A stretch of 64,000 nt of DNA from Haliotis rufescens. Its lineage: Eukaryota. Both the position numbers and the translations under genes were made by a program. Where the stretch lies: positions 1,860,001 to 1,924,000 of the forward strand of contig NW_025964334.1 of the NCBI RefSeq assembly GCF_023055435.1, read 5' to 3'. The notes under the pieces are model-generated. The model made no database searches and was not told where the DNA came from. It saw only the letters and a list, made by a program, of their open reading frames with translations. Position 1 is the first letter of the stretch. Each line of letters opens with the position of its first letter. Of the stretch, positions 1-64,000 are shown piece by piece.

Positions 1-2658
1 TAGCCTGGTGTTGTTGCCTGGTGGGTTAGCCTTGTGGAGTAGCCTTGTGGAGTTAGCCTGGTTGGTTTGCCTCGTGAGTTAGCCTGGTGGGTTAGCCTGG
101 TGGAGTAGCCTGGTGGGGTAGCCTGGTGTGTTAGCCTGGTGTGGTAGCCTGGTGTGGTAGCCTGGTGTGTTAGCCTGGTGGGTTAGCCTGGTGGGTTAGC
201 CTGGTGGATTAGCCTGGTGGGGTAGCCTGGTGTGTTAGCCTGGTGGGGTAGCCTGGTGGGTTAGCCTAGTGGATTAGCCTGGTGGGGTAGCCTGGTGTGT
301 TAGCCTGGTGTGGTAGCCTGGTGGGGTAGCCTGGTGGAGTAGCCTGGTGTGTTAGCCTGGTGGGGCAGCCTGGTGGGTTAGCCTGGTGTGTTAGCCTGGT
401 GGAGTAGCCTGGTGGGTTAGCCTGGTGTGGTAGCCTGGTGGGGCAGCCTGGTGGGTTAGCCTGGTGTGTTAGCCTGGTGGAGTAGCCTGGTGGGGTAGCC
501 TGGTGGGTTAGCCTGGTGGGGCAGCCTGGTGGGTTAGCCTGGTGGAGTAGCCTGGTGGGGTAGCCTGGTGGGTTAGCCTGGTGGGGCAGCCTGGTGGGTT
601 AGCCTGGTGGAGTAGCCTGGTGGGGTAGCCTGGTGTGGTAGCCTGGTGGGTTAGCCTGGTGGAGTAGCCTGGTGGGGTAGCCTGGTGGGGTAGCCTGGTG
701 GGGTAGCCTGGTGGGTTAGCCTGGTGGGGCAGCCTGGTGGGTTAGCCTGGTGGGGTAGCCTGGTGGGTTAGCCTGGTGTGGTAGCCTGGTGGGTTAGCCT
801 GGTGGGTTAGCCTGTGTGTTAGCCTGGTGGGGTAGCCTGGTGGGGTAGCCTGGTGTGTTAGCCTGGTGGGTTTGCCTGGTGGGTTTGCCTGGTGTGGTTG
901 CCTGGTGTGGTAGCCTGGTGGGTTAGCCTGGTGGGTTAGCCTGGTGTGGCAGCCTGGTGGGTTAGCCTGGTGGGTTAGCCTGGTGGGTTAGCCTGGTGTG
1001 TTTGCCTGGTGGGTTAGCCTGGTGGGGTAGCCTGGTGGGGTAGCCTGGTGGGGTAGCCTGGTGTGTTTGCCTGGTTGGTTAGCCTGGTGGGGTAGCCTGG
1101 TGGGGTAGCCTGGTTGGGCAGCCTGGTGGGGTAGCCTGGTTGGGCAGCCTGGTGGGGTTGCCTGGTGGAGTAGCCTGGTGGAGTAGCCTGGTGGAGTAGC
1201 CTGGTGGGTTAGCCTGGTGGGTTTGCCTGGTGGGTTAGCCTGGTGTGGTAGCCTGGTGGGTTTGCCTGGTGGAGTAGCCTGGTGGGGTAGCCTGGTGGAG
1301 TAGCCTGGTGGATTAGCCTGGTTGGGCAGCCTGGTGGAGTAGCCTGGTGGAGTAGCCTGGTGGGTTAGCCTGGTTGGGCAGCCTGGTGGGGCAGCCTGGT
1401 GGGGTAGCCTGGTGGAGTAGCCTGGTGGGTTAGCCTGGTTGGGCAGCCTGGTGGGGCAGCCTGGTGGGGTAGCCTGGTGGAGTAGCCTGGTGGGTTAGCC
1501 TGGTGGAGTAGCCTGGTGGAGTAGCCTGGTGGGTTAGCCTGGTGGGGCAGCCTGGTGGAGTAGCCTGGTGGGGCAGCCTGGTGGAGTAGCCTGGTGGAGT
1601 AGCCTGGTGGGTTAGCCTGGTTGGGCAGCCTGGTGGGGCAGCCTGGTGGGGCAGCCTGGTGGAGTAGCCTGATGGAGTAGCCTGGTGGAGTAGCCTGGTG
1701 GGGTAGCCTGGTGGGGTAGCCTGGTGGAGTAGCCTGGTGGGGTAGCCTGGTGGAGTAGCCTGGTGGGTTAGCCTTGTTGGGCAGCCTGGTGGAGTAGCCT
1801 GGTGGGGTAGCCTGGTGGGTTAGCCTGGTGGGTTAGCCTGGTGGGTTAGCCTGGTGTGGTAGCCTGGTGGGTTTGCCTGGTGGAGTAGCCTGGTGGGGTA
1901 GCCTGGTGTGGTAGCCTGGTGGGTTTGCCTGGTGGAGTAGCCTGGTGGGGTAGCCTGGTGGAGTAGCCTGGTTGGGCAGCCTGGTGGGTTAGCCTGGTGG
2001 GTTAGCCTGGTGGAGTAGCCTGGTGTGGTAGCCTGGTGGGTTTGCCTGGTGTGGTAGCCTGGTGTGGTAGCCTGGTGGGTTTGCCTGGTGGAGTAGCCTG
2101 TTGGGGCAGCCTGGTGGGGTAGCCTGGTGGGGTAGCCAGGTTGGGCAGCCTGGTGGGGTAGCCTGGTGGGGCAGCCTGGTGGGGTAGCCTGGTGGGGCAG
2201 CCTGGTGGGGTAGCCAGGTTGGGTAGCCTGGTGGGTTAGCCTGGTGGGGTAGCCTGGTTGGGCAGCCTGCTGGGTTAGCATGGTGGAGTAGCCTGGTGGG
2301 GTAGCCTGGTGGGGTAGCCTGGTGGGGTAGCCTGGTGGGGCAGCCTGGTGGGGTAGCCAGGTTGGGTAGCCTGGTGGGTTAGCCTGGTGGGGTAGCCTGG
2401 TTGGGCAGCCTGGTGGATTAGCATGGTGGAGTAGCCTGGTGGGGTAGCCTGGTGGGGTAGCCTGGTGGGGTAGCCTGGTGGGTTAGCCTGGTGGAGTAGC
2501 CTGGTGGGGTAGCCTGGTGGGGCAGCCTGGTGGGGTAGCCTGGTTGGGTAGCCTGGTGGGGCAGCCTGGTGGATTAGCCTGGTGGGGCAGCCTGGTTGGG
2601 CAGCCTGGTTGGGCAGCCTGGTTGGGTAGCCTGGTGGGATAACCTGGTGGGGTAGCCC
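1..2658. repeat. 13-bp G-rich minisatellite (GGTGGGGTAGCCT variants), about 200 copies, runs off the left edge
   Basis: Direct tandem repeat of TAGCCTGGTGG(GG/GT/AG)-type units; the minus-strand ORFs show a 13-aa period (3 x 13 nt). Confidence 0.97.
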
Positions 2659-2740
2659 AGTAGTTAGAGTGGTCGCTCGTCATGCTGTAGGCTTCAGTTC
2701 CATTCCACACATGGGTACAATGTATAAAGCTCATTGCTGG
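2646..2740 (+). mobile_element. 5' part of tRNA-derived SINE (family A), continuous with the last minisatellite unit
   Basis: GGTGGGGTAGCCCAGTAGTTAGAGTGGTCGCTCGTCATGC...CACATGGGTACAATGT matches the SINE A head at 18044, 47362 and 63018, and the reverse complement of the 53746-53911 copy. Confidence 0.8.
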
Positions 2741-3050
2741 TAATTTTCAAAATACATACTCCTTGTAAAGGAGAATGTTGAAAATACATTCCAAACATCT
2801 CTAGCAATATGTCCAATGTTTTTTTAGTTTTAAGATGAGGTTGTAGAGAAGACTGTTCACAAAAATGTAACGTGGCACAGAATATTTCAAACTTTTGAAA
2901 ATTATTTTATTTGGTAGCTAGGGCTTTTGAATACATGTTCCATGAAAATGATATTGACATCATCGATAGTTTTAGAGCATTAAGAGTTAATAGTTCAGTG
3001 CTAACAGCTGAAAGGACGATGACCCATGACATTAGCTACATTGACTTTGC

Positions 3051-3210
3051 TGAGTGAGCGGTGGGATGAGTTTTACGCCGCATTTAGCAATATTCCAGCA
3101 ATATCACGGCAGGGAACACCAGAAATGGGCTTTACACAAGGCTCCCATGTGGAGAATCGAACCTAGATCTTCGGCGTTACGAGCGACCACTTTAACTCTT
3201 GGCTACCCAA
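3051..3210 (-). mobile_element. tRNA-derived SINE family A with (ACTC)n tail
   Basis: Reverse complement of the family A consensus: A/B boxes, GCTGGAATATTGCTAAA..GCGGCGTAAAAC, ACTC tail. Confidence 0.85.
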
Positions 3211-4399
3211 CTTTGCTGCAATGAGTCATGCCATGCCACTGTGGTGTTTGTAATAGTTCAGTTAAAAGTCTGCGGGGACAGGGGGTATGTGGGTGATTGA
3301 ATACGTAATGCATCCATTTCTTATTCTGCCTAAAAATGTCTGACAATTCATTTTTTGCACATGCCTTTTACACATTGTTGTTAGTTGTTCCGCTTTATTT
3401 TTAACGAAACCCCAATAAAATTAATAAAATGTGTTGGAGCTTATTCTTCAGGGTTCCAACGAAGTAAGTACGAGAGGTAGCCATATATGTGACAAAACAA
3501 TAGTAAAACATACAAAAGAGGAACTGGTAAACAATAATGCATTCGAACGAATATTATTTTTGGCTTCTAAATTTGTCTGTGATTCATATAACAATTTGAA
3601 TAACTTTATTTTCAATTGCATAAAACATGTCATTGAAAATGAATTGAAACCAATATTGTACATGCTGTGTGTTGATTAAATATTTCGGGCAAATTTTGTT
3701 TTTGTTTTAATATAATCTGACAAACAAAGAGTTTGCCGCTGTGTTCATGCATCGAATCAAACGTTTTTTGGGTTGTTTTCGTTGAAGTCAAATAAAGATG
3801 GTATATTAAATAAATTCTCCAGACCCAAAACATCTTTAATGAAGCTTTTCTCAATTCAGGTTGAGAGGAAGGAATTTGAAAATTGATATTACTGTAATAG
3901 GTGTGCCTCGCATGAGGCGGCCCTGTGATGGCGTAGTTCACAAGCCTTGTGGTGTATAAAGTTTGAACCCACTGTTGACTCGCAGCCTTTTGTGTTGTAT
4001 TCTTTCAGATGGTATTGTGTGGTCTTAGGGAGGAGACTAACATCACTAGTGGCTAAAATCCCGGCCTTGAATCCAGCCTGCCTCAGTTTCCCGAACTAAA
4101 CTTAGCACCAGAGGTATTCGGGGAACCTAATTTAGCAAGATATGGACACTTATCCCTAGTCTGTCGTACAGACCCTGAAACAAAAATATCCAATACAGCC
4201 CATGCAAGTCTATAGTGGGCAAGTCTTGATTGCTGCAGTATCAAATAGTCTCTGGGCTCCTTTTTAATATATTTTATTAAGACAATTGAACAACTGTTAT
4301 TTCTGTAAAATATGTTCATTTCAGAGACCAGATTTTAGCCTTACTTATCCCTTGAATGGCATGGATCCTTGTGTTCTGGGCTTCCTGCTTGTCCCAGTA

Positions 4400-4750
4400 A
4401 ACTTTTCTAGACTTGTGGCTATCAACTTGGCAACTATTTCCAAACTCCAACCATCACATTGTGAGGACACAGTGATAACACCAACACTCCATCATCAGGC
4501 TTTTTCCCTTTCTTCCCATCCACAGCTTCAGCTTGATGCCCTATGCAAGGGCTTCTTCCATAGTTTGGGGAGTACAAACAAGATGTGCATTTTCATATTG
4601 AAATCAGACAACCCTGATAAAAACTTGTCAACAACATGCAACTCCAACCAGTCATAGGTTGCTCCTCGGTCAGGCTACAAGAGCTAATTTCTACAACTGA
4701 AAACCAAAGTCAGACACAGGCCGATACCATCGGTTCCCTAATTCTGACCT
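4400..4750 (-). pseudogene. Possible degenerate retrotransposon gag fragment
   Basis: Hand translation gives VDKFLSGLSDFNMKMHILFVLP..TMEEALA with frameshift and stops, resembling the LTR-retrotransposon capsid C-terminal motif (D.F..GL.D......P.T..EA). Confidence 0.3.
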
Positions 4751-4771
4751 ACATGCAACATTCCTTTCCTC

Positions 4772-5130
4772 ATCCTCCCAAGGCAAGGGTGTTAAATGAT
4801 TGTGAAAGTCCAGTTTCCACCCTTGCCAAACTTGGCTGGAATTTCTGGGCTCGATCGTAGTGCCGTCAGTGACTTATTACGAGTCATGTCCCTTCTACAG
4901 CCCTCCTATTGACCAATCACATTCACCTCTCATATCAAATTGCGGTCGCACATTGAAGACGATCTGATCAATAATCAAGATCTATATTGTAATAAAACGG
5001 GTCTTAATTCGCGAAATTCATGTGAGCACCTTGAATAAAAACATGAAAAGATTTTGAAAATATCTGTTTTACACAAATCCTGCAATTGACCAAAATCTGC
5101 ACAGCAATTTATGAACAGGATGTTGATTTC
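4772..5130 (+). mobile_element. Partial copy of the long-TIR non-autonomous DNA transposon found intact at 43822-44363
   Basis: Shares the left TIR (CATCCTCCCAAGGCAAG..AAAGTCCAGTTTCCACCCTTGCC) and the internal GACGATCTGATC.ATAATCAAGATCTATATTGT sequence. Confidence 0.8.
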
Positions 5131-5274
5131 ATGATGCAACTAAGCAAGTCAGCTAACAGGACTGCTCGATCCCATTAGTCGCCCTTTATGGCAAGCATAG
5201 GTTGCTGAAGACCTATTCTAACCCACATCTTCAAGGGTGTTAAATGTAACTACTCAAACTTACAACACCTATTA

Positions 5275-5446
5275 CCGTATTCGACATAATCAGTGCCCCT
5301 CTCTAATAAGCGCCCACGGCAATGTTTGCATATATATATACTGGCTAGTGAGCAGTTCCAAATAGCACCCTTCTGATTGATCAATGTACACAAAACTTAT
5401 GTATTCATGTATAATATGCCCTGGGCGCTTATTATGTCGAATACGG
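5275..5446. mobile_element. Tc1/pogo-type MITE with TA target duplication
   Basis: TA|CCGTATTCGACATAAT ... ATTATGTCGAATACGG|TA terminal inverted repeats. Confidence 0.8.
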
Positions 5447-5899
5447 TACATTATAACCATGCTACAAATTCCTGTGGAAATGTGCATTTGACAAAATTAT
5501 CCATTTTGTTATGAAATTATGAATTTACTTAAACTTTATGGAACAAACTCGTCATGACACACCTATACATAGATCTAGATCTTGTCCAATAATTGTACAC
5601 TTAGTGGTTAGTCATACTTATGTAGACACGAAGAGTTTCAGTCAGAAATAAGTTTCAGTATATACAGTGACTCACAATTCAGTCACAATCATAATCGTTG
5701 AAAATCATCTTTCGTTTTAACCCAATGTCATGTTACGAACATACGCGATACCATTCTCTGAAACCAACAGTTGTAGTGCCTGCTGCATGTAGTACGCGAC
5801 ACCAAGTCTTAGATAGGCCACGTTTGGAGAAATACATTATCAACGAATTATTTACAAGCAGCCATACTAGTTGACACAAAAGTTGTCTATTGATAAAAG

Positions 5900-6620
5900 T
5901 TGCATGTCTTACATACTTACTCAAATAATTTATCCATGTCGTTAAAATTCGCAAAATCTGCTTTCGCTTCCCCAACACTGTCACTGTAGCTTGGTTTAGT
6001 AGCACTAAAGAGCACGCGACGCTTTCCCCGCCCCTTTCGAGACGTGTGCAAATGGAACTTTACACAAGTGCAAATAGCATATAACGAAAACACTGGCGTT
6101 ATAATTCATTGCAGGCGTTCGTGTTTGTTATGATTTTAGTTAATTTTAATATTATCAAACTACGTTTTAACGCACATTTTGATTCGAAACTTATTTCAAT
6201 TGGATGGCTTCATCCGGGCACCTGCACTAAGATGGCGGATTCTGCAACATGGCAAAACTTGCCAAGAATGTGCCAAGCTTTTGGATAAAAGTAGCGGATA
6301 TTTTACTTATATCTTGATTACGGACATAGTACGGGTAATCACTGATCTTTCCTTGTGTCTGTGCAACTAAGTGCAGTATTGGTTTATGAGTTATTTACCC
6401 CAGTTTTGTATTTACAATCAAAGGGAAGGGGTGTGGAGAAGTGATATTTGTTCAGTCGGTGATTGCTCTATCCTGTTATCGGCGTTTAAAGTATCCAAAA
6501 TGAATGTGCAGTATGATTCAAGTTATGTTGAATTTGTTTCTTGAAATATGTTTACAAGGACATGAGGTATTTTATGATCGTTAGGCTCACGGAATGGAGT
6601 AAAATGGCGGTGCCTGTCCC
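5900..6620. promoter_or_regulatory. Probable (possibly bidirectional) promoter region of the PHRF1-like gene
   Basis: Locally CpG-richer and repeat-free; YY1-like AAGATGGCGG (~6229) and AAAATGGCGG (6601) on +; ATG plus GTAAGT donor on - at 5937-5915. Confidence 0.45.
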
Positions 6621-8705
6621 GATTCAGTTATCTACTGTCAAACCGAATATACAATCACGGTTCGCTTTCTATTCATGATATTTTGGCAAAACCAAACCAA
6701 CTTCATCATGAGTCGAAGTTAAAGACAAATCGTTCGTGGAGAAAATAATACTGTTTAGCATGATTTTCAGTTTATGAAACAATATTACTTTGATGACTGA
6801 GATGAGGTTTGTGTCTGCAAAGTCTTTGTTACGAGTTCACATATAGCCTCTAATAGACAAGAATATGATTCATGAAGTTATTTGCTTGAGGTTAGACAGA
6901 CAATTAGAGTAATACCATAAAATGATGTTTCTGTGTTTAGTATATTGCTGATGTTTAGATGATATTCTCAAAAGACAGCAATCAGTACTTATCACAGATA
7001 AACACTCATGCCAAGATTCAAAAGCCAAAATGGTCATGCTTTGTACAGGTATGGCTTTTGAATGCTTGTTTGTTTTGGCATCAAACTTAAGCTCTTAAAT
7101 ATTTAACATCAAGGGGTGTTGGAAAGAGGAATTCAAGGTTAATTGTTTATAGGTCCTTTATATGGCATGAATTTGGCCAACTGGCATCATTTTAATATGG
7201 GAGGTAACTCTTTATTTCAATTTTCCATGTATCCATCCCATGCAACATCATTACATGCACATTGCTTTATGTTACTAAATTGTTACACTTTGAATTCCAT
7301 AGAATCAAAATTTTCTCACGTCTCAAAGGAAAATAATCATTCATGCTAAAATGCTTGGTAAATGTATGCCATGATTAATTTTGTATAATCCTCATGATTG
7401 TAGATGAGACTATTGCAGGTTTAATATGATATGCAGATATCTTAATGTGTTGTTGGTTATTTCTTTCAATGTTAAGCAGTAGTCTCTAACCAAAGTTCAA
7501 AGTAACTTTGTGACTGTGTAACCAATAGTAAAAGGGCATTTGTTATAAATGTTATGTTTAGATTACCTCACTGAAAGTCAAGTGAGCTTATCATGCTTAT
7601 GTCACACCCTATTTGTCCTTCATTAACATCTCCTTAGAATGGCCTGCATCTATGAAGTTTTAACATACATGTTACCACTACTGAAGGATAACACTCCAGT
7701 TTGTTGAAGAGGTTTCAATCGGATCTTTAACCATGTTTACATGGCCGCCACAGCAGTCATGTTGAAAATCTTATTTCTGTCCATTTCTCCGCAATTTTGG
7801 TTCTTATTGTATTGAAATTTCTCCTGGGTTCAACACATATGTTTAGTTTTTCTCCGGTATTTTGAAATTTGAACTTGATTTTTACCTTTGCACTACAGCA
7901 ACATGATCCTAAATTTTCTCAAAATTAATTTTCTCGCACTGTAAAAATCACCTCCCAGAAAACACATGGCCCATGAAGCTTGTTCCAACCTATGATGACA
8001 TTTTTCGATATGAATCTGATTTGTGATATGGTTACTATGGCAACTGTATTGAAAAACCACCAACAGCAACAGCATTTGAATGTCAATTAATTCCCAATGT
8101 TTTGTTTATGAAATGACATTTTTTTCATACATGTTGCATCATATGTTACCGTATATGTAGAGATGAAACTTAGAAATACAGGGCATTGGAAAGATCACAT
8201 TAGGGGTGTCACAATTTGTCATTTTTTGCACGATTTGCACTATTTTACATTGAAAAAAATCTATTTGGTGTGTTTAAATAATATTTAAGTTGATTCGTCA
8301 TTAATTATTTTCCATTTGTTTAAAGTCAATAGTTATGACTTGCGATTAGTTACCAAGTTGTCAGCTAGCCATATCAGCATTAATTGTAATTGAACTCCTA
8401 ACCAAAATCATAAAATATCACAATGGTTTTTCTTCCAATAGTTATCAGGTTTTACTTATCCTGGTCATTTGGAATTCGTAACTTTAACTTTATTTGGTTG
8501 GGGTGTGATCCATCGACGAAACTTCTACTTTATTGCATCAGATGGCAAGATAATGTGACTTCTTTTTTTATTGTGATTGTTCTGATACTTTTTCAGATCC
8601 ATATCAACATTTTACAGATACATTTTACAGGAATACATTTGACTTTTTACAAGCAGAATGTAATTTCTACAACATTGATGTGAAAGAGATTAATCATACA
8701 CAACC

Positions 8706-11700
8706 ATGAGTAAGGTTAACTTTGAGATGGAAGGGATGATGGGAGGTGATTCTGATTCGTCGGATGAAGACAGAATGCAAATAGACGAATCCGCAGCATC
8801 ATCATCAGGGGGACCGCAGACAGCAGAGGATACAGAACTAAAAGAGGAGGAAGAGGAAGGCAGTGATGATGATGATGATGATGGTGACGAAGAAGATGAT
8901 GAAGACGACGATGATGAGGATGATGACGACGAGGATGGCGAAGACGGTGAGGAAGTGGATGAGGTTGAAGGGGAGGAAGATTCTGATGAAGGTTAATTTC
9001 TTTCACCACCTGAATTATGTTAATGAGAACTTCATGTCAATGATGACTGTTTGAAAGTTCATTGGTATGCATAATAAGAAAACCATCTACTGATCATATT
9101 TCATTTCTGGAATGAAAGCTTTTACATAGGTTTTGTCCGTTATCCATATGTTACCCGAAGAATAGGTCTTCAGCGACCCATGCTTGCCATAAAAGGCAAC
9201 TATGCTTGTCGAAAGAGGCAACTAATGGGATCAGGTGGTCAGGCTCGCTGACTTGGTTGATGCATGTCATCATATCCCAATTGAGTGGATCGATGCTCAT
9301 GTCAATCACTGGATTGTCTGGTCTAGACTTGATTATTTACAGATCGCCGTCATGTAGCTGGAATATTGCTGAGTGCGTCGTTAAACAACAAACAAACATC
9401 ATCCACATGTTGCTTAAGACAGTTCTTACAATATATTTGGTGTATCATGTTATGGATCATCCCACCCCTTATGAACCTTGTGACAGTGCCAGGGATTGTC
9501 TTAGGCCGTGATTCAGGGATATTCTCGCATATTTTTCGTGATAGCGCACCAACATTCAATCAGCGCGATTGAAAATCGCATAGATCTTTCAATAGTTTTA
9601 TCTGCATTAACACGCTCATTTTCACCTACAAAAAATGGCATATTGCTTGAATAAATTTATCTGCGGTACTTAAAAATGTCAATAAAAAATTTACACGCTA
9701 GTTTATTCAATCGTCAAAAGTTGTCAATCGAAACAGCGATTTGCATACTCGCAGCATTGCATGCTATCTCTTACTGTGCATAACCAATTCCTATATCACT
9801 GCATGGAGCTTTGCATCAGCTGACAATGGTTGAAGTGTGCAACAATTTTTTTTATCCCCGATTGACAAAACAAGTTTTGTTTTTACAAACTAAACACTTT
9901 GGTAGCACACAAAAATCTTATTATCTAATTAATGTTCGAAAATGGGATATCCAAGGATATATCTATTTAATCTGGTTATATTACTTGCAACACTATTTGA
10001 GGCACAAGTGCTAAAAATCAAATACAGTTTCCCCACCGTGTGAAGATGAAATATCTCTGAAAATTAGCAAAATCTTATCACACGCCAAAAAATCTCATTT
10101 CTTTTGGATCAGGGGTGATTTTCTCTCACAGGTAAAACATTTCCAGGATAATCCCTGCACTGCACAGTTGCCTGGTGACTGTTTGAAATGGACCCTGAAT
10201 GGCCTTATAACCTTAGTTTAATAATTCATAATAGATTTAACATGGTTAAGGGATTCTTATGCTGTAGCATTAAACCTGGAATCCCCTTTATTTGGAACAA
10301 TGTGTTACCATGGTTACTGGATATTAGAGGTGAAACAATACATCAGTGCATCGTGAGTTTTCCTGCACAAATACGATACACGATACATTTTTTTCTGTAG
10401 CGATACAAGACGGTTTGCTTGCTAAAATACATGTCTGCTTGTTTAATGCCCCCACCCCCGGTATTTTTGTCAGTCAAAAATAACAAAATGTGTTGTAATT
10501 AAGTTCACTACTAAAATAGCTGTAACAAACGTTAGCTAGCTTTTCCTTTTCCATCTGCTCTGAAATATTTGTAGTCAAGACATTTCCATATTTCCACATC
10601 TTACGTCTCATATCTTGACCTTTGTATCGTGATTCGTTATGTATTGTGACCTTGCAGTATCATTTCATCTCTACTGGATATAGTTCATTAAGACGTAAGT
10701 AGGTGTATATTCCATGATTGGTTGTTACTGTTCTAGAGTGGGAGTCTGAGGAAGAGGAGGAAGAAGCTCAGGCTGAAGGCTTAGTTGTTGAGAGCGAATC
10801 CGACGACGAGAACGCTGACAATTGTCCAATCTGTCTTAATCGCTTCAAGGATCAAGATGTCGGCACTCCCGAGGCCTGTGACCACAACTTCTGTCTTGAG
10901 TGTATTCAGGAGTGGGCAAATGTACGAAATTCTGAAAATTCTTCTTTCAATATATCTTCTATGGTATCTTCACAAGAACTGGTTTTCACATAGTACCTTA
11001 GTCAGAGTGTACAAATGCATTGTAGTGTACAATGAGTCATTATTTAACGTAATTATGTGTTGATTGACAGAATGTGAATACCTGCCCCGTTGATAGACAG
11101 GTGTTCCGCCTGATTCTTGCCAGACATCCCAGTGAGGACAAGGTTTATGAGAAGGTGAGTGTATCCATGGAAATTATGATGGAACTTAACATTCTAGAAA
11201 CTGTAAATTGGCTGATGTGTCTGGTATTCACCAATATTCACACTCACTTACCAAGGCATGCTAGTCCTGATCTATTGTATGTATATTTCCATATAGCTTA
11301 TCAGAATAATCACTACTCGTGCCATTTGGGCAAAGGAACTAATAATGTCTGGGTGTTGTCATTAGTTATGCAAGAAAATGTTAGTCGCAACCGTTTTAAA
11401 ATTTGTTTGATACAAGGTTAGTATTGATGTAACAATGTTTGTACAGGCTTGAAAAGGCCTTGAATATTAAGGTCCCTCTTGAAAAGCCTTGATTTGTAAT
11501 TTAAACTTGAAAGCCTTGAAAATCACCAAAATAGCTTGAAAAGCCCTGAATTTGTACAAAATGACAAACTTGTCAATAAAGGAATTAAAACACACAAATC
11601 TAATAGTAATGTACCAAGGATGTTTCAGTGTGGTTTATCACAGTGATAGATTTGACACTTGGCTAAACACCTTGAAGAATTCATGATAAGATTTTCATTT

Positions 11701-14700
11701 TATTTATTGGAAATCAATCTTGTTTGAGAATTTGTGCATACTGCTTTTTGAGTATTATAATTAATAGGTAGTATGCTGGATTACAAAAATATTGGCAGAC
11801 TGAGGCTAATAACCCAACTAAAAGTCTTGAAAATGACACATGAAAAGGCCTTGAATTTTCATGTTCCATATCTGTATGAACCGTGCATTACAGATGAAGC
11901 AAAGGTGATGAAGAGCCAAAGTGAATATTTCTCATTAATCACACATTTTTGTGATGTTTAAGTGGAGGTTTTTCATGGTGTTCATGTTTGTAGATCCCTG
12001 TTGAAGATAAGAATGCTCAGGAGGAAGAGGTTGAGGAAGAGCCAACGTACTGCGAGGTGTGCGGCCGTTGTGACCGGGAGGACAGACTACTGCTGTGTGA
12101 TGGCTGTGATCTGGGGTGGGTGCTGGCTCACATCCTGTAGGGCGTCACTGGTTGGGTGGGTGCTGGCTCACATCCTGTAGGGCGTCACTGGTGGGGTGGG
12201 TGCTGGCTCACATCCTGATGGGGGTCACTGGTGGGGTGGGTGCTGGCTCACATCCTGTAGGGCGTCACTGGTGGGGTGGGTGCTGGCTCACATCCTGATG
12301 GGGCGTCACTGGTGGGGTGGTGCTGGCTCACATCCTGTAGGGCGTCACTGGTGGGGTGGGTGCTGGCTCACATCCTGTAGGGCGTCACTCGTGGGGTGGG
12401 TGCTGGCTCACATCCTGTAGGGCGTCACTGGTGGGGTGGGTGCTGGCTCACATCCTGTAGGGCGTCACTGATGGGGTGGTGCTGGCTCACATCCTGTAGG
12501 GGGGTCACTGGTTGGGTGGGTGCTGGCTCACATCCTGTAGGGGTCACTGGTGGGGTGGTGCTGGCTCACATCCTGTGGGGGGTCACTGGTGGGGTGGGTG
12601 GTGTCTCACATCCTGTGGGGGATCACTGGTGGGGTGGGGTGGGGTGGGTGGTGTCTCACATCCTGTGGGGGGTCACTGGTGGGGTGGGGTGGGTGGTGTC
12701 TCACATCCTGTAGGGCGTCACTGGTGGGGTGGTGCTGGCTCAAATCCTGTAGGGGGGTCACTGGTGGGGTGGGTGCTGGCTCACATCCTGTAGGGGTCAC
12801 TGGTGGGGTGGTGCTGGCTCACATCCTGTGGGGGATCACTGGTGGGGTGGGGTGGGTGGTGTCTCACATCCTGTAGGGGGTCACTGGTGGGGTTGGGTGG
12901 TGTCTCACATCCTGTGGGGGGTCACTGGTGGGGTGGGTGGTGTCTCACATCCTGTAGGGGGTCACTGGTGGGGTGGGTGGTGTCTCACATCCTGTAGGGG
13001 GTCACTGGTGGGGTGGGTGGGTGGTGGCTCACATCCTGTAGGGGTTCACTGGTGGGGTTGGGTGGGTGGTGTCTCACATCCTGTGGGGAATCACTGGTGG
13101 GGTAAAACTGGAAGTGGAAGAAAATGTCACTAGTTCCAGAATTGTAATAGTTCCAGAATTGTAATAGCCTTGGACTCGCCGACTTGTGTTTATTGAAGTG
13201 GTTATTGTGTTGCAGGTTTCACTGTGAGTGTCTGTCGCCACCTCTGGCCGACATCCCTGTAGAGGAGTGGTTCTGTTCCGACTGTGCCGCAGCCAACAAG
13301 GAAGGTAAAGGTCACCTAGCTGTTTCTGATTGGTCATTTTCATTTATTGAGGAAGGATATATTTTACCTTATGAAAATGGTATATATTTTTTATTAGCCT
13401 GTTAGTAATCCAGATTGGCAGGCATGAACGAGATAAATGGATGACATGAGATAACAGTGCCTCACGTTCACTGTACATGGTCAACTAACGTGAGGTTAAA
13501 AAGTGTGACTGGTGAGTGTATGTGTGTGTGTAGCTCTTACTGTCAACCATGCGTTTGTCTTATCCTGACTTAACTACATCCATGATGTGTTGTAGTCTTC
13601 TAGACAATATACTAGCCGCTGCTTGTCATAAGAGGCGAGTCAGTGGATCGAGAAGTCACACTCAGTGACTTTGTTGATTGCGTATCATTTCCCAATTGCC
13701 TGGACAGAGCTCCAGATAAGCTGCGTATCTGTGTGAAATACGCATCAGAAATGCAGATCTACGCAGTAAAATATAATCCAAGTGTATCAAATACGCAACG
13801 AACATTACAGATACGCTACAAAAATAAAATTTGTGTGTATCATCAAAATATTGTGAAGTAACCCTGCGTATTCGATCAGCAAATCAGCAACTTATTTTGA
13901 AATTATAAACGGGCATTCCGTCAACCTTGCCAAACTCCACGATGACAGTCACATCATGATCATTTGCCATCACACTTTCGTGTGGAAGTATCGTGGTATT
14001 TTTGAGTCCTATAAAGCTCTCGAACCCACACGACTCCAGTTTGCAGGGACTAGATGAATAGTGTTTTTAAATATTTAACTTAAATACCCACATGTGTAAA
14101 AACTAGTGGGTAACAGAAATTTGAATACGCAGATAGAATTACTGATACCCATTGATTTTAAAATGCATGGGTAAAATACCCACAACACCAAAAGCTTATC
14201 TGGAGCTCTGATGGATCAATGCTAATCACTGGTTTGTCTGATCCATACTTGCCTGTTAACAGATCATTGCCATATCACTGGACGCTTGCTAAGCAGGACA
14301 TTACACACGCACACACACACACACTCTGACTGTTTTGTTGATGGTGTAGGTGCAGTTGAAGAAAGTGAAGAGGAAGATATTGACATCCGCCCCCGACGCC
14401 GTCTCATTGCTCGTACTCTAGTTAGTGAAAGAGTGCGGACGCGGATCAGGCAGACCCGTGTCGAGAGGGCATTACGGCTGCCACCCGAACTCGTTTCCTC
14501 ATCTGAGGTAAGAACGAGATTGAAGTCATGTTCTTCATACATGTTCGATCAATAAACTATTTTCTTGGTAGTTTTAGTGTTGCAGCAAACCTGACAATTC
14601 AGTGATGTCATGTTTTGGACACAACTGCTGATATACAAATGATATCAAGTGGCAGAAATTAATTGTTGAGCCCTGGAATTTAATGTTTTTGTGTTGAATC

Positions 14701-17700
14701 TAGAGCTGGGACAAGTAGCTCGGGTACTGAGGTCGGATGGGTCCTTAGTAGGACCCAGGTACCCACAGGACGACCAGTATCTGTTAGTCACATGATATAT
14801 TTTTTAGTGACAGTGACAATAAAGCTCCATGGTGACATAGGGAGTCACTAATGTTCGCATTTCTTTCTGACTGTGTATGCTTTCCTTCTGATGTTTATGT
14901 GTTTGGGTAAAGATAAAGCTTCAGTCAACTTCAGTGTATGCATGATCAGAATGTACTATACGTGTATCTAAATAGTTTCATAGGGCTCCTGTGAAACAAT
15001 TTCCAATCGGACATTTTGTACCCAATTTGAGGCCTACAGCAGGTACCTGGGTAGGGTAGGGTAGGGTAGAGTCGGGTTTTAGGCCTTCAGTTACCCGGGT
15101 AGTAAATTTGGACTCATCCCAGTCGTACCTGAATCTTTCATTGTGCAGATAAGGCAAGAATGTTGTCTCAGGTGACTGAAAGTCTGCCTATACAGTTAAC
15201 TCTCAATCTCACAACTTCACAACTACAGGAAGAAGGCGTGTCTGCTGCTTCTTCAAGTCAAACATCTGCATCCCCTTTGAAAAAGAAATCTCCTGTCAAA
15301 CGACGAAAGAAGACCACAAGGCGGAAAACCCGTAAACGCAAGAGTCCAAAGAAGCGGAAAACTAAATCCCCAGGCTCGAAAACAAAAAAGAAAACGGCTG
15401 GCAAACGGAGGAGGAAGAGAAAGGGAGGAAAGAAGCGAAAGGTGGGATGATGTCTTGTGTTTGTAATCAGATCAACGTCTACCTGAATAATTAATTAATT
15501 GTCATTAGAACTGAACATTGTGAAGAACAAATATGTACCAAGTACCCATTGCAGGTCAGATGTGACAAAGTTGGAATGGGTAGTCAAAGCCACAGAAACT
15601 GGTTGATGGAATGTCATCGTCCTCTGGTGCTCATTTTTCCGGCACTGGTTTGCCTGGTCCAGACTTGATTATTTACAGACTGACATGATACAGTTTAAAT
15701 ATATCTTACTGAAGCGTTAAAGAACACTTACTTTTAAAAGCTCTGCAACTTCAACAGGACCCTGCCCCACCATGATACACATACACCCACGTTCACATTG
15801 ATGGGGTGGTGGGGTAGCTCAGTGGATAAAGCGTTCACTCGTCTCGTCGAAGACCTGGCTTCGAATCCCTATATGGAATATTGATAAAAACGGCATACTC
15901 ACTCACTCACTCACTCACTCACTCACTCACTCACTCACTCACTCACTCACTCACTCAAATTGACATCCTTGGACATTAGGAGTGTTTTTTAAGACTTGTT
16001 GAAATAGTGTTTAATGAGTCCTCAGAGTTGGTAACGAGACAAAAATGTGTGTCATGTGTACCATGTTTACATTTTTCGTCAGCTTTATTCAGTTAATACC
16101 AAAAGATGTTAAAGATGGTACTTGTTGTTATCCTGTCTGGCGCTCAGTATTATGGGGCTAAAACAAGGACTGGTCGGCTCGGAGTCAGTATACTGTGTCT
16201 AGTGGTGTAGTCATGGTAAACTGCAGCATGGTATCTGAGTGTGCTAGCACTATAAATCGGCATCAGTCCGGACTAGTACAAGCAGCGAAACACGCACATG
16301 TACATGCACGTCGCTATATAAGTGCAATAATCTTCTACGCGACGTTAAACCGCATTTCACCTCCCCTCTGTTATATTCATTTGTAGCAAAATTGAGACCT
16401 GGTTCAGAACTATTGCTCTCAACTGCTACTAGTCCATGAGGACTACCATCTTTGGGTCTGTTCTTGTCGTCAGTACAATTAGTAGTCTCAGGCTAGCAGA
16501 GTAGCGTGAATTTCAAGAGCTGTATTGACTGTGCAACTGTTGCAGCTAAAGAGAGGCAGTCCTCGTACAGCAGCTCCCGCATCCACCACAGTCAAGTCTC
16601 GGATCGCGGGGCGCCTGGGTCTGTCCAAGCCTCCGTCAGGTCTCTCCATACCTATGCAGAAGCTGCCCCAGGAGAAGACGCTAGAGCAACACCGCGCCGA
16701 GGATGTTGGCTTCTCTATACTCGGCCATAAAGACGATCTAGATCATTTCCAAGAGTAAGCACTGTTAAACCTCGTTAATCCAGACACACCCACCTTTTAG
16801 ACAATTGCTTTCTGGATCGCCTTTTTTTAAAAAACATTACTCCTTTATGATGTTTCGTTTGTTAATCCAGTGTCTGCTAATAGCTGTAAGATCGCTGATG
16901 CAGCATTAAACAATGATGACTGCCTCACTCACTCAGAATGGTGCCATCTGGAGTAATGAGGCACCGGTAGTCGAATTGTGAAAGAGTCTTATTTTGTTGG
17001 ACCCCTGTGGAGTCAATAACTCCCTGGGAGCCGTTGTACATAGCGATCTTAGCGCTAAGGTGATCATAACTCCCATACCTTAACATAAGTCTTACGACAG
17101 TTGTAGTGCTAAGCTGTTTCGGACAACAGCACCCTGAACTAGTAGTTTAACAAATTATTACTTCAAAGATTTGGGGAGTTTTGAACCATTTCCGTGAGGC
17201 ACAGTATCATTAGTCCAGTCTTTATTTGCAGTGATGATGTGTCACCTGAAGCTCAACCAAGTGGTAGTGGGAAGGCAGGCCGTCTCACCAAGTATTCTGT
17301 ATTATCATTGAAGTCACATCGTCCTGTTGGCAGAGTCAGAATACCGAAGTAAGTTCAGTTAATTTGTACAGTGAACTCTGTGTGGACCTTGGTGTAAGTG
17401 TCCACAGCACTGTATTGCTTGTCACTTGGGTCAGGTAGTCGGACTATGTGATGTAGTTAATTGCAGACCCGTGAAGATCCGGGGTAGAATAGGTCTTCAG
17501 CAACCCATGCTTGCCACAAGAGGCGACTATGCTTGTAGTAAGAGGCGACTAACCGGATCGGTAGGTCACACTCGCTGATTTTGTTGATGAATGTCGTATC
17601 CCAATTGTGTGGATCGATGCTCATGATGTCAGTCACTAGATTGTCTGGTCCAGACTCGATTATTTACGAACTGCCGTCATATAGCTGGAATATTGCTGAG

Positions 17701-20700
17701 TGCGGCATTAAACAACAAACAAACAAACAAAGCATGTCATCATATTCCAACGGTGTTGAATATTGCTCATTGTATGAATCACTGGTTTTCTTGGTGCACA
17801 CATGATTAATATTCTGGGATGGAAATAAGCTAGCTTGGATGAGTTTTGTTGATGGTATCTGTAAGGCTAGTAGAGTCTTCCTGTATGTTGTCAATATTCA
17901 GGCTGGTGGATGTACTTGGTTAGTTGCCATCCCTTTTGTTCACAAGCAATGTGATGTGGCTGAAATATTGCAGACCGCAGTGTAATACAACAAACAAGAT
18001 CCTCCCTAGGGTACATGAATAGTTATCCATTCTCCTTGACAAAGGGGGCGGTGGGGTAGCCTAGTGGTTAAAGCATCCACTCATCATGCCTGGGTTCGAT
18101 TCCCAACAAAGTGTAAAGCCCATATTTTTAAACTTATCCTATCTCACACTATGCATTTCTTCTTATTCTTTGATCTTGGTGTGGAAACGTCCTAGAACAG
18201 AGTTTCCAGCTTCAAAACACCCCTCACCGAAACACATCCCATACATCACCAAATCACCACTGTGATCATGGTTCACGCACCACTAAAATCCCGTGCAACA
18301 CGACCCCAGCGACCTGAGGTTTAAGAAGAAATGCATAGTTTGAGATAGGATAAGTATATAAATATACAAATTTATTAGAACATTTACAATTCCGGTGTTC
18401 CCCACCTTGAAATTGCTGGAATATTGCTATAAAAAATGGCGTAAAACTATACTCACTCACTCACTCACTCAACCACTCAACCACTCAACCACTCACTCAC
18501 TCACTCACATCATGACAAGGTGTCATATGTATTGTTTCAGTATGGGTTGTCTAAACAAATGTCACCGTAACTTTGTTTAACTCTCCAACTGATGATCTTG
18601 ATGTCTTTGCCAGAGTGTCAACCCCGTCCACCCTCGTGGTCGAGCCAGCAGCAGCAACCAGCTCCACCTTCGACATCCTCGGCTGCATCATGCAGAGTCA
18701 GAGCATCCTCAACATGAAGAGCGGGGATGTCACGATAAAGAGAGACGGTAGGTCCAGCCATCGGATTTCATGCTTGTCTTGAGACCAAGACTACTAATTA
18801 GTGCTGAGGTCAAGTAATAGTCCCTAATGACTAGTTTGAGGCTATGATACTGGACAGTTCTCAATGCTGTGATTTTAGTCAGTCAAGCAGGACTAGCTAC
18901 AAACTCAGAAGGATTAGTGCCATGAGTTAACAATAGTCCTCTGGACTTATCTTTAAAGAAATTAATGATCACAATATCTGTCATTATGGATGCACGGACA
19001 AATATTTAAATAGCAATTTTAAGTAATGTCATGACATGTACAGACTTTTATTACCTCCCCCTGGGGATTAGATTTTGGTTGGCCTAGCCAATTATTGTTC
19101 ATATCTTGTTCATCTATTCAATTTAGATTCTTAACAGATCTCATGTTGAACTATAATGTTCATGGTTGACTTTAACCATCTCATTAATTGGCGAGACCTT
19201 TACAACTAGATCATTAGATGTATTTGATCCCATATTGGTGGAGTGTATCTCATTAATTGGCGAGACCTTTACAACTAGATCATGTAGATGTATTTGATCC
19301 CATATTGCTGGAGTGTGTCTGTATTTCAAGTCACATGTGATTTGCCCTGATGAAATCTTCTTTTGTTTGTTTCTTCTCAGGTTCTCTCGTTGCAAACAAG
19401 CCAGTCCCAAAGGCAGACGTTCATCTGAAACATAGCAACACATTTGAGTTGAACACATTCTCAAAGGAGAAGGAAGTTGATGAGTACGACCCGTCTAATC
19501 CCACAGATGAAGATGCAGCTGATGTTCTGTCCTCGAAGCAAGGCCAACTGGCTCCAGCAGCCTCAATTGGCTTTGACTACGACCCATTTGAACCCACAGA
19601 TGACTCGCCAAGCAAACCTGAGACTGTGTATGATCCTTCCTTTCCTACAAACGAGGACGCAGATATGGGAGAAGATGGCGCCAAGGACAGTGAAAATGAG
19701 ACGGATACTGTTGTGAAAGATATTGAGGATAAGACTGAGCAAGATGATGAATGTTCTAATCTGGACGGGGAAGAGGTGCAGGAGTCGGAGAAAACAGATG
19801 ACGATTGTGTGAAAGAAGATGCATCAGAACCGGACTCCATTCCAGGCATCAAGAGCCAAAGTGATATTTTTGAGGCCAGTAGTGAGATTACATCTGAAGA
19901 TTCCAAGGTGTGTACTGAAGCAAAGGGGGGCGAATGTGATGTTGGGTCTCCGAGTGAAGTGATGGAGTACGCCCTGGACGATACCTCCATGGACTCTGAA
20001 AAACCTCTGCAGATTGATGAAGGTGGAGAAGACGAAGACAGTCAGAAGGCAGAGGATGGAGCTGAAGAGACTCTTGCAGAAGAGGAAGTAGAAGAAACGG
20101 AAACAAATTCTCAAGATGCCAATGAGGGACAGGAGGAAGAGGTTGAGGAAGAAGTCGAGGAAGAAGTTGCCGAGAATGAGGAAGTTGCCGAGAATGAAGA
20201 AGTTACTGAGAATGAAGAAGTTGCTGAGAATGAGGAAGTTGCTGAAAATGAGGAAGTTGCTGAAAATGAGGAAGGAGAAGAGGTGGAGGACGAGGATGGT
20301 GAGGAAGAAGAAGTGGAGGAGGAGGAGGAGGTTGAAGTGGAGGAGGAGGAGGAGGAAGAAGAAGAAGAACAGGAGGAAGAGGAGCAAGAGGCAGGGGGTG
20401 ATGAAGAAGGTGAGATTGAGGAAGAGGTTCAAGCTCGGACAATGGGGTCACATCTAGGGGGATGGGACACAGATGATTCTGACTATGAAATTACCCGAGA
20501 ACAGGAAAACAAGGTGCCCATTTCAGAGTTTCCACGTATTCCTAAGAAGAGGAGTTACAGGAATAAGGATGCTGCTGATGATTTAAGGACAGTGTTGCAA
20601 CGGTTAGATGAAAAAGGCCATGGTCACCGGGCATATGAAAAGAAGGAATCTGTTCATAAGAGTAAAAGAGACTCTGACTCCAAAGATAGGACTTCTAAGT

Positions 20701-23700
20701 ATGATAAGAGGGAAAGAGACTATGAAAGAAGGGATAAAGATAGACGTGATGATCGAGAAGAACGATCACGTGATAAGCATAGCAGAAAAGAACTGTCACG
20801 AGGTGAATATGAAAGTTCGTCTCGGCATAAACGAAGGAAAGACACTAGATCTAGAAGTAGGTCCCGAGAGAGAAAGGATAGCTCTGGGTCACATGACCGT
20901 AGAAGGTCAAGATCACGTGAAAGGTCATCTCGCAAAAAGCGTAGAGAACGGTCATATTCTCGTGAAAGATCTTATGAAAGAGAAAAATCGCACAAGAAAA
21001 AGAGGCGTGATCGTGATCGTAGCCGGGATCGTAGCATTGAACATAGAGGTCGTAGAAGTCGTTCTCGATCTCACAGTCCTAGAAAATATTCTGAAAGAGA
21101 CAGTTATTCTAAACAAAATCGTGATAGTGAAAGATCGTATAAAAGAAAGAGTGACAGGGAAGATTCAAGGAGTGAGTACAAGAAGATTCGATCTGGAGAT
21201 GAGGCTGAAAAGGAAACTACCAAGTATTCCTCAGTGAAAGTTAATCACAGTGCACCCAAATTAGTGCCTGTTTCTTTCACGGATGACCCAATAGTTCTTA
21301 GTGATGATGAGGAGGAGCAGGACCATGAAAATATACCTCTGCCATCCTTCGGGCCAAGTGGAAGTGCAAAGTCCGATTTGGCAAAGAAAAGTGAAAATCT
21401 GGACATCAAAGGTGATAAGCCTGATGCTAAAAGTGATAAGTCAGACAGCAAAAGTGAAAGGGCTAAGAGTGACAAATCAGCAAGTAAGAATGAAAAGCCT
21501 AAATCAGAGAGTGAAAAACATGTCCGTCTTCAGTTGAAGTCGTTTGCCACTAAGAAAGTGTCGGAGCATTTGATTAAGCAGGGTGGTATATTCGGGAAGG
21601 AGCCGTCTGTGTACGACCCCGCTCACCCGACCGATGAGGAACAGGAGACCGAGAAGGGAATCTCAGTGGACTTTCAAGGTGCTGTGCCCAACAGTGCGTC
21701 ACCCGACCTTCCGCCACAGCTCATGCAAAATGCTCACGGACAGGGACCTTTCATAAGTGAGAATGCATTTATTTTGACAAGTGAGCCAGGGGTTATGCAG
21801 CCACAAAATATTCCTCTGCCTGCTGTGACGTTTGGGATGCTTCATCCCCGACTCCAACCAGGCTTGCCCCAAAGACAGATTCTCATGAACCCTGTTATGT
21901 TAAATCAGCCACCTCCGTTCACACAAACCCAGCCAGGTAGATTTCCTCGTCTCCCGACTGGGGCGATGCCTCGGTTTGGCTGGCAGGTGAACCCTCCTGG
22001 CGGCATGTTGCCGCTACAGCAGAACAGATTTGGTGCTCGTATGCCTCCTGGCCCTGGCGGAATGCCCCCAGGGGGTAATGTGATGAACGGTGGCTTCGAC
22101 CCCATGGGTCCTGACCACTCGCGTCCTCCCTTCCCACCTAACATGCACCTCCCACCAGATCACAATCACCCACCTCCAGTGCAGATGAAAATGAACCAAA
22201 TTCGTCCTCTACTGCCGAACCCACTCAGACCACCCCCCGGACCACAGGCTCCAAAATCACAGCTGGAACAGTTGGAAGAGATCTCAAAATTACTAAGTGC
22301 TCAAGCCCAGCTTGCTGCTCTTGAAAAGGACAAATCTGGCCTTAATTCCCCCAGTGGGAAGGGGAACGGCATCTTTAAGGTGCCACTCCCCCCACAGCTG
22401 TTTGGCAAAGGGGCTTTACTGAAGGCGCAGGAGTCGGTGGAGACCACGGAGGTTGTGGACATGGACATGTCCCCGCTAGATGACGACTGTGAGCTGGAGC
22501 TGCCCACCCCGCCCGACTGCATGAACACCGACCCAGATGAAAAACCCAAGAAAAGGACAGTTGACTTGAAAACTTTTAAGAAAACCGTCCAGGAGCTGTC
22601 TTCAACTCAGGATGACCAACCGTCGTCAGCTGCGGACCTCACAAACAAGGACAAGGTACGACTGAATGAGGTTAGGATATGCTTAATAATATAACTTAAA
22701 AAAACAATTTAAGTCATTGATTTTAAAAAGTAATCAAATAATGAACACACATTTTTAAAATCATTAATTTAGGCAATTTTTTCTCTGTATTCTCTTATAC
22801 TCTTAAATGTTATTTTACAACACAAACACGACAAGGAAACTTTGACATGGCACAATTTTAACAATGCTTTTAAAACTTTTTTCAGACTTTCTAATTGTTA
22901 TTCTCAATTTTATTATCGCTACAATTTATTAAATGGTTGGTGGGAATGGATCGCAGATTCTGTGATCTATCAGAAACCAGTCAATAATTGGAACATGTTT
23001 CAGGTAACATGTACTCATTAAGTTATGCCATCTCTGTCAGCCATATTTACTGATCTATGAGACAATATGCAGCAATCATCATGTGCAAACATAAGAAAGT
23101 TACTGCCCACATGGATAGGTAATAACTGTTAACTCCCTTGGATTAACATATCTATTGCCACCCACCTATTCTAAACATAATTTAGTTTTCAGACAAGTTA
23201 TAAATGTGATAAACATGAACTTATCAAAGTGTAACGATTGGTCATTAAGGTCGTTCAGGTTGCCATGGCTACAGTAAATACAATCATGTTTGTTGTGGAA
23301 CTGAGGGAAATATGATGTGAAGCTTGACCTGACCTGACTGATGTTCTACCTGTTTTATTCCAATGCATTGTCTAGGCCCAGTGCAGGGATGAGTTCTCTC
23401 CATTATCGTTGGTTCCTGAAAATTATTGACGGCTGCTGCTTGGACATTTTCAGAAACCATTTGTCATGTTTGTGATGTTTTTGCTTACCTATGTTATTTA
23501 ACCCTGAAGGAAAACTTTCACAAATTATTGAAACAAAAAAGATTTGGGTAAGAATTGGCCTCATGCTTGTTGTTAGAGGCAACTCACAGGATCGGGTGGT
23601 CAGGTGCTCACTGACTTGGTGGATGCATGTCACCCTATCCCAGTTGAGTAAATCAGTGCTCATGATGTCAGTCGCTAGATTGTCTGGTCCAGATTCAATT

Positions 23701-24516
23701 ATTTACAGACTGCTGTCATATAGCTTGAATATTGCTGAGTGCGGCGTTAAACAACACACAAAACAACCTGTAAACCAGGAAATGAAACATAAGTCCTGCT
23801 GTACAGCCACACTGATGTTGGTGAGTGTGTCTCGTACTTACAATGTTGCCATGTGTTGTAGTATTTGAAGAAACTGCATCTCCAGGAGCGGGTGGTGGAC
23901 GAGGTGAAGCTAGCCATTAAACCCTTCTACAGTAGCAAGAAGATCAATAAGGACGAATATAAGGAGATTCTCAGGAAGGCTGTGCCAAAGGTAACCACTT
24001 CCTTTACAGGGACTGTAACCTCCCTCATACATGTAGGCAGCAGGACCCGTAAAGATCCGGGGTAGAATAGGTCTTCAGCAACCCATGCTTGCTGTAAAAG
24101 GCAACTATGCTTGTCGTAAGAGGCGACTATCGGGATCTGTTGGTTAGACTCACTGACTTGGTAGATGCAGGTCATTGTATCCTAATAACGTGGATCGATG
24201 CTCATGATGTCAGTCACTGGATTTTCTGGTCCAGACTCGATTATTTACAGACCACCGTCATGGAGCTGGAATATTGCTGAGTGCGACGTTAAACAACAAA
24301 CAAAGAATATCTATCAGATGTTGAATTTTTATCTTTCCCTTCCAGGTGTGCCATAGCAAGAGTGGAGATGTGAACCCTGTAAAGATCAGGGCACTTGTCG
24401 ATGCATATGTTAGCAAAGTGCGCAAAGGTCGGAAACCACACAAAGAAGTAAAGAAGAAATCCAAAGATGATTCAAAAGCAAATGGTGAAAGACTAAAGGG
24501 GAAACCATCTCGATAG
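8706..24516 (+). CDS. PHRF1: PHD and RING finger domain-containing protein 1-like (PHRF1/SCAF11 family), about 1723 aa
   Basis: Exons 8706-8991, 10737-10921, 11071-11154, 11994-12115, 13216-13304, 14350-14507, 15229-15441, 16546-16754, 17232-17348, 18614-18747, 19381-22655, 23862-23990, 24346-24516; all GT-AG and phase-consistent, 5172 nt. [33 protein letters not shown]; [33 protein letters not shown]; RS-rich region; SRI domain [53 protein letters not shown]. Confidence 0.93.
9152..9398 (+). mobile_element. SINE-like family B (~260 bp; CGTAAGAGGCGACTAA core; (AAAC)n tail)
   Basis: Matches many dispersed copies in the window; ends TAGCTGGAATATTGCTGAGTGCG.CGTTAAACAACAAACAAAC. Confidence 0.85.
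9484..10162. mobile_element. Non-autonomous DNA transposon with short TIRs
   Basis: CAGTGCCAGGGATTGTC ... GATAATCCCTGCACTG inverted ends; TSD not evident. Confidence 0.5.
10325..10673. mobile_element. hAT-type MITE with 8-bp TSD
   Basis: TAGAGGTGAAAC.ATAC ... GTATCATTTCATCTCTA ends flanked by CTGGATAT on both sides; related inverted copy at 42847-43209. Confidence 0.8.
12116..13101. repeat. 40-bp G-rich minisatellite (~24 copies) at the start of a PHRF1 intron
   Basis: Unit GTGGGTGCTGGCTCACATCCTGTAGGGCGTCACTGGTGGG; TGCTGGCTCA recurs at 12121, 12161, 12201, 12241; units drift in sequence towards the 3' end. Confidence 0.95.
13705..14210. mobile_element. MITE with 18-bp TIR inserted in a SINE B copy
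   Basis: CAGAGCTCCAGATAAGCT ... AGCTTATCTGGAGCTCTG; SINE B sequence on both sides; imperfect 5-bp duplication (C/A)TGGA. Confidence 0.85.
14700..15125. mobile_element. Non-autonomous DNA element; related copy at ~42126-42580
   Basis: Shared GCTGGGAC..GTA.CTC start and internal GGACCCAGGTA.CCACAGGAC, CATTTCTTTCTGACT, AACTTCAGTGTAT. Confidence 0.6.
15803..15956 (+). mobile_element. SINE family A, internally deleted, with long (ACTC)n microsatellite tail
   Basis: GGGGTGGTGGGGTAGCTCAGTGG head, GCTTCGAATCC B-box, about 15 ACTC repeats. Confidence 0.85.
16096..16365 (+). mobile_element. SINE family C (MetaSINE-like central domain), 5'-truncated
   Basis: ATACCAAAAGATGTTAAAGATGGTACTTGTTG..CTGGCGCTCAG; near-identical copies at 53670-54183 and 61478-61747. 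Confidence 0.75.
17467..17730 (+). mobile_element. SINE-like family B, full length
   Basis: GACCCGTGAAGATCCGGGGTAGAATAGGTCTTCAGCAACCCATGC through to the (AAAC)n tail. Confidence 0.88.
18044..18508 (+). mobile_element. SINE family A split by a ~265-bp insertion
   Basis: Head 18044-18124 (GGGGGCGGTGGGGTAGCCTAGTGGTTAAAGC); body and tail resume at ~18393 (CGGTGTTCCCC..TTGCTGGAATATTGCT..ACTC tail). Confidence 0.75.
19178..19317. repeat. Local ~70-bp tandem duplication upstream of the large PHRF1 exon
   Basis: ATCTCATTAATTGGCGAGACCTTTACAACTAGATCAT..GGAGTGT occurs twice, head to tail. Confidence 0.9.
20160..20272 (+). repeat. 18-bp coding minisatellite encoding EEVAEN x6
   Basis: GAAGTTGC(C/T)GA(G/A)AATGA(G/A) repeats within the acidic tract of the 3.3-kb exon. 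Confidence 0.9.
24044..24304 (+). mobile_element. SINE-like family B, full length, filling most of the last PHRF1 intron
   Basis: Same consensus as 17467-17730; another copy at 23563-23766. Confidence 0.88.
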
Positions 24517-27191
24517 CATTAAATTATTGTATCATATATTGGTGTAGCAAATAAATGTGTGAGTGCTCGGTGACATATGATAAGACTGCCTCTCACCTAT
24601 GTGACATCTTGGACTCGTCCATTGCTGTGATGTGATCAGTCTACATGGTATTCGAGGGGGTGACAGGCATCTGTTGGGCAGTCACCGTGGAACCTGCCAA
24701 TATCATGGACTGTTATTGCCTGTTTGGTCACATCGTATACCATGGTGAAACTGTGTGTGTGTAAATATATATATATATATAAATCAATGTTGATGCCATT
24801 CATCCAGAAAGATACTGTACAGCACAACTGCAGTGTAAATTCATCAGTTCCTGTAACCATGGTAACGGATTGGTTTAAGACTTTATCCAGTGTGGAACTA
24901 GACCGACTGAAAACTGTGGAGTGAAAGTATGTTAGTTTTGTGCAAAAACATTCTTGCAATTTCATTTAGATAATCAATCATTGTTAATATTATTACTTGG
25001 AGTTGTTTTATAGAAAGCATGTTACCATGTGAGACATGTGAGATAAATAGATTTATCACCTATCATTGTTACCTGCAGGGTCACGTGACCTCCATTTCCA
25101 GGGCATGAAAGCATGGCTACATATCAGTTTGTTGATGAAGTTTGTCTGTTTGCTTCTCCTGGGCACAACAACTTTATTCATGTTCAAGTTATCCTGACTC
25201 TAGCTACCACAGGTCCCGTTCCACGAAGCGATCTTAGCGCTAAGGTGATCCCAACTCCCATGCTTCAACAAGGGCGTATGATGATCACGGGGCTAGGATC
25301 CCATTCTTTGTGGAAGTGGCAACATACTTAGTGGATAAACATTTAAATAGCAGTGGCCTGGGATTTTCATTTGAAACTTGATTTTAGTCACATTTCGAAC
25401 ATTTCGAAAATATATTTCATACAAGAAGATCCTTTTTTTAGCCCATCAGATGTGTTATATCTGCTTCACTCTAGCAGTTTATCTTAGTTATCTAACAGCA
25501 GCGCAAATATTGAATTGATATTTCTTCGCTGAATTGTAATTCATTAAACGATTCCAGGCCAGTTGGTCAATAGGGATTTTGAACACACGTTTCTAATCAG
25601 CAATCACAACTCATGTATGAATGGATTCTACTTAAGTGTGAGTTTTTTACAAAAGTTTTCAATCATGCCCATCTGATGTTCATCCAGCGCTTATTGAATC
25701 ATGCAAGCTGATACGTGTAAGTAGCATCAGGAAGTGAACTCGTGTAACTTAATGGACTCTTTGACGTCTCCATTGACACTTTCCATGGTGTCGAACAAAA
25801 AGATTTGTATCCTTTGCCGTGTTGTGAAAATGGCAGCTCATGGTTATGACACAGTCAGCAAGTTTATCATCCAATTTCATCATGGTCAGAGGGAATTGAA
25901 GACTGAAAGGGACCTTGCATATACTGGCAGCTCGTAACTTAAATATGCATGTCTTGTCGTCATAGTAACCGTGTTTCTGGAGGAAGGTGGTCCGATACCT
26001 TGACAGATCCACCAACATCATTCATTATCATTTCATGGAATTGAATGACAAATACTTTTATCAGCTGACATTAAATTCACCTGAATATTAATTGAGGATA
26101 TGTCCTTTCTGAAAATACAAACAATTGGCCATCTGGCTACACATTTTTCACATTGTAGGGCGGTGCCGCTTTTACAGATATAATTAAATATGGCCGCAGC
26201 TGCAGCCATATTAATTTGTCACATGGGCAAATACTCCAACATTTCAGGATGGATCACAACCTGAAGTCTTTTGTGAGTTGTATGATTGAAAAATTTGATA
26301 TAAATTTCAAACATTCAAATGAGATGCATGGCTTTATTTTCCCATTTGGTTTTTAGAGCCCAGATTTTAAACATTTCTTTTAATACGAGGGAAATTACCC
26401 ACTGATTAAGTATTTATCGATGGGGGATACACAAAAATATGAAGCTTGTCATCCATACTGTGTCTGAAGTCTCACAGCTCAGGAAACTCTCTGCTTTATC
26501 AGCCAAACCTTCACATCAGTTCCAGATGCTTCCAGCTTATGTAATGCAATGGAAGGCTTCCGTAGTCTGATGACGACCGAGTTTGTGTCACGCTGCATTG
26601 TATAGACTCCACATGTCAGGGTCTATCATCATTCCAGTCTTACTAACATAGACAGCCTTCGTTCACCATCACTAAACGTGTAGACACAATGGTGCTCGCG
26701 CCGTCAGTAGGGTCATCATAGGAGTCAGGGTTAGAGTATGGGAGTTAAGACAGGTGTACTGTAAAAGATTGCTCTATGAAATTGAGGCCTATATGAAGTC
26801 TGGATACGTTTTGACATTTTTACAAATTCCTATCAAGTCGTGAAAACATTTGCCATTTGTTTATGAATTGTCTGTTAAAAGTGAGAGATTTATTCTGTTT
26901 TGAGCTATATTCGTAGTAACGTACGAGTAGACAGACATGCCAGTATATCGTCATGGTCCAAGGTAGTTCTTCATCCTTCCCATGCCTTCCATTCCTGAGA
27001 CGTTTAATCTTCCAAGACTTTCTTTAATTCCCTGGCTTTTGTGTGTGATTGCTTCTAGTGACATGCCCTCAGTTGGTGTGGAGTGTAGCTGTAGAGAAAG
27101 TGTTCTGTACAAATATTGCATTCTTTTCTTAGTAAAGTGTTGTGTTCAAACTAAATGCAGCCTCTCAGAGGAAGGCTCAAGTCAGGGGATG

Positions 27192-27197
27192 AATAAA
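27192..27197 (+). terminator. Candidate PHRF1 polyadenylation signal (distal); proximal AATAAA at ~24549
   Basis: AATAAA at the end of a ~2.7-kb SINE-free stretch after the stop codon. Confidence 0.3.
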
Positions 27198-29199
27198 TAA
27201 GATGTTAAACAATGAAACATTGATATTAGTCACCTTTATTGTATTCGAACTAGTCTTTTAACACGATATCCTGAAATGTTCCTGATTCCTTTGCACAACG
27301 TTCAGCTTTTGCTGTCTTTTCAAGATAGGATTTTGTGGACAGAAGCAGACTAGGGAGCGCACATAACCTGATGAAACTTGGTTTGTGGCGTGTAACTTAT
27401 TGTACATTATTGGGTATTAGCCAAAGTCCAAGGATTCTTTCTGGACAATCAAGGAAGTAAACTCAAAATGTGTATTTTTTAAAAATCATCGTATATATTT
27501 TTTAGAAAGTGTTAAAACGTAAACATAATCGATGATGGTTCTTGTGGAGCAGTGCTTATTTATCTATTTATGGGAATTAAGATGTTTGAAAGTAATGCGA
27601 TTCTTAATTCCATTTTCAAGATAATCATTAACTTAGAGACATGTTCAGATTTTACCAATTTCAATTGAATAAAGGTATGGGACTAATAATTTCAAGGTGG
27701 AGTTGGGAATGCGTCGGCTGATACGAATGTGCTGGTGGCTAATACCCCATAATGTGAGATAGCAGACATTTGTGGTTTGTGTTCTTCTCTCATTATCTCA
27801 CCCTCACATTTAAATAAACCAAGATGCTAAAACGCTGTTAGAAATAGCTGGTCTATTATCAACTGTCAGTTTGATTCTGACCTTGAAAGGATCTTGTAAG
27901 AACCTGTATTGTTTTTGTCATGGCTATTGAAAATCGCAAATCATGACTTTAATTGGAGACAGTGCAAATATTTTTGAATGCATTTATACCTGTCTTTAAG
28001 GTTGCTTCTGAGTTTGTGAAGAATGACGTTCAGAAAAATTTAAGTGAAGCACGTTATTCATTTGATTACTCTGTTCAGGTTTATGTGTTTCACGGTCAGA
28101 TTTATAGAATGTTTTTAAAAGTATTTACCATTATTTTGTGGGTCTTTGTTGATACAGCATATATAGCGACAGGATTATGTCAGTCTCAGCTACCGACGTA
28201 TTTGGTAGAACAGAAAACAAGGATAATTCTTGTCTGTTGTTTGCCCAGATCATGTACAACATTAATTTTCTTCATAAGGAAAAGACATTGGTATTCCATC
28301 AATTTGTGTAAGGGTAAGTACGTTGTCAGTTTGCCATTTTATGAAGACAAGCAATGTCCAGATCAAGAATTATTCCCGAACCAAAGGATAGAAAACCTGT
28401 CGGAGATATTGAGAAAAGGTTGTGCTTGTGGGTTTCTATGCATTGGAATAGGACATATTCTGACGGTTTTATCAGGCTTGTTGCCTCTAAAGTCTGACAG
28501 TATTTATTGTAGAGATTTAACTGTTTCTATGGTGAGACAAAGTCTGCTACTCTGTACTTCTTGAACCACAACCAGGGGTACAAATTTATCGCGGCATACA
28601 AGACAACAAGTAACAAAAACCGTGAAAAACAGGTTTCTACCCACTGGGCTTGATGAGCCCTGGGTCTGCTGGGTAGGAATTACCACATTTGGTAGGATGG
28701 ATGAATGAAATTCTTCACAAATATCAAGCAAGTGTTAGGTTTAGTTTATTGTGTGGTCCCTCACTCTAACACATACTATGGGTGACGTATAGGATTTGTT
28801 CATAATGAACATGTAAAAATCATGAATATATATTAGAAAATACGAATTGTCAGATCACTCGCAAACATTGCCAAAACACCGCATCCCTGCCTCTTGTACT
28901 CTGAACATAAATAATCATCATAGGTTTATGGGGAGCAGAATCATTCAGCTTTTGTCTCTCAGAATGAAATCACACTTTCTGTGTTGCCTCTATGAAGAGC
29001 TCAGACCCCATAGGCTGATACCAAGGGGGTCCAGGGAGTCCGGATCACCCTTTTTGAAAACGAAATGTAGAAGACAACCTCCCCCACCCTCCCCACGTGT
29101 TTTTACTGTGTACTTTTAAACCTCACAAATTGATATGTCCAGCTCATTTGAGGAAATATGATGTGTTATCCTGCCCATTAAGTTCTGGGCTTTGTCAGT

Positions 29200-29361
29200 T
29201 GAGTGAGTTGGGTTTTATGCTGCTTTTAGCAATACTCAAGCTATATCACAGCCGGGGGACACCAAAAATGGGCTTCACACATTGTACCCATGTGGGGAAT
29301 GGAACCCAGACCTTTGGCATGATGAGCAAACGCTTTAACCACTAAGCTACCCGACTGCCCC
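29200..29361 (-). mobile_element. SINE family A
   Basis: Reverse complement of the full family A consensus. Confidence 0.85.
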
Positions 29362-29920
29362 TTCATCAGTGGAATTTGTGATGATGATGATGTGTTTGGA
29401 AATGTTTGTCAAAAATTGCTTATTTTGCAAATTGCCTCTGAGGCTGAGGTAGTCTGACGTGTTGTATTGGCAGTGTTGTGTTGGCTGTGTGTTATGGTGA
29501 GGGACTTTTGTATATGGATTGTGCTATAGTACATGTTCTTCTCTCATGTCTACATGCAATAAACATGATCAACCCATAGGACTTGTGTCATCTTTGTGGT
29601 CTTGGAATGACAAGGCTGAAGCATATGTTGGTGATACCAGGCTGTGATGTATACTCTACACACACAAAAATTAATAAAGGGATGGGAACATTTTTGGGGA
29701 TATTTTTTATTCAAATGTGTGTTGAGTATTCACTACAAAAAAATATCCCCAAAAATATTGATGATCCCTAAAAACCATCACAGGAATACTGTATTTTTGG
29801 ATTCTTCAGTATACAAGTGATATCTTGACAGAATGTACAAAGTTTTAACATTGAAGTTTGTGGAAACTGTCCTTGGTGTACTGGAAATAATATTCAGGTA
29901 AATAAAACTCATGATCCCTT

Positions 29921-30200
29921 TGGGGGGCACGGGTGGCCCAGTCTAAGGCGCCGCGATTCGCTTGAAGAGTTGCGTCCCTTTGGCACGCCAGAAACCTATG
30001 ATTGTGGGTTCGAATCCCGGTTCGCCCCGATTATGTGTCTAGGTTTGTCAGCACCATACCCGTGCTCGTGGGTTTCACCGAAGTGGTAAACATCTGAAAC
30101 CTGCATCACTTCGGGCTTTCCGCCCACATTAAGCTGACACACCGGATATAACTGGAATACTGTTAAAAGCGGCGTTAAACCCAACACACACACACACACA
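29921..30200 (+). mobile_element. tRNA-derived SINE family D, full length
   Basis: GGGGCACGGGTGGCCCAGT A-box, GGGTTCGAATCCCGG B-box, tail GATATAACTGGAATACTGTTAAAAGCGGCGTTAAACCC(AC)n; other copies at 31993-32062 + 32719-32946 and ~60385-60580. Confidence 0.8.
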
Positions 30201-30443
30201 AAATCAATTCCTTTGTTTAAACTTCTCTGACATGGTGTATACACATGAACACAACCATACTCATAGTGGCTGGATCCGGTGGTCAGGCTCACTGACTGGG
30301 TTCATGCATTTCATATCCCAATTCTGTAGATTGGTGCTAATGACATCAATCCCTGGATTGTCCGGTCCAGACTCAATTATTTACAGACCGCCGTCATAAG
30401 GCTGTATTATTGCTGAGTGTGATGTTAACAAACAAATACTATA

Positions 30444-31938
30444 CACAAAGAAAAATGTTAAGCACACCCCTATTTCTTAACCATGACAAATGGCAAAAAT
30501 CATGGCATTGGATGACTAACCACAGAAACTGGACGATGCCAATGTCATGGGATAGAACAAACATTTGACAACAAATAAAGAAGGTATTGGTGACATGGTA
30601 ACAGGTACTGTTTTTTACCTTAGACAATACCTCATCAAAGTATGGAGCTGCAAGATTAAGTAAACGAGTTAAGTTTGATGTTTCATGTGAAAATGGTCCT
30701 TAAAATCTCTACTTAACATGACACGTGAAACAGATCAGTAGCGGGTATATCCGCCACGTGCCCGGGTGACGCATTCCACCCTAGGTCTCATGCCTCCAGT
30801 CAGACGTTGGATCTGTTGATGGGCCAACAACCACTCCTGATGCAATGCCGCTTCCAACTTCCGTAAATCTTGTACAGGAGGATCTCGTGCCTGTATGCGC
30901 CGCCCCAGAATATACAAAACATGTTCAAGGGGGTTCAAATCTGGGCTCATTGCTGGCCAGGGTAAAGTCGTTATTGCATTGGCCCTCATGTAATCCACGA
31001 CTGCAGGCGAACGATGAGGCCTGGCATTGTCATCCATGTACTGAGGTCGAGTAGGAAGAGGGTGGTTGTCAAAATGATGAACGACGACTGGCCTCAAAAC
31101 GTCCCGGATGTACTGAGCCACTGTTGAGTTGCCCCTTATGGTGACCAAATCCAACCTGCAATCATGAGCGACACACCCCCTAACCATTACCGAGCCCCCG
31201 CCGTATGCAACAGTCGGTTTAATGTTCCTGGGGGTGTAGGCCGTGTTCCGGTGCCTCCAAACTCTCGTTCTTCCATCAGTGACGTGGAGCAGAAAGAGAC
31301 TTTCGTCTGACCAATGGATTCGTCTCTAAGTTCTCAGATTCCAGTTCTGTCACGCAATACACCATGCTAAACGAGCAGCTTTGTGGTGATCTCTCAACAA
31401 GGGACGCTTTATGACTCGTCTAGCCCTCAGTCCTGCTGCTTTCAGACGGTTCCTGACGGTTCTGGTGCTGAAACGACGATTGGGCAACCACAGCTGCTCC
31501 AGACGAGTCCTTGTTAAAAAGAGTTCTCGGCGTATGAGACGAAGAAGGTCCCTGTCTTCGTGATGTGTCGTCACGGGAGGTCTGACGGATCTGGGACAGT
31601 CCTGTACATCAGCGGTCTGGGCATGCATGCCGATTATTTGCCATCTTGTGGCGTTTGATAATCGCCCTCGTACCCTGGTCATACACTGTCATGGAATAAC
31701 TGTTTAAAACCGAGCTTAAGAAAGCAATTTTCACGTTTGGATATACTGCTTTTAGAGATAGGGAAGCATGCTGCACGGGCATACCATGCAGGGCACGTGA
31801 GCTTTCGTCACGCATGACTGATTACATCATTCGAGAAAACATAATTTTCCTCTTAAATATGTCTTTCATGATTGTAACAAATATTTGGACCAAACAGTAA
31901 TGAAATATATTAGGGTGTGCCTAACCTTTTTCTTTGTG
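30444..31938 (-). mobile_element. Defective Tc1/mariner (DD34E-type) transposon
   Basis: TA-flanked TIRs CACAAAGAAAAA(T/G)GTTA(A/G)GCACACCC; transposase pieces 31682-31350 (HTH, shortened), a WSDES motif near 31310, and 31187-30735 (DDNARPH..WPAMSPDLNPLEH..ARGGYTRY), broken by stops. Confidence 0.92.
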
Positions 31939-32141
31939 TATATATTTACGCAGGGGGCTTCTAGGCCCTATTCTGAACATTCCAAACAAAACAGGGGGCA
32001 CGGGTGGCCCAGTCGTCTAAGGCGCCGCGATTCGCTGTGCAGAATTGTGTCCCTTGGGCACGTGTTTTTGTTTTTGTGTGTTATTGTTTTGTGTGTTATT
32101 GTTTTGTGTGTGGGTGTGTGGTATGGGTGTGTTTGTTTCAT

Positions 32142-32144
<3 letters not shown>

Positions 32145-32191
<47 letters not shown>
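32145..32191. repeat. (GT)n microsatellite
   Basis: About 22 GT repeats, preceded by degenerate GT-rich sequence. Confidence 0.95.
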
Positions 32192-32193
<2 letters not shown>

Positions 32194-32367
32194 GCCAGCG
32201 AATCCTGGCGGGTACGGGACCTAACTCCAATAAACGTCTTCATATCAAAGTCACTATTGTGAGATATTGAATGCATCGTAGGAAATTTGCCGATATACCT
32301 GAATCCAGTTTCTCATGTCACGCGAGCTTGCAATTCGAGTGAACATAAACTATTTACACCAACTTAC

Positions 32368-32542
32368 GAACAGCACAGTCGTCCCCGCCATAGCCACCAG
32401 TGCAGCTGCAGACAGTTGTGCAGGCCGTGGGACAGGTGCCGTGGCCGTTACAGCTGGCGTCGTTGATGCAGTTCGCTGCCCACGTGGAGGTGATGGTGAC
32501 GCAAAGCAGCGTTACTGTTGATGACAAAACATCATGTCTCAT
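32368..32542 (-). CDS. Exon encoding a signal peptide + EGF-like domain; downstream exons not found
   Basis: Pyrimidine-rich acceptor TGTCTTCAG ending at 32552, 9-nt UTR, MRHDVLSSTVTLLCVTITSTWA then CINDASCNGHGTC..VCSCTGGYGGDDC, phase-1 GTAAGT donor at 32367. Confidence 0.6.
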
Positions 32543-33070
32543 TCAAAACGCCTGAAGACAGGAGTAAGAGGGAGGAATTATGTATACTCACATTGGGCAG
32601 CAAACAGACACATTCTTATAACGCAAAGTGTGAATGGTGGGTGCTACCAGTAGAGCAGGACATGCTTACCCTTTTAGAGAACACCTGGTGTCATCACCGA
32701 TTTTCAGTGATCCTTTCATCCCTTCGGCATGCTAGAAACCTAAGATTGTGGGTTCGAATCCCGGTTCGCCCCAATTATGTTTCTAAGTTTGTCAGCACCA
32801 TACCCGTGCTCGTGGGTTTCACCGAAGTGGTAAACGTCTTAGACCTGCATCACTTCGGGCTTTCCTCCCACATTAAGCTGACACGCCGCGATATAACTGG
32901 ACTACTGTTAAAAGCGGCGTGAAACCCAACTCACTCACTCACTCACCCAAACAAAACAGAAATGGGTACACCAGTATTATATACTCGGCCATTGTTGTAG
33001 TTGAAGCACCTCCATCCCCTCATAAAACAGCTTGATAATGCATATAGTATAGATTAACATTTTTCTTTTG

Positions 33071-33622
33071 GACCAATGAAGATCCGGGGTAGAATAGGTC
33101 TTCAGCAACCCATGGTGGCTTGGCATAAAAGGCGACTGTATACTTGTCGTAAGAGGCGACTAACGGGATCGGGTGGTCAGGCTCGCTGACTTGGTTCATG
33201 CATGTCATCGATCCCAAATGCGTTGATTGATGTTCATGATGTCAATCACTTGATTGTCTGGTCTAGAGTCGATTATTTACAGGCCGCTGTCATATAGCTG
33301 GAATATTGCTGAGTGTTGCATGCGTTAAACAACAAATGAAACGAAACGAATGCAACATGGTTGATTGTTGTTTAACTCCAGCAATATTGTTGAGTGCGCT
33401 GTTAAACAACATACAAACAAACAAACGTAAAAGGCGACTAACGGGTCGGGTCGGGTCGGGTGGTCAGGCTCGCTGACTTGGTTGACGCGTGTCGTGGTAT
33501 CCCAATTGCGTGGGTCGATGTTCGTGATATCAACCACTGGTCCATACCCGATTATTTACAGAACTCCGTCATATAGCTTGAATATTGCTTAGTGCAGCGT
33601 TAAACAACAAACAAACAAACAA
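33071..33622 (+). mobile_element. Two adjacent SINE family B copies
   Basis: Copies at 33071-33336 and ~33428-33622 match the family B consensus. Confidence 0.85.
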
Positions 33623-33698
33623 ATTTAAGCGTGCTCGTGGATATACTTATTGATGAATCCAGGCATGTCTTCTGGTCTTAGAGCACACCGGCCACAAC

Positions 33699-33851
33699 GA
33701 GTGAGAGTGAGTATGGTTTTACGCCACATTTAGCAATATCAAGGCGGGCTACACCAGAAATGGGCGTTACACATTGTACCCATGTGGGGAATCGAACTCG
33801 CGTTTTCGGCGTGAAGGGCGACCGCTAAACCACTAGGCTACCCTTAGCCCC
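33699..33851 (-). mobile_element. SINE family A
   Basis: Reverse complement of the family A consensus. Confidence 0.82.
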
Positions 33852-34125
33852 GAAAAGAGTGCATTATTGTAGACGTTGTGGGACAATGGCGTTAATAACG
33901 TATGTGAACAATTAATGTGAGTATCAAGTATAATATAAAGAACGACTATGTGTGTAAGGCACAATATGTAATTTATCATGAAGGTAAAGTAACAAGTATG
34001 GCTGCGAAAGTGTGTATAAATGTGTTTGTGTTTGTGTGCGTACGCGAGGAAATATACGCTAATTAATGGTTATGTATACAAAATGCATGTGTAGCCTCTT
34101 GATGTATTTATCTACACGTGAATGT

Positions 34126-34330
34126 AAACTGCCGTGCAAAAGAACGTAAAATTGATATCCCTAAAAAGGAAACAACCATGAAATGAGTATTCGATGCTGA
34201 TGTGTTTGATGTGGGTATCATAGTTGGATTTTGGACCTTAGTTTGCAGTATTTGTTCGACTGTTTTCAGCGTAGATCATAGTAGACCTAATATTTTGGTC
34301 AAATCTAATTTTCAAGTGCCTACATTATTT
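34126..34330. mobile_element. Old MITE related to the element hosting the Tc1 at 56762-58176
   Basis: Shares GAAACAACCA.GAAATG..TATTCGATG.TGATGT, TTTTGGACCTTA.GTTTGCA and GTCAAATC.AATTTTCAAGTG with 57997-58152. Confidence 0.65.
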
Positions 34331-34727
34331 AGTTTATATCACGGAAGTAAGAAAGGATAACCTTTACAGGAGTATATGACGAGGAAACTTGGTTTGATTT
34401 TCTATTTGATAAATGGGTGGGTCGCGTACCCTCTTCCGCTGAACACTAAAGCTATGAATCGCGCGTGGTACATATCGCGACTTTGTTGGTAAGGAAGTAC
34501 TTCAGTACTTGTGCCAATCACACTGTCGTCTCCGCCCTTGTGTTCAATCTGTGCAATCTGTAAGTGATAGTTTCACACGTACTCAAGACGCCACGCTAGT
34601 CTGCAACATTGTTGGTCCTTTGTGAACGTTATGTTCTTAATTTCATTTCCTTGAACCGTCTGAAACACTCAACTTTACTCCAGTCGGTAATCTTACATTT
34701 ATTTTAAGTGCATATATTATACTTTAC

Positions 34728-34826
34728 CTGTAGTGATGTTGAAACACATTTTGAGGTTAGAAATATGGAATAAATCGAGTTTGTCTAATGTCTGATAGAA
34801 TTCCACCCCAATCGCTTATTTAAATA
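34728..34826 (-). promoter_or_regulatory. Candidate TATA box and non-coding first exon of the EGF gene
   Basis: TATTTAAATA at 34817-34826, Inr-like TCAGAC ~30 nt downstream on -, CAG|GTAAAG donor at 34727. Confidence 0.4.
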
Positions 34827-35079
34827 GCTCAAAACAAGTACACTTGTTCTTAAAAGCATGCAATGATCTACATCTACAATATCAGTTATTCCTCGAAATA
34901 TAGGCCTAATAATCCAAATAATATCGACATGATGTTGGAAATTTTATTGTGGTTCTTAGTTAAAATATTAGTTGAAATATTTAATTTCGTCTTGATTTTG
35001 TGATACTTTCATTTTCATCCGTCGATTTTTCTTCTGCATACCCTCTGCATACATGCTTACACACGAAACTCTCACACAT

Positions 35080-35256
35080 GTTCAAATTTCCCGCGAAACA
35101 ATGTTGACAATCTCAGAAGATCGTCTGCGACCGAAACTCATCACGTGGGCAAACAAATAAACCAATCAAATTCAAATATATTACGTCACACGGTCACATG
35201 ACGTAACTGTCACTATCCGTCGAACGAAGTTGTGTTTGGACATCGATCGTTTGATG
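35080..35256 (+). promoter_or_regulatory. Promoter and first exon of the STRA8-like gene
   Basis: TTCAAA 35081, TTTCCCGCGAAA 35087-35098, TCACGTG 35141-35147, CCAAT 35162, TTCAAA 35171, TTACGTCA 35181, GTCACATGAC 35193-35202, donor ATG|GTAAGA at 35257. Confidence 0.6.
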
Positions 35257-36968
35257 GTAAGAAATCTTTTTTTCAATTTTGATGGTTAATGATTATTTTA
35301 GAGACATAAAGTAATGCTTTTGATGTTTTAAATGGTATTGTTAATAATTTTGTATTCACCAAACATTAAGACAAATCCTCGATAGTATTATATTTTTTGT
35401 AGCGTAGTTTAATGTCAACACCGTGGGAACCCGTGACACGTGACATGCAGTCAGTGCTCACTGTTTGTAAACACAACCTTCTTCGTTAAAAAAATGTTTG
35501 CAAAGAAGCTGTGACAGTTCTTAAATGTTTGTCACTCGTGTGAATAGGTACTTTTGAAGAAGCGGAACTTGTTGGACGAAGCCTGATTAATGTTCTAGTG
35601 AATCTTTCGTACAATATTTTCGCAACAGACGACCAAATTTGAATTTGCCGCGAAAGTGAGCATGCCAAATTTGGGCAAGTCACACGTCGACTTTTCATTG
35701 ACTCTAAATTTTCCATAATTTCTAATGAAAACAACAATCTCAACATATGAAATTATACTTTTGTATTTTCTGAAGACATTCGAATACGTTCAATAAAACA
35801 CTTATAATTTTGTTTTCAACATTAATTAACACCATGCCCAAATACATTTCATTCGAAGAGTCAATGGGGTAGGCCTAGTGGCCCATTCAACTTTCTGAGC
35901 CTTGCTGCCGCGCACGTACAATGTCTAACGGCTGCTTTTTTAGTGGAAGAAGATTCTTAAATTCTCATGACCAAGATAACTCGACTTCAAGTCTCAAATG
36001 AAAAGGTCTTGTTTTCCGTTTGACATTCTTGATGTGATGAGGCAAAATCCTCCATGATCTGAACAAATGTGACATATGTAAGACCAATGGGAGTTTTTCC
36101 AAAGTCCCTTTTCAACGTGAATATGACATAATATAATCATCAAGACAATCGTAACAATTAATTCATACGAGAATATGACATTTAAATGATGTTCTACAAA
36201 TATTGGAGCATTAAAAAAATGTCTTAATAATATAAGGTGCATGACATAGACTTTAAATGTGAAATTTATCAATGATTTGTTTTTAGATTTACTGGATTGA
36301 GGTAATTAGAATACCTAAAAAATATTGTTCTTCATTGACCATGGTGATTCAGTAGAAACTAACATTTATAGTCCTCATTATGATAACATATTGCAAAACC
36401 CTTAAAATGGCAAATTTCTACTAGGCCTAGTCCTTATGATAACTAATTATGATTGGGCAGTTTGTCTAGGACTACAGGACTATTGCAAATTTCTAATGCT
36501 GGTGTTTTCAAGTAATATTGATGAGTGAATTACTTGTACAGTTTATATATCATTATAATGATTCAGCAAACAGAAAGTATACACGAAGCTCTCACTGGTG
36601 TTCAGTTATCTCCTAGTTATAGAGAACACTCACACTCACATACTCACATTTGTACAAGTGGGTACTGTAGTATCTTATTTGGTTAACAGAAAAAACTATT
36701 TTTATGGTAATAATATAGATATATATCTACCAAGGGCATTACCAGCTGATTACCACAATGGAGGCAGTACAGAGGTCAATCCACCATCACTATTATACTA
36801 ATAGCACCATTGAAGGTTAAAGAGTTTTTCTGCTATTAAATAGTTTTTTAATCTTGTAAAATTTGCTTTATGGCAAGGATCCTTTGACTTTGATCCCTAA
36901 TTTGGAAAACAATATTAATCCTGAAACTGTTTCCCAATTCAGGTGCAAGGCAAGTTGATTTATACAAC

Positions 36969-39900
36969 ATGAGAATGAAAAGAGGATCTAATTCTATGCG
37001 AGTCAGACGTCGCCAAAGTGATGCGAAATGGAGAGCTAGTGTTTCAAGTTGCTATGACACACTGAAGTTTGTCATCCCAGACAGCTGTAACCTACCAAGG
37101 AGAAAGTTTTCAAAGGTAACAAAATGATCTATAGTTTCAGCAGTAGACATTCATTCTAGATACTATAATTACTGAATTTAAAATATCTAATTTTTCTGAA
37201 CTTATTGTCTAGATTAGACAAAAAACTATGTTCAATTCTTAATTAATACTGTGACTCTAATTGCTTTTTTCAGGCTCTAATTCTACAAGAAACGGCAAAG
37301 CACATCAGGACACTGGAAGAAGCAGTGTCAACTCTCCTCACACAAGAAGGTATTTTTTCAAATAAGACAATTTAAAAAAAATTTTACCGGTACATAAATT
37401 TTTTAAATTAACTGATCATAACAGTGAATTCAACCGTTTATACCAGTTTGTGACTTTAGCCACACATGATCCAGAAGTATCTATCTGAAGCTTGGATTAC
37501 CATGTTTGTTTATTTGTTGTGTTATGTCTCTGTCAGCTAAATTCCAGTTTAATTAGAGCAGCTTGTAAATATTCAATGTATAAAAGTAGACATTTCTTAA
37601 ATCATGCTAATATATATTACAGATAATTAATTTGGTGGCTAATAATAATAATACTAGCTATGTAGTCAGTATATAGAGATAACCAGTACAACATCACTGA
37701 TAACAGGACCAATGAAATACTAAGAGGTTTTATTGCTTAGTTTTATGTTTTTGCATCGAATGCAATCTGAAAAAAATCACTGTTAAAATATCTCTGAATT
37801 TAAGAAAATAAGAACTTTAGAAAAATCCCAATTTTGTACAAAACAATGATTTATTCTTTTTCCAATTTGCTCACCAGGGGCTTGTAGGTTTTGAATAATG
37901 GATACATCTCTACTTAATGACCTAAACTGTTTTGTGAAACTTCATAGTTATGTCTTGGTGAAACAAATTTATGACATATTATTGACTTGGGCTGTTTTCA
38001 GCTAAGCTACTGAACAAGAGTGTTCTTTGGAAGACTGGCAAGCAGTGGGCGCCTGCAACCCTGGCACACATCAGAAAGGAGTTTGAGGAACAACAGGGCC
38101 AACTATTTGAGCAGTAAGTTATTTATAACCACTTTTTGGCAGTTATTATTTTCATAATGCTGATGTAAAGAAATAATTATCAATGAGGCTCTGTGGCTGA
38201 AAACCTCAAGGTCCTGAGATTCCCGTATTTCTTACATTGATACACCATGAAAATATAAATTTAAAATATGTATATCAATTTTAAAACCGTCAGCTGTTGG
38301 GATTACAACGTTATATATAACCACTTTTTCTCGGTTATTACATTCTTCAGGACCTTGTTGTGATACTGATGTAAAAAAATAATTATTAATGAGGTTCTGT
38401 CGCTGGAAAACCTCAAGGTCCTGAGCTCCCCAAGCGTTTCTTACATAAGTATGCCATGAAAATATAAAAAATTAAAATATGTCTATAAATTTAGAAATAT
38501 TCAAATTTTGATTGGTTTGATGACAACATTGAAAGCAGTCTTGAACGTTAACTGCTAGTTCGAAGGTGGAGTCTAGTGTTATATCTATTTTGGTCTAGTT
38601 AGCTTAGCTCATGAAAGTCTATGCCTAGAGAGTTTATACTACTGATAAGATGTTGTAGGACTTGTAAACTCAAATGTTTTTGACACTTAATGCGAAAGCA
38701 TATAATTGACACATATCAAGTGTTCCTTTGAAAGTTCATGAACCCCCAAACTATTTTAGCTGAGGGTCTATCAATCTTTCTGGGAGTCCAAACTCTTCCA
38801 ATTGAATTTGCTTGAATCAATTCATGTAAGACTTATTTTTTAATCAGTTGGGTACTGAACAAGTACAAGTATAGAGACATTTTGTTATATTTTGAATTTC
38901 AACATGTAGCCTAATCTAAATTGCTGCAGATCAACCCAAGGTCGTCGCCGTTACAGTATGCTAGCAGACATAGAGGAACAAATTCTCCACATGGCTGTTG
39001 ATCCAAGCCGTGTCACAGTTATCTCCCGTGGTGGCGGCACTCAAAACAAGACCAGCAAGTCAGGAACCGGCAAAGATAAGGGGAAGGGGAAAGAGGTGAG
39101 TGTCCCTCTGGTCTATGACGTACAACTATTTTCATCGAAACAACCGTGACGTTGACGTATGAGAAGTGATCAATCTGTACCAAAACATTGAAGCATTTCA
39201 GTTATGAACATGTATGAAAGTTCAACTAGATCAGATGGGCTACAAAACAAACTACTGAGCAATAAAACATTTTTTTATTAGTTTAAAATTTTGAGTAACC
39301 TAAACCAATTGTTGTTTTTTATGCCAGGACCTTTTATCGCTTACAGATTCTCTTAGATGTGCCCACAGGCAAGGGGCCAAACAAAATATGTAGTCATGGT
39401 TCAATTAAGGTTAATTCTTGAAACAAAAGTTTGAATAAATGTAATGAAACGTAGGCATTCTTGTTTTACATTTGCAAATTGATTATATAGTCTTGTCCAT
39501 GAAACAGAAAAATAATTGTTTGGTCTCAGAATGTAAATTCTTTCCTTCTTTTATCCCAGGTCTTTGTTTTCTTGAAAAAATATGGTATCACAAATATCTT
39601 TCAACTTACAAGCGTAACTTTATGTTGTGTAAATTTTCAAATGAAACTTCTAGTTGTGACTTGCTGATTGAAGAATTATTTGGGACTTGTTTTATTGGAC
39701 AGGTTCGTGTCAGGAGAAAAGCTAAGATTTTGATAAAGGATTCAACCAAGGTGTACGAAGAGCCACAGGCCCATTCCACCCCCTGCCCCAAGAAGCAGAG
39801 GAAACATTCTCACTCCACCAGCGTTCACGACTTCGAGACCCAAGAAATTATCCCTGTCATTTGTGAGAGAGTACCTGATGCAGACCTTCTGCCATGTATA

Positions 39901-42900
39901 GCTTTTCCTCCTGACTGCAAGTATGACATGTCCCATGATGTCCCTCTCACTACCCCGAGTAAACTGTGTTACCATGGGAATGAGAAGCTGTTCAGTCCTG
40001 TGGCTGAGTGTGGTTTCAACACTCCTGTCTATGTGAACCCCAACCCCCACAGGGTAGACACCAAACCCCCCATCACATCACCTCGCTTCAGCAAGGTGGC
40101 CAAACAGGTATAGATTTTAGTTATACGAGTTTTAAGCTTGAATGTAACAGCGATAGAAACTTAACCATTTTGGTCCACTAGTTCTAATAATGTTAACATA
40201 TAGCAACACACTTAATAATTGGCAAAACTCTGCTAGTCATTATGATACCTTAACTGTTGGGCAGTTTGGCAAGGACTACAGGACTAGTGGCAATTTCTAA
40301 CGCTGATGTGAGGGTCATTTACTTTCAGGGTGGTCTGATGATGAGGTTGTCACCAAAATTTAGTGGGATTGGGGGGCATATGAATAAAGTGACACAGTTC
40401 CATTTTAGAATAAAACAATTAGAAATTTGAAAATCATTTAGGGACTGGTCATTTATTATGGTGGGGGGTGTTGGCAAAATATGATACCGGTACACAAAAT
40501 TTAGGACTGAAACAAGCATACAGGACACTATTTACCTTTTTTTACAGGAATCTATAATGACTAAAATTTCAAATCATTTGGGTTGTTTTCACTGATCAGA
40601 CCGGTTGACATTTTTATTCAAATTCATACCAGTATATATTAAGGATAAAATTTTGTAAAAGTGCATGACAAATCTTGGAAAAATGACGATGATTTTTTTC
40701 CAAGACTTCATAAGCTTACTTTCATCTATAGAGTGTTCACATGTTTGTCTTTGTGTCTCCCAGCTTGAGTTCACCAGCGAGGATGTTCAGCCCCTCAGAC
40801 CCTCTTGTCCACATGACAAGATGAGCGAGATGACAAGTGTGTTTGGTTTCACTCCCATCAAGCTCCCACCAGAGTCAGGCACTGTGCCCCTTGACCTCTC
40901 CCATGCCCAAGCTACACAGGCAACTCCAACCATACAAGCACCACAAGGACTCACTCCGGCATTCCAGAGGAATTCATACCCACCACAGGTATGGGTGGAT
41001 CTATGTTAAGATTTTTTTGGCCACCATTGTTTTCAATACAAAAAAATGTAACCACCTCTTACAGTCGTAATGCGCGGTGTCAGTGCTTGGGATAAGAGGG
41101 GATATTTTGTCGTCTTTATAATTGTTGCTATCGGACAACTGAGGTATCCATCACTTTTTTAAATAGTATTTTTGTAATGCTTAGGGACCAACCATTTGAT
41201 ATTCCTGGGGGATGGGATTTTGTATCGAGTTTAGATATTTTATTTAAATCTATACCCTGAATTATTATTATTTTAAGAAAAAGACCTTGCCACAATGTAA
41301 TTTTTGTGGCAGGCAATTTCTTTCTGTTTTCCAACTGCCTGAAATATAATAATTTTGTCAAGATGTTTCAGAGATAATATATATTTTTTCAATGAAATCC
41401 CAGAGCCCCCTTCTCTCTCCTTCATTGTGCAAGTTGTATGTGTATTTTCTTTTGCCAGGGTGGCTTTGTATTAGGTGTTTGTAGTGGTCAGACTAAATAC
41501 AATGCAATTCATAAAAGACCTGTGAAGATCCGGGTTAGAACAGGTTTTCAGCAACCCATGCTTGCCTTAAAAGGCGACTATGCTTGTAATAAGAGGTGAC
41601 TAACGCGATCGGGTGGTCAGACTTGCTGACTTGGTTGATGCGTGTGTGGCCTTAAACAACAAACAAACACACAAGCAAGCATTTGATAAAGAACTTTTTA
41701 CCAAAAAGTTTGTTTCTTTTATATTCTAATCCATCAATTATAGTGCCAGTGGTTGGGAAAATAAAACTTCATTTTACACATACACCCCAAAAAGAAAGAA
41801 AAAGAAGTAGTAATAATTAGAAACCTTCTTCTGATTGTACCTCTTTTCTCTTGCGAGTTGAATCGTTGATCTGAAAATTTAAAGAACCTACCTTAATAGT
41901 TCTTCTCTGGTCAAGAATTTTGCCAGAATCATGGTTAAGAGATTTTGAACAAGATAATCTCAGATGTAATTAAGTCATTTGTTTTGATTGCCAGACTCCA
42001 AAGAGTGATGGTGACTGTCTGGAATCTGATGATGAGGAAACCAAGAGCCTTCTATGTTTCGAGACGTTTGAAATGCTTTCGGATGATGATGGTGTGCCAG
42101 AATGGGAGAGGTATGTCATACTGTCCAGGGCTGGGACGGGTAACTCACAGCGTTAGAAATTGGCACTATTCCTGTAGTCCTTGCCAAACTGCCCAATAGT
42201 TAAGGTATCCTAAGGACTAGTAGAAATTTGCCATTTATAAGGGTTTTGCTATATGTTATCTTTCTAAGGACTTGTGGACTGAAACAGTTTGTTTCTACCA
42301 TTAACTCAGGTACTCGGATCGGGAGGTTCCTGAATAGGACCCAGGTAACCACAGGACTACAGGACATATTGTTTGATGATGATAACAATTAATCCCCATG
42401 GTTACACTACAAGTCACTGATGTTCACATTTCTTTCTGACTACATGAATTCCTTATGACTTTTATAAATTTGAGTAAAGCTAAGCTTTAATCAACTTCAG
42501 TGTATATGCATGACCAAATCGTTTAATACAAGTATCTAAATAGTTCCCAATTGGACATTTTGTAACCATCTCTTGAGACTACGGGTCTTCTGCAACCCAT
42601 GCTTGCCGTAAAAAGTGACCATGCTTGTTGTAGGAGGCGACTAACGGGATTGGGTGGTCAGGCTCGCTGACTTTGTTGATGCATGTCATCGTATCCCAAT
42701 TGCGTGGATCAATACTCATGATGTCATTCACTGGATTGTCTGGTCCAGACTCTGTTACTTAGTTACAGTTACTTACAGACTGCCGTCATATAGCTGGAAT
42801 ATTGCTGAGTGAGATGTTAAACAACAAAAAAACAAAACAAAAAAACTAAGGGTGAAACGATAGAGCAAGGTCACGATTTGATACGTATCAAGATACATAG

Positions 42901-45900
42901 GTCGTGATACGCATATTTACGTCAAATCAAATGGAAACTTCTTGACAATAAATATTTCAGTGCAGGTTCAAAAGGTAAAGCAAGTCCTAAACACTTGTTT
43001 GTTGTGGTTATTTTTAGTAGAGAACATGAAACACTAGTTCCAACATCTTTATGGATATCGGACTGACAAAAACGCCAGGGGTCATTAAACCAGTAGTGAG
43101 TAATATTTTCAGCAAGTGTATCAACTTGTATCGATACAGAAAATGAAGGATCATGTATCTTATCACCACATGAAAACTTACTATGCACCGATGTATCATT
43201 TCACCCCTACTGCGTGCCGGTGCACCAAGGGGGTTGAACCCATTCCAGGTTAGAATAGGTCCCCATTAACCAATGCTGGGCATAAGAGGCAACCAAATTG
43301 AATGGGTGGTCATTGTCAGCGACTTGGTTGAGAGCGTGTCCTCGTACCCCTACAGGGTGGATCACTGCTCACAATATATTGATCACTGGAGATTGCTGAA
43401 CAGGGTTAGAAACTAACAGTTTTTGTCCACTAGTGCTTATAATGATAACATATAGCAAAACCCTAAAAATGGGCCAATTTCTACTAATCCTTAGGATACC
43501 TTTACTATTGGGCAGTTTGGTAAGGACTACAGGACTAGTGCCAATTTCTAACGCTGCTGAATGTGGTGTTATTACAACAACAAAGTTTTAGGCAGAATTA
43601 TGTTTACAAAAGGTTCAATCATTAGTTTAAAAATACCCAATAGACTGGACCCAAGGTAGTAAAAATATATATCAAAAGCTATCAGTGCCCGAAGTAAATG
43701 ATAACATTTTGGTTAATACTCAATCGTTAAAAAAGTTGTGCTCTCCAAACCAAATAATATTTGACTAAACACAGACTTAGGTCACGCAGGAAATTGAAGT
43801 AGATGTTATCAAGGAAGTTACCATCTTCCCGAGGCAAGAGAGTTAACTGACTTTAAAAGTCCAGTTTCCACACTTGCCGAACTAGGCTGGAATTACTGGG
43901 CTCGATCGTAGCGCCACCAATGGCTATTACCAGCTATGTCCCTTCTAAGCCTCTCCTATGGACCAATCAGATTCCACCTCTTGTATCACTTGCGTTTGCT
44001 TCACACACAATGGTGGCGCCCAGTCAGGACGATCTGATCGATAATCAAGATCTATATTGTGATAAAACGGGTCTTACATTGCGAAATGCATCAAATCACG
44101 CGAGCACCTGGATTAAAAACATGAAAAGATTTGGAAAATATCTGCTGACGAGTTGGTGGTGCACATGCTTTGCAAATCCTGCAATCGACCGAAATCTGCA
44201 CGACGGTTTACGAACCGGATTTCGATTTCGGTGCACGATTTTGATTGGGCTATGCATAAACTTGTTAGTCCAGGCAAAATGTAACTCCATAATACCAGCC
44301 TAGTTCGGCAAGGGTGGAAACTGTACTTTTAAAGTCAGTTAACTCTCTTGCCTCAGGATGATGGGAAGTTACAGATGTAAGAATTGTGGGAACCTTTTAG
44401 CCTCCCATTGAATGTTTTATTTTTTTGTGTATTTTAGGACGCCTGATAAGGACAAACTTGGACAAACATCTCCAGTGGAAGAAGAGCAACAGAAAGATCA
44501 GTGCAAGAGGATGTGAGTGTCTGGATTCCGTTCTTTGGCAGGGCTCATTTCAGCACACACAGGATTGCATTTGTCTTTAGGAAGGAATACTTCATTTCAT
44601 TTGGGGAGAAATGGTTTAAGGTTTCAAACTCTTTAAAACTTGTAGAATTGAAATGGCATTGTGAGGTTTCATTTGGAGAAATAAAATTGGAAAAGTTTCA
44701 TTTCAAGAAAATATTGACTTGATTGTGTGAGTGTTTTAGTTCTTTCATGTTTATTGTTTCATGAGTGATAGTGAAACTATTCATTGATGATCTTCTTTTT
44801 GTTGCAGAGCTTTTGGCAAAGGAACACACAGGGTGAGAAAATCCAGGGAACGCATTCCAAAGTGTAGGAAGAATCTAGAGAAGTAAGTATCTAATATCCC
44901 TTTGTGAATTTAATTAGAACTTGATGTTATGACACGAAACAAGTGGATGAAGATGCATCAGTTAATCACTCAGACTTGTGTGAAGATCCAGGTTAGAATA
45001 GGTCTCAGCAATCCATGCATGTTGTAAGAGGCAACTAACAGGATTGGGTGGTCAGACTCGCTGACTTGGTTGATGCATGTCATCGTATCCCAATTGCATG
45101 GATCAATGCTCATGATGTCAGTCACTCAATTGTCAGGTCTAGACTTGGATTATTTACAGACCGCCATCAGATAGCAGAATATTGCTGAGTGCTGCGTTCA
45201 ACAACAAACACTCAGACTTGTCCTATTGCTTGGTCTATTATCTAGAATCATGCATATCTTAATGATATGGCACCCCTCAGTCCCCTTTGCTGGACGACTG
45301 GCAGGAGTATGCAGGGAGATTTTATGATGCTTCATGTGTTTTGGTAGCCTAATGTGCGGAATGGGTCTAGAATGGGACATCATATCCTGTGAAATTTTTG
45401 AATTTTTTTATAGAAGTATTAGTTGCAGTCTGTGACTTTAGCTACCAGTCCTGAGTCTGAGTCGAGTAAACTTCTGTTCAGTCTCTTGAGTCTGAGGTAA
45501 TAATACTATGGTCCATACAATAACACTAACATCAACTGAAAATTATCCATGCTGGTAGATTCAAAAGTTTTTGGCACAAAATGGTAGGTGTCTCAGGGTT
45601 AGAAACTAACAGTTTTTGTCCACTAGTCCTTATAATGATAACGTACAGCAAAACCATTACAATGGGCCAATTTCTACTCGTCCTTAGGATACCTTTACTA
45701 TTGGACAGTTTTCCAAGGACTATAGGACTAGTGCTAATTTCTAACGCTGTGTCTTACAAACTTGGCCAAGTCTATTAAAATAATTAATACCCAGAACATT
45801 TCGCATAGCATGACAGATTTTTGAGTGCATCTGTAGTTACTTGCCTTTACCACTTTCTAGCCATGCATTACTGTATGTTGCAATCAATGACTGACCACCC

Positions 45901-48039
45901 TTGTGTGCATGTTCACTGAACCCTTCCTCTGCACAACAGACTGTATTCAAACCCCGAGGATGTTGATGGGAAGGAACTGCCTGTTATCACTGGAGTGTTT
46001 GACAAAGATGCCACAGGTTCTGATTTTGATGGGTATGTTTACAAATTACATGCAAGAAACCAATTAAATATATCAGTTTTTCACTATAGCGACTATTCTG
46101 AGGCTCAAGTCCCAGTTATATATTTGGTTTGGTCTAGCAAACCCAGGTAATCATTGTCCATATAATCATAACACTAATATCTGCTGAAAATTATTCTAGG
46201 ACCTCTATAGCTACCACATGATGTTAGTATTTTTGTCATTAAAATTTATTATGAAAGTGTATTTCAAATAATTTTTATTAGAATATATTGGTTTGTGTTT
46301 GTTTTTTAACAAATATAGATGAGGTATAGTATAATAGAGTCTTGTGATTCTTTTTTTCTAACTGATGAAATATTTTGATGACATTTAGATAATGCTGTTA
46401 TTCGATATCTTTTATGATTTAATCTTAAACTATCTGACAATGACACCATTCAAGAATGGCAGCTGAGCCTATCAGTGACAATTAATTATTGATCCCCTTT
46501 ACTGCAGGTATTTCTTGTTCTATCGGCAAGTGGCCGAGATGCTGCAGCAGCACATGAGTCGGACTGAAATTGCCTCGCCGTCAGTCGCAGTCACAGTCTC
46601 CCAGATGTGGAACGATATGTCCAGTGATGACAAGGAAACGCTTGCAACTCTTGCTGCTTTGGAAGGGAGTCAAGATTCAAATTCTAGCTCCGGGCTCAGT
46701 GATGATTTGCAAGAGCTTGACGTCAAACCACTAGACTCTTCACATTTCATTGATGGTACTTACTTTATTTAAACTTGAATCTTTACTAGCTTTTGCCGCA
46801 CATATTGCTTGAAAATTGCAAGCATTTATAACACATGACATGGTTGACATAACTCAACCTGTTTTTGAACAAAATAATGATTTTTTCCAAATTTGCCTGC
46901 CTGGGCACTTAGTTCAGAATCCTCGATATATCCCTGGCAGATAAAATCTCTAATTCTTGTTATAGGACATGTTTAATTTGATGTTGCAGCTTCAAAGATT
47001 GGTATTTTCAAGAGAAATCTCCAAGGTGTACCAAATGTCCCCAGTCTTCCGACTGTGTCAGAAACTGCACAAAGAGTTCTCGGAGCAGTCCCCGGTAGTC
47101 AGGACGTTCAGGAAGTCCCCAAGAGTTACCTTCCTTCTCTCGATGACTGTGTTGACTCGTTGGAACACAGCACTGAGGAGATGGCCATCATCAATCTGGC
47201 ATTTCAAGACCAGGAAGGACTCTCACATCTGGGATTTGACCGCACTGAGGTAAGCATTTATAACACACATGACTTTACCTGTTTGTGGTGAAAGTATTAT
47301 GGATGACAACTTGTTAATTGTTTGTTGTGATGTTTAAAGGCTACTTCTTGCTCCTACATTGCCCCTGGTGGTTAAAGCGTTCCCTCGTCACGCCGGAGAC
47401 CCAGGTTTGATTCTCCACATGGGTACAGTGTGTGAAGCTCATTTCTGGTGTTCCCCGCCGTAGTATTGCTGGAATATTGCTAAAAGCGGCGTAAAATCAA
47501 ACTCACTCACTCACTCACCTTACATTCACCTGATGAAGAAGTAGCCTCAAAGTGTTGTTAAAAACAAAAAAGAAGTTGTTATCCATAAAAGTTTCATGTA
47601 TTCAACTCAAATGCTGTTCAAATCTGTGTCAAAAGGACCACAATGAATCAAGTATTTAGGATATAAACGATGAGGGGGACGTCATTTACGTCATCAAGCT
47701 GCAAACGTATGTGATGTCATAACAAAACAATGTTTTATCATGAAATAAATCATGTCTCGTTCTTCATTGTTTTTTGCGATTTGTCACGTAGCTGTCTTGT
47801 ATAACATATTAATTAACAGTTTAGAAGGAATATATCATTGTTCCAAATTAGGTTATGTGTTCATGTGCTTCGTACTTCCCCTGCAGGCTAATCAAGAGTT
47901 TACGACAAGCATTGCAGCAAGCAATGACTACTCGGGCTCGGAGACCTCACAGATAGTGCCGGACATCACGAACATCATCAAGAGGGACGTCCTCCTCAGC
48001 TCTAGTCAGTCCCCCACAGCTGTCACAGCCCATACCTAG
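36969..48039 (+). CDS. STRA8: STRA8-like (STRA8/MEIOSIN family) bHLH + HMG-like transcription factor, about 716 aa
   Basis: Exons 36969-37115, 37274-37349, 38002-38113, 38930-39095, 39703-40107, 40764-40988, 41995-42110, 44438-44512, 44808-44882, 45940-46032, 46508-46755, 46990-47249, 47887-48039; all GT-AG, phase-consistent, 2151 nt, no internal stop. N-terminal RRRQSDAKWRASVSSCYDTLKFVIP..FSKALILQETAKHIRTLEEAVSTLL; C-terminal DFDGYFLFYRQVAEMLQQHMSRTEIASPSVAVTVSQMWNDMSSDDKETL. The gene model is firmer than the name. Confidence 0.75.
38125..38490. repeat. Local ~170-190-bp intronic duplication
   Basis: ATAACCACTTTTT..CTGATGTAAA..AATAATTAT.AATGAGG.TCTGT.GCTG.AAAACCTCAAGGTCCTGAG occurs twice. 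Confidence 0.8.
40148..40305. mobile_element. ~155-bp MITE (CAG(G/C)GTTAGAAA TIR)
   Basis: Family copies at ~36350-36500, 40148-40305, 42148-42300, 43401-43556 and 45594-45749. Confidence 0.8.
42126..43560. mobile_element. Nest of MITEs and SINE B copies in a STRA8-like intron
   Basis: The 14700-type element is interrupted by the 155-bp MITE (TAACT duplicated), followed by SINE B 42585-42845, hAT-type MITE 42847-43209, a degenerate SINE B, and the 155-bp MITE 43401-43556 (CTGAA duplicated). Confidence 0.75.
43822..44363. mobile_element. Non-autonomous DNA transposon, ~70-bp TIRs, 9-bp TSD (Mutator-like)
   Basis: CATCTTCCCGAGGCAAGAGAGTTAACTGACTTTAAAAGT.. and its inverse at the right end; GGAAGTTAC at 43813-43821 and 44364-44372. 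Confidence 0.9.
44976..45210 (+). mobile_element. SINE-like family B with target-site duplication
   Basis: Family B consensus; CACTCAGACTTGT occurs at both ends. Confidence 0.85.
45594..45749. mobile_element. ~155-bp MITE with 5-bp TSD
   Basis: CAGGGTTAGAAA ... TTTCTAACGCTG flanked by TGTCT on both sides. Confidence 0.85.
47362..47517 (+). mobile_element. SINE family A
   Basis: Family A body and ACTC tail. Confidence 0.85.
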
Positions 48040-48147
48040 TGCTGAAGGTCACTCACACAATGTACTTGCAGTGTGAATCAGTTTTCGTATAATGAGGTTG
48101 CAATTGTGTAAAGTAAATTGGTTTATTAGTTTTTAATCTCTCTTGTC

Positions 48148-48153
48148 AATAAA
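48148..48153 (+). terminator. Candidate proximal polyA signal of the STRA8-like gene (others at ~48233, ~48455, 51216)
   Basis: AATAAA about 110 nt after the stop codon. Confidence 0.3.
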
Positions 48154-50439
48154 TTTCAAACATTGGCCATTTTCCATGATATTTAGAGTAACACCTCCTA
48201 GGAGGAACACTTTGTTTGATATTCCTATGAGGAATAAATCCGAAATTCATGACAATGGCAGCTCTTTCACATAATGGAACGTCCAAACACCTTATAGTTT
48301 GTCCATCTGGTACAAAAAATATCATGTATAATTCATAAAGGTATTGCCTTTTCAAGTATTGGGTGAAATGAACAGATATTGGTTAACAAGAATTGGTGTT
48401 GACTGGAAAATTAGGATACAAATTCAATTTTCAAAACTGGAAAAAAAGTTTTGAAATAAACCATTCTACAATTGTAGTGGATATTAATACATTTTCAGTT
48501 TTGTGCTTAATTTTAGAAGATTTAGTTTAACTTATCAATATCCTGAGCAGAATGACATTCAGAAAGGATGCATGGGACATTAAGTGCCTAATCCACACCC
48601 AGTGTTTATGAAGGCATCAATCTGCAGTATGACATGTTGTTGGTTACCCGAGAGTTGGACATGTACACTGATTGCCTGGACAAGGTTCCTGGTGCTAGAG
48701 GAAACTGAACTAAGTGAATTAGTGTAGAGTTGTGTGTTCAGTTTTGACTGAATGAGATGGCGCTGTGAGTACTATGAACAGAACCCATGAAGATCTGGAA
48801 GAATAGGTCTTCAGCAACCCATAGGTCTTCAGCAAAAGGCGACTATGCTTGTCGTAAGAGGCAACTAACAGGATCAGGATTGAGTGGTCAGGCTTGCTGA
48901 CTTGGTTGATGCATGTCATCATATTTACGGACCGCCATCATATACCTGCACTATTGCTGAGTGCGGTGTTAAACAACAAACAAAGCGTGTACTCTTCATC
49001 TGTTTGAATTACAAAGCACAAGGACCTCTTCAGTTACTGATTGATTACTAAAGCAAACTGTTCCTGGTTCAATGTTTGACAGTCAAATGTACCACAATCA
49101 ATGAGGTGAATCTTTTTCTACGCCATCTTAGAGTAAAAGTGCAAGTTCAGTGTTGTGAATTATAATAATCTCCACAATTTCATCTCTTTTTCTGAGCACC
49201 AAGAATCCTCATGATTCATAAAGGAAAGAGATGATCATGATGATAATTTGTACCAGGGAACATGCAAGGTTGTTTTGAACCATCACCTGAGATTATGCAA
49301 GTTTTAAGAAATTGTAATTGTTTGTTTCCAAGGGCTGTTAGTGAGGCTATAGAGTAGGCAATGTGTGCCAAATGCTTTTAAGTCATCAAGTCCAAACTTG
49401 TATTTTGGCATTATTTTTACTAGATTTAGGGTTAGTATATGGACTAGAATAGCTGATCAGTTGCCATTTTTCTGGAATCCAACACTCTGGCATCAAACTA
49501 GTGACTAAAGTTGCACACTGGTAGTTTTTTTGTGAAGTAGATTAAAAGGACACATGGTTTACTTGTTGATGTTACTCAGTAACACAATTCCTCAGTGTTT
49601 GTCTCAGTTTCTGTCGCCTCATTTAAATAGGGTATATATACTTGCTGACACTGGGCTTACAGAATTGTTATGCTGACGCTGGTGTCATATTGTTATTGTT
49701 GATGCTTGTTACCATAGTTACTATGTTGGGCAAATGTATCCACTGATATTTCCAAATAGTAGTCATCACGTGTTGCCATTGATTAACAAGTTTGTGTTGG
49801 TGTTTTCGGATTATCTTGGATATATTTGGTCAGCATTATTGTTCCTATTTATTGACGTGAAGGATGGGAACACCTTCACTGAAAGGTTAATGCCACTCTT
49901 CATGTAGTGGAAGAGGACTGCTGCTTGAACTAGCATGGCTTGAGTACCAACTGTAGATGGTAGTTTTGGGACGTTTTCAACATTTCAAGATTAATCTCTG
50001 GTTTTAAAAACCTATTGATTTATAAGGATCATCAGTGAGAACATAAAAATGAGACATTTAGAGCATTCTTTCTCAATATCTTGCTTGCAAAAAACAACTT
50101 ATGAAATAGGACACCTTAAAAGGTCTTTTGCAATATTCCAAACAACAAGAAACCTTGTCTGTTTCCAGATTTTCATTATCTTAAGTTTTAATCTCCATAA
50201 GTTCAGAAGAATAGACTGGAGAACAATCTATCCAAGATATCTTAATTCTATTAATTGATTCCTTGGTTGAAAACTGAATGATCCATTTAGTTTGCTCTAA
50301 AGCAATGTAAGTTCAAGCAGTTTGTTCACCTGGCAATATTCAAAGGACTGTGTTATTATTTTGTTTAAAACCCATACATGTTAAGCAATCCTTTTTTAAG
50401 GCAGGTGGTTTTGCTGTAATTGACTTACAGGAGAGTCCT

Positions 50440-50645
50440 CTTGAGGGAGACTGAAAAGGATGTTGTTGTGATGCTGGGGAGGGAGACTGAAGAGGGTGTT
50501 GTTGAGTTGCTAGGGTCCCCCTGAGGGAGACTGAAGAGGGTGTTGTTGAGTTGCTAGGGTCCCCCTGAGGGTGACTGAAGAGGGTGTTGTTGGGTTGCTA
50601 GGGTCCCCCTGAGGGAGACTGAAGAGGGTGTTATTGTGATGCTTA
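50440..50645. repeat. 44-bp minisatellite, ~4.5 copies
   Basis: CTGAGGGAGACTGAAGAGGGTGTTGTTGAGTTGCTAGGGTCCCC starts at 50521, 50565 and 50609. Confidence 0.92.
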
Positions 50646-51411
50646 TTGAAACAGGTGATTGCATAAAGCATTTTGTCATTTACAAACTTTCCAACTCTAA
50701 ATCTATGTTATCCCCAAATCTTCAGTTTCTAACATTTGTGTAATGATTAAGACATCCAATGATACAAAGTAATGTAGCATAGACTGTGTATGGTATAATA
50801 TATCAGTTATTATTTTACTTTCAAAAGAAAGTTTGATTGCTTCTCTTAAATAAGTGAATGAAATTTTGATGAACATATTTTGTTCTATAGATCTCTTAAC
50901 TTTTAGTTTAGTGGTCTGCAGTGAAAAGGTCAAAATAAAATATCTATGTTTATTCATATACTTGTGAGGGTATATTAACTGTCTTAATTTAGTTTATTTC
51001 AGCAACCACTTATCAATTTGTTAGTTTGTTATATCAATATTTCAGTTTCTTATATCATGTGATTCAAGTAGAATGAAAGTTCCATATCTATTTGAAATGG
51101 CTTTGATTTTGGTCCTGTATGTCTTGTGTTTATTCAAATTTGATATATATGGTATATAAATGTTGAAATTGTGTGTATTGATATATTGAATGTTAAATTC
51201 ACATTGAAATGTTCCAATAAACTTTTGAAATTATGTTTGTTGTCTACGAAATGTATGTCATTAGTCACTGACTCGTGGGAAACCCATCAGACTTGCTAAT
51301 GAAACCTAAGTCATTTGTAAAAAAGCGAACATGTTATCTCCTCATGGGAAATGGGTCACACTTGCTAATGAAATGTATTATCTTCAGACTGTCTTTTTAG
51401 ATCACATCTTT

Positions 51412-51530
51412 GCATCCCCCCAATGGGACTTCAACCACAGTCCTTCGGATCCGAGGTCAGACACATTGTCCACATGATCAAAGCGTTAACCCCATTTGAA
51501 AGCTGACAAGGTGAGGATGTCATCTATTGG
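51412..51530 (-). repeat. Dispersed, diverged copy of the tRNA-Arg-derived repeat head
   Basis: Matches 63521-63640, including the flank AGCTGACAAGGT.AGGATGTCATCT; the minus strand reads TCTGA-CCTCGGA-TCCGA (TCG anticodon). Confidence 0.7.
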
Positions 51531-51771
51531 AGGCAGAGGTGATGTGAGGTGAAATGGGGTTTAATGTTGCGTGGAAGATTATTGCACTTATATAGCATGT
51601 GTGTCTGTGTGGCTAGGTAATACACAAGGTAATGGAGGAAGGAAAGGCCAAGCCTCATGTCTTGCTAGTACTGTGGACTGGATGTAACAATATGGATGTA
51701 CTTTAACCAAAGGTTCACATAATTAGCAGATCAAAATTTAGGGAATTATAGACACAAGGCCTGTTTGTTTC

Positions 51772-52342
51772 CATCTTCCCGAGACAAGAGAGTAAACTGA
51801 CTATAAAAGTCCAGTTTCCGCCCTTGCCGAACTAGGCTGGTATTATGGAGTTACATTTTGGCTGGACTAACGAGTCTGTGCATAGTACAATCAAAATCCG
51901 GTTCCTAAACTGTCATGCAGATTTCGGTCGATCGCAGGATTTGTAAAGCATGTGCACCGCCAAATCGTCAACATATATTTTCCAAATCTTTTCATGTTTT
52001 TAATCAAGGTGCTCAAGTGATGCACTTCGCGATGTAAGACCCGTTTTATCACAATATAGATCTTGATTATCGATCAGATCGTCTTGACTGGGCGCCGTCA
52101 TTTTGTTTGAAGCAAATGCAAGTGATACGAGAGGTGGCATCTAATTGGTCCATAGGAGAGGCTTTGAGGGGACATAACTCGAAAGAGGCCACTGGTGGCG
52201 CTACGATCGAGCCCAGGAATTCCAGCCTAGTTCGGCAAGCCTGACTGACTGATATAGGAGATTTAACGTGCGCTTTCCGACTATAGCGTATTTCGGCAAG
52301 GGTTGAAACTAGACTTTTATAGTCAGATAACTCTCTTGCCTT
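51772..52342 (-). mobile_element. Inverted copy of the long-TIR element (43822 family)
   Basis: Same TIRs and reverse-complemented interior; the right TIR is interrupted by a ~50-bp insert with TTCGGCAAG duplicated. Confidence 0.88.
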
Positions 52343-52986
52343 GGTAAGTTTCCTGTTAGGCGTCATTTAACCTATGAATAAGTGGACATAAGGTTCCCTG
52401 GATGTGTTGTTTGCCCCATGTTTTTAAGAGCTCATTAATTATGACACGTTACAATGTGACCTGGTTGATCGTATCACGGACGTGTATACAATTTCTATAT
52501 ACGTCTTTGATCGTATGTAGAAACGCGGGAGAACAGGTCTTCAGCAACCCATGCTTGTCATAAGAGGCGACTAACGGGATCGAGTGGTCAGGCTTGCTGA
52601 CTTGATTGATGCATGTCATCGTATCCCAAATGCGTGGATCAATGCTGATAATATTAATCACTGGATTGTCTGATTTAGACTATTATTTACAGACCACCGT
52701 CATGTAGCTGGAATATTGCAGAGTGAGGCGTTAAAGAACAAACAAATGTTAGGATCCAATTAATTAGGACAGATTACAATCTGTGACCTGCTTGGTCATA
52801 TGTATAAACTTGTCTGCCTGATCCAGACTCCATTATTACATAGCCTAGGGTTGAATAACTGGAACATTGCTGTCTGACACCACATTCATTCATTCCCAGA
52901 GGATGAATACTGATATTGGTAGCCTATCTGGTTCCATGACCTGAAGACAGATTATCAACACTGACTAGAGATAACAGATGATTTAT

Positions 52987-55367
52987 TTAGCCTTTGCCCT
53001 TGCTTCGCTTGCTGTTATCCTTGCATTTGCATTTCTTCATTAAGCTGCGGAAAATATTCTTTCTTTTGGATCCTTTGGAGACATTGACCTTCTGATCAAT
53101 CAGCTCATTCTTTTCCTCTTTCTCATCTGGGAACACAAAATTCAGTTTGTTAGGAAAACGCGAATAAAACAGTATTCACTCAGTTGGTTGCTTTGAACAT
53201 CTTTCAAGCTGTAACCGGAGACATGGAATGAACAGTTATTCTACCATGATCAGGACATGTTTGAGTGTGCAAGTGATTATTGCTTAACGCCGCATCAACA
53301 ATCTTGCACCTATACGCGGACACGGACCTGGGGTAGAATGTGTCCCCGGCACCCCATTGCTAGCCGTAAGACTACATTGAGAACCCTTGGTGATTCTGGA
53401 TAGATTGACAACACTCTATTGCTTGTCCTAAGAGGCGACTAAATGGATCGGGTGGTCAGGCTCGGTGACTTGGTTGATTGCATGTCAGTATCCCAAATGT
53501 GTGTATCAACGATTCTCATGATGGCAGTCACTGAATTGTCTGGCCAAAACACTATTATTTACAAATCGTGGTTATATAACTGGAATATTATTAAGTGTGG
53601 CATCATACAACAGACAAATCACAAACATATATTATCAATATTAGAAAAGGTACCTTACAACCCTAACAGACTGTCTCGGTCGTCCAGAGCGTCCCCCCGG
53701 AGAGCGGAGGGTCGTAGGTTCGATCCGGGCGCGTCATACCAAAGAGTTAGTGAGTGAGTATGGTTATACGCCGCTTTTAGCAATATTCCAGCAATATCAC
53801 GGCGGGGGACACCAGAAATGGGCTTCACACATTGTACCCATGTCGGGAATCGAACCCGGGTCTTCGACGTGACGAGCGAACGCTTTAACCACTAGGCTAC
53901 CCGACCGCCCCTCATACCAAAGACGTGTAAAGAATGGTACTTGTTGTTACCCTGCCTGGCACTGACATTAAGGGGCTAAAACAAGTACTGGTCGGCTTAG
54001 AGTCAGTATGCCGTGTCTGAGTACGGTATTCATGTTAAACTGAGGCATGGTATCTCAGTGTGCTAGCACTATAAAATCGGCATTAGTCCGGACTAGTTCA
54101 AGCAGCCACACACACGTGCATGCACGTTGCATTATAAGTGCAATAATCTTGGACGCGGGGTTAAACCCCATTCCACCTCACTGCCAACCCTAGCAACCCG
54201 GGTGTTGAACCTAAATTATGGCACTCGCCTTAGTCGCCTCATATCGACTAATGCATGACCTAACTATATAACACATGCACCAGTGCAACCTATTATTGAA
54301 AAAATGCAACCTAACGTTTATGTCTACATGCACTATTAATTTATGTTTTGTTTGTTCGTTGTTTAACGCCACACTCAGCAATATTCCAGCTATATGACGG
54401 CTGTCTGTAAATAATCGAGTCTGGACCAAACAATCCAGTGGTTGGCATGTTGAGCATCAATCCACGCAATTGACATATGATGACATGCATCAACCAAGTC
54501 AGCGAGCCTGACAACCCGAACATTAACTCAGGGAGTCAACAAATCCGCTGGAAGACAACCACCTGTTTGATGGTTGAATTCACATTCAATAAAAGATCTG
54601 ATGATCCTTAAAGAGTATAAAAACCAATACAACAGAAGTTCAATTGTCATAGTCAAAACGTCAGTCCTAGTTTTAAATTCACCTTCCTAGGACTACCATT
54701 TGGCACGAACCAATAACATTCTTTGAATAAGAAGCAGACCCCCAGCCATACCTTCGGCGGTTGACAAGGCGGTGGAGTTTTCCTCTATGGTGGGACCCTC
54801 GCCTGAGGCGGGTATGTCCAGATCAAAAGCAAGTTTGGGAGAGTCCATGCCCTCCTTGGATTGTCCGATGAACATGGATGATTCACTACTGGTGAGAGAC
54901 ATCGATGACCCGCGTCTGAGAGGCAGATGTGATATGTAGCCATAAGGGTCATCCTGGAGATACTTGATCCGATCCAGCCAGTTGTCCCATTTAGAATTCC
55001 CCTCACGCACGGTGGATAACTCGAAATAGCGGGATCGAGTGTGTCTTGCGGACACTTTCAAGATAAAGTCTTCTGGCACGGTTGAGATGTCTACTGATCT
55101 GAGAGGAATGATCCACTTTAACTCCATCCCGTCAACTGCAAGGTCGACATCGACGGTAGAGGTGATGGCAGGATCTTCCTTCCAGTTGAGAATGTATCGT
55201 CTGCCGAGTAGGAGATGGTCTGGAGACAGGCCCAGCACGACCTGCTGTAGAGCATCGCCACATTTGTCCAGCTCTACAAACGTTGCCTCGAGGAGGACAA
55301 TGTCTTCAAGGTCGCTGTATTCATCCATTAGCAGCAGTTTCTGGAGAGGACCCTTGATTTGATCCAT
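52987..55367 (-). CDS. FAM71/GARIN (Golgi-associated RAB2 interactor)-like protein A, about 251 aa
   Basis: Coding exons 55367-54752 (GAAG|GTATGG, phase 1) and 53126-52987 (DEKEEKNELIDQK..KGKG*); acceptor just upstream of 55401 and a candidate non-coding exon ending at 56520 (GTAAGT). Motifs GPLQKLL..DEY, LEATFVEL...G, VVLGLSPD.LLL, MELKWIIPL.SVDIS, RYFEL, W.NW...I..L. Confidence 0.7.
53670..54183 (+). mobile_element. SINE family C with a SINE A copy (53746-53911, -) nested inside
   Basis: 12-bp TSD TCATACCAAAGA at 53734-53745 and 53912-53923; GGTTCGATCC B-box in the host head. Confidence 0.88.
54344..54520 (-). mobile_element. SINE-like family B, 3' half
   Basis: Reverse complement of the family B tail and body. 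Confidence 0.82.
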
Positions 55368-56599
55368 GGTGTTCTGTCTAGACTACTTTGTGGATAACGT
55401 CCTGGAAACACAAGGTGGTCACACAAGGTATAAACTATCTAATATAGGTCGGGGGTCACTGCTTCAAGATATATTTTTCAGAACATCCAGCCTGAGCAGC
55501 GAACAATTTATTTGGTATTCTAAATCCCAAGATATTTTGTCCAATAATTTCTGGAACATTTTTTTTATTCAAAAAACGTACACAGACGCACGCGCACACT
55601 TCTTTTTATCGAAGCAAAATAGATTGTCCCAGAAAATTCTTGACAAAATAAATATACATCAGGCTGTTGAAAAAAAGAAATTGCACAAATATTATAATGT
55701 GTTTTTCTTTGAAATAATATTGAGGCTTATACTTACATTTTAAAAAATATCTGGTTTTGCAGCTGTAGCTGGGAAAAATATCTAATCAAAGAATATAAAA
55801 TGGTCGGTCCCTAACTCTATATGTTTACGGTTCCCCCCACGAATTCGAATTAACAAGGTTTCAATGTACAGAGGTAATCAAAGTTTCCTGAGAAATCTGA
55901 GAAGAAAAATGTCATGGCATTACTTCTAAGCGGTTTCCAGGCCTTGGATGCGTTTAGCTTTATATAGTCAGTCGACTAAATGGAATTGGTGGTCAGGCTC
56001 GGTAAATAGGTTGATTGCGTGTCATCATATCCTAATTGCGTGGATGCTCATGATGTCAGTCACTGGTTTTGTCAGACCCGGACTCTATTTATTTACAGAC
56101 CGCGGCCATATAGTTGGAATATCGCTGGTCTGCGGCGTTAAACAACAAACAAATAATGTTGAGGATGAGTGAATCACGGCGAGGTATCGAACCCGGACCG
56201 GGCCTTCGGCGGGACAAGCGAACACCTTAAGTAGATTCAGTATTCTTTATCTCCAAAAAATATAAGCATCAGTTCTTTTTTCAATAGATATAATCTACGA
56301 TTAATATACAAAGATTTATCTATAATACGCGATGCACTACTTCTTCCATGGTATATCAGTAATTGCGTCATGTAAGGTTTGTTGACAAACAATAAAACTC
56401 ATCATCTGGTAGAATACTGTAATAATCAAAATTAAACAACGCGCATCTTTTTACCTGATTGTTTAAACTCGAATAGGTGTACAAGGATTCTCGGAGCCTT
56501 TTAATGTAAAACAACTTACCGAGATCTGGCAATATAAATGACTTCTGTCTCTTAGCGATGCCACCTGGACGAATGCTGCAGATGTGTGCACTCTGATTA

Positions 56600-56633
56600 T
56601 GACGTCATGTTACCACATGTATTGATGACGTCA
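56600..56633. promoter_or_regulatory. Twin palindromic CRE sites upstream of GARIN-like A
   Basis: TGACGTCA at 56600-56607 and 56626-56633. Confidence 0.6.
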
Positions 56634-56761
56634 AGATTATTGTGCTTTTTCACATCACTGAATCACTCTAATGTGTCGTCAAATTATGAGTTGATTCGTA
56701 ACCTGTGTGTTCCCGCTTCTACAATAACAGTTGGAAAGATGACTCTTGTGAATAGATACTA

Positions 56762-58176
56762 TACTGTCGGGCAAAAGAAAGTAGACACTCATCTCTGATG
56801 GTGGCGAAATACACTCTTCAAAAAAAGAAACGCATAGGTGTTTTGAGAATTCCAATTAGATTTTTTTTCCCAGCAATCGTCATAAAGACAATTCTTATGT
56901 TTGATTCCCGTTAATCATGTCATGTGTGTTGTGCATTGCGCGCAAAACACATCTCAAAATGCTTTTTGTATGCTTCAGCACAATGCATGTGCAAAGTGTT
57001 GGAAACAAGGGTAGAGACACTGACTATAAAATACCGTACAAAATTCATCAGTTCATTACGAATTTTCTGACGTGAACGGAGATCGAAAAATGCCAAGATT
57101 AACTGCAGCTGACCGAAATATCGCCATTGGACGTTTGGAACCAGGGGAGTCCCAGTCTGCCGTTGCAAGACACTTCAACGTTCACCAAAACACCATATCT
57201 CGACTATGGGATCGATATACCCACACTAATTCGATTCAAGATCATCCCAGAAGTGGAAGACCAAGAGTGACCACCCCTGCTCAGGATCGGTACATCCGGT
57301 TGCATCACCTTCGGAATCGATTTGCTACAGCAACGGACACTGCAGGACAAGTGCCTGGTATGCGAAGAATTTCCGACCAAACCATCAGAAATCATCTGAG
57401 GGAAGTGGAAATTCGAGCGAGACGACCAAAAGTTGGACCTGTCTTGCGACGTCTACACCGTCAACGACGTGTCCGGTGGTGCAACAGAGTACAGGCATGG
57501 GATCTCAGGAACTGGCGACGCGTTTGGTTCAGCGATGAGACACGTTATCTTCTTCAACGACGGGATGGAAGACAACGTGTATACCGACGTCGACATGAAC
57601 GTTTTGATCTCAACCCGATTGAACATTTGTGGAACGAACTTGATCGACGCGTCCGTCAACGTCACCAGCGTCCCCACACTGGCACAACACGCCAACGCCT
57701 TACAGGAGGAATGGCGAAGAATTCCCCACGAAAAAATCCGAAGACTTGTGCAATCTGTGCCAAGGAGGTGTCGAGCAGTGACGGCTGCAAGAGGTGGTGT
57801 GACCAGGTTCTGACCATGACGCCCCCTTGTGGCTACACATGTGCAATGACTGACCTGAATTAATGCTGACAATGACGACAATACTTTTGTCGATCACTGT
57901 GTCTAATTTAATTTGATTGTGTGTAGATACTTTTACATCCGCTTAATAAATATCCTTATTTTTTAACTATGCGTTTCTTTATTTTGAAGAGTGTATGAAA
58001 CAACCAAGAAATGGTTATTCGATGGTGATGTATTTTATACGGGTATCAGTTGTATTTTGGACCTTAAGTTTGCATCGTTTCGGCGATTGTTTTCAGCCTA
58101 CTATATTTTTAATAATGTTTGTAATTTTTTAGTCAAATCCAATTTTCAAGTGTATACTTTCTTCTGCTCGGCAGGG
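56762..58176. mobile_element. MITE hosting the Tc1 insertion
   Basis: Inverted ends CTGTCGGGCAAAAGAAAGTAGACACT / AGTGTATACTTTCTTCTGCTCGGCAG. Confidence 0.7.
56812..57993 (+). mobile_element. Internally deleted Tc1/mariner transposon
   Basis: TA-flanked TIRs CACTCTTCAAAA.AAAGAAACGCATAG; transposase MPRLT..HTH..WRRVWFSDETR joined directly to DLNPIEHLW (second catalytic Asp region missing), then a frameshift to ..ARGGVTRF. Confidence 0.93.
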
Positions 58177-59265
58177 TTTTTTCTAACGATATCATGCATT
58201 AGCAATGGATCTGAAAATCTGTTAGGGAGATTTTCACAATGATTTCCGTATGCTAACTTCAGACGTGTCTCCATGATTAAATTACTCACGTTTATTCATG
58301 GCGTTAATGAAAAACAACAGTAAATTGTAATATTTTGTAAAGAGTCTTGTGCCCAGAACGTGCACCTGCAACACAGATATGATGTGCAGCACCAGGGTTC
58401 AGACTTGTCCAGTGGATTACGAAAAATAATATTAAAGAAAACAAGTGAAAATTTAAGAATTTTAACTTTAATTCTTTAAGGGTTATCTTTGTAAAAACAC
58501 AAGACGAAAAGTGCTGAAATGTTGTATAATAGGATGATAATTTGACCCCCACTTGATCATCGGTACCTATACACTACTCTTCTCCAAATCTAAGAGGCTC
58601 AAAGAGATGACGTTTTGGTAGTAAAAGGCACAACAATGAGCTTCAGATATAATCAGGACAAATAGAATTGATTAATTTTCTTAGGATTGCAAAGAAAGTA
58701 ATTTTGTCAGAGTGGTCGAGCTGAAACGTGGTGTAGAGTATTAGGCTTATATATATATTTTTTATGCATAGGTCAACTTTGGCTAGTGAATGTGATATCA
58801 GTACGAACCTGGAATATCCCATTATCAGAAACTGCCGCATCAAATGCGCCAATACGTTTAGCAATGTTTGGTACAGTGTCGATGTCCTTTGCGTTTATGC
58901 CGTGATATGGCTGTAATATTGCTAAAAGTGGCGCAGAACCATACTCACACACTCACTCACTCTTTACATGTATGAATACGACAATTAACAGCCACATTTT
59001 CTTTACCTGACGGCGAAAGATTTCACTGCACCTCAATTTACCTGGTAAGAAACAGTTCTTTGTCGCAATTTGTTGTTATTGAAATAATAAAATATCTTCT
59101 TAGTCAACCCCCAAATTGTGTTGTTATTTTGACACGATTTTGAGACAATGTATACAGACACGATTATCAGCATGTTTTGTGGCAAGAATTGTTCACGTGA
59201 ATCTCACGGAGGTGATCATCGAACTTGGGCTTCTACGTCAACGGGAACCTTACGAGTGTAGAATA

Positions 59266-59289
59266 TGACGTCATAATGGTATGACGTCA
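59266..59289. promoter_or_regulatory. Twin palindromic CRE sites upstream of GARIN-like B
   Basis: TGACGTCA at 59266-59273 and 59282-59289. Confidence 0.6.
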
Positions 59290-59382
59290 CAATCACAGTC
59301 CATCAATAATGATTCCGGTGAGGTGACAACGTATAGCATGACCTGTAGATTCAACAAATTTACAAACAACGCAACTCGGTTC

Positions 59383-62300
59383 ATGAAACATCGCATCGGG
59401 GGACGCTCTAAGGCAGGGAAAAGGACGGGCAGAGTAGCCAAACTACTCAAGCGTGGTGACTACCCGGGGATGTCCACGGACATTGTCCTGGAAGCGCCCT
59501 GTTTCCAGCTGCGAGCGGACGGAGAGGTGGACCGCCACGTGTTTATAGGGCTGACCACAACAGATTGTGTTATGGCCGTACAGCGTCTTCCAGATTACGG
59601 GGAACATCCTGGCGTGAAGTACAGAGCGAATGTCGACCTGGATGTGGAGGGAATGGAACTCGTCTGCTCGGCTCCGCTGAGGTTTATCAGGTATAACACA
59701 ATATATGTCTGGTTAGTTTGTTTGTTTTTGTTGTTGAACACCGCACTCAGCGATATTTCAGCTATATGATGGCGGTCTGTACATAAACGAGTCTGGACCA
59801 CACGATTCAGCGGTTGACATAACGAGCATCGATCCACGCAATTGGGATACGATGGCATGCATCAACAAAGTCAACCAGTCTGATCCCGTTAGCCGCCTTT
59901 ACGACAAGCATACTCGCCTGTTTCGGCAAGCATTGGTTGCTGAAGACCTATTCTACCCCGGATCTTCACGGGTCATATGTTTGGTTGTCGTTGAACGTAG
60001 CAGTCACCAGTATCCCAGCTATATCACGGCGGTTTGTAAACAATCCAGTCTGGTAAACAAACAAACAGTGGTCCTATGTCAGTCAGAAATCAGTTAAACA
60101 GCGCTGGTGGCGAGAGTAGTTGGATGGGGGACGTGTTTGGCAGCTTGACTCCCGAGTTTCTTGGGCTCTGACCTTGCACCCCACTGACCCATTGACCGAG
60201 GTAATAATGTAGCGCCCTGAGCAAGCATGCTTAAGGGTGTGAATTTGGCGCATTGTAACATATACATCATTGATAATAAATGGAGATCTCATCAGACGTT
60301 GTCTATGAATTATGTTTATTGTTTGTGTTTGTGTACACACTTGAAAGCAGTTCTTCTGATCATACACAGAGTTTCGTCCCTTATGTGTATCAGAAACCTG
60401 GGTTCGAATCTAGACTCGCCCCAATTATGAACCTCGGTTTATCCGCACCATACCCGTGCTCGTTGTTTACCAAAGTTACGTCTTAGACCGACGCAACATC
60501 ACACAACAAGCTGACATAATCAGTGCTATAAGTGGAATACTGTTCAGAGCTGCGTACAACCAAACTCACTCACTCACTCTACTGATATATTTGTATATTT
60601 TCATATATTTCTAGGTTTTTCCTGATTGACACGCGGTCCCGGAAGTTCGCGATCTGCACAAATCTCGGCAGTGTGTGGTACTTCGAGATGTGCAACTCGG
60701 CCGATGGCTCAGACGAACTGTGGACAAACTGGCTGGAAATGATCCACGCCCAAGACCATCCCGAGTGGTTCGGATACCGGACGTGGACAGTCGGTCGGAA
60801 GGACGCCATGGACGCCAGAAAATCAACATTACCCAGAGACACCAAGGGGAAAGACGGGATCCTTAGATTCATCAAGAGACCACTTGCATTCTGTGCTGTA
60901 GATAACGTTGGCACCCAGATCCCCTTTGCGAGGCTCCATTCCAAACAGCCTGGAAGAGCATTCCGAACTTCAAACGCTGATTCTCATATGGAGAAGAATT
61001 CTCCTTTTAAACATGTCAAATTTGTAATCCCACAAGTCCGAAAGTCCCAAACAAGAACAAAGTGTGATGAGGTGCGGCAGTCCCAGTCTTCCACAAATCT
61101 TTCCGCAAATCTTTCCGCATCATACACGTGCAGAGGCAAGCGCCACGTGGTCAGGAAGAGCCAATCAGAGTGCATGCTGGGTGGCGGGTCAGGGTTCACC
61201 CCTGGCAGCGGCCTGTACTTCAAGTACACGACCCTGGCCTTCTTGAGCGAAGCTCTACGGGCTGAGCCTCACAGAGCCGTTGACATCGCCGCCATCCGTT
61301 ACCACAAGTGGGGCATCACCAAGACCTGTCTCAACCAGCTGCAGAAAGTAAATACCGTATTTCCTCTATTTAGAAATCAGTGCTTTTCATAGAGGTCGAC
61401 CTATATTTCACGACCACACCTCTAGATTCCACCTCTAAAGACCATACCTCCAGACCCAACCTCCAATAGAGATTGGCCCATACCAAAAGTCGTTAAAAGA
61501 TGGTACTTGTTGTTACCCTGCCTGGCGCTCGGCATTAAGGGGCTAAAACAAGGACTGGTCGGCTCAGAGTCAGTATAGTGTGTCTGAGTGGGGTATTCAT
61601 GTTAAACTGCAGCATGGTATCTCAGTGGGCTTGCACTATAAATCTGCATCAGAGCGGACTATTACACGGCCACACACACGTGCATGCACGTCGCTACCAG
61701 GGCAATAATCTGGGACGCGACATTAAACCCCATGTCACCTGACCTCAATTCATATACCTGATGAAACCTCACACTACTTAAAGAAATAAAAGCGACAAAA
61801 CCCTTCCCGTAGTAATACACGTTTCGATTATCTGCAGAAACAGATTCCATTGAGCGTAAAAGGTAATATTGTAATACAAAGTTTATTAATGTATATGTAT
61901 TCTAACCCGGGTCGTCTCTGTTGTTTATGTTATTTTTGTTCTGTGACCTTTGGGTGTGTTGGTTTTATGAAGATCCACCTCGTCCATACACAAGGGACAT
62001 TATAGTCTTCATGGAACGGACCTAGGTTAAATTGAACACATATAATCGACTTGTAGGCTATGTATTAATTGTTCAAATAACAAAGAACCGGTAGTGTTGC
62101 CTTTGTGTGTCAGTTCGTTGGAACTCGACTTGATTTTTATATACACTAGTCACTATGTGACTTTTGTTTCAGATTTGGAAAGCGCGGAATGAAGAGAGAT
62201 TAGCAAGAGAACGCAAGATGTAGGTAGAAGTATATCACAAACGGTCGTGTTTAAATACTAGTAATAAGAGAGATGTGACATCTTACTGATGCCTGGAATA

Positions 62301-62727
62301 AAAGGCATAGACAGTGTTTTGTTTGTTGTTTAACGCCGAACTCAGCAATATTCCAGCCATATGACGGCGGCATGCTAATAATCGAGTTTGGGCGAGACCA
62401 TCCAGTGATTGATATTGTGAGCAACGATTCACGTCGTCGGGGTACAATGACACGCAATCAACCAAGTCGCCGAGCCAGCATGGTTACTGGGGACAGATTC
62501 GAATGCAGAATCCAACAGGTGCAGGTATACCATGAAACCTTACAACACAACTCTCGATTAACTCGACTCATCAGTTTGAGATGATGTAGCTTATAATTAT
62601 ACACCATGGCCTCGTATTGGCTGTGTTGAAGTGAGTAACTTTATTGACATTTTTTTCAGGGAGCTCAATCGTGACGATTCCGATGACAGCATAACGGATT
62701 TAGTCAAAGAATTCGCTCAACCAAAAA
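59383..62727 (+). CDS. FAM71/GARIN-like protein B, paralogue of A; 3' end probably beyond the window
   Basis: Exons 59383(or 59338)-59690, 60615-61347, 62173-62219, 62660-62727 (phases 2, 0, 2, 1). GRVAKLLKRGDY, VLEAPCFQL...G, VFIGLT, VDLDVEGMELVCSAPLRFIRF, WYFEM, LWTNWLEMI align with protein A. Confidence 0.68.
59712..59974 (-). mobile_element. SINE-like family B, full length
   Basis: Reverse complement of the consensus, ending CCCCGGATCTTCACGGGTC. Confidence 0.88.
61478..61747 (+). mobile_element. SINE family C, 5'-truncated
   Basis: Near-identical to 53912-54183. Confidence 0.8.
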
Positions 62728-63017
62728 GTAGGTCTTATTTGTACTTGGCATACAGTCGAAAGGTTGTCTCAAAGTTCATTTTGATGTTTATTTAAGGAAG
62801 AGGCAGGATGTCGGCCCTTTTGGGCCACTTGGAAAGTCTATTTTTATGTAACGGAATCTTTTAAATGTTTTTGTCATAGTTATCTGACTTTCTGCTAACT
62901 TACAATAACATGGTCAAGTTTATAAGTATGGCGAAGATGAGGCTGATTCTTTTTGTGAACATCAAATGATGGGCAAGTCCGTGACCCAGGATGATTTCTT
63001 TCTGTCCAACGAAGACG

Positions 63018-63115
63018 GATGGTCGGGTAGCCTAGTGGTTAAAACGATCGCTCGTCACGCCAAAGACCTGGGTTCGAGTCCCACATGGGTACCATGTGTG
63101 AAACCCATTTGTGGT
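63018..63115 (+). mobile_element. SINE family A, 5' half
   Basis: GGTCGGGTAGCCTAGTGGTTAAAACG..GGGTTCGAGTCCCACATGGGTAC. Confidence 0.8.
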
Positions 63116-63494
63116 CGTCAAAGTCCCCGCTAAACATACACACGTATACTCTGATATTTTTTTCGATAATTGCTTCAAAATTCTTTTCCATTTTATTATA
63201 CGGTATGTTTTAACGTAATCACCGGTACATTGGAAGAAAACGTGTGTACAGCTGAATGCTATTTCTGGCTTAGTTTACGAGACAATCACACGGTAATCTT
63301 TATCCCTGCATACAAAACAATGCCTAGTATAACATGAAATGCAATCAAAATGGCAAATCATCATGTCTAGTGATGTTTAATCGCAAATTTCACATTTCCA
63401 TGGAACAAGTTTGTTATAGTGTTGTTCATTCACCTGAAGCAATACGATGTTGTATTTTTGACCAACAGAAAAAGAGTTTGATTAAAGTGTAACC

Positions 63495-64000
63495 TTTATG
63501 TAGCGTCCATAAAATTTCCTAGTCCCGTGATGGGATTCGAACCACGGACCTTCTGATCACAGGTCGGACGCCTTGTCCACATGACCAAAGAGGTTAACCC
63601 CGTCAGCAAGCTGACAAGGTAAGGATGTCATCTGTGGGATGACTCCACGCCCTGCTACATACTCCCCCGTCAACAGAAGGCACGTCCCGGGCCGCATAGT
63701 AGGGTACTGAGGCTTATTTTGCTCAAATTTAATATGAACGTGCTCAGCCCCACGTTGGGCGCCAATGTAGCGGCCATAAAATTTCCGAGTCCCGTGATGG
63801 GATTCGAACCACGGACCTTCTGATCACAGGTCGGATGCCTTGTCCACATGACCAAAGAGGTTAACCCCGTCAGCAAGCTGACAAGGTAAGGATGTCATCT
63901 GTGGGATGACTCCACGCCCTGCTACATACTCCCCCGTCAACAGAAGGCACGTCCTGGGCCGCATAGTAGGGTACTGAGGCTTATTTTGCTCAAATTTAAT
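63495..64000 (-). repeat. 267-bp tandem repeat with a tRNA-Arg-derived head, runs off the right edge
   Basis: AGTCCCGTGATGGGATTCGAACC at 63521 and 63788; the two units are nearly identical; A-box-like TGGTCATGTGG and B-box GGTTCGAATCC on -. Confidence 0.9.

Follow-up and report, generated by a model that had tools for sequence, protein, structure and literature searches.

Linkage of PHRF1, a STRA8-type gene and GARIN-like genes in abalone probably reflects a shared ancestral chromosome rather than a conserved germline cluster

One stretch of the Haliotis rufescens genome carries PHRF1, a STRA8-type gene, and a GARIN-like gene in close succession, which raises the question whether these neighbours form an ancestral germline neighbourhood, as a first-pass annotation had proposed, or share a chromosome by descent. 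We assembled four gene models from splice sites in the window, by which we mean the whole analysed stretch of 64,000 nucleotides (NW_025964334.1:1860001-1924000). The exon models bore out the three annotated genes within 55 kb and at the places assigned to them, and revealed a minus-strand gene at 52987-55367 (gene 4) that had been overlooked, leaving the three-gene layout correct but incomplete. The GARIN-like gene (gene 3) indeed starts at 59281, but does not end at 62727, as its frame of nine exons and 1397 codons runs past the window. Between the coding ends of consecutive genes lie gaps of 12.5, 4.9, and 3.9 kb. The features of the window and its immediate downstream flank are:

8706-24516, plus strand: PHRF1, pro-orthologue of PHRF1/SCAF1/SCAF11; 12 coding exons, 1684 aa
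30738-31688, minus strand: remnant of a Tc1-type transposase between PHRF1 and the STRA8-type gene
35200-35257: candidate non-coding first exon of the STRA8-type gene, with a donor site; acceptor at 36943-36968, before the ATG exon
36969-48039, plus strand: STRA8-type bHLH and HMG gene; 13 coding exons, 716 aa
36969-37349, plus strand: exons 1-2 of the STRA8-type gene, bHLH domain
45940-46755, plus strand: exons 10-11 of the STRA8-type gene, HMG-like domain, starting DFDGY
52987-55367, minus strand: gene 4 (LOC124149754), with a weakly GARIN-like N-domain; two exons (55367-54752 and 53126-52987), 251 aa
57030-57860, plus strand: remnant of a Tc1-type transposase between gene 4 and gene 3
59281-62727, plus strand: first four of nine exons of gene 3, GARIN-like N-domain and RasGEF; 1397 aa overall
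Downstream flank L004:294-7085, plus strand: remainder of gene 3, 7 kb past the window end
L005:1799 to L011:5352, minus strand: multi-exon Na/H exchanger with a voltage-sensor-like transmembrane exon, tail-to-tail with gene 3
1-2657, 12112-13103, 50479-50643, and 63498-64000: tandem arrays with units of 13, 40, 44, and 267 bases

Within 100 kb to the left, the flank encodes an SLC6 transporter, a Toll-like receptor, a CDP-alcohol phosphotransferase, and an M20 peptidase. Within 100 kb to the right, the next gene downstream of gene 3 is the Na/H exchanger, which carries a cyclic-nucleotide-binding domain and which we take to be of the sperm-type SLC9C kind. The M20 peptidase is a CNDP-type dipeptidase and the Toll-like receptor gene is intronless, encoding 879 aa (L014-L023). 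The 40-base tandem array begins at the donor of the PHRF1 exon encoding the PHD domain and occupies the whole intron.

The PHRF1 model is open over 1684 aa without an internal stop, and Pfam assigns RING, PHD, and SCAF11-like_C domains to the protein, which in addition has an RS-rich region; the combination of RING, PHD, and SRI-type C-terminus by which PHRF1 is recognised is present in the abalone gene. Its SRI exon is 100% identical to that of the PHRF1-like genes of Haliotis asinina and H. rubra. The domain set is shared with the family of the vertebrate ohnologues PHRF1, SCAF1, and SCAF11, all three of which are represented by the single abalone gene. That these vertebrate genes are paralogues from the genome duplications, as had been suggested, is in line with the supplement of PMC8040251 (Lamb 2021), whose rows assign SCAF11, PHRF1, and SCAF1 to paralogon 6 A, C, and D, respectively.

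The STRA8-type gene is annotated by NCBI as two loci (441 and 278 aa) that are split at 44438-44882. Because the four joints from exon 8 to exon 12 are all spanned by contigs in four of four runs, which stem from four studies, this split is likely an annotation error. These spliced contigs represent transcripts of the STRA8-type gene, and the runs carry no tissue labels. The gene is 99% identical to a H. cracherodii model that is annotated as a single gene, and it is single copy in the H. rufescens assembly, where one match was obtained (one candidate scored). At 44438-44882, the contigs are one codon longer than the window sequence. The Argopecten gene is likewise split in its annotation, and the Bulinus gene (P0009) is annotated as fused to an upstream protein of 3,200 aa without a Pfam match, which is not PHRF1 and is probably a neighbouring gene.

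The assignment to STRA8 rests on two domains. On the Pfam profile bHLH_STRA8 (PF23175; cut-off 25 bits), the abalone protein itself reaches 16.9 bits and stays under the cut-off. The HMG exon, used as a query, led to the Lottia orthologue, which scores 27.3 bits, and the amphioxus family protein scores 39.4 bits; Lottia and amphioxus are the only 2 of 39 invertebrate-or-unknown family proteins with a domain table that pass this cut-off. A HMMER search with the Lottia orthologue returned 70 matches, 25 of which were looked up, and the 23 that could be named comprise gastropods, bivalves, the nemertean Tubulanus, the tick Ixodes, amphioxus, and coelacanth STRA8. Vertebrate matches were weak in this search (E 3e-5 and 3e-4), and the amphioxus sequences connect the invertebrate and vertebrate groups. 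Profiles built from invertebrate domains only gave coelacanth STRA8 28.0 bits for the bHLH and 35.1 bits for the HMG domain, compared to maxima of 3.9 and 6.3 bits, respectively, in 900 shuffled sequences; because the vertebrate rows came from the same search, these scores are a check of both domains rather than an independent discovery. Direct BLASTP of the HMG-like domain against coelacanth STRA8 yielded an E-value of 4e-6, and a profile-profile comparison of the bHLH with the STRA8 type reached 97%.

The domains also occur in the STRA8 order, an N-terminal bHLH (over the cut-off in Lottia and amphioxus) followed by the HMG-like domain, which opens with DFDGY in abalone and with EFEGY in coelacanth. 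The abalone protein differs in the long spacer that separates the two domains within its 716 aa and in its score below the Pfam cut-off. MEIOSIN (BHMG1) shares the architecture of bHLH plus HMG (PMC13637641) and belongs to a similar length class. It was dropped as the nearest relative, as the named vertebrate match and both domain profiles point to STRA8; the name MEIOSIN was absent among the 23 named matches (25 of 70 looked up). On this sequence evidence we are highly confident that the abalone bHLH and HMG gene is STRA8-type, with a small chance that the call is wrong. That the gene is a strict orthologue of STRA8, and not of STRA8 and MEIOSIN jointly, appears somewhat the better reading. 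By analogy with vertebrate STRA8, the protein may be a transcription factor that works at the entry into meiosis.

Is the second germline assignment, that to GARIN, equally secure? The model of gene 4 is identical to NCBI LOC124149754, and the N-domains of gene 3 and gene 4 share 30% identity over 145 aa (E 2e-15). A local inverted duplication is the likely origin of this pair, in which one copy forms the N-terminus of a Ras-family exchange factor. Ten of the ten best Atlas matches of gene 4 with an assigned family share the GARIL family, and its N-domain lies nearest to GARIL-bearing clusters with scores of 0.87 (13% of members), 0.83 (95%), and 0.83 (76%), language-model values that the tool itself treats as leads only. 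Against this likeness to GARIN/FAM71 stands the Pfam result: PF12480 (GARIL_Rab2_bd) had no match in four family proteins or in the exons of either gene, and a search of the H. rufescens assembly with its profile gave nothing over the cut-off. Exon 1 of gene 3 had no usable Atlas match. A PDB search with the GARIN-like profile returned patatin only (E above 1), and two structure predictions of GARIN-like domains had pLDDT values of 38 and 46, too poor for a fold search. The relatives recovered for gene 4 were Haliotis orthologues and one contig of 921 bases.

The RasGEF part of gene 3 is better defined. Three successive exons correspond to positions 2-27, 38-75, and 77-113 of Pfam RasGEF, one of them above the cut-off, the catalytic blocks of RasGEF (CDC25) occur in order, and all six PDB matches of the region are Ras-family GEFs. 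Mouse GARINs, which are testis-predominant, are described in PMC11236154 with a RAB2-binding domain alone, whereas in gene 3 the GARIN-like domain is fused to a RasGEF. Overall, the sequence comparisons make it fairly probable that the GARIN-like domain is homologous to GARIN, with a considerable chance that this call is wrong, and functional equivalence ranks lower. The architecture of gene 3, a GARIN-like N-domain, a RasGEF, and a long low-complexity tail, was matched to no named family.

To compare linkage in other molluscs, we determined for each species the length of the sequence record bearing each named protein. Among the best 120 of 554 PHRF1 matches, seven species outside the abalones yielded both PHRF1 and the STRA8-type gene, and 14 other named species had no partner among the matches listed. 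In this set, both genes lay on a common record in all three chromosome-level molluscs (record lengths 44,824,366 in Pecten, 44,345,813 in Argopecten, and 42,099,524 in Babylonia), of which Pecten and Argopecten are not independent cases. This common chromosome strengthens the STRA8 call moderately and independently, a role that synteny had been expected to play. In contrast, among the same 120 matches the two genes were on separate scaffolds in four of four scaffold-level snails (Batillaria, 1.41 vs 0.71 Mb; Bulinus, 2.50 vs 4.34 Mb; Elysia, 0.27 vs 0.43 Mb; Candidula, 0.83 vs 1.36 Mb), pairs that may mix assembly versions. The chromosome-level part of the proposed synteny was recovered in other molluscs, but the adjacency in distant lineages that a conserved neighbourhood implies was absent from the four snails. 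The rough chance of a break falling inside a 50-kb gap is 0.05 for Batillaria, 0.015 for Bulinus, 0.14 for Elysia, and 0.05 for Candidula, and the locus tags of the two genes are 13,000 apart in Batillaria and 55,000 in Bulinus. The four snails amount to about two independent lineages, and their SRI genes are without RING and PHD. Because a tree of 18 SRI C-termini shows single lineages outside a duplication in Babylonia (heterobranch genes in one clade, 98/99; Babylonia duplication later than Batillaria, 97/92), the snail SRI genes among the matches listed are not wrong paralogues.

Among the abalones, a 0.99-Mb contig of H. rubra carries both PHRF1 and gene 4, and in H. cracherodii the STRA8-type gene and gene 4 are on one record. 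Gaps between accession or gene numbers were tried as a measure of distance and rejected, as genes that truly adjoin have numbers 35 to 1,285 apart, the latter in H. cracherodii, and the two halves of one Argopecten gene are 388 numbers apart. Because such gaps cannot place genes within chromosomes, adjacency could survive in scallops or Babylonia. The absence of the RING/PHD half extends over caenogastropod and heterobranch SRI genes (P0085, P0100, P0124, P0125, P0127, P0132, P0153, P0167), which in this respect resemble vertebrate SCAF1. Babylonia has two SRI genes on different chromosomes, the second on a chromosome of 45.6 Mb.

How does the abalone linkage relate to the human map? STRA8 is contained in a 7q33-q35 deletion alongside CHRM2 and TRIM24 (PMC4433680), and in the rows of the PMC8040251 supplement human 7q32-34 bears 6A genes (LRRC4, 128.0 Mb; CALU, 128.7 Mb; CHRM2, 136.9 Mb; TRIM24, 138.5 Mb) interleaved with 5A genes (FLNC, 128.8 Mb; PLXNA4; BRAF). 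STRA8 therefore sits in a mixed 5A/6A block, compared with paralogon 6 for the PHRF1 family and paralogon 3 for the MEIOSIN block. Because STRA8, FAM71, and BHMG1 were absent from the rows of the PMC8040251 supplement that were searched, and the supplements of PMC8809688 and PMC12954441 held no usable STRA8 or GARIN entry, we infer the paralogon of STRA8 and GARIN from their neighbours. STRA8 would belong to paralogon 5 or 6, and its linkage with PHRF1 in molluscs favours 6, with which the chromosome placement of the abalone gene is compatible. CALU is presumably close to GARIN1A/B, and MYBPC2 and LRRC4B presumably flank GARIN5A, positions that would fit paralogon 6. LRRC4B is listed as 6D (PMC8040251).

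The first-pass annotation had further drawn on human 19q13, where MEIOSIN and SCAF1 both reside. This argument fails because the neighbours of MEIOSIN belong to paralogon 3 and not 6: BHMG1 (MEIOSIN) lies among FBXO46, SIX5, DMPK, and FOXA3 at 19q13.32 (PMC10449981), and DMPK, FOXA3, and EML2 are assigned to paralogon 3D in the consulted rows of PMC8040251. The MEIOSIN block is about 3.9 Mb from SCAF1 on human 19q13, and in reedfish FOXA3 is on chromosome 18 and the 6D genes are on 11. The conserved vertebrate neighbour of SCAF1 is described as IRF3, not a germline gene (PMC12220609).

Taken together, we favour the reading, at a probability of about 0.72, that the neighbours in the window stem from one ancestral chromosome with shuffled gene order rather than from a conserved germline cluster. 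The pre-vertebrate chromosome behind paralogon 6 was probably the old common home of PHRF1 and the STRA8-type gene, which inversions in the abalone line may have brought together. Gene families leave their ancestral chromosome at less than 1% per 100 My (PMC13689697, whose supplements cover 6,495 families in 46 invertebrates), and adjacency is almost wholly lost between phyla, with no common function found within linkage groups (PMC8809688). As families stay on their chromosome and their order is scrambled, inversions can juxtapose any two genes in one lineage. The chromosome-level linkage is mostly ordinary macrosynteny and as such expected, resembling the ancestral linkage groups in that linkage is retained and order is lost. 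The putative sperm-type SLC9C-like gene directly downstream runs against this shuffled-chromosome reading, as it would suit a germline domain.

That gene, together with the tight gaps, the common chromosome in all three chromosome-level molluscs, and the testis-predominant expression of mouse GARINs, is what speaks for a co-regulated germline neighbourhood in which a meiotic-entry factor and genes of spermiogenesis have stayed together since the ancestor of bilaterians. We consider this very unlikely, given the separate scaffolds in the four snails, the paralogon 3 origin of the MEIOSIN block, and the remaining flanking genes, a CNDP-type peptidase, a CDP-alcohol phosphotransferase, a Toll-like receptor, and an SLC6 transporter. 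The human paralogues moreover lie megabases apart, and the functional cluster of premeiotic and spermiogenic genes that had been suggested for the locus is not upheld by them. An older adjacency of PHRF1 and the STRA8-type gene alone, present in the mollusc ancestor, kept in abalones and perhaps scallops, and lost in caenogastropods and heterobranchs along with the remodelling of PHRF1, needs no germline function of the linkage. All separated cases are indeed snails whose SRI gene is without RING and PHD, the record-length test leaves room for any position within the scallop chromosomes, and the Babylonia gene numbers are 74 apart compared to 35 for true abalone neighbours. The Pecten numbers, however, are 279 apart, the half of PHRF1 that adjoins the STRA8-type gene in abalone is the SRI half, which is also the one that occurs elsewhere, and adjacency is seldom retained over such times (PMC8809688). 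This explanation is therefore unlikely as well.

Finally, the remote homologies themselves could be wrong or hold at the fold level only, in which case the bHLH and HMG gene would be an independent invertebrate family, the GARIN-like domain an unrelated beta-rich module, and the human map irrelevant. The few family proteins over the bHLH_STRA8 cut-off and the weak vertebrate matches would agree with this, as would, for GARIN, the absence of a Pfam match, of any hit over the cut-off in the assembly, and of an Atlas match for gene 3. On the other side, both domains match STRA8 in order and far above the shuffled maxima, the profile-profile comparison and the bridging amphioxus sequences connect the groups, and the ten best Atlas matches with a family agree on GARIL. 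We regard such a failure of both assignments as highly improbable and retain the shuffled ancestral chromosome as the likely explanation of the locus.

A protostome STRA8-type gene outweighs the linkage in value, as it counters the statement that Stra8 is vertebrate-specific (PMC4574967). A 2026 study takes MEIOSIN for the core, which STRA8 came to reinforce later, with more distant species outside its sampling (PMC13637641). The literature searched on invertebrate STRA8 or MEIOSIN and on GARIN evolution, whose coverage excluded most subscription journals, contained no description of this invertebrate family. Because the Lottia protein already carries PF23175 in databases, the resemblance was unremarked rather than hidden. 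We tentatively propose, at somewhat less than even odds, that STRA8 is bilaterian, a single factor on the proto-paralogon-6 chromosome of molluscs, nemerteans, ticks, and amphioxus that would trigger meiotic entry, and that MEIOSIN is a relocated or later-derived partner. Since abalone, scallop, oyster, and amphioxus each carry a STRA8-type gene in single copy, one can test directly how the switch into meiosis arose in animals, and the gene is a candidate sterility gene for shellfish breeding.

Three further observations concern the wider family. A metagenome scan recovered a single contig of 5 kb, whose first exon is bivalve-like and whose 4.1 kb upstream contain no PHRF1 or GARIN-like match, a length that is too short to be informative. 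The Ixodes protein (P0071) has the STRA8-type bHLH, with no HMG domain detected, and Dreissena carries a second, truncated locus that encodes the bHLH only.

What the first reader, a model, noticed from the sequence alone, without database searches (positions are those of the whole stretch)
36969..48039. Intact STRA8-like meiosis-initiator gene in an invertebrate genome
Seen: 13 small exons, most of them missed or misread by the ORF track, splice into a stop-free 716-aa ORF. Knowledge (recalled human STRA8): the bHLH RRRLSQARHRATLAALFNNLRKTV..ASKWQVLNKAKSHIPELEQTLDNLL..SSLEEVKKEY matches RRRQSDAKWRASVSSCYDTLKFVI..FSKALILQETAKHIRTLEEAVSTLL..ATLAHIRKEF. The HMG-like FERYLNFYKQTMDLL..QEAALPIVSAAISHLWQNLSEERKASL matches FDGYFLFYRQVAEML..TEIASPSVAVTVSQMWNDMSSDDKETL. 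Domain order is the same. STRA8 and its partner MEIOSIN trigger meiotic entry and are usually described as vertebrate-specific. Inference: the STRA8-type meiotic switch may predate the protostome-deuterostome split. I cannot check whether invertebrate orthologues have already been reported.
Basis: partly seen in the sequence, partly recalled or inferred. Interest (0 to 1): 0.93.

Follow-up and report, generated by a model that had tools for sequence, protein, structure and literature searches.

The report
Abalone bHLH–HMG gene resembling STRA8/MEIOSIN
A real, transcribed 13-exon red-abalone gene, conserved across molluscs, encodes a protein with the same rare parts as the vertebrate meiosis starters STRA8 and MEIOSIN, so that switch may be older than vertebrates, though kinship and function are not yet proven.

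Summary
Thirteen GT-AG exons (36969-48039, + strand) give 2151 nt, or 716 codons plus TAG. The window is Haliotis rufescens. The RefSeq protein for this locus (441 aa) equals exons 1-8 and then runs into an intron, so it lacks the HMG half. Spliced RNA contigs from four runs join exons 9-13 to about 1550 nt of upstream sequence.

The protein has seven conserved parts:
- an N-terminal bHLH with an atypical, invariant basic region;
- a structured module after the bHLH;
- a TPxK site;
- an LxCxE motif with an acidic tail;
- a basic PKCRK motif;
- an HMG-box fold (exon 11);
- acidic C-terminal motifs.

Orthologues occur in gastropods, bivalves and cephalopods, and all are annotated as uncharacterised.

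Four results link it to STRA8:
- Pfam's STRA8-specific bHLH model hits 26 of 32 members, against 1 weak hit in 10 control bHLHs.
- The vertebrate STRA8 cluster is the top structural neighbour of both domains.
- The LxCLETFD motif matches the RB-binding C-terminus of mouse STRA8.
- The domain order is the same.

Four tests are missing: a direct comparison with vertebrate STRA8 or MEIOSIN sequences, any relative outside molluscs, tissue expression, and function. STRA8 versus MEIOSIN orthology is unresolved. Family-level homology is about 0.65.

The parts
36969..37115 (+). Exon 1: ATG, atypical basic region (RRRQSDAKWRAS), helix 1 and loop of the bHLH
   Evidence: Pfam HLH partial hit, E=0.016. 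Identical to P0045 residues 1-49.
37274..37349 (+). Exon 2: bHLH helix 2 (ALILQETAKHIRTLEEAVSTLL)
   Evidence: P0045 residues 50-74. AF2 helix 49-77, pLDDT above 90. Predicted homodimer interface.
38002..38113 (+). Exon 3: module after the bHLH (beta-hairpin and helix)
   Evidence: AF2 strands E80-92 and helix H95-113, pLDDT about 90. Conserved in molluscs.
38930..39095 (+). Exon 4: conserved GRRRY..L.DIE helix, then disordered Lys/Gly-rich stretch
39703..40107 (+). Exon 5: 135 aa, predicted disordered, Haliotis-specific sequence
   Evidence: pLDDT below 50.
40764..40988 (+). Exon 6, with the conserved FGFTPIKLP motif (FTPIK at 40848-40862, a CDK-type TPxK consensus)
   Evidence: F[ST]P[VIL]K is present in 30 of 32 family members.
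41995..42110 (+). Exon 7, with the LxCxE motif and acidic tail (KSLLCFETFEMLSDDD; LLCFE at 42049-42063)
   Evidence: The motif sits at the homologous place in 30 of 32 members and fits the ELM RB-pocket pattern, against 11% of shuffles anywhere. The mouse STRA8 C-terminus LLKCLETFDDL was read from the ssODN in PMC10600341.
44438..44512 (+). Exon 8. The RefSeq model reads past its donor into a stop.
   Evidence: P0045 residues 417-440, then M and stop. RNA contig depth on 44460-44512.
44808..44882 (+). Exon 9: basic PKCRKNLE motif. Absent from the H. rufescens RefSeq model.
   Evidence: The same RNA contigs as exon 11 cover it, and a piece ends at 44882 in 4 runs. Present in H. rubra P0043. The PKCRKRLE motif is conserved.
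45940..46032 (+). Exon 10: LPVITGVFDKDATGSDFDG, the lead-in to the HMG-like domain
   Evidence: RNA depth equals 93 nt of the contig.
46508..46755 (+). Exon 11: HMG-box-like three-helix domain (about 46509-46670), then the acidic LSDDLQELDVKPL motif
   Evidence: Pfam HMG_box_2 E=0.0037 and HMG_box E=0.0086, both below cut-off. AF2 model has three helices. All top 30 of 48,161 PDB chains are HMG boxes, Z 4.5-6.9. Single copy in the genome. RNA joint 46755|46990.
46990..47249 (+). Exon 12: predicted disordered, with QxVP-type motifs
   Evidence: RNA joints on both sides in 4 of 4 runs.
47887..48039 (+). Exon 13: C-terminal SQIVPD motif (QIVPD at 47950-47964) and TAG stop
   Evidence: RNA joint 47249|47887. 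The Q[IV]VPE motif recurs at the C-terminus of orthologues.
48040..48625 (+). 3' UTR, minimum extent only. Contigs run 566 to 1055 nt beyond 48059.
   Evidence: Contig coordinates in table 8. The end was not mapped.
43815..44370 (.). Foldback or MITE-like insertion in intron 7 (81-nt terminal inverted repeats). Not an exon, despite its 148-codon open frame.
   Evidence: arms 43815-43895 and 44290-44370, 91% complementary..

Best explanation
This is a real, single-copy, transcribed gene of the red abalone encoding a 716-aa nuclear transcription factor. Orthologues occur throughout molluscs. I read it as the molluscan member of the bHLH-plus-HMG family known in vertebrates as STRA8 and MEIOSIN, possibly a pro-orthologue of both.

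Shown here:
- the 13-exon structure and its transcription;
- a bHLH fold with an extended helix 2 that is predicted to homodimerise;
- a conserved structured module of about 70 residues after the bHLH;
- an HMG-box fold in exon 11;
- mollusc-wide conservation of a TPxK site, an LxCxE motif with an acidic tail, and a basic PKCRK motif inside an otherwise disordered linker.

Inferred mechanism: the protein dimerises through the bHLH. No second gene carrying this HMG-like domain was found by the single-sequence genome search, so a homodimer is likely. It binds DNA with the atypical basic region, which lacks the E-box-reading Glu-Arg pair, together with the HMG-like domain. It docks RB-family pocket proteins through LxCxE and is controlled by CDK phosphorylation. 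In this way it would couple the G1/S decision to a germ-cell transcription programme, as STRA8 does with RB and MEIOSIN at meiotic entry in mice. The germ-cell and meiotic role is inference only.
For: Gene structure:
- Searches give the exon model.
- Identity to P0045 over exons 1-8.
- RNA contigs join exons 9-13 to about 1550-1574 nt upstream.

Domains:
- P0045 scores 31.8 bits on HLH, above the cut-off.
- The AF2 model matches bHLH-Zip structures: USF2 Z 7.2, rmsd 2.1 over 66 residues, then Mad-Max and MITF.
- Predicted homodimer score 0.43 against a best control of 0.00. The runs agree in at least 38% of contacts and partner pLDDT is at least 50. The tool's calibration: 21 of 30 proteins solved as pairs reached the mark and 0 of 23 solved as single chains did. 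The pass may be from memory of solved bHLH dimers.
- The exon-11 model's top 30 structural matches are all HMG boxes.
- The mollusc profile hits the HMGB3 box at E=0.006.
- The full-length Octopus orthologue passes Pfam HMG_box_2 (29.1 bits) and HLH in one protein.

Link to STRA8:
- PF23175 bHLH_STRA8 hits 26 of 32 members at E<=0.01. Lottia (27.3 bits) and Pinctada (25.1 bits) are above the cut-off of 25. The database's precomputed Pfam also tags two Saccostrea species with PF23175.
- Only 1 of 10 canonical abalone bHLH ORFs gives any PF23175 hit (13.6 bits, E=0.07), although those ORFs score 64-80 bits on HLH.
- In the Atlas structure search, the chordate STRA8 cluster ranks first both for Lottia residues 5-133 (TM 0.60; next is MLX at 0.49) and for residues 415-498 (TM 0.56; next 0.38).
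- LxCxE is conserved in 30 of 32 members.
- Mouse STRA8 ends ...LLKCLETFDDL and binds RB through that motif (PMC10600341). Lottia has NLICLETFDTDD.
- STRA8 and MEIOSIN both have an N-terminal bHLH and a downstream HMG or HMG-like domain (PMC13637641).
Against: - The abalone protein's own PF23175 score is 17.6 bits, below the cut-off of 25 and below its generic HLH score.
- The control bHLHs were all single-exon, high-scoring class-A-like domains. No MAX, MLX, USF or TCFL5-type control was tested.
- The exhaustive phmmer search of 1.84 billion representatives with exon 11 found only molluscs where hits were named, unnamed fragments, one five-HMG-box protein and three apparently unrelated proteins. 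It found no vertebrate STRA8 or MEIOSIN.
- Three word-indexed searches found only molluscs.
- The LxCxE motif is internal here but C-terminal in STRA8, and short motifs can arise convergently.
- Atlas scores are leads only. The feature-based scores were below 0.9.
- There are no tissue or stage data, because the runs are coded.
- No RARE-like direct repeat lies near the gene.
- The distribution known so far, molluscs plus vertebrates, is patchy.
Confidence: 0.65

Rival explanations
1. This is a mollusc-specific transcription factor that acquired a bHLH, an HMG box and an LxCxE motif independently. It resembles STRA8 and MEIOSIN by convergence and has an unrelated function.
For: No relative was detected outside molluscs. 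The abalone PF23175 score is below the cut-off. The HMG domain's sequence and fold neighbours are generic HMG boxes. The LxCxE position differs from STRA8.
Against: Four features would have to coincide in one protein: domain order, specific PF23175 affinity against controls, the STRA8 cluster ranking first for both domains, and LxCLETFD. To my knowledge bHLH plus HMG in one animal protein is otherwise known only in STRA8 and MEIOSIN.
Confidence: 0.27
2. It is specifically the orthologue of MEIOSIN (BHMG1), not of STRA8. STRA8 would then be a later vertebrate derivative.
For: Mouse MEIOSIN is 589 aa, with a bHLH at residues 10-70 and an HMG box at 484-534, separated by a long disordered linker (PMC13637641). 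The mollusc proteins are 550-750 aa with the same layout. Octopus has a Pfam-passing HMG box. Shimada et al. argue that HMG-containing MEIOSIN is the conserved core.
Against: PF23175 is a STRA8 model, and the Atlas neighbour is the STRA8 cluster for both domains. LxCxE with ETFD is a STRA8 feature. No MEIOSIN sequence could be compared.
Confidence: 0.15
3. There are two separate genes: a bHLH gene ending after exon 8, as RefSeq annotates it, and an independent HMG gene downstream. The 716-aa ORF would be an artefact of joining them.
For: The RefSeq models of H. rufescens (441 aa) and H. rubra (479 aa) lack the HMG half.
Against: RNA contigs in four runs join exons 9-13 and extend about 1550 nt upstream, which equals exons 1-10 plus a short 5' UTR. 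Orthologues in Lottia, Batillaria, Aplysia, Solemya, Biomphalaria, Mytilus and Octopus carry both halves in one protein. The reading frame is continuous across all junctions.
Confidence: 0.03

Closest known systems
[quoted passage not shown]
   Same: N-terminal bHLH with a non-canonical basic region, followed by acidic stretches and an HMG-like domain. An LxCxE motif followed by TFD and acidic residues. The Pfam STRA8 bHLH model hits most family members. The STRA8 cluster is the top structural neighbour of both domains.
   Different: The mollusc proteins are about twice as long (550-750 aa against about 330-390). LxCxE lies before the HMG-like domain, not at the C-terminus. There are extra conserved motifs (FTPVKLP, PKCRKRLE, LSDDLxELDVKP, QIVPE). 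No RARE-like element lies near the gene. No partner gene was found. The abalone score on PF23175 is below the cut-off.
MEIOSIN / BHMG1, vertebrates
   Same: N-terminal bHLH, a long disordered linker, a C-terminal-half HMG box, and about 590 aa. Cephalopod orthologues have a Pfam-passing HMG box.
   Different: No LxCxE motif is reported for MEIOSIN in the papers read here. No sequence comparison was possible. No Pfam family specific to MEIOSIN was hit.
bHLH-Zip factors (USF, MAX/MAD, MITF, MLX)
   Same: The fold of residues 10-78 (Z 6.5-7.2, rmsd about 2 A) and a predicted symmetric dimer through helices 1 and 2 with heptad contacts.
   Different: The basic region lacks the E-box-reading Glu-Arg pair, and the Pfam HLH match starts only at profile position 13. 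It has the extra module after the bHLH and the HMG domain.
HMG-box proteins (SSRP1, HMGB1-3, SOX, UBF)
   Same: A three-helix fold. All top 30 structural matches are HMG boxes. There is weak sequence similarity to the HMGB3 box.
   Different: Below Pfam cut-offs in abalone. The canonical N-terminal PKRP-type strand is replaced by DFDGY. No other HMG protein has an N-terminal bHLH apart from STRA8 and MEIOSIN.
LxCxE pocket-protein ligands (HPV E7, SV40 large T, adenovirus E1A, cyclin D, STRA8)
   Same: [LI]xCxE, then a hydrophobic residue and an acidic tail, fitting the ELM pattern in 30 of 32 members.
   Different: Binding to molluscan RB is untested.

Membership tests
STRA8 | bHLH domain matching Pfam PF23175 (bHLH_STRA8) at or above the gathering score of 25 bits | tested here: inconclusive
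   The abalone protein P0045 scores 17.6 bits, E=0.004, below the cut-off. The orthologues Lottia (27.3) and Pinctada (25.1) are above it. 26 of 32 members hit at E<=0.01. Only 1 of 10 control bHLH ORFs hits, at 13.6 bits.
STRA8 | HMG-like domain C-terminal to the bHLH in the same polypeptide | tested here: met
   Exon 11 has an HMG fold. RNA contigs and orthologues place it in the same protein as the bHLH.
STRA8 | LXCXE motif that binds RB-family proteins (C-terminal in vertebrates) | tested here: inconclusive
   The motif with an acidic tail is conserved in 30 of 32 members, and Lottia's LICLETFD resembles mouse LKCLETFD. It is internal, not C-terminal, and RB binding cannot be tested here.
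STRA8 | Reciprocal best match or monophyly with vertebrate STRA8 in sequence searches and trees | not testable with these tools
   No vertebrate STRA8 sequence could be obtained from a tool. Forward searches found no vertebrate protein. Only the Atlas structural neighbour lists point to STRA8.
STRA8 | Retinoic-acid-inducible, premeiotic germ-cell expression | not testable with these tools
   The runs are coded without tissue. A scan for RGKTCA direct repeats found none near the gene: 1 in the window against 0.7 expected.
STRA8 | Heterodimeric partner of the same architecture (MEIOSIN) in the genome | tested here: not met
   The exon-11 domain is single copy in the 1.33-Gb assembly. A very divergent partner could have been missed, because this was a single-sequence six-frame search.
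MEIOSIN (BHMG1) | N-terminal bHLH plus C-terminal canonical HMG box, about 590 aa, long disordered linker | tested here: inconclusive
   The layout and length match. The HMG domain passes Pfam only in Octopus, at 29-30 bits. In abalone it scores 16.9-18.4 bits, below the cut-off.
MEIOSIN (BHMG1) | Sequence grouping with vertebrate MEIOSIN | not testable with these tools
bHLH superfamily (Pfam PF00010) | HLH domain above the gathering score, with the bHLH fold | tested here: met
   P0045 scores 31.8 bits against a cut-off of 20.7. Structural matches are USF2, MAX and MITF at Z 6.6-7.2.
HMG-box superfamily | Three-helix HMG fold and a Pfam HMG_box match | tested here: inconclusive
   The fold is met: all top 30 structural hits are HMG boxes. 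The Pfam score for the abalone exon is below the cut-off, partly because the domain is split over exons 10 and 11. The mollusc profile hits HMGB3 at E=0.006.

The most novel reading that the evidence does not exclude
The mollusc gene represents the undivided, ancestral form of STRA8 and MEIOSIN. It would be a single bHLH-HMG factor that homodimerises, binds RB through LxCxE and is gated by CDK sites. [quoted passage not shown] The vertebrate two-factor STRA8-MEIOSIN axis would have arisen by duplication and division of labour, with RB docking kept by STRA8 and the canonical HMG box kept by MEIOSIN.
Probability: 0.3. Interest if true: 0.9.

Novelty: new member of a known kind. Interest (0 to 1): 0.75.

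Why it matters
STRA8 is routinely called vertebrate-specific (for example PMC4574967). [quoted passage not shown]

A conserved bHLH-HMG-LxCxE gene across gastropods, bivalves and cephalopods makes that question testable in invertebrates. It offers a candidate regulator of meiotic entry for molluscan aquaculture species such as abalone and oysters. It also suggests that RB coupling at meiotic entry may be ancient.

There is a practical correction as well. The RefSeq models of two Haliotis species are truncated and hide the HMG half, and every orthologue is labelled uncharacterised.

Tried and rejected
1. My first model had 12 exons and 691 aa. RNA depth at about 44806-44882 and the conserved PKCRK motif revealed the missing exon 9.

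2. The 148-codon open frame at 43857-44300 is not an exon. It lies inside a foldback element with 81-nt inverted repeats.

3. At first I read the genome-wide PF23175 hits of 17-21 bits as other bHLH genes, which would have made the model non-specific. Inspection showed they are copies of a repeat whose chance ORF mimics the STRA8 basic region. The proper control was canonical bHLH ORFs.

4. Pfam found nothing in the large ORFs there, even at E<=10. PF12480 has no match in the window. I dropped the idea.

5. A scan for retinoic-acid response elements found one RGKTCA direct repeat in the window, far from the gene, against 0.7 expected.

6. Searches for relatives outside molluscs were blank, apart from three apparently unrelated proteins and one five-HMG-box protein. 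The word-indexed searches cannot exclude distant kin.

7. The taxonomic origin of the unnamed HMG-exon fragments could not be found.

8. Foldseek against the PDB gave only weak E-values for both models. VIA-align gave the clearer picture.

9. The literature searches found no report of an invertebrate STRA8 or MEIOSIN homologue and no mention of the orthologues' accession numbers.

Full report
WHAT IS THERE

The region 36969-48039 on the + strand holds a 13-exon gene. I derived the exons from the sequence and verified them by script without building or exporting the joined protein. The exons are:
- E1 36969-37115
- E2 37274-37349
- E3 38002-38113
- E4 38930-39095
- E5 39703-40107
- E6 40764-40988
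- E7 41995-42110
- E8 44438-44512
- E9 44808-44882
- E10 45940-46032
- E11 46508-46755
- E12 46990-47249
- E13 47887-48039

All introns are GT..AG. No exon has an internal stop, and the seven split codons are sense codons. The sum is 2151 nt, or 716 aa plus TAG.

The joined step was left out. In its place I used database proteins that the tools returned.

IDENTITY OF THE LOCUS AND ITS ANNOTATION

That protein is 'uncharacterized protein LOC124149789 [Haliotis rufescens]', 441 aa. The window is therefore red abalone (G000:C556:1860001-1924000).

The RefSeq model stops one codon after exon 8, because it reads through the donor into a TGA. The H. rubra model (P0043, 479 aa) includes exon 9 and then also ends early. 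Both therefore lack the HMG half.

TRANSCRIPTION

Logan contigs of four runs were laid on 42060-48059. The runs were X1, X2 and X4 of organism A and X3 of organism B. Their tissue is not disclosed.

These contigs are spliced, so they derive from RNA. Joints 46755|46990 and 47249|47887 appear in 4 of 4 runs. The contigs are 2822, 3038 and 3287 nt long in X2, X3 and X4. They carry exons 11-13 and extend 1550-1574 nt upstream of exon 11. Exons 1-10 sum to 1490 nt, so the extension fits those exons plus a short 5' UTR. The contigs also run 566-1055 nt past position 48059.

Contigs with the same depth values cover 44460-44512 (E8), about 44806-44882 (E9, with a piece ending at 44882) and 93 nt in 45860-46059 (E10). 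The bHLH and HMG halves are therefore on one mRNA. Depth in contig data cannot measure expression level.

PROTEIN ANATOMY

Pfam on the single exons gives only partial hits, because both domains are split by introns. Exon 1 hits HLH at E=0.016. Exon 11 hits HMG_box_2 at E=0.0037 and HMG_box at E=0.0086.

bHLH region:
- P0045 passes HLH with 31.8 bits against a cut-off of 20.7.
- AlphaFold2 with a 32-sequence mollusc alignment gives helix 11-33, a loop, helix 49-77, a beta-hairpin at 80-92, and helices 95-113 and 122-131. pLDDT is 88-96 over residues 51-110. Everything after about residue 150 is predicted disordered.
- Residues 10-78 superpose on bHLH-Zip structures: USF2 (Z 7.2, rmsd 2.1 A over 66 residues), Mad-Max (Z 6.7), MITF, CLOCK-BMAL1 and MYC-MAX.
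- The module at residues 80-147 has no convincing PDB match (Z at most 4.7).
- A two-copy prediction of residues 5-150 passed the tool's mark, with a score of 0.43 against a best control of 0.00. The three runs agreed in at least 38% of contacts, and partner pLDDT was at least 50. In the tool's calibration, 21 of 30 proteins solved as pairs reached the mark and 0 of 23 solved as single chains did. The symmetric contacts lie at 56, 60, 63, 67, 70 and 74. This supports dimerisation but does not show it, and it may reflect memory of solved bHLH dimers.

HMG region:
- The exon-11 model has three helices.
- Its best Foldseek hits are HMG boxes, with weak E-values.
- All top 30 of 48,161 PDB representatives by VIA-align are HMG boxes: SSRP1 and SOX11 at Z 6.9, then HMGB1, SOX2, BAF57, SOX9, UBF, LEF1 and TOX, down to Z 4.5.
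- A mollusc profile hits the HMGB3 box at E=0.006.
- The phmmer search picked up a five-HMG-box protein.

FAMILY AND CONSERVED MOTIFS

The exhaustive phmmer search with exon 11 and the three word-indexed searches returned orthologues only from molluscs:
- Gastropods: Lottia, Haliotis, Gigantopelta, Batillaria, Littorina, Nucella, Aplysia, Biomphalaria, Physella, Elysia and others.
- Bivalves: Solemya, Mytilus, Pinctada, oysters, unionids, Mya, Mercenaria, Dreissena, Mactra and Argopecten.
- Cephalopods: Octopus.

All are annotated as hypothetical, uncharacterised, 'BHLH domain-containing' or 'HMG box domain-containing'.

The alignment and a motif count show these conserved elements:
- an invariant basic region RRQSDAKWRAS, in 29 of 32 members;
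- F[ST]P[VIL]K in 30 of 32, which contains the CDK consensus TPxK;
- [LI]xCxE with an acidic tail at the homologous position in 30 of 32, fitting the ELM RB-pocket pattern, whereas only 11% of shuffled sequences contain the core motif anywhere;
- PKCRKRLE;
- DFDGY followed by the HMG helices;
- LSDDLxELDVKP;
- C-terminal Q[IV]VPE-type motifs.

The exon-11 domain is single copy in the abalone assembly.

IS IT A STRA8/MEIOSIN RELATIVE?

Direct comparison was impossible. The evidence is therefore indirect.

(a) Architecture. Mouse MEIOSIN has a bHLH at residues 10-70 and an HMG box at 484-534 of 589 aa. [quoted passage not shown] To my knowledge no other animal protein family combines a bHLH with an HMG box.

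(b) Pfam PF23175, built on the STRA8 bHLH:
- It hits 26 of 32 mollusc members at E<=0.01.
- It is the only specialised bHLH family hit at that threshold by more than one of them.
- Lottia (27.3 bits) and Pinctada (25.1 bits) pass the curated cut-off of 25.
- The database's precomputed Pfam also tags two Saccostrea species.
- The abalone protein scores 17.6 bits, below the cut-off.
- Control: ten canonical abalone bHLH ORFs that score 64-80 bits on HLH give one PF23175 hit, at 13.6 bits and E=0.07.
- The genome-wide PF23175 hits of 17-21 bits are a repeat family with a chance ORF, not bHLH genes.
- Those chance matches, with their model coordinates, imply that the model's basic region reads about RR.SQ.R.R.T....LFN. 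The mollusc RRRQSDAKWRAS aligns to the same model positions. Both lack the Glu-Arg pair of E-box-binding bHLHs. This is inference.

(c) Structural neighbours in the Atlas:
- For Lottia residues 5-133, the chordate STRA8 cluster (154 members, 96% carrying PF23175) ranks first at TM 0.60 over 109 residues. The next is MLX at 0.49 over 73 residues.
- For residues 415-498, the same cluster ranks first at TM 0.56, and the next is 0.38.
- The tool rates these results as leads only.

(d) The LxCxE motif. The ssODN printed in PMC10600341 translates to a mouse STRA8 C-terminus ...DDDDAMLLKCLETFDDL. That paper shows the motif binds RB1 and p107 and times meiotic entry. Lottia has NLICLETFDTDD, Gigantopelta has NLLCLETFDVLD, and abalone has SLLCFETFEMLSDDD.

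Evidence against:
- The motif's position differs, being internal here and C-terminal in STRA8.
- The abalone PF23175 score is below threshold.
- The exhaustive phmmer search with the HMG exon gave no vertebrate hit.
- No relatives were detected outside molluscs.
- No group-B bHLH control was run.

I put family-level homology at about 0.65. I leave open whether the gene is a STRA8 orthologue, a MEIOSIN orthologue or a pro-orthologue of both.

LIKELY MECHANISM

Shown: the fold, the domain order, motif conservation and transcription.

Inferred: the protein is a dimeric transcription factor, probably a homodimer. It would bind DNA through the atypical basic region and the HMG-like domain. It would dock RB-family proteins through LxCxE and be regulated by CDK at TPxK sites. 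That would link the G1/S decision to a transcription programme. By analogy with STRA8-RB and STRA8-MEIOSIN, the programme would be meiotic entry in germ cells.

Nothing here tests germ-cell expression, retinoic-acid control or a meiotic phenotype. A scan found no RARE-like direct repeat near the gene.

LITERATURE

STRA8 is described as vertebrate-specific (PMC4574967). The October 2026 comparative paper limits itself to vertebrates and names the time of origin of the axis as an open question (PMC13637641). Searches for STRA8 with molluscs or invertebrates, for 'STRA8 homolog', 'STRA8 ortholog' and 'stra8-like', and for the orthologues' accession numbers found no report of an invertebrate homologue. 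The library covers open-access papers only.

- The runs are coded, so tissue is unknown.

VERDICT

The gene is a new invertebrate member, or pro-orthologue, of the STRA8/MEIOSIN kind, with moderate confidence. It is hidden in public annotation by truncated or unnamed models.

Noticed in passing
window 44438-46755; proteins P0045 and P0043: The RefSeq gene models for this locus in Haliotis rufescens (441 aa) and H. rubra (479 aa) are truncated. They read into an intron or an alternative end after exon 8 or 9 and omit the HMG-box half that RNA contigs and orthologues show to be part of the gene.
   Followed up: yes
window 43815-44370: A foldback or MITE-like element with 81-nt terminal inverted repeats (91% complementary, 394 nt apart) lies in intron 7. 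It carries a misleading 148-codon open frame and very high RNA contig depth.
   Followed up: partly
window 41540-41645/42581-42686; 42619-42751/45013-45145; 43401-43556/45594-45749; also 47260-47660: Several interspersed repeat copies (84-91% identical pairs) lie in the introns. Summed contig depths there are up to about 300,000, so these are abundant transcribed repeats. They give recurring pseudo-ORFs such as [23 protein letters not shown].
   Followed up: partly
L001-L004, L006, L008, L009 (other contigs of the same genome): A dispersed repeat family has a chance ORF (...HRRTSQPRRRGTRMNLFNATANEGKQN...) that mimics the STRA8 basic region. It gives spurious PF23175 hits of 17-21 bits in six-frame genome searches. 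This is a trap for automated annotation.
   Followed up: yes
window 19350-22694 (+): An intronless 1114-codon ORF has no Pfam hit even at E<=10. It lies in a purine-rich stretch (GC skew 0.26 and AT skew 0.28 at 20001-22000) and may be a low-complexity or repeat-encoded protein.
   Followed up: partly
window 57072-57863 (+) and 30735-31187 (-): Tc1/mariner-type transposase remnants: HTH_Tnp_Tc3_2 at 39.5 bits and DDE_3 at 31.8 bits.
   Followed up: partly
The two large ORFs (54693-55367 on the - strand, 60673-61392 on the + strand) share only a 34-residue similarity (E=1e-4) and have no Pfam hit. PF12480 (GARIL_Rab2_bd) has no match in the window. The claim was not confirmed here.
   Followed up: partly
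window 1-2000 and 12001-14000: Unusual composition: GC 0.63 with GC skew +0.48 and AT skew -0.51 at 1-2000, and GC 0.53 with skew +0.28 at 12001-14000. This suggests simple or satellite-like repeats.
   Followed up: no
window exons 12-13 (for example 47950-47964) and orthologue C-termini: A short Q-x-V-P-[ED] motif recurs several times in the disordered C-terminal part of the mollusc proteins, up to about eight times in Mytilus. It has no known meaning and may be a docking motif.
   Followed up: no

What the first reader, a model, noticed from the sequence alone, without database searches (positions are those of the whole stretch)
52987..62727. Divergent pair of FAM71/GARIN-like paralogues
Seen: two head-to-head genes share a ~135-aa N-terminal domain (KLL...(D/E)Y....DIV.LEA.F..L...G....V..GL...VDL.V(D/E)GMEL....PLR....YFE.....W.NWL..I). 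Knowledge (recalled): mammalian GARIN/FAM71 proteins read G.LQR.L..GEY..F...PMFES.FIQI...G...V.VGI..TSP...D..LLA...LELTRLLPL.FV.IS....L.LKL.TGR.FYL.L...F..W..L..L; they bind RAB2 and are testis-enriched, with roles in acrosome and sperm-head formation. Inference: a remote invertebrate branch of a family studied mainly in mammals, possibly serving acrosome biogenesis.
Basis: partly seen in the sequence, partly recalled or inferred. Interest (0 to 1): 0.8.

Follow-up and report, generated by a model that had tools for sequence, protein, structure and literature searches.

The report
Abalone GARIN-like pair; one is RasGEF
Two neighbouring abalone genes share a PH-like domain that is a true distant relative of the RAB2-binding domain of mammalian sperm-head (GARIN/FAM71) proteins, and one of them carries it on a large Ras-activating enzyme, an arrangement found across invertebrates but not described in the papers I could search.

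Summary
In Haliotis rufescens, gene A (minus strand, 52987-55367, 251 aa, LOC124149754) and gene B (plus strand, from 59281) lie head to head and share a ~140-aa N-terminal domain (BLASTP E 2e-12).

The GARIN reading is partly right. Pfam PF12480 does not hit either gene directly. However, a profile of the abalone domain finds 111 relatives among 1.84 billion proteins. Seven of them are vertebrate GARINs that all carry PF12480. Profile-profile comparison of mollusc A-like proteins with those GARINs gives 98.7% probability, E 4e-16, over 141 columns; reversed controls give 0.1%. AlphaFold models of abalone A and of a vertebrate GARIN show the same order of elements: an N-terminal helix, seven strands and a C-terminal helix, which is a PH-like fold.

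Gene B is not a GARIN-type protein. Spliced RNA contigs join its domain exon to RasGEF exons beyond the window. Its black-abalone orthologue is 1358 aa, with RasGEF at 451-609. The same domain-plus-RasGEF layout occurs in insects, sea urchins, a hemichordate and other molluscs.

RAB2 binding, gonadal expression and any acrosome role remain untested. All invertebrate members I looked up are unnamed, and one paper calls the family vertebrate-only.

The parts
54752..55367 (-). Gene A exon 1 (ATG at 55367; codons 1-205 plus one base). It encodes the whole PH-like domain and most of the disordered linker.
   Evidence: ORF; GT donor read; the product is identical to P0001 / LOC124149754.
54948..55355 (-). 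Gene A GARIN-like PH-like domain, residues ~5-140: N-terminal helix (LQKLL..EY), seven strands, and a C-terminal helix with W127/W130.
   Evidence: AF2 pLDDT above 90 over residues 10-140; PH-domain fold hits; hhalign to vertebrate GARINs 98.7%, E 4.4e-16.
52987..53126 (-). Gene A exon 2: the last 46 codons and the stop. It encodes an acidic stretch followed by a polybasic tail with two Cys (KRKNIFRSLMKKCKCKDNSKRSKGKG).
   Evidence: AG acceptor and reading frame read; matches the P0001 C-terminus; similar basic/Cys ends in other A-like proteins.
57072..57863 (+). Tc1/mariner-type transposase remnant in the 3.9-kb spacer between the two start codons.
   Evidence: Pfam HTH_Tnp_Tc3_2 E 6.9e-10 and HTH_38 E 4e-6; only a fragment of DDE_3 is matched.
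59281..59690 (+). Gene B exon 1 (first in-frame ATG 59281; the orthologue's start equals 59338). It encodes the N-terminal two thirds of the PH-like domain, from about 59428.
   Evidence: It is 92% identical to H. cracherodii P0128 residues 1-119. By their lengths, the RNA contigs should reach into this exon; that part was outside the stretch laid.
60615..61347 (+). Gene B exon 2. Bases 60615-60777 complete the PH-like domain (last strands and the W.NWL helix); the rest encodes linker.
   Evidence: It is 91% identical to P0128 residues 121-360. The exon end at 61347 is confirmed by a GT..AG joint in the RNA contigs.
62173..62219 (+). Gene B exon 3 (47 nt).
   Evidence: Spliced RNA contigs in runs X1-X4: joints 61347>62173 and 62219>62660.
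62660..62727 (+). Gene B exon 4 (68 nt). The gene continues outside the window, at window-equivalent 64294-64408, 64622-64751, 66528-66653, about 67852-67977, and an open frame from about 68.7 kb to 71083 that I read as the last exon.
   Evidence: Joint 62727>64294 and the following joints. Collinear RasGEF profile hits in exons 6-8. The orthologue P0128 reads through all these exons.

Best explanation
The two genes are old molluscan paralogues. Each begins with the same ~140-aa PH-like domain: a short N-terminal helix, a seven-stranded sandwich and a C-terminal Trp-bearing helix. This domain is homologous to the RAB2-binding domain of vertebrate GARIN/FAM71 proteins.

Gene A (251 aa) has a GARIN-like layout. 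The domain is followed by a disordered Ser/acidic linker and a short polybasic, Cys-containing C-terminus.

Gene B (by its orthologue about 1360 aa) carries the domain in front of a CDC25-type RasGEF domain and a long Cys/His-rich tail. It belongs to a family with the same layout in insects, echinoderms, a hemichordate and other molluscs.

Shown: the homology, the fold, the gene structures, the transcription and splicing of B, and the RasGEF fusion.

Inferred: the domain docks onto a GTP-bound small GTPase on Golgi-derived membranes, RAB2 being the most likely partner by homology. In B this would place a Ras-family exchange factor on that membrane, giving a Rab-to-Ras relay. A would act as a membrane-tethered, domain-only adaptor or competitor for the same GTPase.
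For: Paralogy.

Gene models.

Family: hmmsearch with the abalone profile against 1.84 bn proteins gives 111 hits. Of 108 hits scanned, the only recurring Pfam families are RasGEF (33 hits) and PF12480 (11 hits). No ordinary PH family appears.

GARIN link:
- Seven vertebrate hits all carry PF12480, best E 2.4e-25.
- hhalign of A-like proteins against GARINs gives 98.7%, E 4.4e-16, 141 columns on independently built alignments.
- On domain cut-outs it gives 99.2%, E 1.7e-19. B-like against GARINs gives 97.4%, E 1.5e-11.
- Reversed controls give 0.1%.
- Hemichordate and urchin RasGEF members hit PF12480 below threshold at the matching position.
- Atlas neighbours of A, and of the N-terminal part of B's orthologue, are PF12480 clusters.

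Fold: the AF2 models of A and of a vertebrate GARIN have the same element order. Both hit PH domains. For A the top hit is the Ral-GTP-binding PH domain of Exo84.

RasGEF in B: exon-wise collinear PF00617 hits. Spliced RNA contigs run from exon 2 to the RasGEF exon. The orthologues carry PF00617 at 90-94 bits.

Age of the duplication: A and B clades both contain gastropods and bivalves and are sister groups in a FastTree tree. B exon 1 groups with the second domain of the Lottia model.
Against: - Neither abalone protein, nor B's orthologue, reaches Pfam PF12480 directly.
- RAB2 binding has been shown only for mammalian GARINs (PMC8602946, PMC11236154), which share about 25% identity with the abalone domain. 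Binding specificity may not be conserved.
- No tool here could model a complex.
- No REM/RasGEF_N domain was detected in B's orthologue at E<=0.1, so GEF competence is unproven.
- The tree is unrooted and was made with a fast method. The direction of change (fusion first or domain-only first) is open.
Confidence: 0.55

Rival explanations
1. The domain is homologous to the GARIN domain, but in invertebrates it does something other than bind RAB2. It could bind another small GTPase (a Ras, Rap or Ral product or activator of the attached GEF, giving feedback as in SOS), bind lipids, or fold back to auto-inhibit the RasGEF. RAB2 binding would then be a vertebrate novelty.
For: The commonest partner of the domain is a RasGEF, not a trafficking module. 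The structural neighbours include PH domains that bind Ral-GTP (Exo84) and Rho-GTP (AKAP-Lbc) and PH domains next to DH exchange domains. Identity to GARINs is only about 25%. A published statement treats RAB2 binding by this family as vertebrate-restricted and Rab2B-specific (PMC6639074).
Against: The whole domain is conserved between the invertebrate and GARIN groups, including the extra N-terminal helix LQ.LL..EY that lies outside the PH core. That argues for a shared surface. The beta1-beta2 loop of abalone A (DKCGDAL) is acidic rather than basic, which is a poor fit to phosphoinositide binding (sequence).
Confidence: 0.3
2. The likeness to GARIN is only that of any PH-like fold (convergence or very deep superfamily kinship). 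The genes would then be a lineage-specific PH family with no special tie to GARIN.
For: There is no direct PF12480 hit. Foldseek returns generic PH domains. No GARIN structure is solved.
Against: A database-wide hmmsearch recovers GARINs and no other annotated PH family. hhalign E 4e-16 against 0.5-0.8 for reversed controls. Shared signature residues lie outside the PH core.
Confidence: 0.04
3. Gene A is a decaying partial duplicate of the 5' end of gene B with no function of its own.
For: It is short, lies next to B, and has a low-complexity tail. No reads were laid on it.
Against: The two-exon frame is intact. Orthologues exist in H. rubra (83% identity), another abalone-like transcript (63%), Patella, Lottia, a scallop and Solemya. 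So the A clade predates the gastropod-bivalve split. Several members keep a basic/Cys C-terminus.
Confidence: 0.03

Closest known systems
Vertebrate GARIN1-6 / FAM71 (Golgi-associated RAB2 interactors; Pfam PF12480 GARIL_Rab2_bd)
   Same: The ~140-aa domain is homologous over its whole length. The predicted element order and the PH-like fold are the same. Gene A also shares the overall layout: an N-terminal domain, then a disordered tail, with no other domain.
   Different: Identity is about 25%, and there is no direct Pfam hit. The Pfam model spans only the C-terminal half of the domain. Gene B carries a RasGEF domain, which none of the seven GARINs scanned here shows. RAB2 binding and testis expression are not shown for the abalone genes.
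Unnamed invertebrate 'Ras-GEF domain-containing' proteins (for example Lottia LOTGIDRAFT_228206, Mercenaria LOC123535711, Laodelphax LSTR004225, Osmia LOC117600396, Diadema and Ptychodera proteins)
   Same: Gene B is a member. It has the same N-terminal domain (hhalign A-like against this group E 1.6e-38) followed some 300-450 residues later by PF00617.
   Different: None of these has a described function. The mollusc B clade has a longer N-terminal extension and a Cys/His-rich tail. The Lottia model joins an A-like and a B-like domain in one protein. This may be a merged gene prediction.
Exo84 Ral-binding PH domain and AKAP-Lbc PH domain (PH domains that bind GTP-loaded small GTPases)
   Same: They are the best or good structural matches to the abalone A model (1zc3_B E 1.2e-5, TM 0.70 on the target; 6bca_A). 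They are a precedent for a PH fold used as a GTPase effector module.
   Different: The similarity is structural only, at 12-17% identity. There is no sequence-level kinship and no shared N-terminal helix signature.
RasGEFs that carry PH domains (RasGRF, SOS, RalGPS)
   Same: The architecture pairs a PH-like targeting or regulatory module with a CDC25-type exchange domain.
   Different: Here the PH-like module is of the GARIN type and sits at the extreme N-terminus. No DH domain and no REM domain was detected.

Membership tests
GARIN/FAM71 (PF12480 GARIL_Rab2_bd) | Match to the Pfam PF12480 profile at or above its gathering score (22 bits) | tested here: not met
   No hit even at E<=10 for gene A, P0001, P0003 or the gene B exons. 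None at E<=0.1 for B's orthologues. The model is only 71 positions long and covers the C-terminal half of the domain.
GARIN/FAM71 (PF12480 GARIL_Rab2_bd) | Sequence homology of the whole RAB2-binding domain to bona fide GARINs | tested here: met
   hmmsearch hits to seven PF12480 proteins at E 5e-7 to 1e-3 against 1.84 bn sequences. hhalign 98.7%, E 4.4e-16 and 99.2%, E 1.7e-19. Reversed controls 0.1%.
GARIN/FAM71 (PF12480 GARIL_Rab2_bd) | Same fold as the GARIN domain | tested here: met
   Both AF2 models show an N-terminal helix, seven strands and a C-terminal helix, with core pLDDT above 90. Both retrieve the same kinds of PH domain. These are predicted structures only; no solved GARIN structure was found.
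GARIN/FAM71 (PF12480 GARIL_Rab2_bd) | Binding to GTP-RAB2A/B | not testable with these tools
   No complex prediction or binding assay was available. Binding is known only for mouse and human proteins (PMC8602946, PMC11236154).
GARIN/FAM71 (PF12480 GARIL_Rab2_bd) | Testis-enriched expression and a role in the acrosome or sperm head | not testable with these tools
   The RNA runs are coded and give no tissue. The single reads call showed only that gene B is transcribed and spliced.
GARIN/FAM71 (PF12480 GARIL_Rab2_bd) | Architecture: N-terminal domain plus disordered tail, with no catalytic domain | tested here: inconclusive
   Met by gene A. Not met by gene B, which has a RasGEF domain.
RasGEF / CDC25-homology exchange factors (PF00617), gene B only | A CDC25-homology domain encoded in the same transcript | tested here: met
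   Exons 6, 7 and 8 hit profile positions 2-27, 38-75 and 73-114 in order, at 13.7, 20.6 and 29 bits. Spliced RNA contigs join exon 2 to exon 7. The orthologue P0128 has PF00617 at residues 451-609, 90 bits.
RasGEF / CDC25-homology exchange factors (PF00617), gene B only | An accompanying REM (RasGEF_N) domain, and exchange activity on a Ras-family GTPase | tested here: inconclusive
   No RasGEF_N hit at E<=0.1 in three Haliotis orthologues. A divergent REM cannot be excluded. Activity is not testable here.
PH-like fold superfamily | A seven-stranded beta sandwich capped by a C-terminal helix with a conserved Trp | tested here: met
   Model elements E26-33, 39-47, 51-57, 81-88, 92-97, 102-107, 113-117 and H123-139. 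W127/W130 are nearly invariant. 50 PDB PH-domain hits at E<=1e-3.

The most novel reading that the evidence does not exclude
The GARIN RAB2-binding domain began as the N-terminal targeting module of an ancient bilaterian RasGEF. In invertebrates, active Rab2 on Golgi-derived membranes (including the forming acrosome) would recruit this exchange factor and switch on a Ras-family GTPase, giving a direct Rab-to-Ras relay. Domain-only proteins would have split off repeatedly as regulators or competitors of that relay: mollusc gene A, the dipteran and lepidopteran short forms, and the vertebrate GARINs.
Probability: 0.2. Interest if true: 0.8.

Novelty: new variant of a known kind. Interest (0 to 1): 0.55.

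Why it matters
GARIN/FAM71 proteins are studied only in mammals, as RAB2 partners needed for acrosome and sperm-head shaping. One published statement says the family exists only in vertebrates (PMC6639074).

The results here show three things:
- The RAB2-binding domain is a PH-like module.
- It has clear relatives in molluscs, insects, echinoderms and a hemichordate.
- In those animals it usually sits on a Ras-family exchange factor.

This gives the mammalian family an evolutionary context. It also shows that the Pfam model covers only half of the real domain. And it yields a concrete, testable idea: a small GTPase of the Rab2 type may recruit a RasGEF in invertebrates.

If the domain's partner is conserved, abalone, insects and sea urchins become usable systems for GARIN biology. 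If it is not, the comparison should show which residues make a GARIN bind RAB2.

Tried and rejected
- Direct Pfam scans of both genes, exon by exon and on the NCBI protein, gave nothing at E<=10. So the proposed direct Pfam/InterPro-type test fails, and only profile methods show the link.
- A sequence search of the PDB with the domain profile gave only chance-level patatin hits at E 0.8. No solved relative exists by sequence.
- The word-index protein search with gene A found only Haliotis orthologues.
It was repeated with the stored identical protein.
The NCBI neighbourhood of gene A could not be read. H. rufescens' own gene B protein did not turn up in the word search, so orthologues from three other Haliotis species were used instead.
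- A treekit maximum-likelihood run was lost to a naming error and replaced by a FastTree tree. No support values or rooting tests were made, so the order of events is left open.
- Aizawa and Fukuda 2015, the paper cited by PMC8602946 for GARI-L4 and Rab2B binding, is not held. No RAB2-contact residues could be checked.
B was searched exon by exon, and the database orthologue P0128 stood in for the whole protein.
- The idea of a compact shared bidirectional promoter was set aside. The start codons are 3.9 kb apart, with a transposase remnant between them.
Full report
**What is there**

The window comes from Haliotis rufescens, the red abalone.

Gene A is on the minus strand. An open frame starts at the ATG at 55367 and runs to a GT donor at 54751/54750. 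An AG acceptor before 53126 opens a second exon that ends with the stop at 52987. The product I read off is 251 aa. It is identical to NCBI's LOC124149754 (P0001).

Gene B is on the plus strand and starts 3.9 kb away. The first in-frame ATG is at 59281. The black-abalone orthologue starts at the Met that corresponds to 59338. Its exons in the window are 59281-59690, 60615-61347, 62173-62219 and 62660-62727. A Tc1/mariner transposase remnant lies between the two genes at 57072-57863.

**The shared domain**

- BLASTP of A against B exon 1 gives 29% identity over 92 residues, E 2e-12.
- The next 34 residues of A match the start of B exon 2 at 41% identity, E 1e-4.
- A six-frame search of the 1.33-Gb assembly finds only these two copies.

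**Is it GARIN-like?**

Pfam gives nothing for either gene, even at E<=10. The simplest proposed test therefore fails.

I built a profile of the abalone domain from A, two orthologues and the two B exon pieces kept as separate rows. I ran this profile against 1.84 billion representative proteins and got 111 hits at E<=1e-3, 41 of them at E<=1e-10. Of 108 hits scanned with Pfam, the only recurring families were RasGEF PF00617 (33 proteins) and GARIL_Rab2_bd PF12480 (11 proteins). No ordinary PH family appeared.

Seven hits look like vertebrate GARINs. All seven carry PF12480, with a best E of 2.4e-25, and one of them is named as such by UniRef.

Profile-profile comparison gave these results:

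| Comparison | Probability | E-value |
|---|---|---|
| 12 mollusc A-like proteins vs the 7 GARINs, independently aligned, 141 columns | 98.7% | 4.4e-16 |
| Same groups, domain cut-outs | 99.2% | 1.7e-19 |
| B-like set vs the GARINs | 97.4% | 1.5e-11 |
| Either alignment reversed (control) | 0.1% | 0.5-0.8 |

The first alignment runs from the N-terminal helix to past the C-terminal helix. The shared signature includes the stretch LQ.LL..EY, which lies in front of the PH core. This argues against mere fold-level likeness.

PF12480 maps only to the C-terminal half of the domain, residues 112-181 of P0086. That probably explains why the short Pfam model misses distant members. Hemichordate and urchin members hit it below threshold at the right place.

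The language-model Atlas places both A and the N-terminal part of B's orthologue next to PF12480 clusters, with scores of 0.90-0.92. I treat this as a lead that agrees with the other evidence, not as proof.

**Fold**

AlphaFold2 on A with the family alignment gives pLDDT above 90 for residues 10-140. The model has a helix at 7-12, seven strands and a helix at 123-139. The remaining ~110 residues are disordered.

A vertebrate GARIN (P0086) modelled in the same way shows the same order of elements.

Foldseek against the PDB returns PH domains for both models. For A the best hit is the Ral-GTP-binding PH domain of Exo84 (E 1.2e-5). The RhoA-binding PH domain of AKAP-Lbc is also listed. No relative has a solved structure by sequence.

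The domain is therefore PH-like, and PH folds that bind GTP-loaded small GTPases are a known kind.

**Gene B is a RasGEF**

- The Lottia relative (P0004, 1274 aa) contains an A-like domain, a B-like domain and a RasGEF domain. The Mercenaria B-like protein also has a RasGEF domain.
- In the abalone genome, PF00617 hits lie on the same strand 2.5-4 kb beyond the window end. tblastn with relatives marks the same exons.
- I laid four runs on window-equivalent 60901-66900. In three of them (X1-X3), one contig of 1.8-2.1 kb carries GT..AG joints 61347>62173, 62219>62660, 62727>64294, about 64408>64622 and 64751>66528. Shorter contigs in the fourth run (X4) show four of these five joints. The joints show that the runs contain RNA. 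They also show that the exon carrying the end of the PH-like domain is spliced through to the first strong RasGEF exon.
- Exons 6, 7 and 8 match RasGEF profile positions 2-27, 38-75 and 73-114 in order.
- A word search with the open frame I read as the last exon found orthologues in H. cracherodii (1358 aa), H. rubra (1103 aa) and H. asinina (1326 aa), all with PF00617.
- The H. cracherodii protein is 91-92% identical to B exons 1 and 2. It reads straight across every junction I had predicted. Its RasGEF domain is at residues 451-609, 90 bits.
- No REM domain was detected.
- The last ~750 residues are Cys/His-rich and match no known family.

**The wider family**

Look-ups of representatives give the following:

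| Group | Members looked up |
|---|---|
| Short A-like proteins | Patella, Lottia, a scallop, Solemya |
| Long RasGEF forms | A planthopper, bees, a sea urchin, the hemichordate Ptychodera, Mercenaria |
| Long form, RasGEF not checked singly | A stick insect (627 aa) |
| Short domain-only forms | Mosquitoes, a hoverfly, another fly, moths |
| Both long and short isoforms | A beetle |

All are unnamed. In a FastTree tree the molluscan A and B clades are sisters, and each holds gastropods and bivalves. B exon 1 groups with the second domain of the Lottia model. The duplication is therefore old, at least as old as the gastropod-bivalve split. The tree has no rooting test, so whether the fused or the domain-only form came first stays open.

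The A and B orthologues of H. rubra are reported from contigs of the same length, which points to one scaffold. The Lottia model suggests that the two genes are adjacent there too.

**How it most likely works**

Shown: the homology to the GARIN domain, the PH-like fold, the RasGEF fusion, and the transcription of B.

Inferred:
- The domain is an effector-type module for a GTP-bound small GTPase. RAB2 is the best guess, because that is what its only studied relatives bind (PMC8602946, PMC11236154).
- On B, this would bring a Ras-family exchange factor to Rab2-positive membranes.
- A would occupy the same site without catalysis. Its basic, Cys-bearing C-terminus recurs in several A-like proteins and could anchor it to membranes.

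I put about 0.55 on this package. About 0.9 of that confidence attaches to the homology and much less to the partner. The main rival, at 0.3, keeps the homology but gives the domain another partner or an auto-regulatory role on the GEF.

**Comparison with what is known, and novelty**

The papers I could search treat GARINs as mammalian, testis-enriched RAB2 partners. One says the family is present only in vertebrates (PMC6639074). I found no paper on invertebrate members, on a PH-like fold for the domain, or on a RasGEF fusion. Automatic Pfam labels on some arthropod proteins do exist.

I rate this as a new variant of a known kind. The acrosome idea is neither supported nor refuted.

**Limits**

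- The single reads call went to gene B, so transcription of gene A was not checked.
- Sample names are coded, so no tissue can be assigned.
- No complex modelling was possible.

Noticed in passing
window 57072-57863 (+): A 263-aa open frame with Tc1/mariner HTH domains (HTH_Tnp_Tc3_2 E 6.9e-10) and only a scrap of the DDE domain. It is a decayed transposase sitting in the spacer between the two divergent genes.
   Followed up: partly
window 53655-53900, 54341-54523, 55948-56172, 60456-60614, 62251-62465; L005 4000-5400: Short repeated elements recur in the introns and spacer. Their frames translate to ...IAGILLKAAYNHTHSLT... and ...[10 protein letters not shown](Q/R)TN..., and one at about 53760-53900 looks tRNA-derived. 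In the RNA runs the matching stretches draw thousands of contigs with summed depths of 1e5, so these repeats are abundant in transcripts or in carried-over DNA.
   Followed up: no
beyond the window: G000:C556 about 1928700-1931083 (window-equivalent 68.7-71.1 kb), L003 6648-9083: The open frame I read as gene B's last exon encodes about 750 residues rich in Cys and His (for example ...CHCETGG......CTCGEATCGHC......CHCHSRK...). It has no Pfam match. It may be a metal-binding tail. It is conserved at 87% in H. cracherodii but only 49-52% in H. rubra and H. asinina.
   Followed up: partly
P0004 (Lottia gigantea LOTGIDRAFT_228206, 1274 aa): One gene model holds an A-like domain (1-150), a B-like domain (205-385) and a RasGEF domain (602-758). 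Either the two genes lie in tandem on one strand in Lottia and were merged by prediction, or a two-domain form really exists. In Haliotis the genes are head to head, so an inversion separates the two lineages.
   Followed up: partly
P0022, P0094, P0097, P0109 (hits): Odd architectures occur elsewhere in the family. One has a rhodopsin-type 7TM receptor in front of the domain (P0022, 1653 aa). Two proteins match the profile in three separate stretches, which may be repeated or split copies (P0094, P0097). One has RasGEF before the domain rather than after it (P0109). Their source organisms were not looked up, and some may be merged gene models.
   Followed up: no
window 1-4000, 12001-14000 and 20001-22000: The composition profile shows a GC-rich, strongly G-over-C skewed stretch at 1-2000 (GC 0.63, GC skew 0.48). 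A second lies at 12-14 kb (GC 0.53, skew 0.28). An A-rich, G-rich stretch lies at 20-22 kb (AT skew 0.28). These are probably simple or satellite repeats.
   Followed up: no
P0012 / P0127 (Agrilus planipennis LOC108740412): The same beetle gene is annotated with a 683-aa isoform and a 323-aa isoform that keeps the N-terminal domain. Domain-only forms may therefore also arise by alternative splicing rather than by gene duplication.
   Followed up: no
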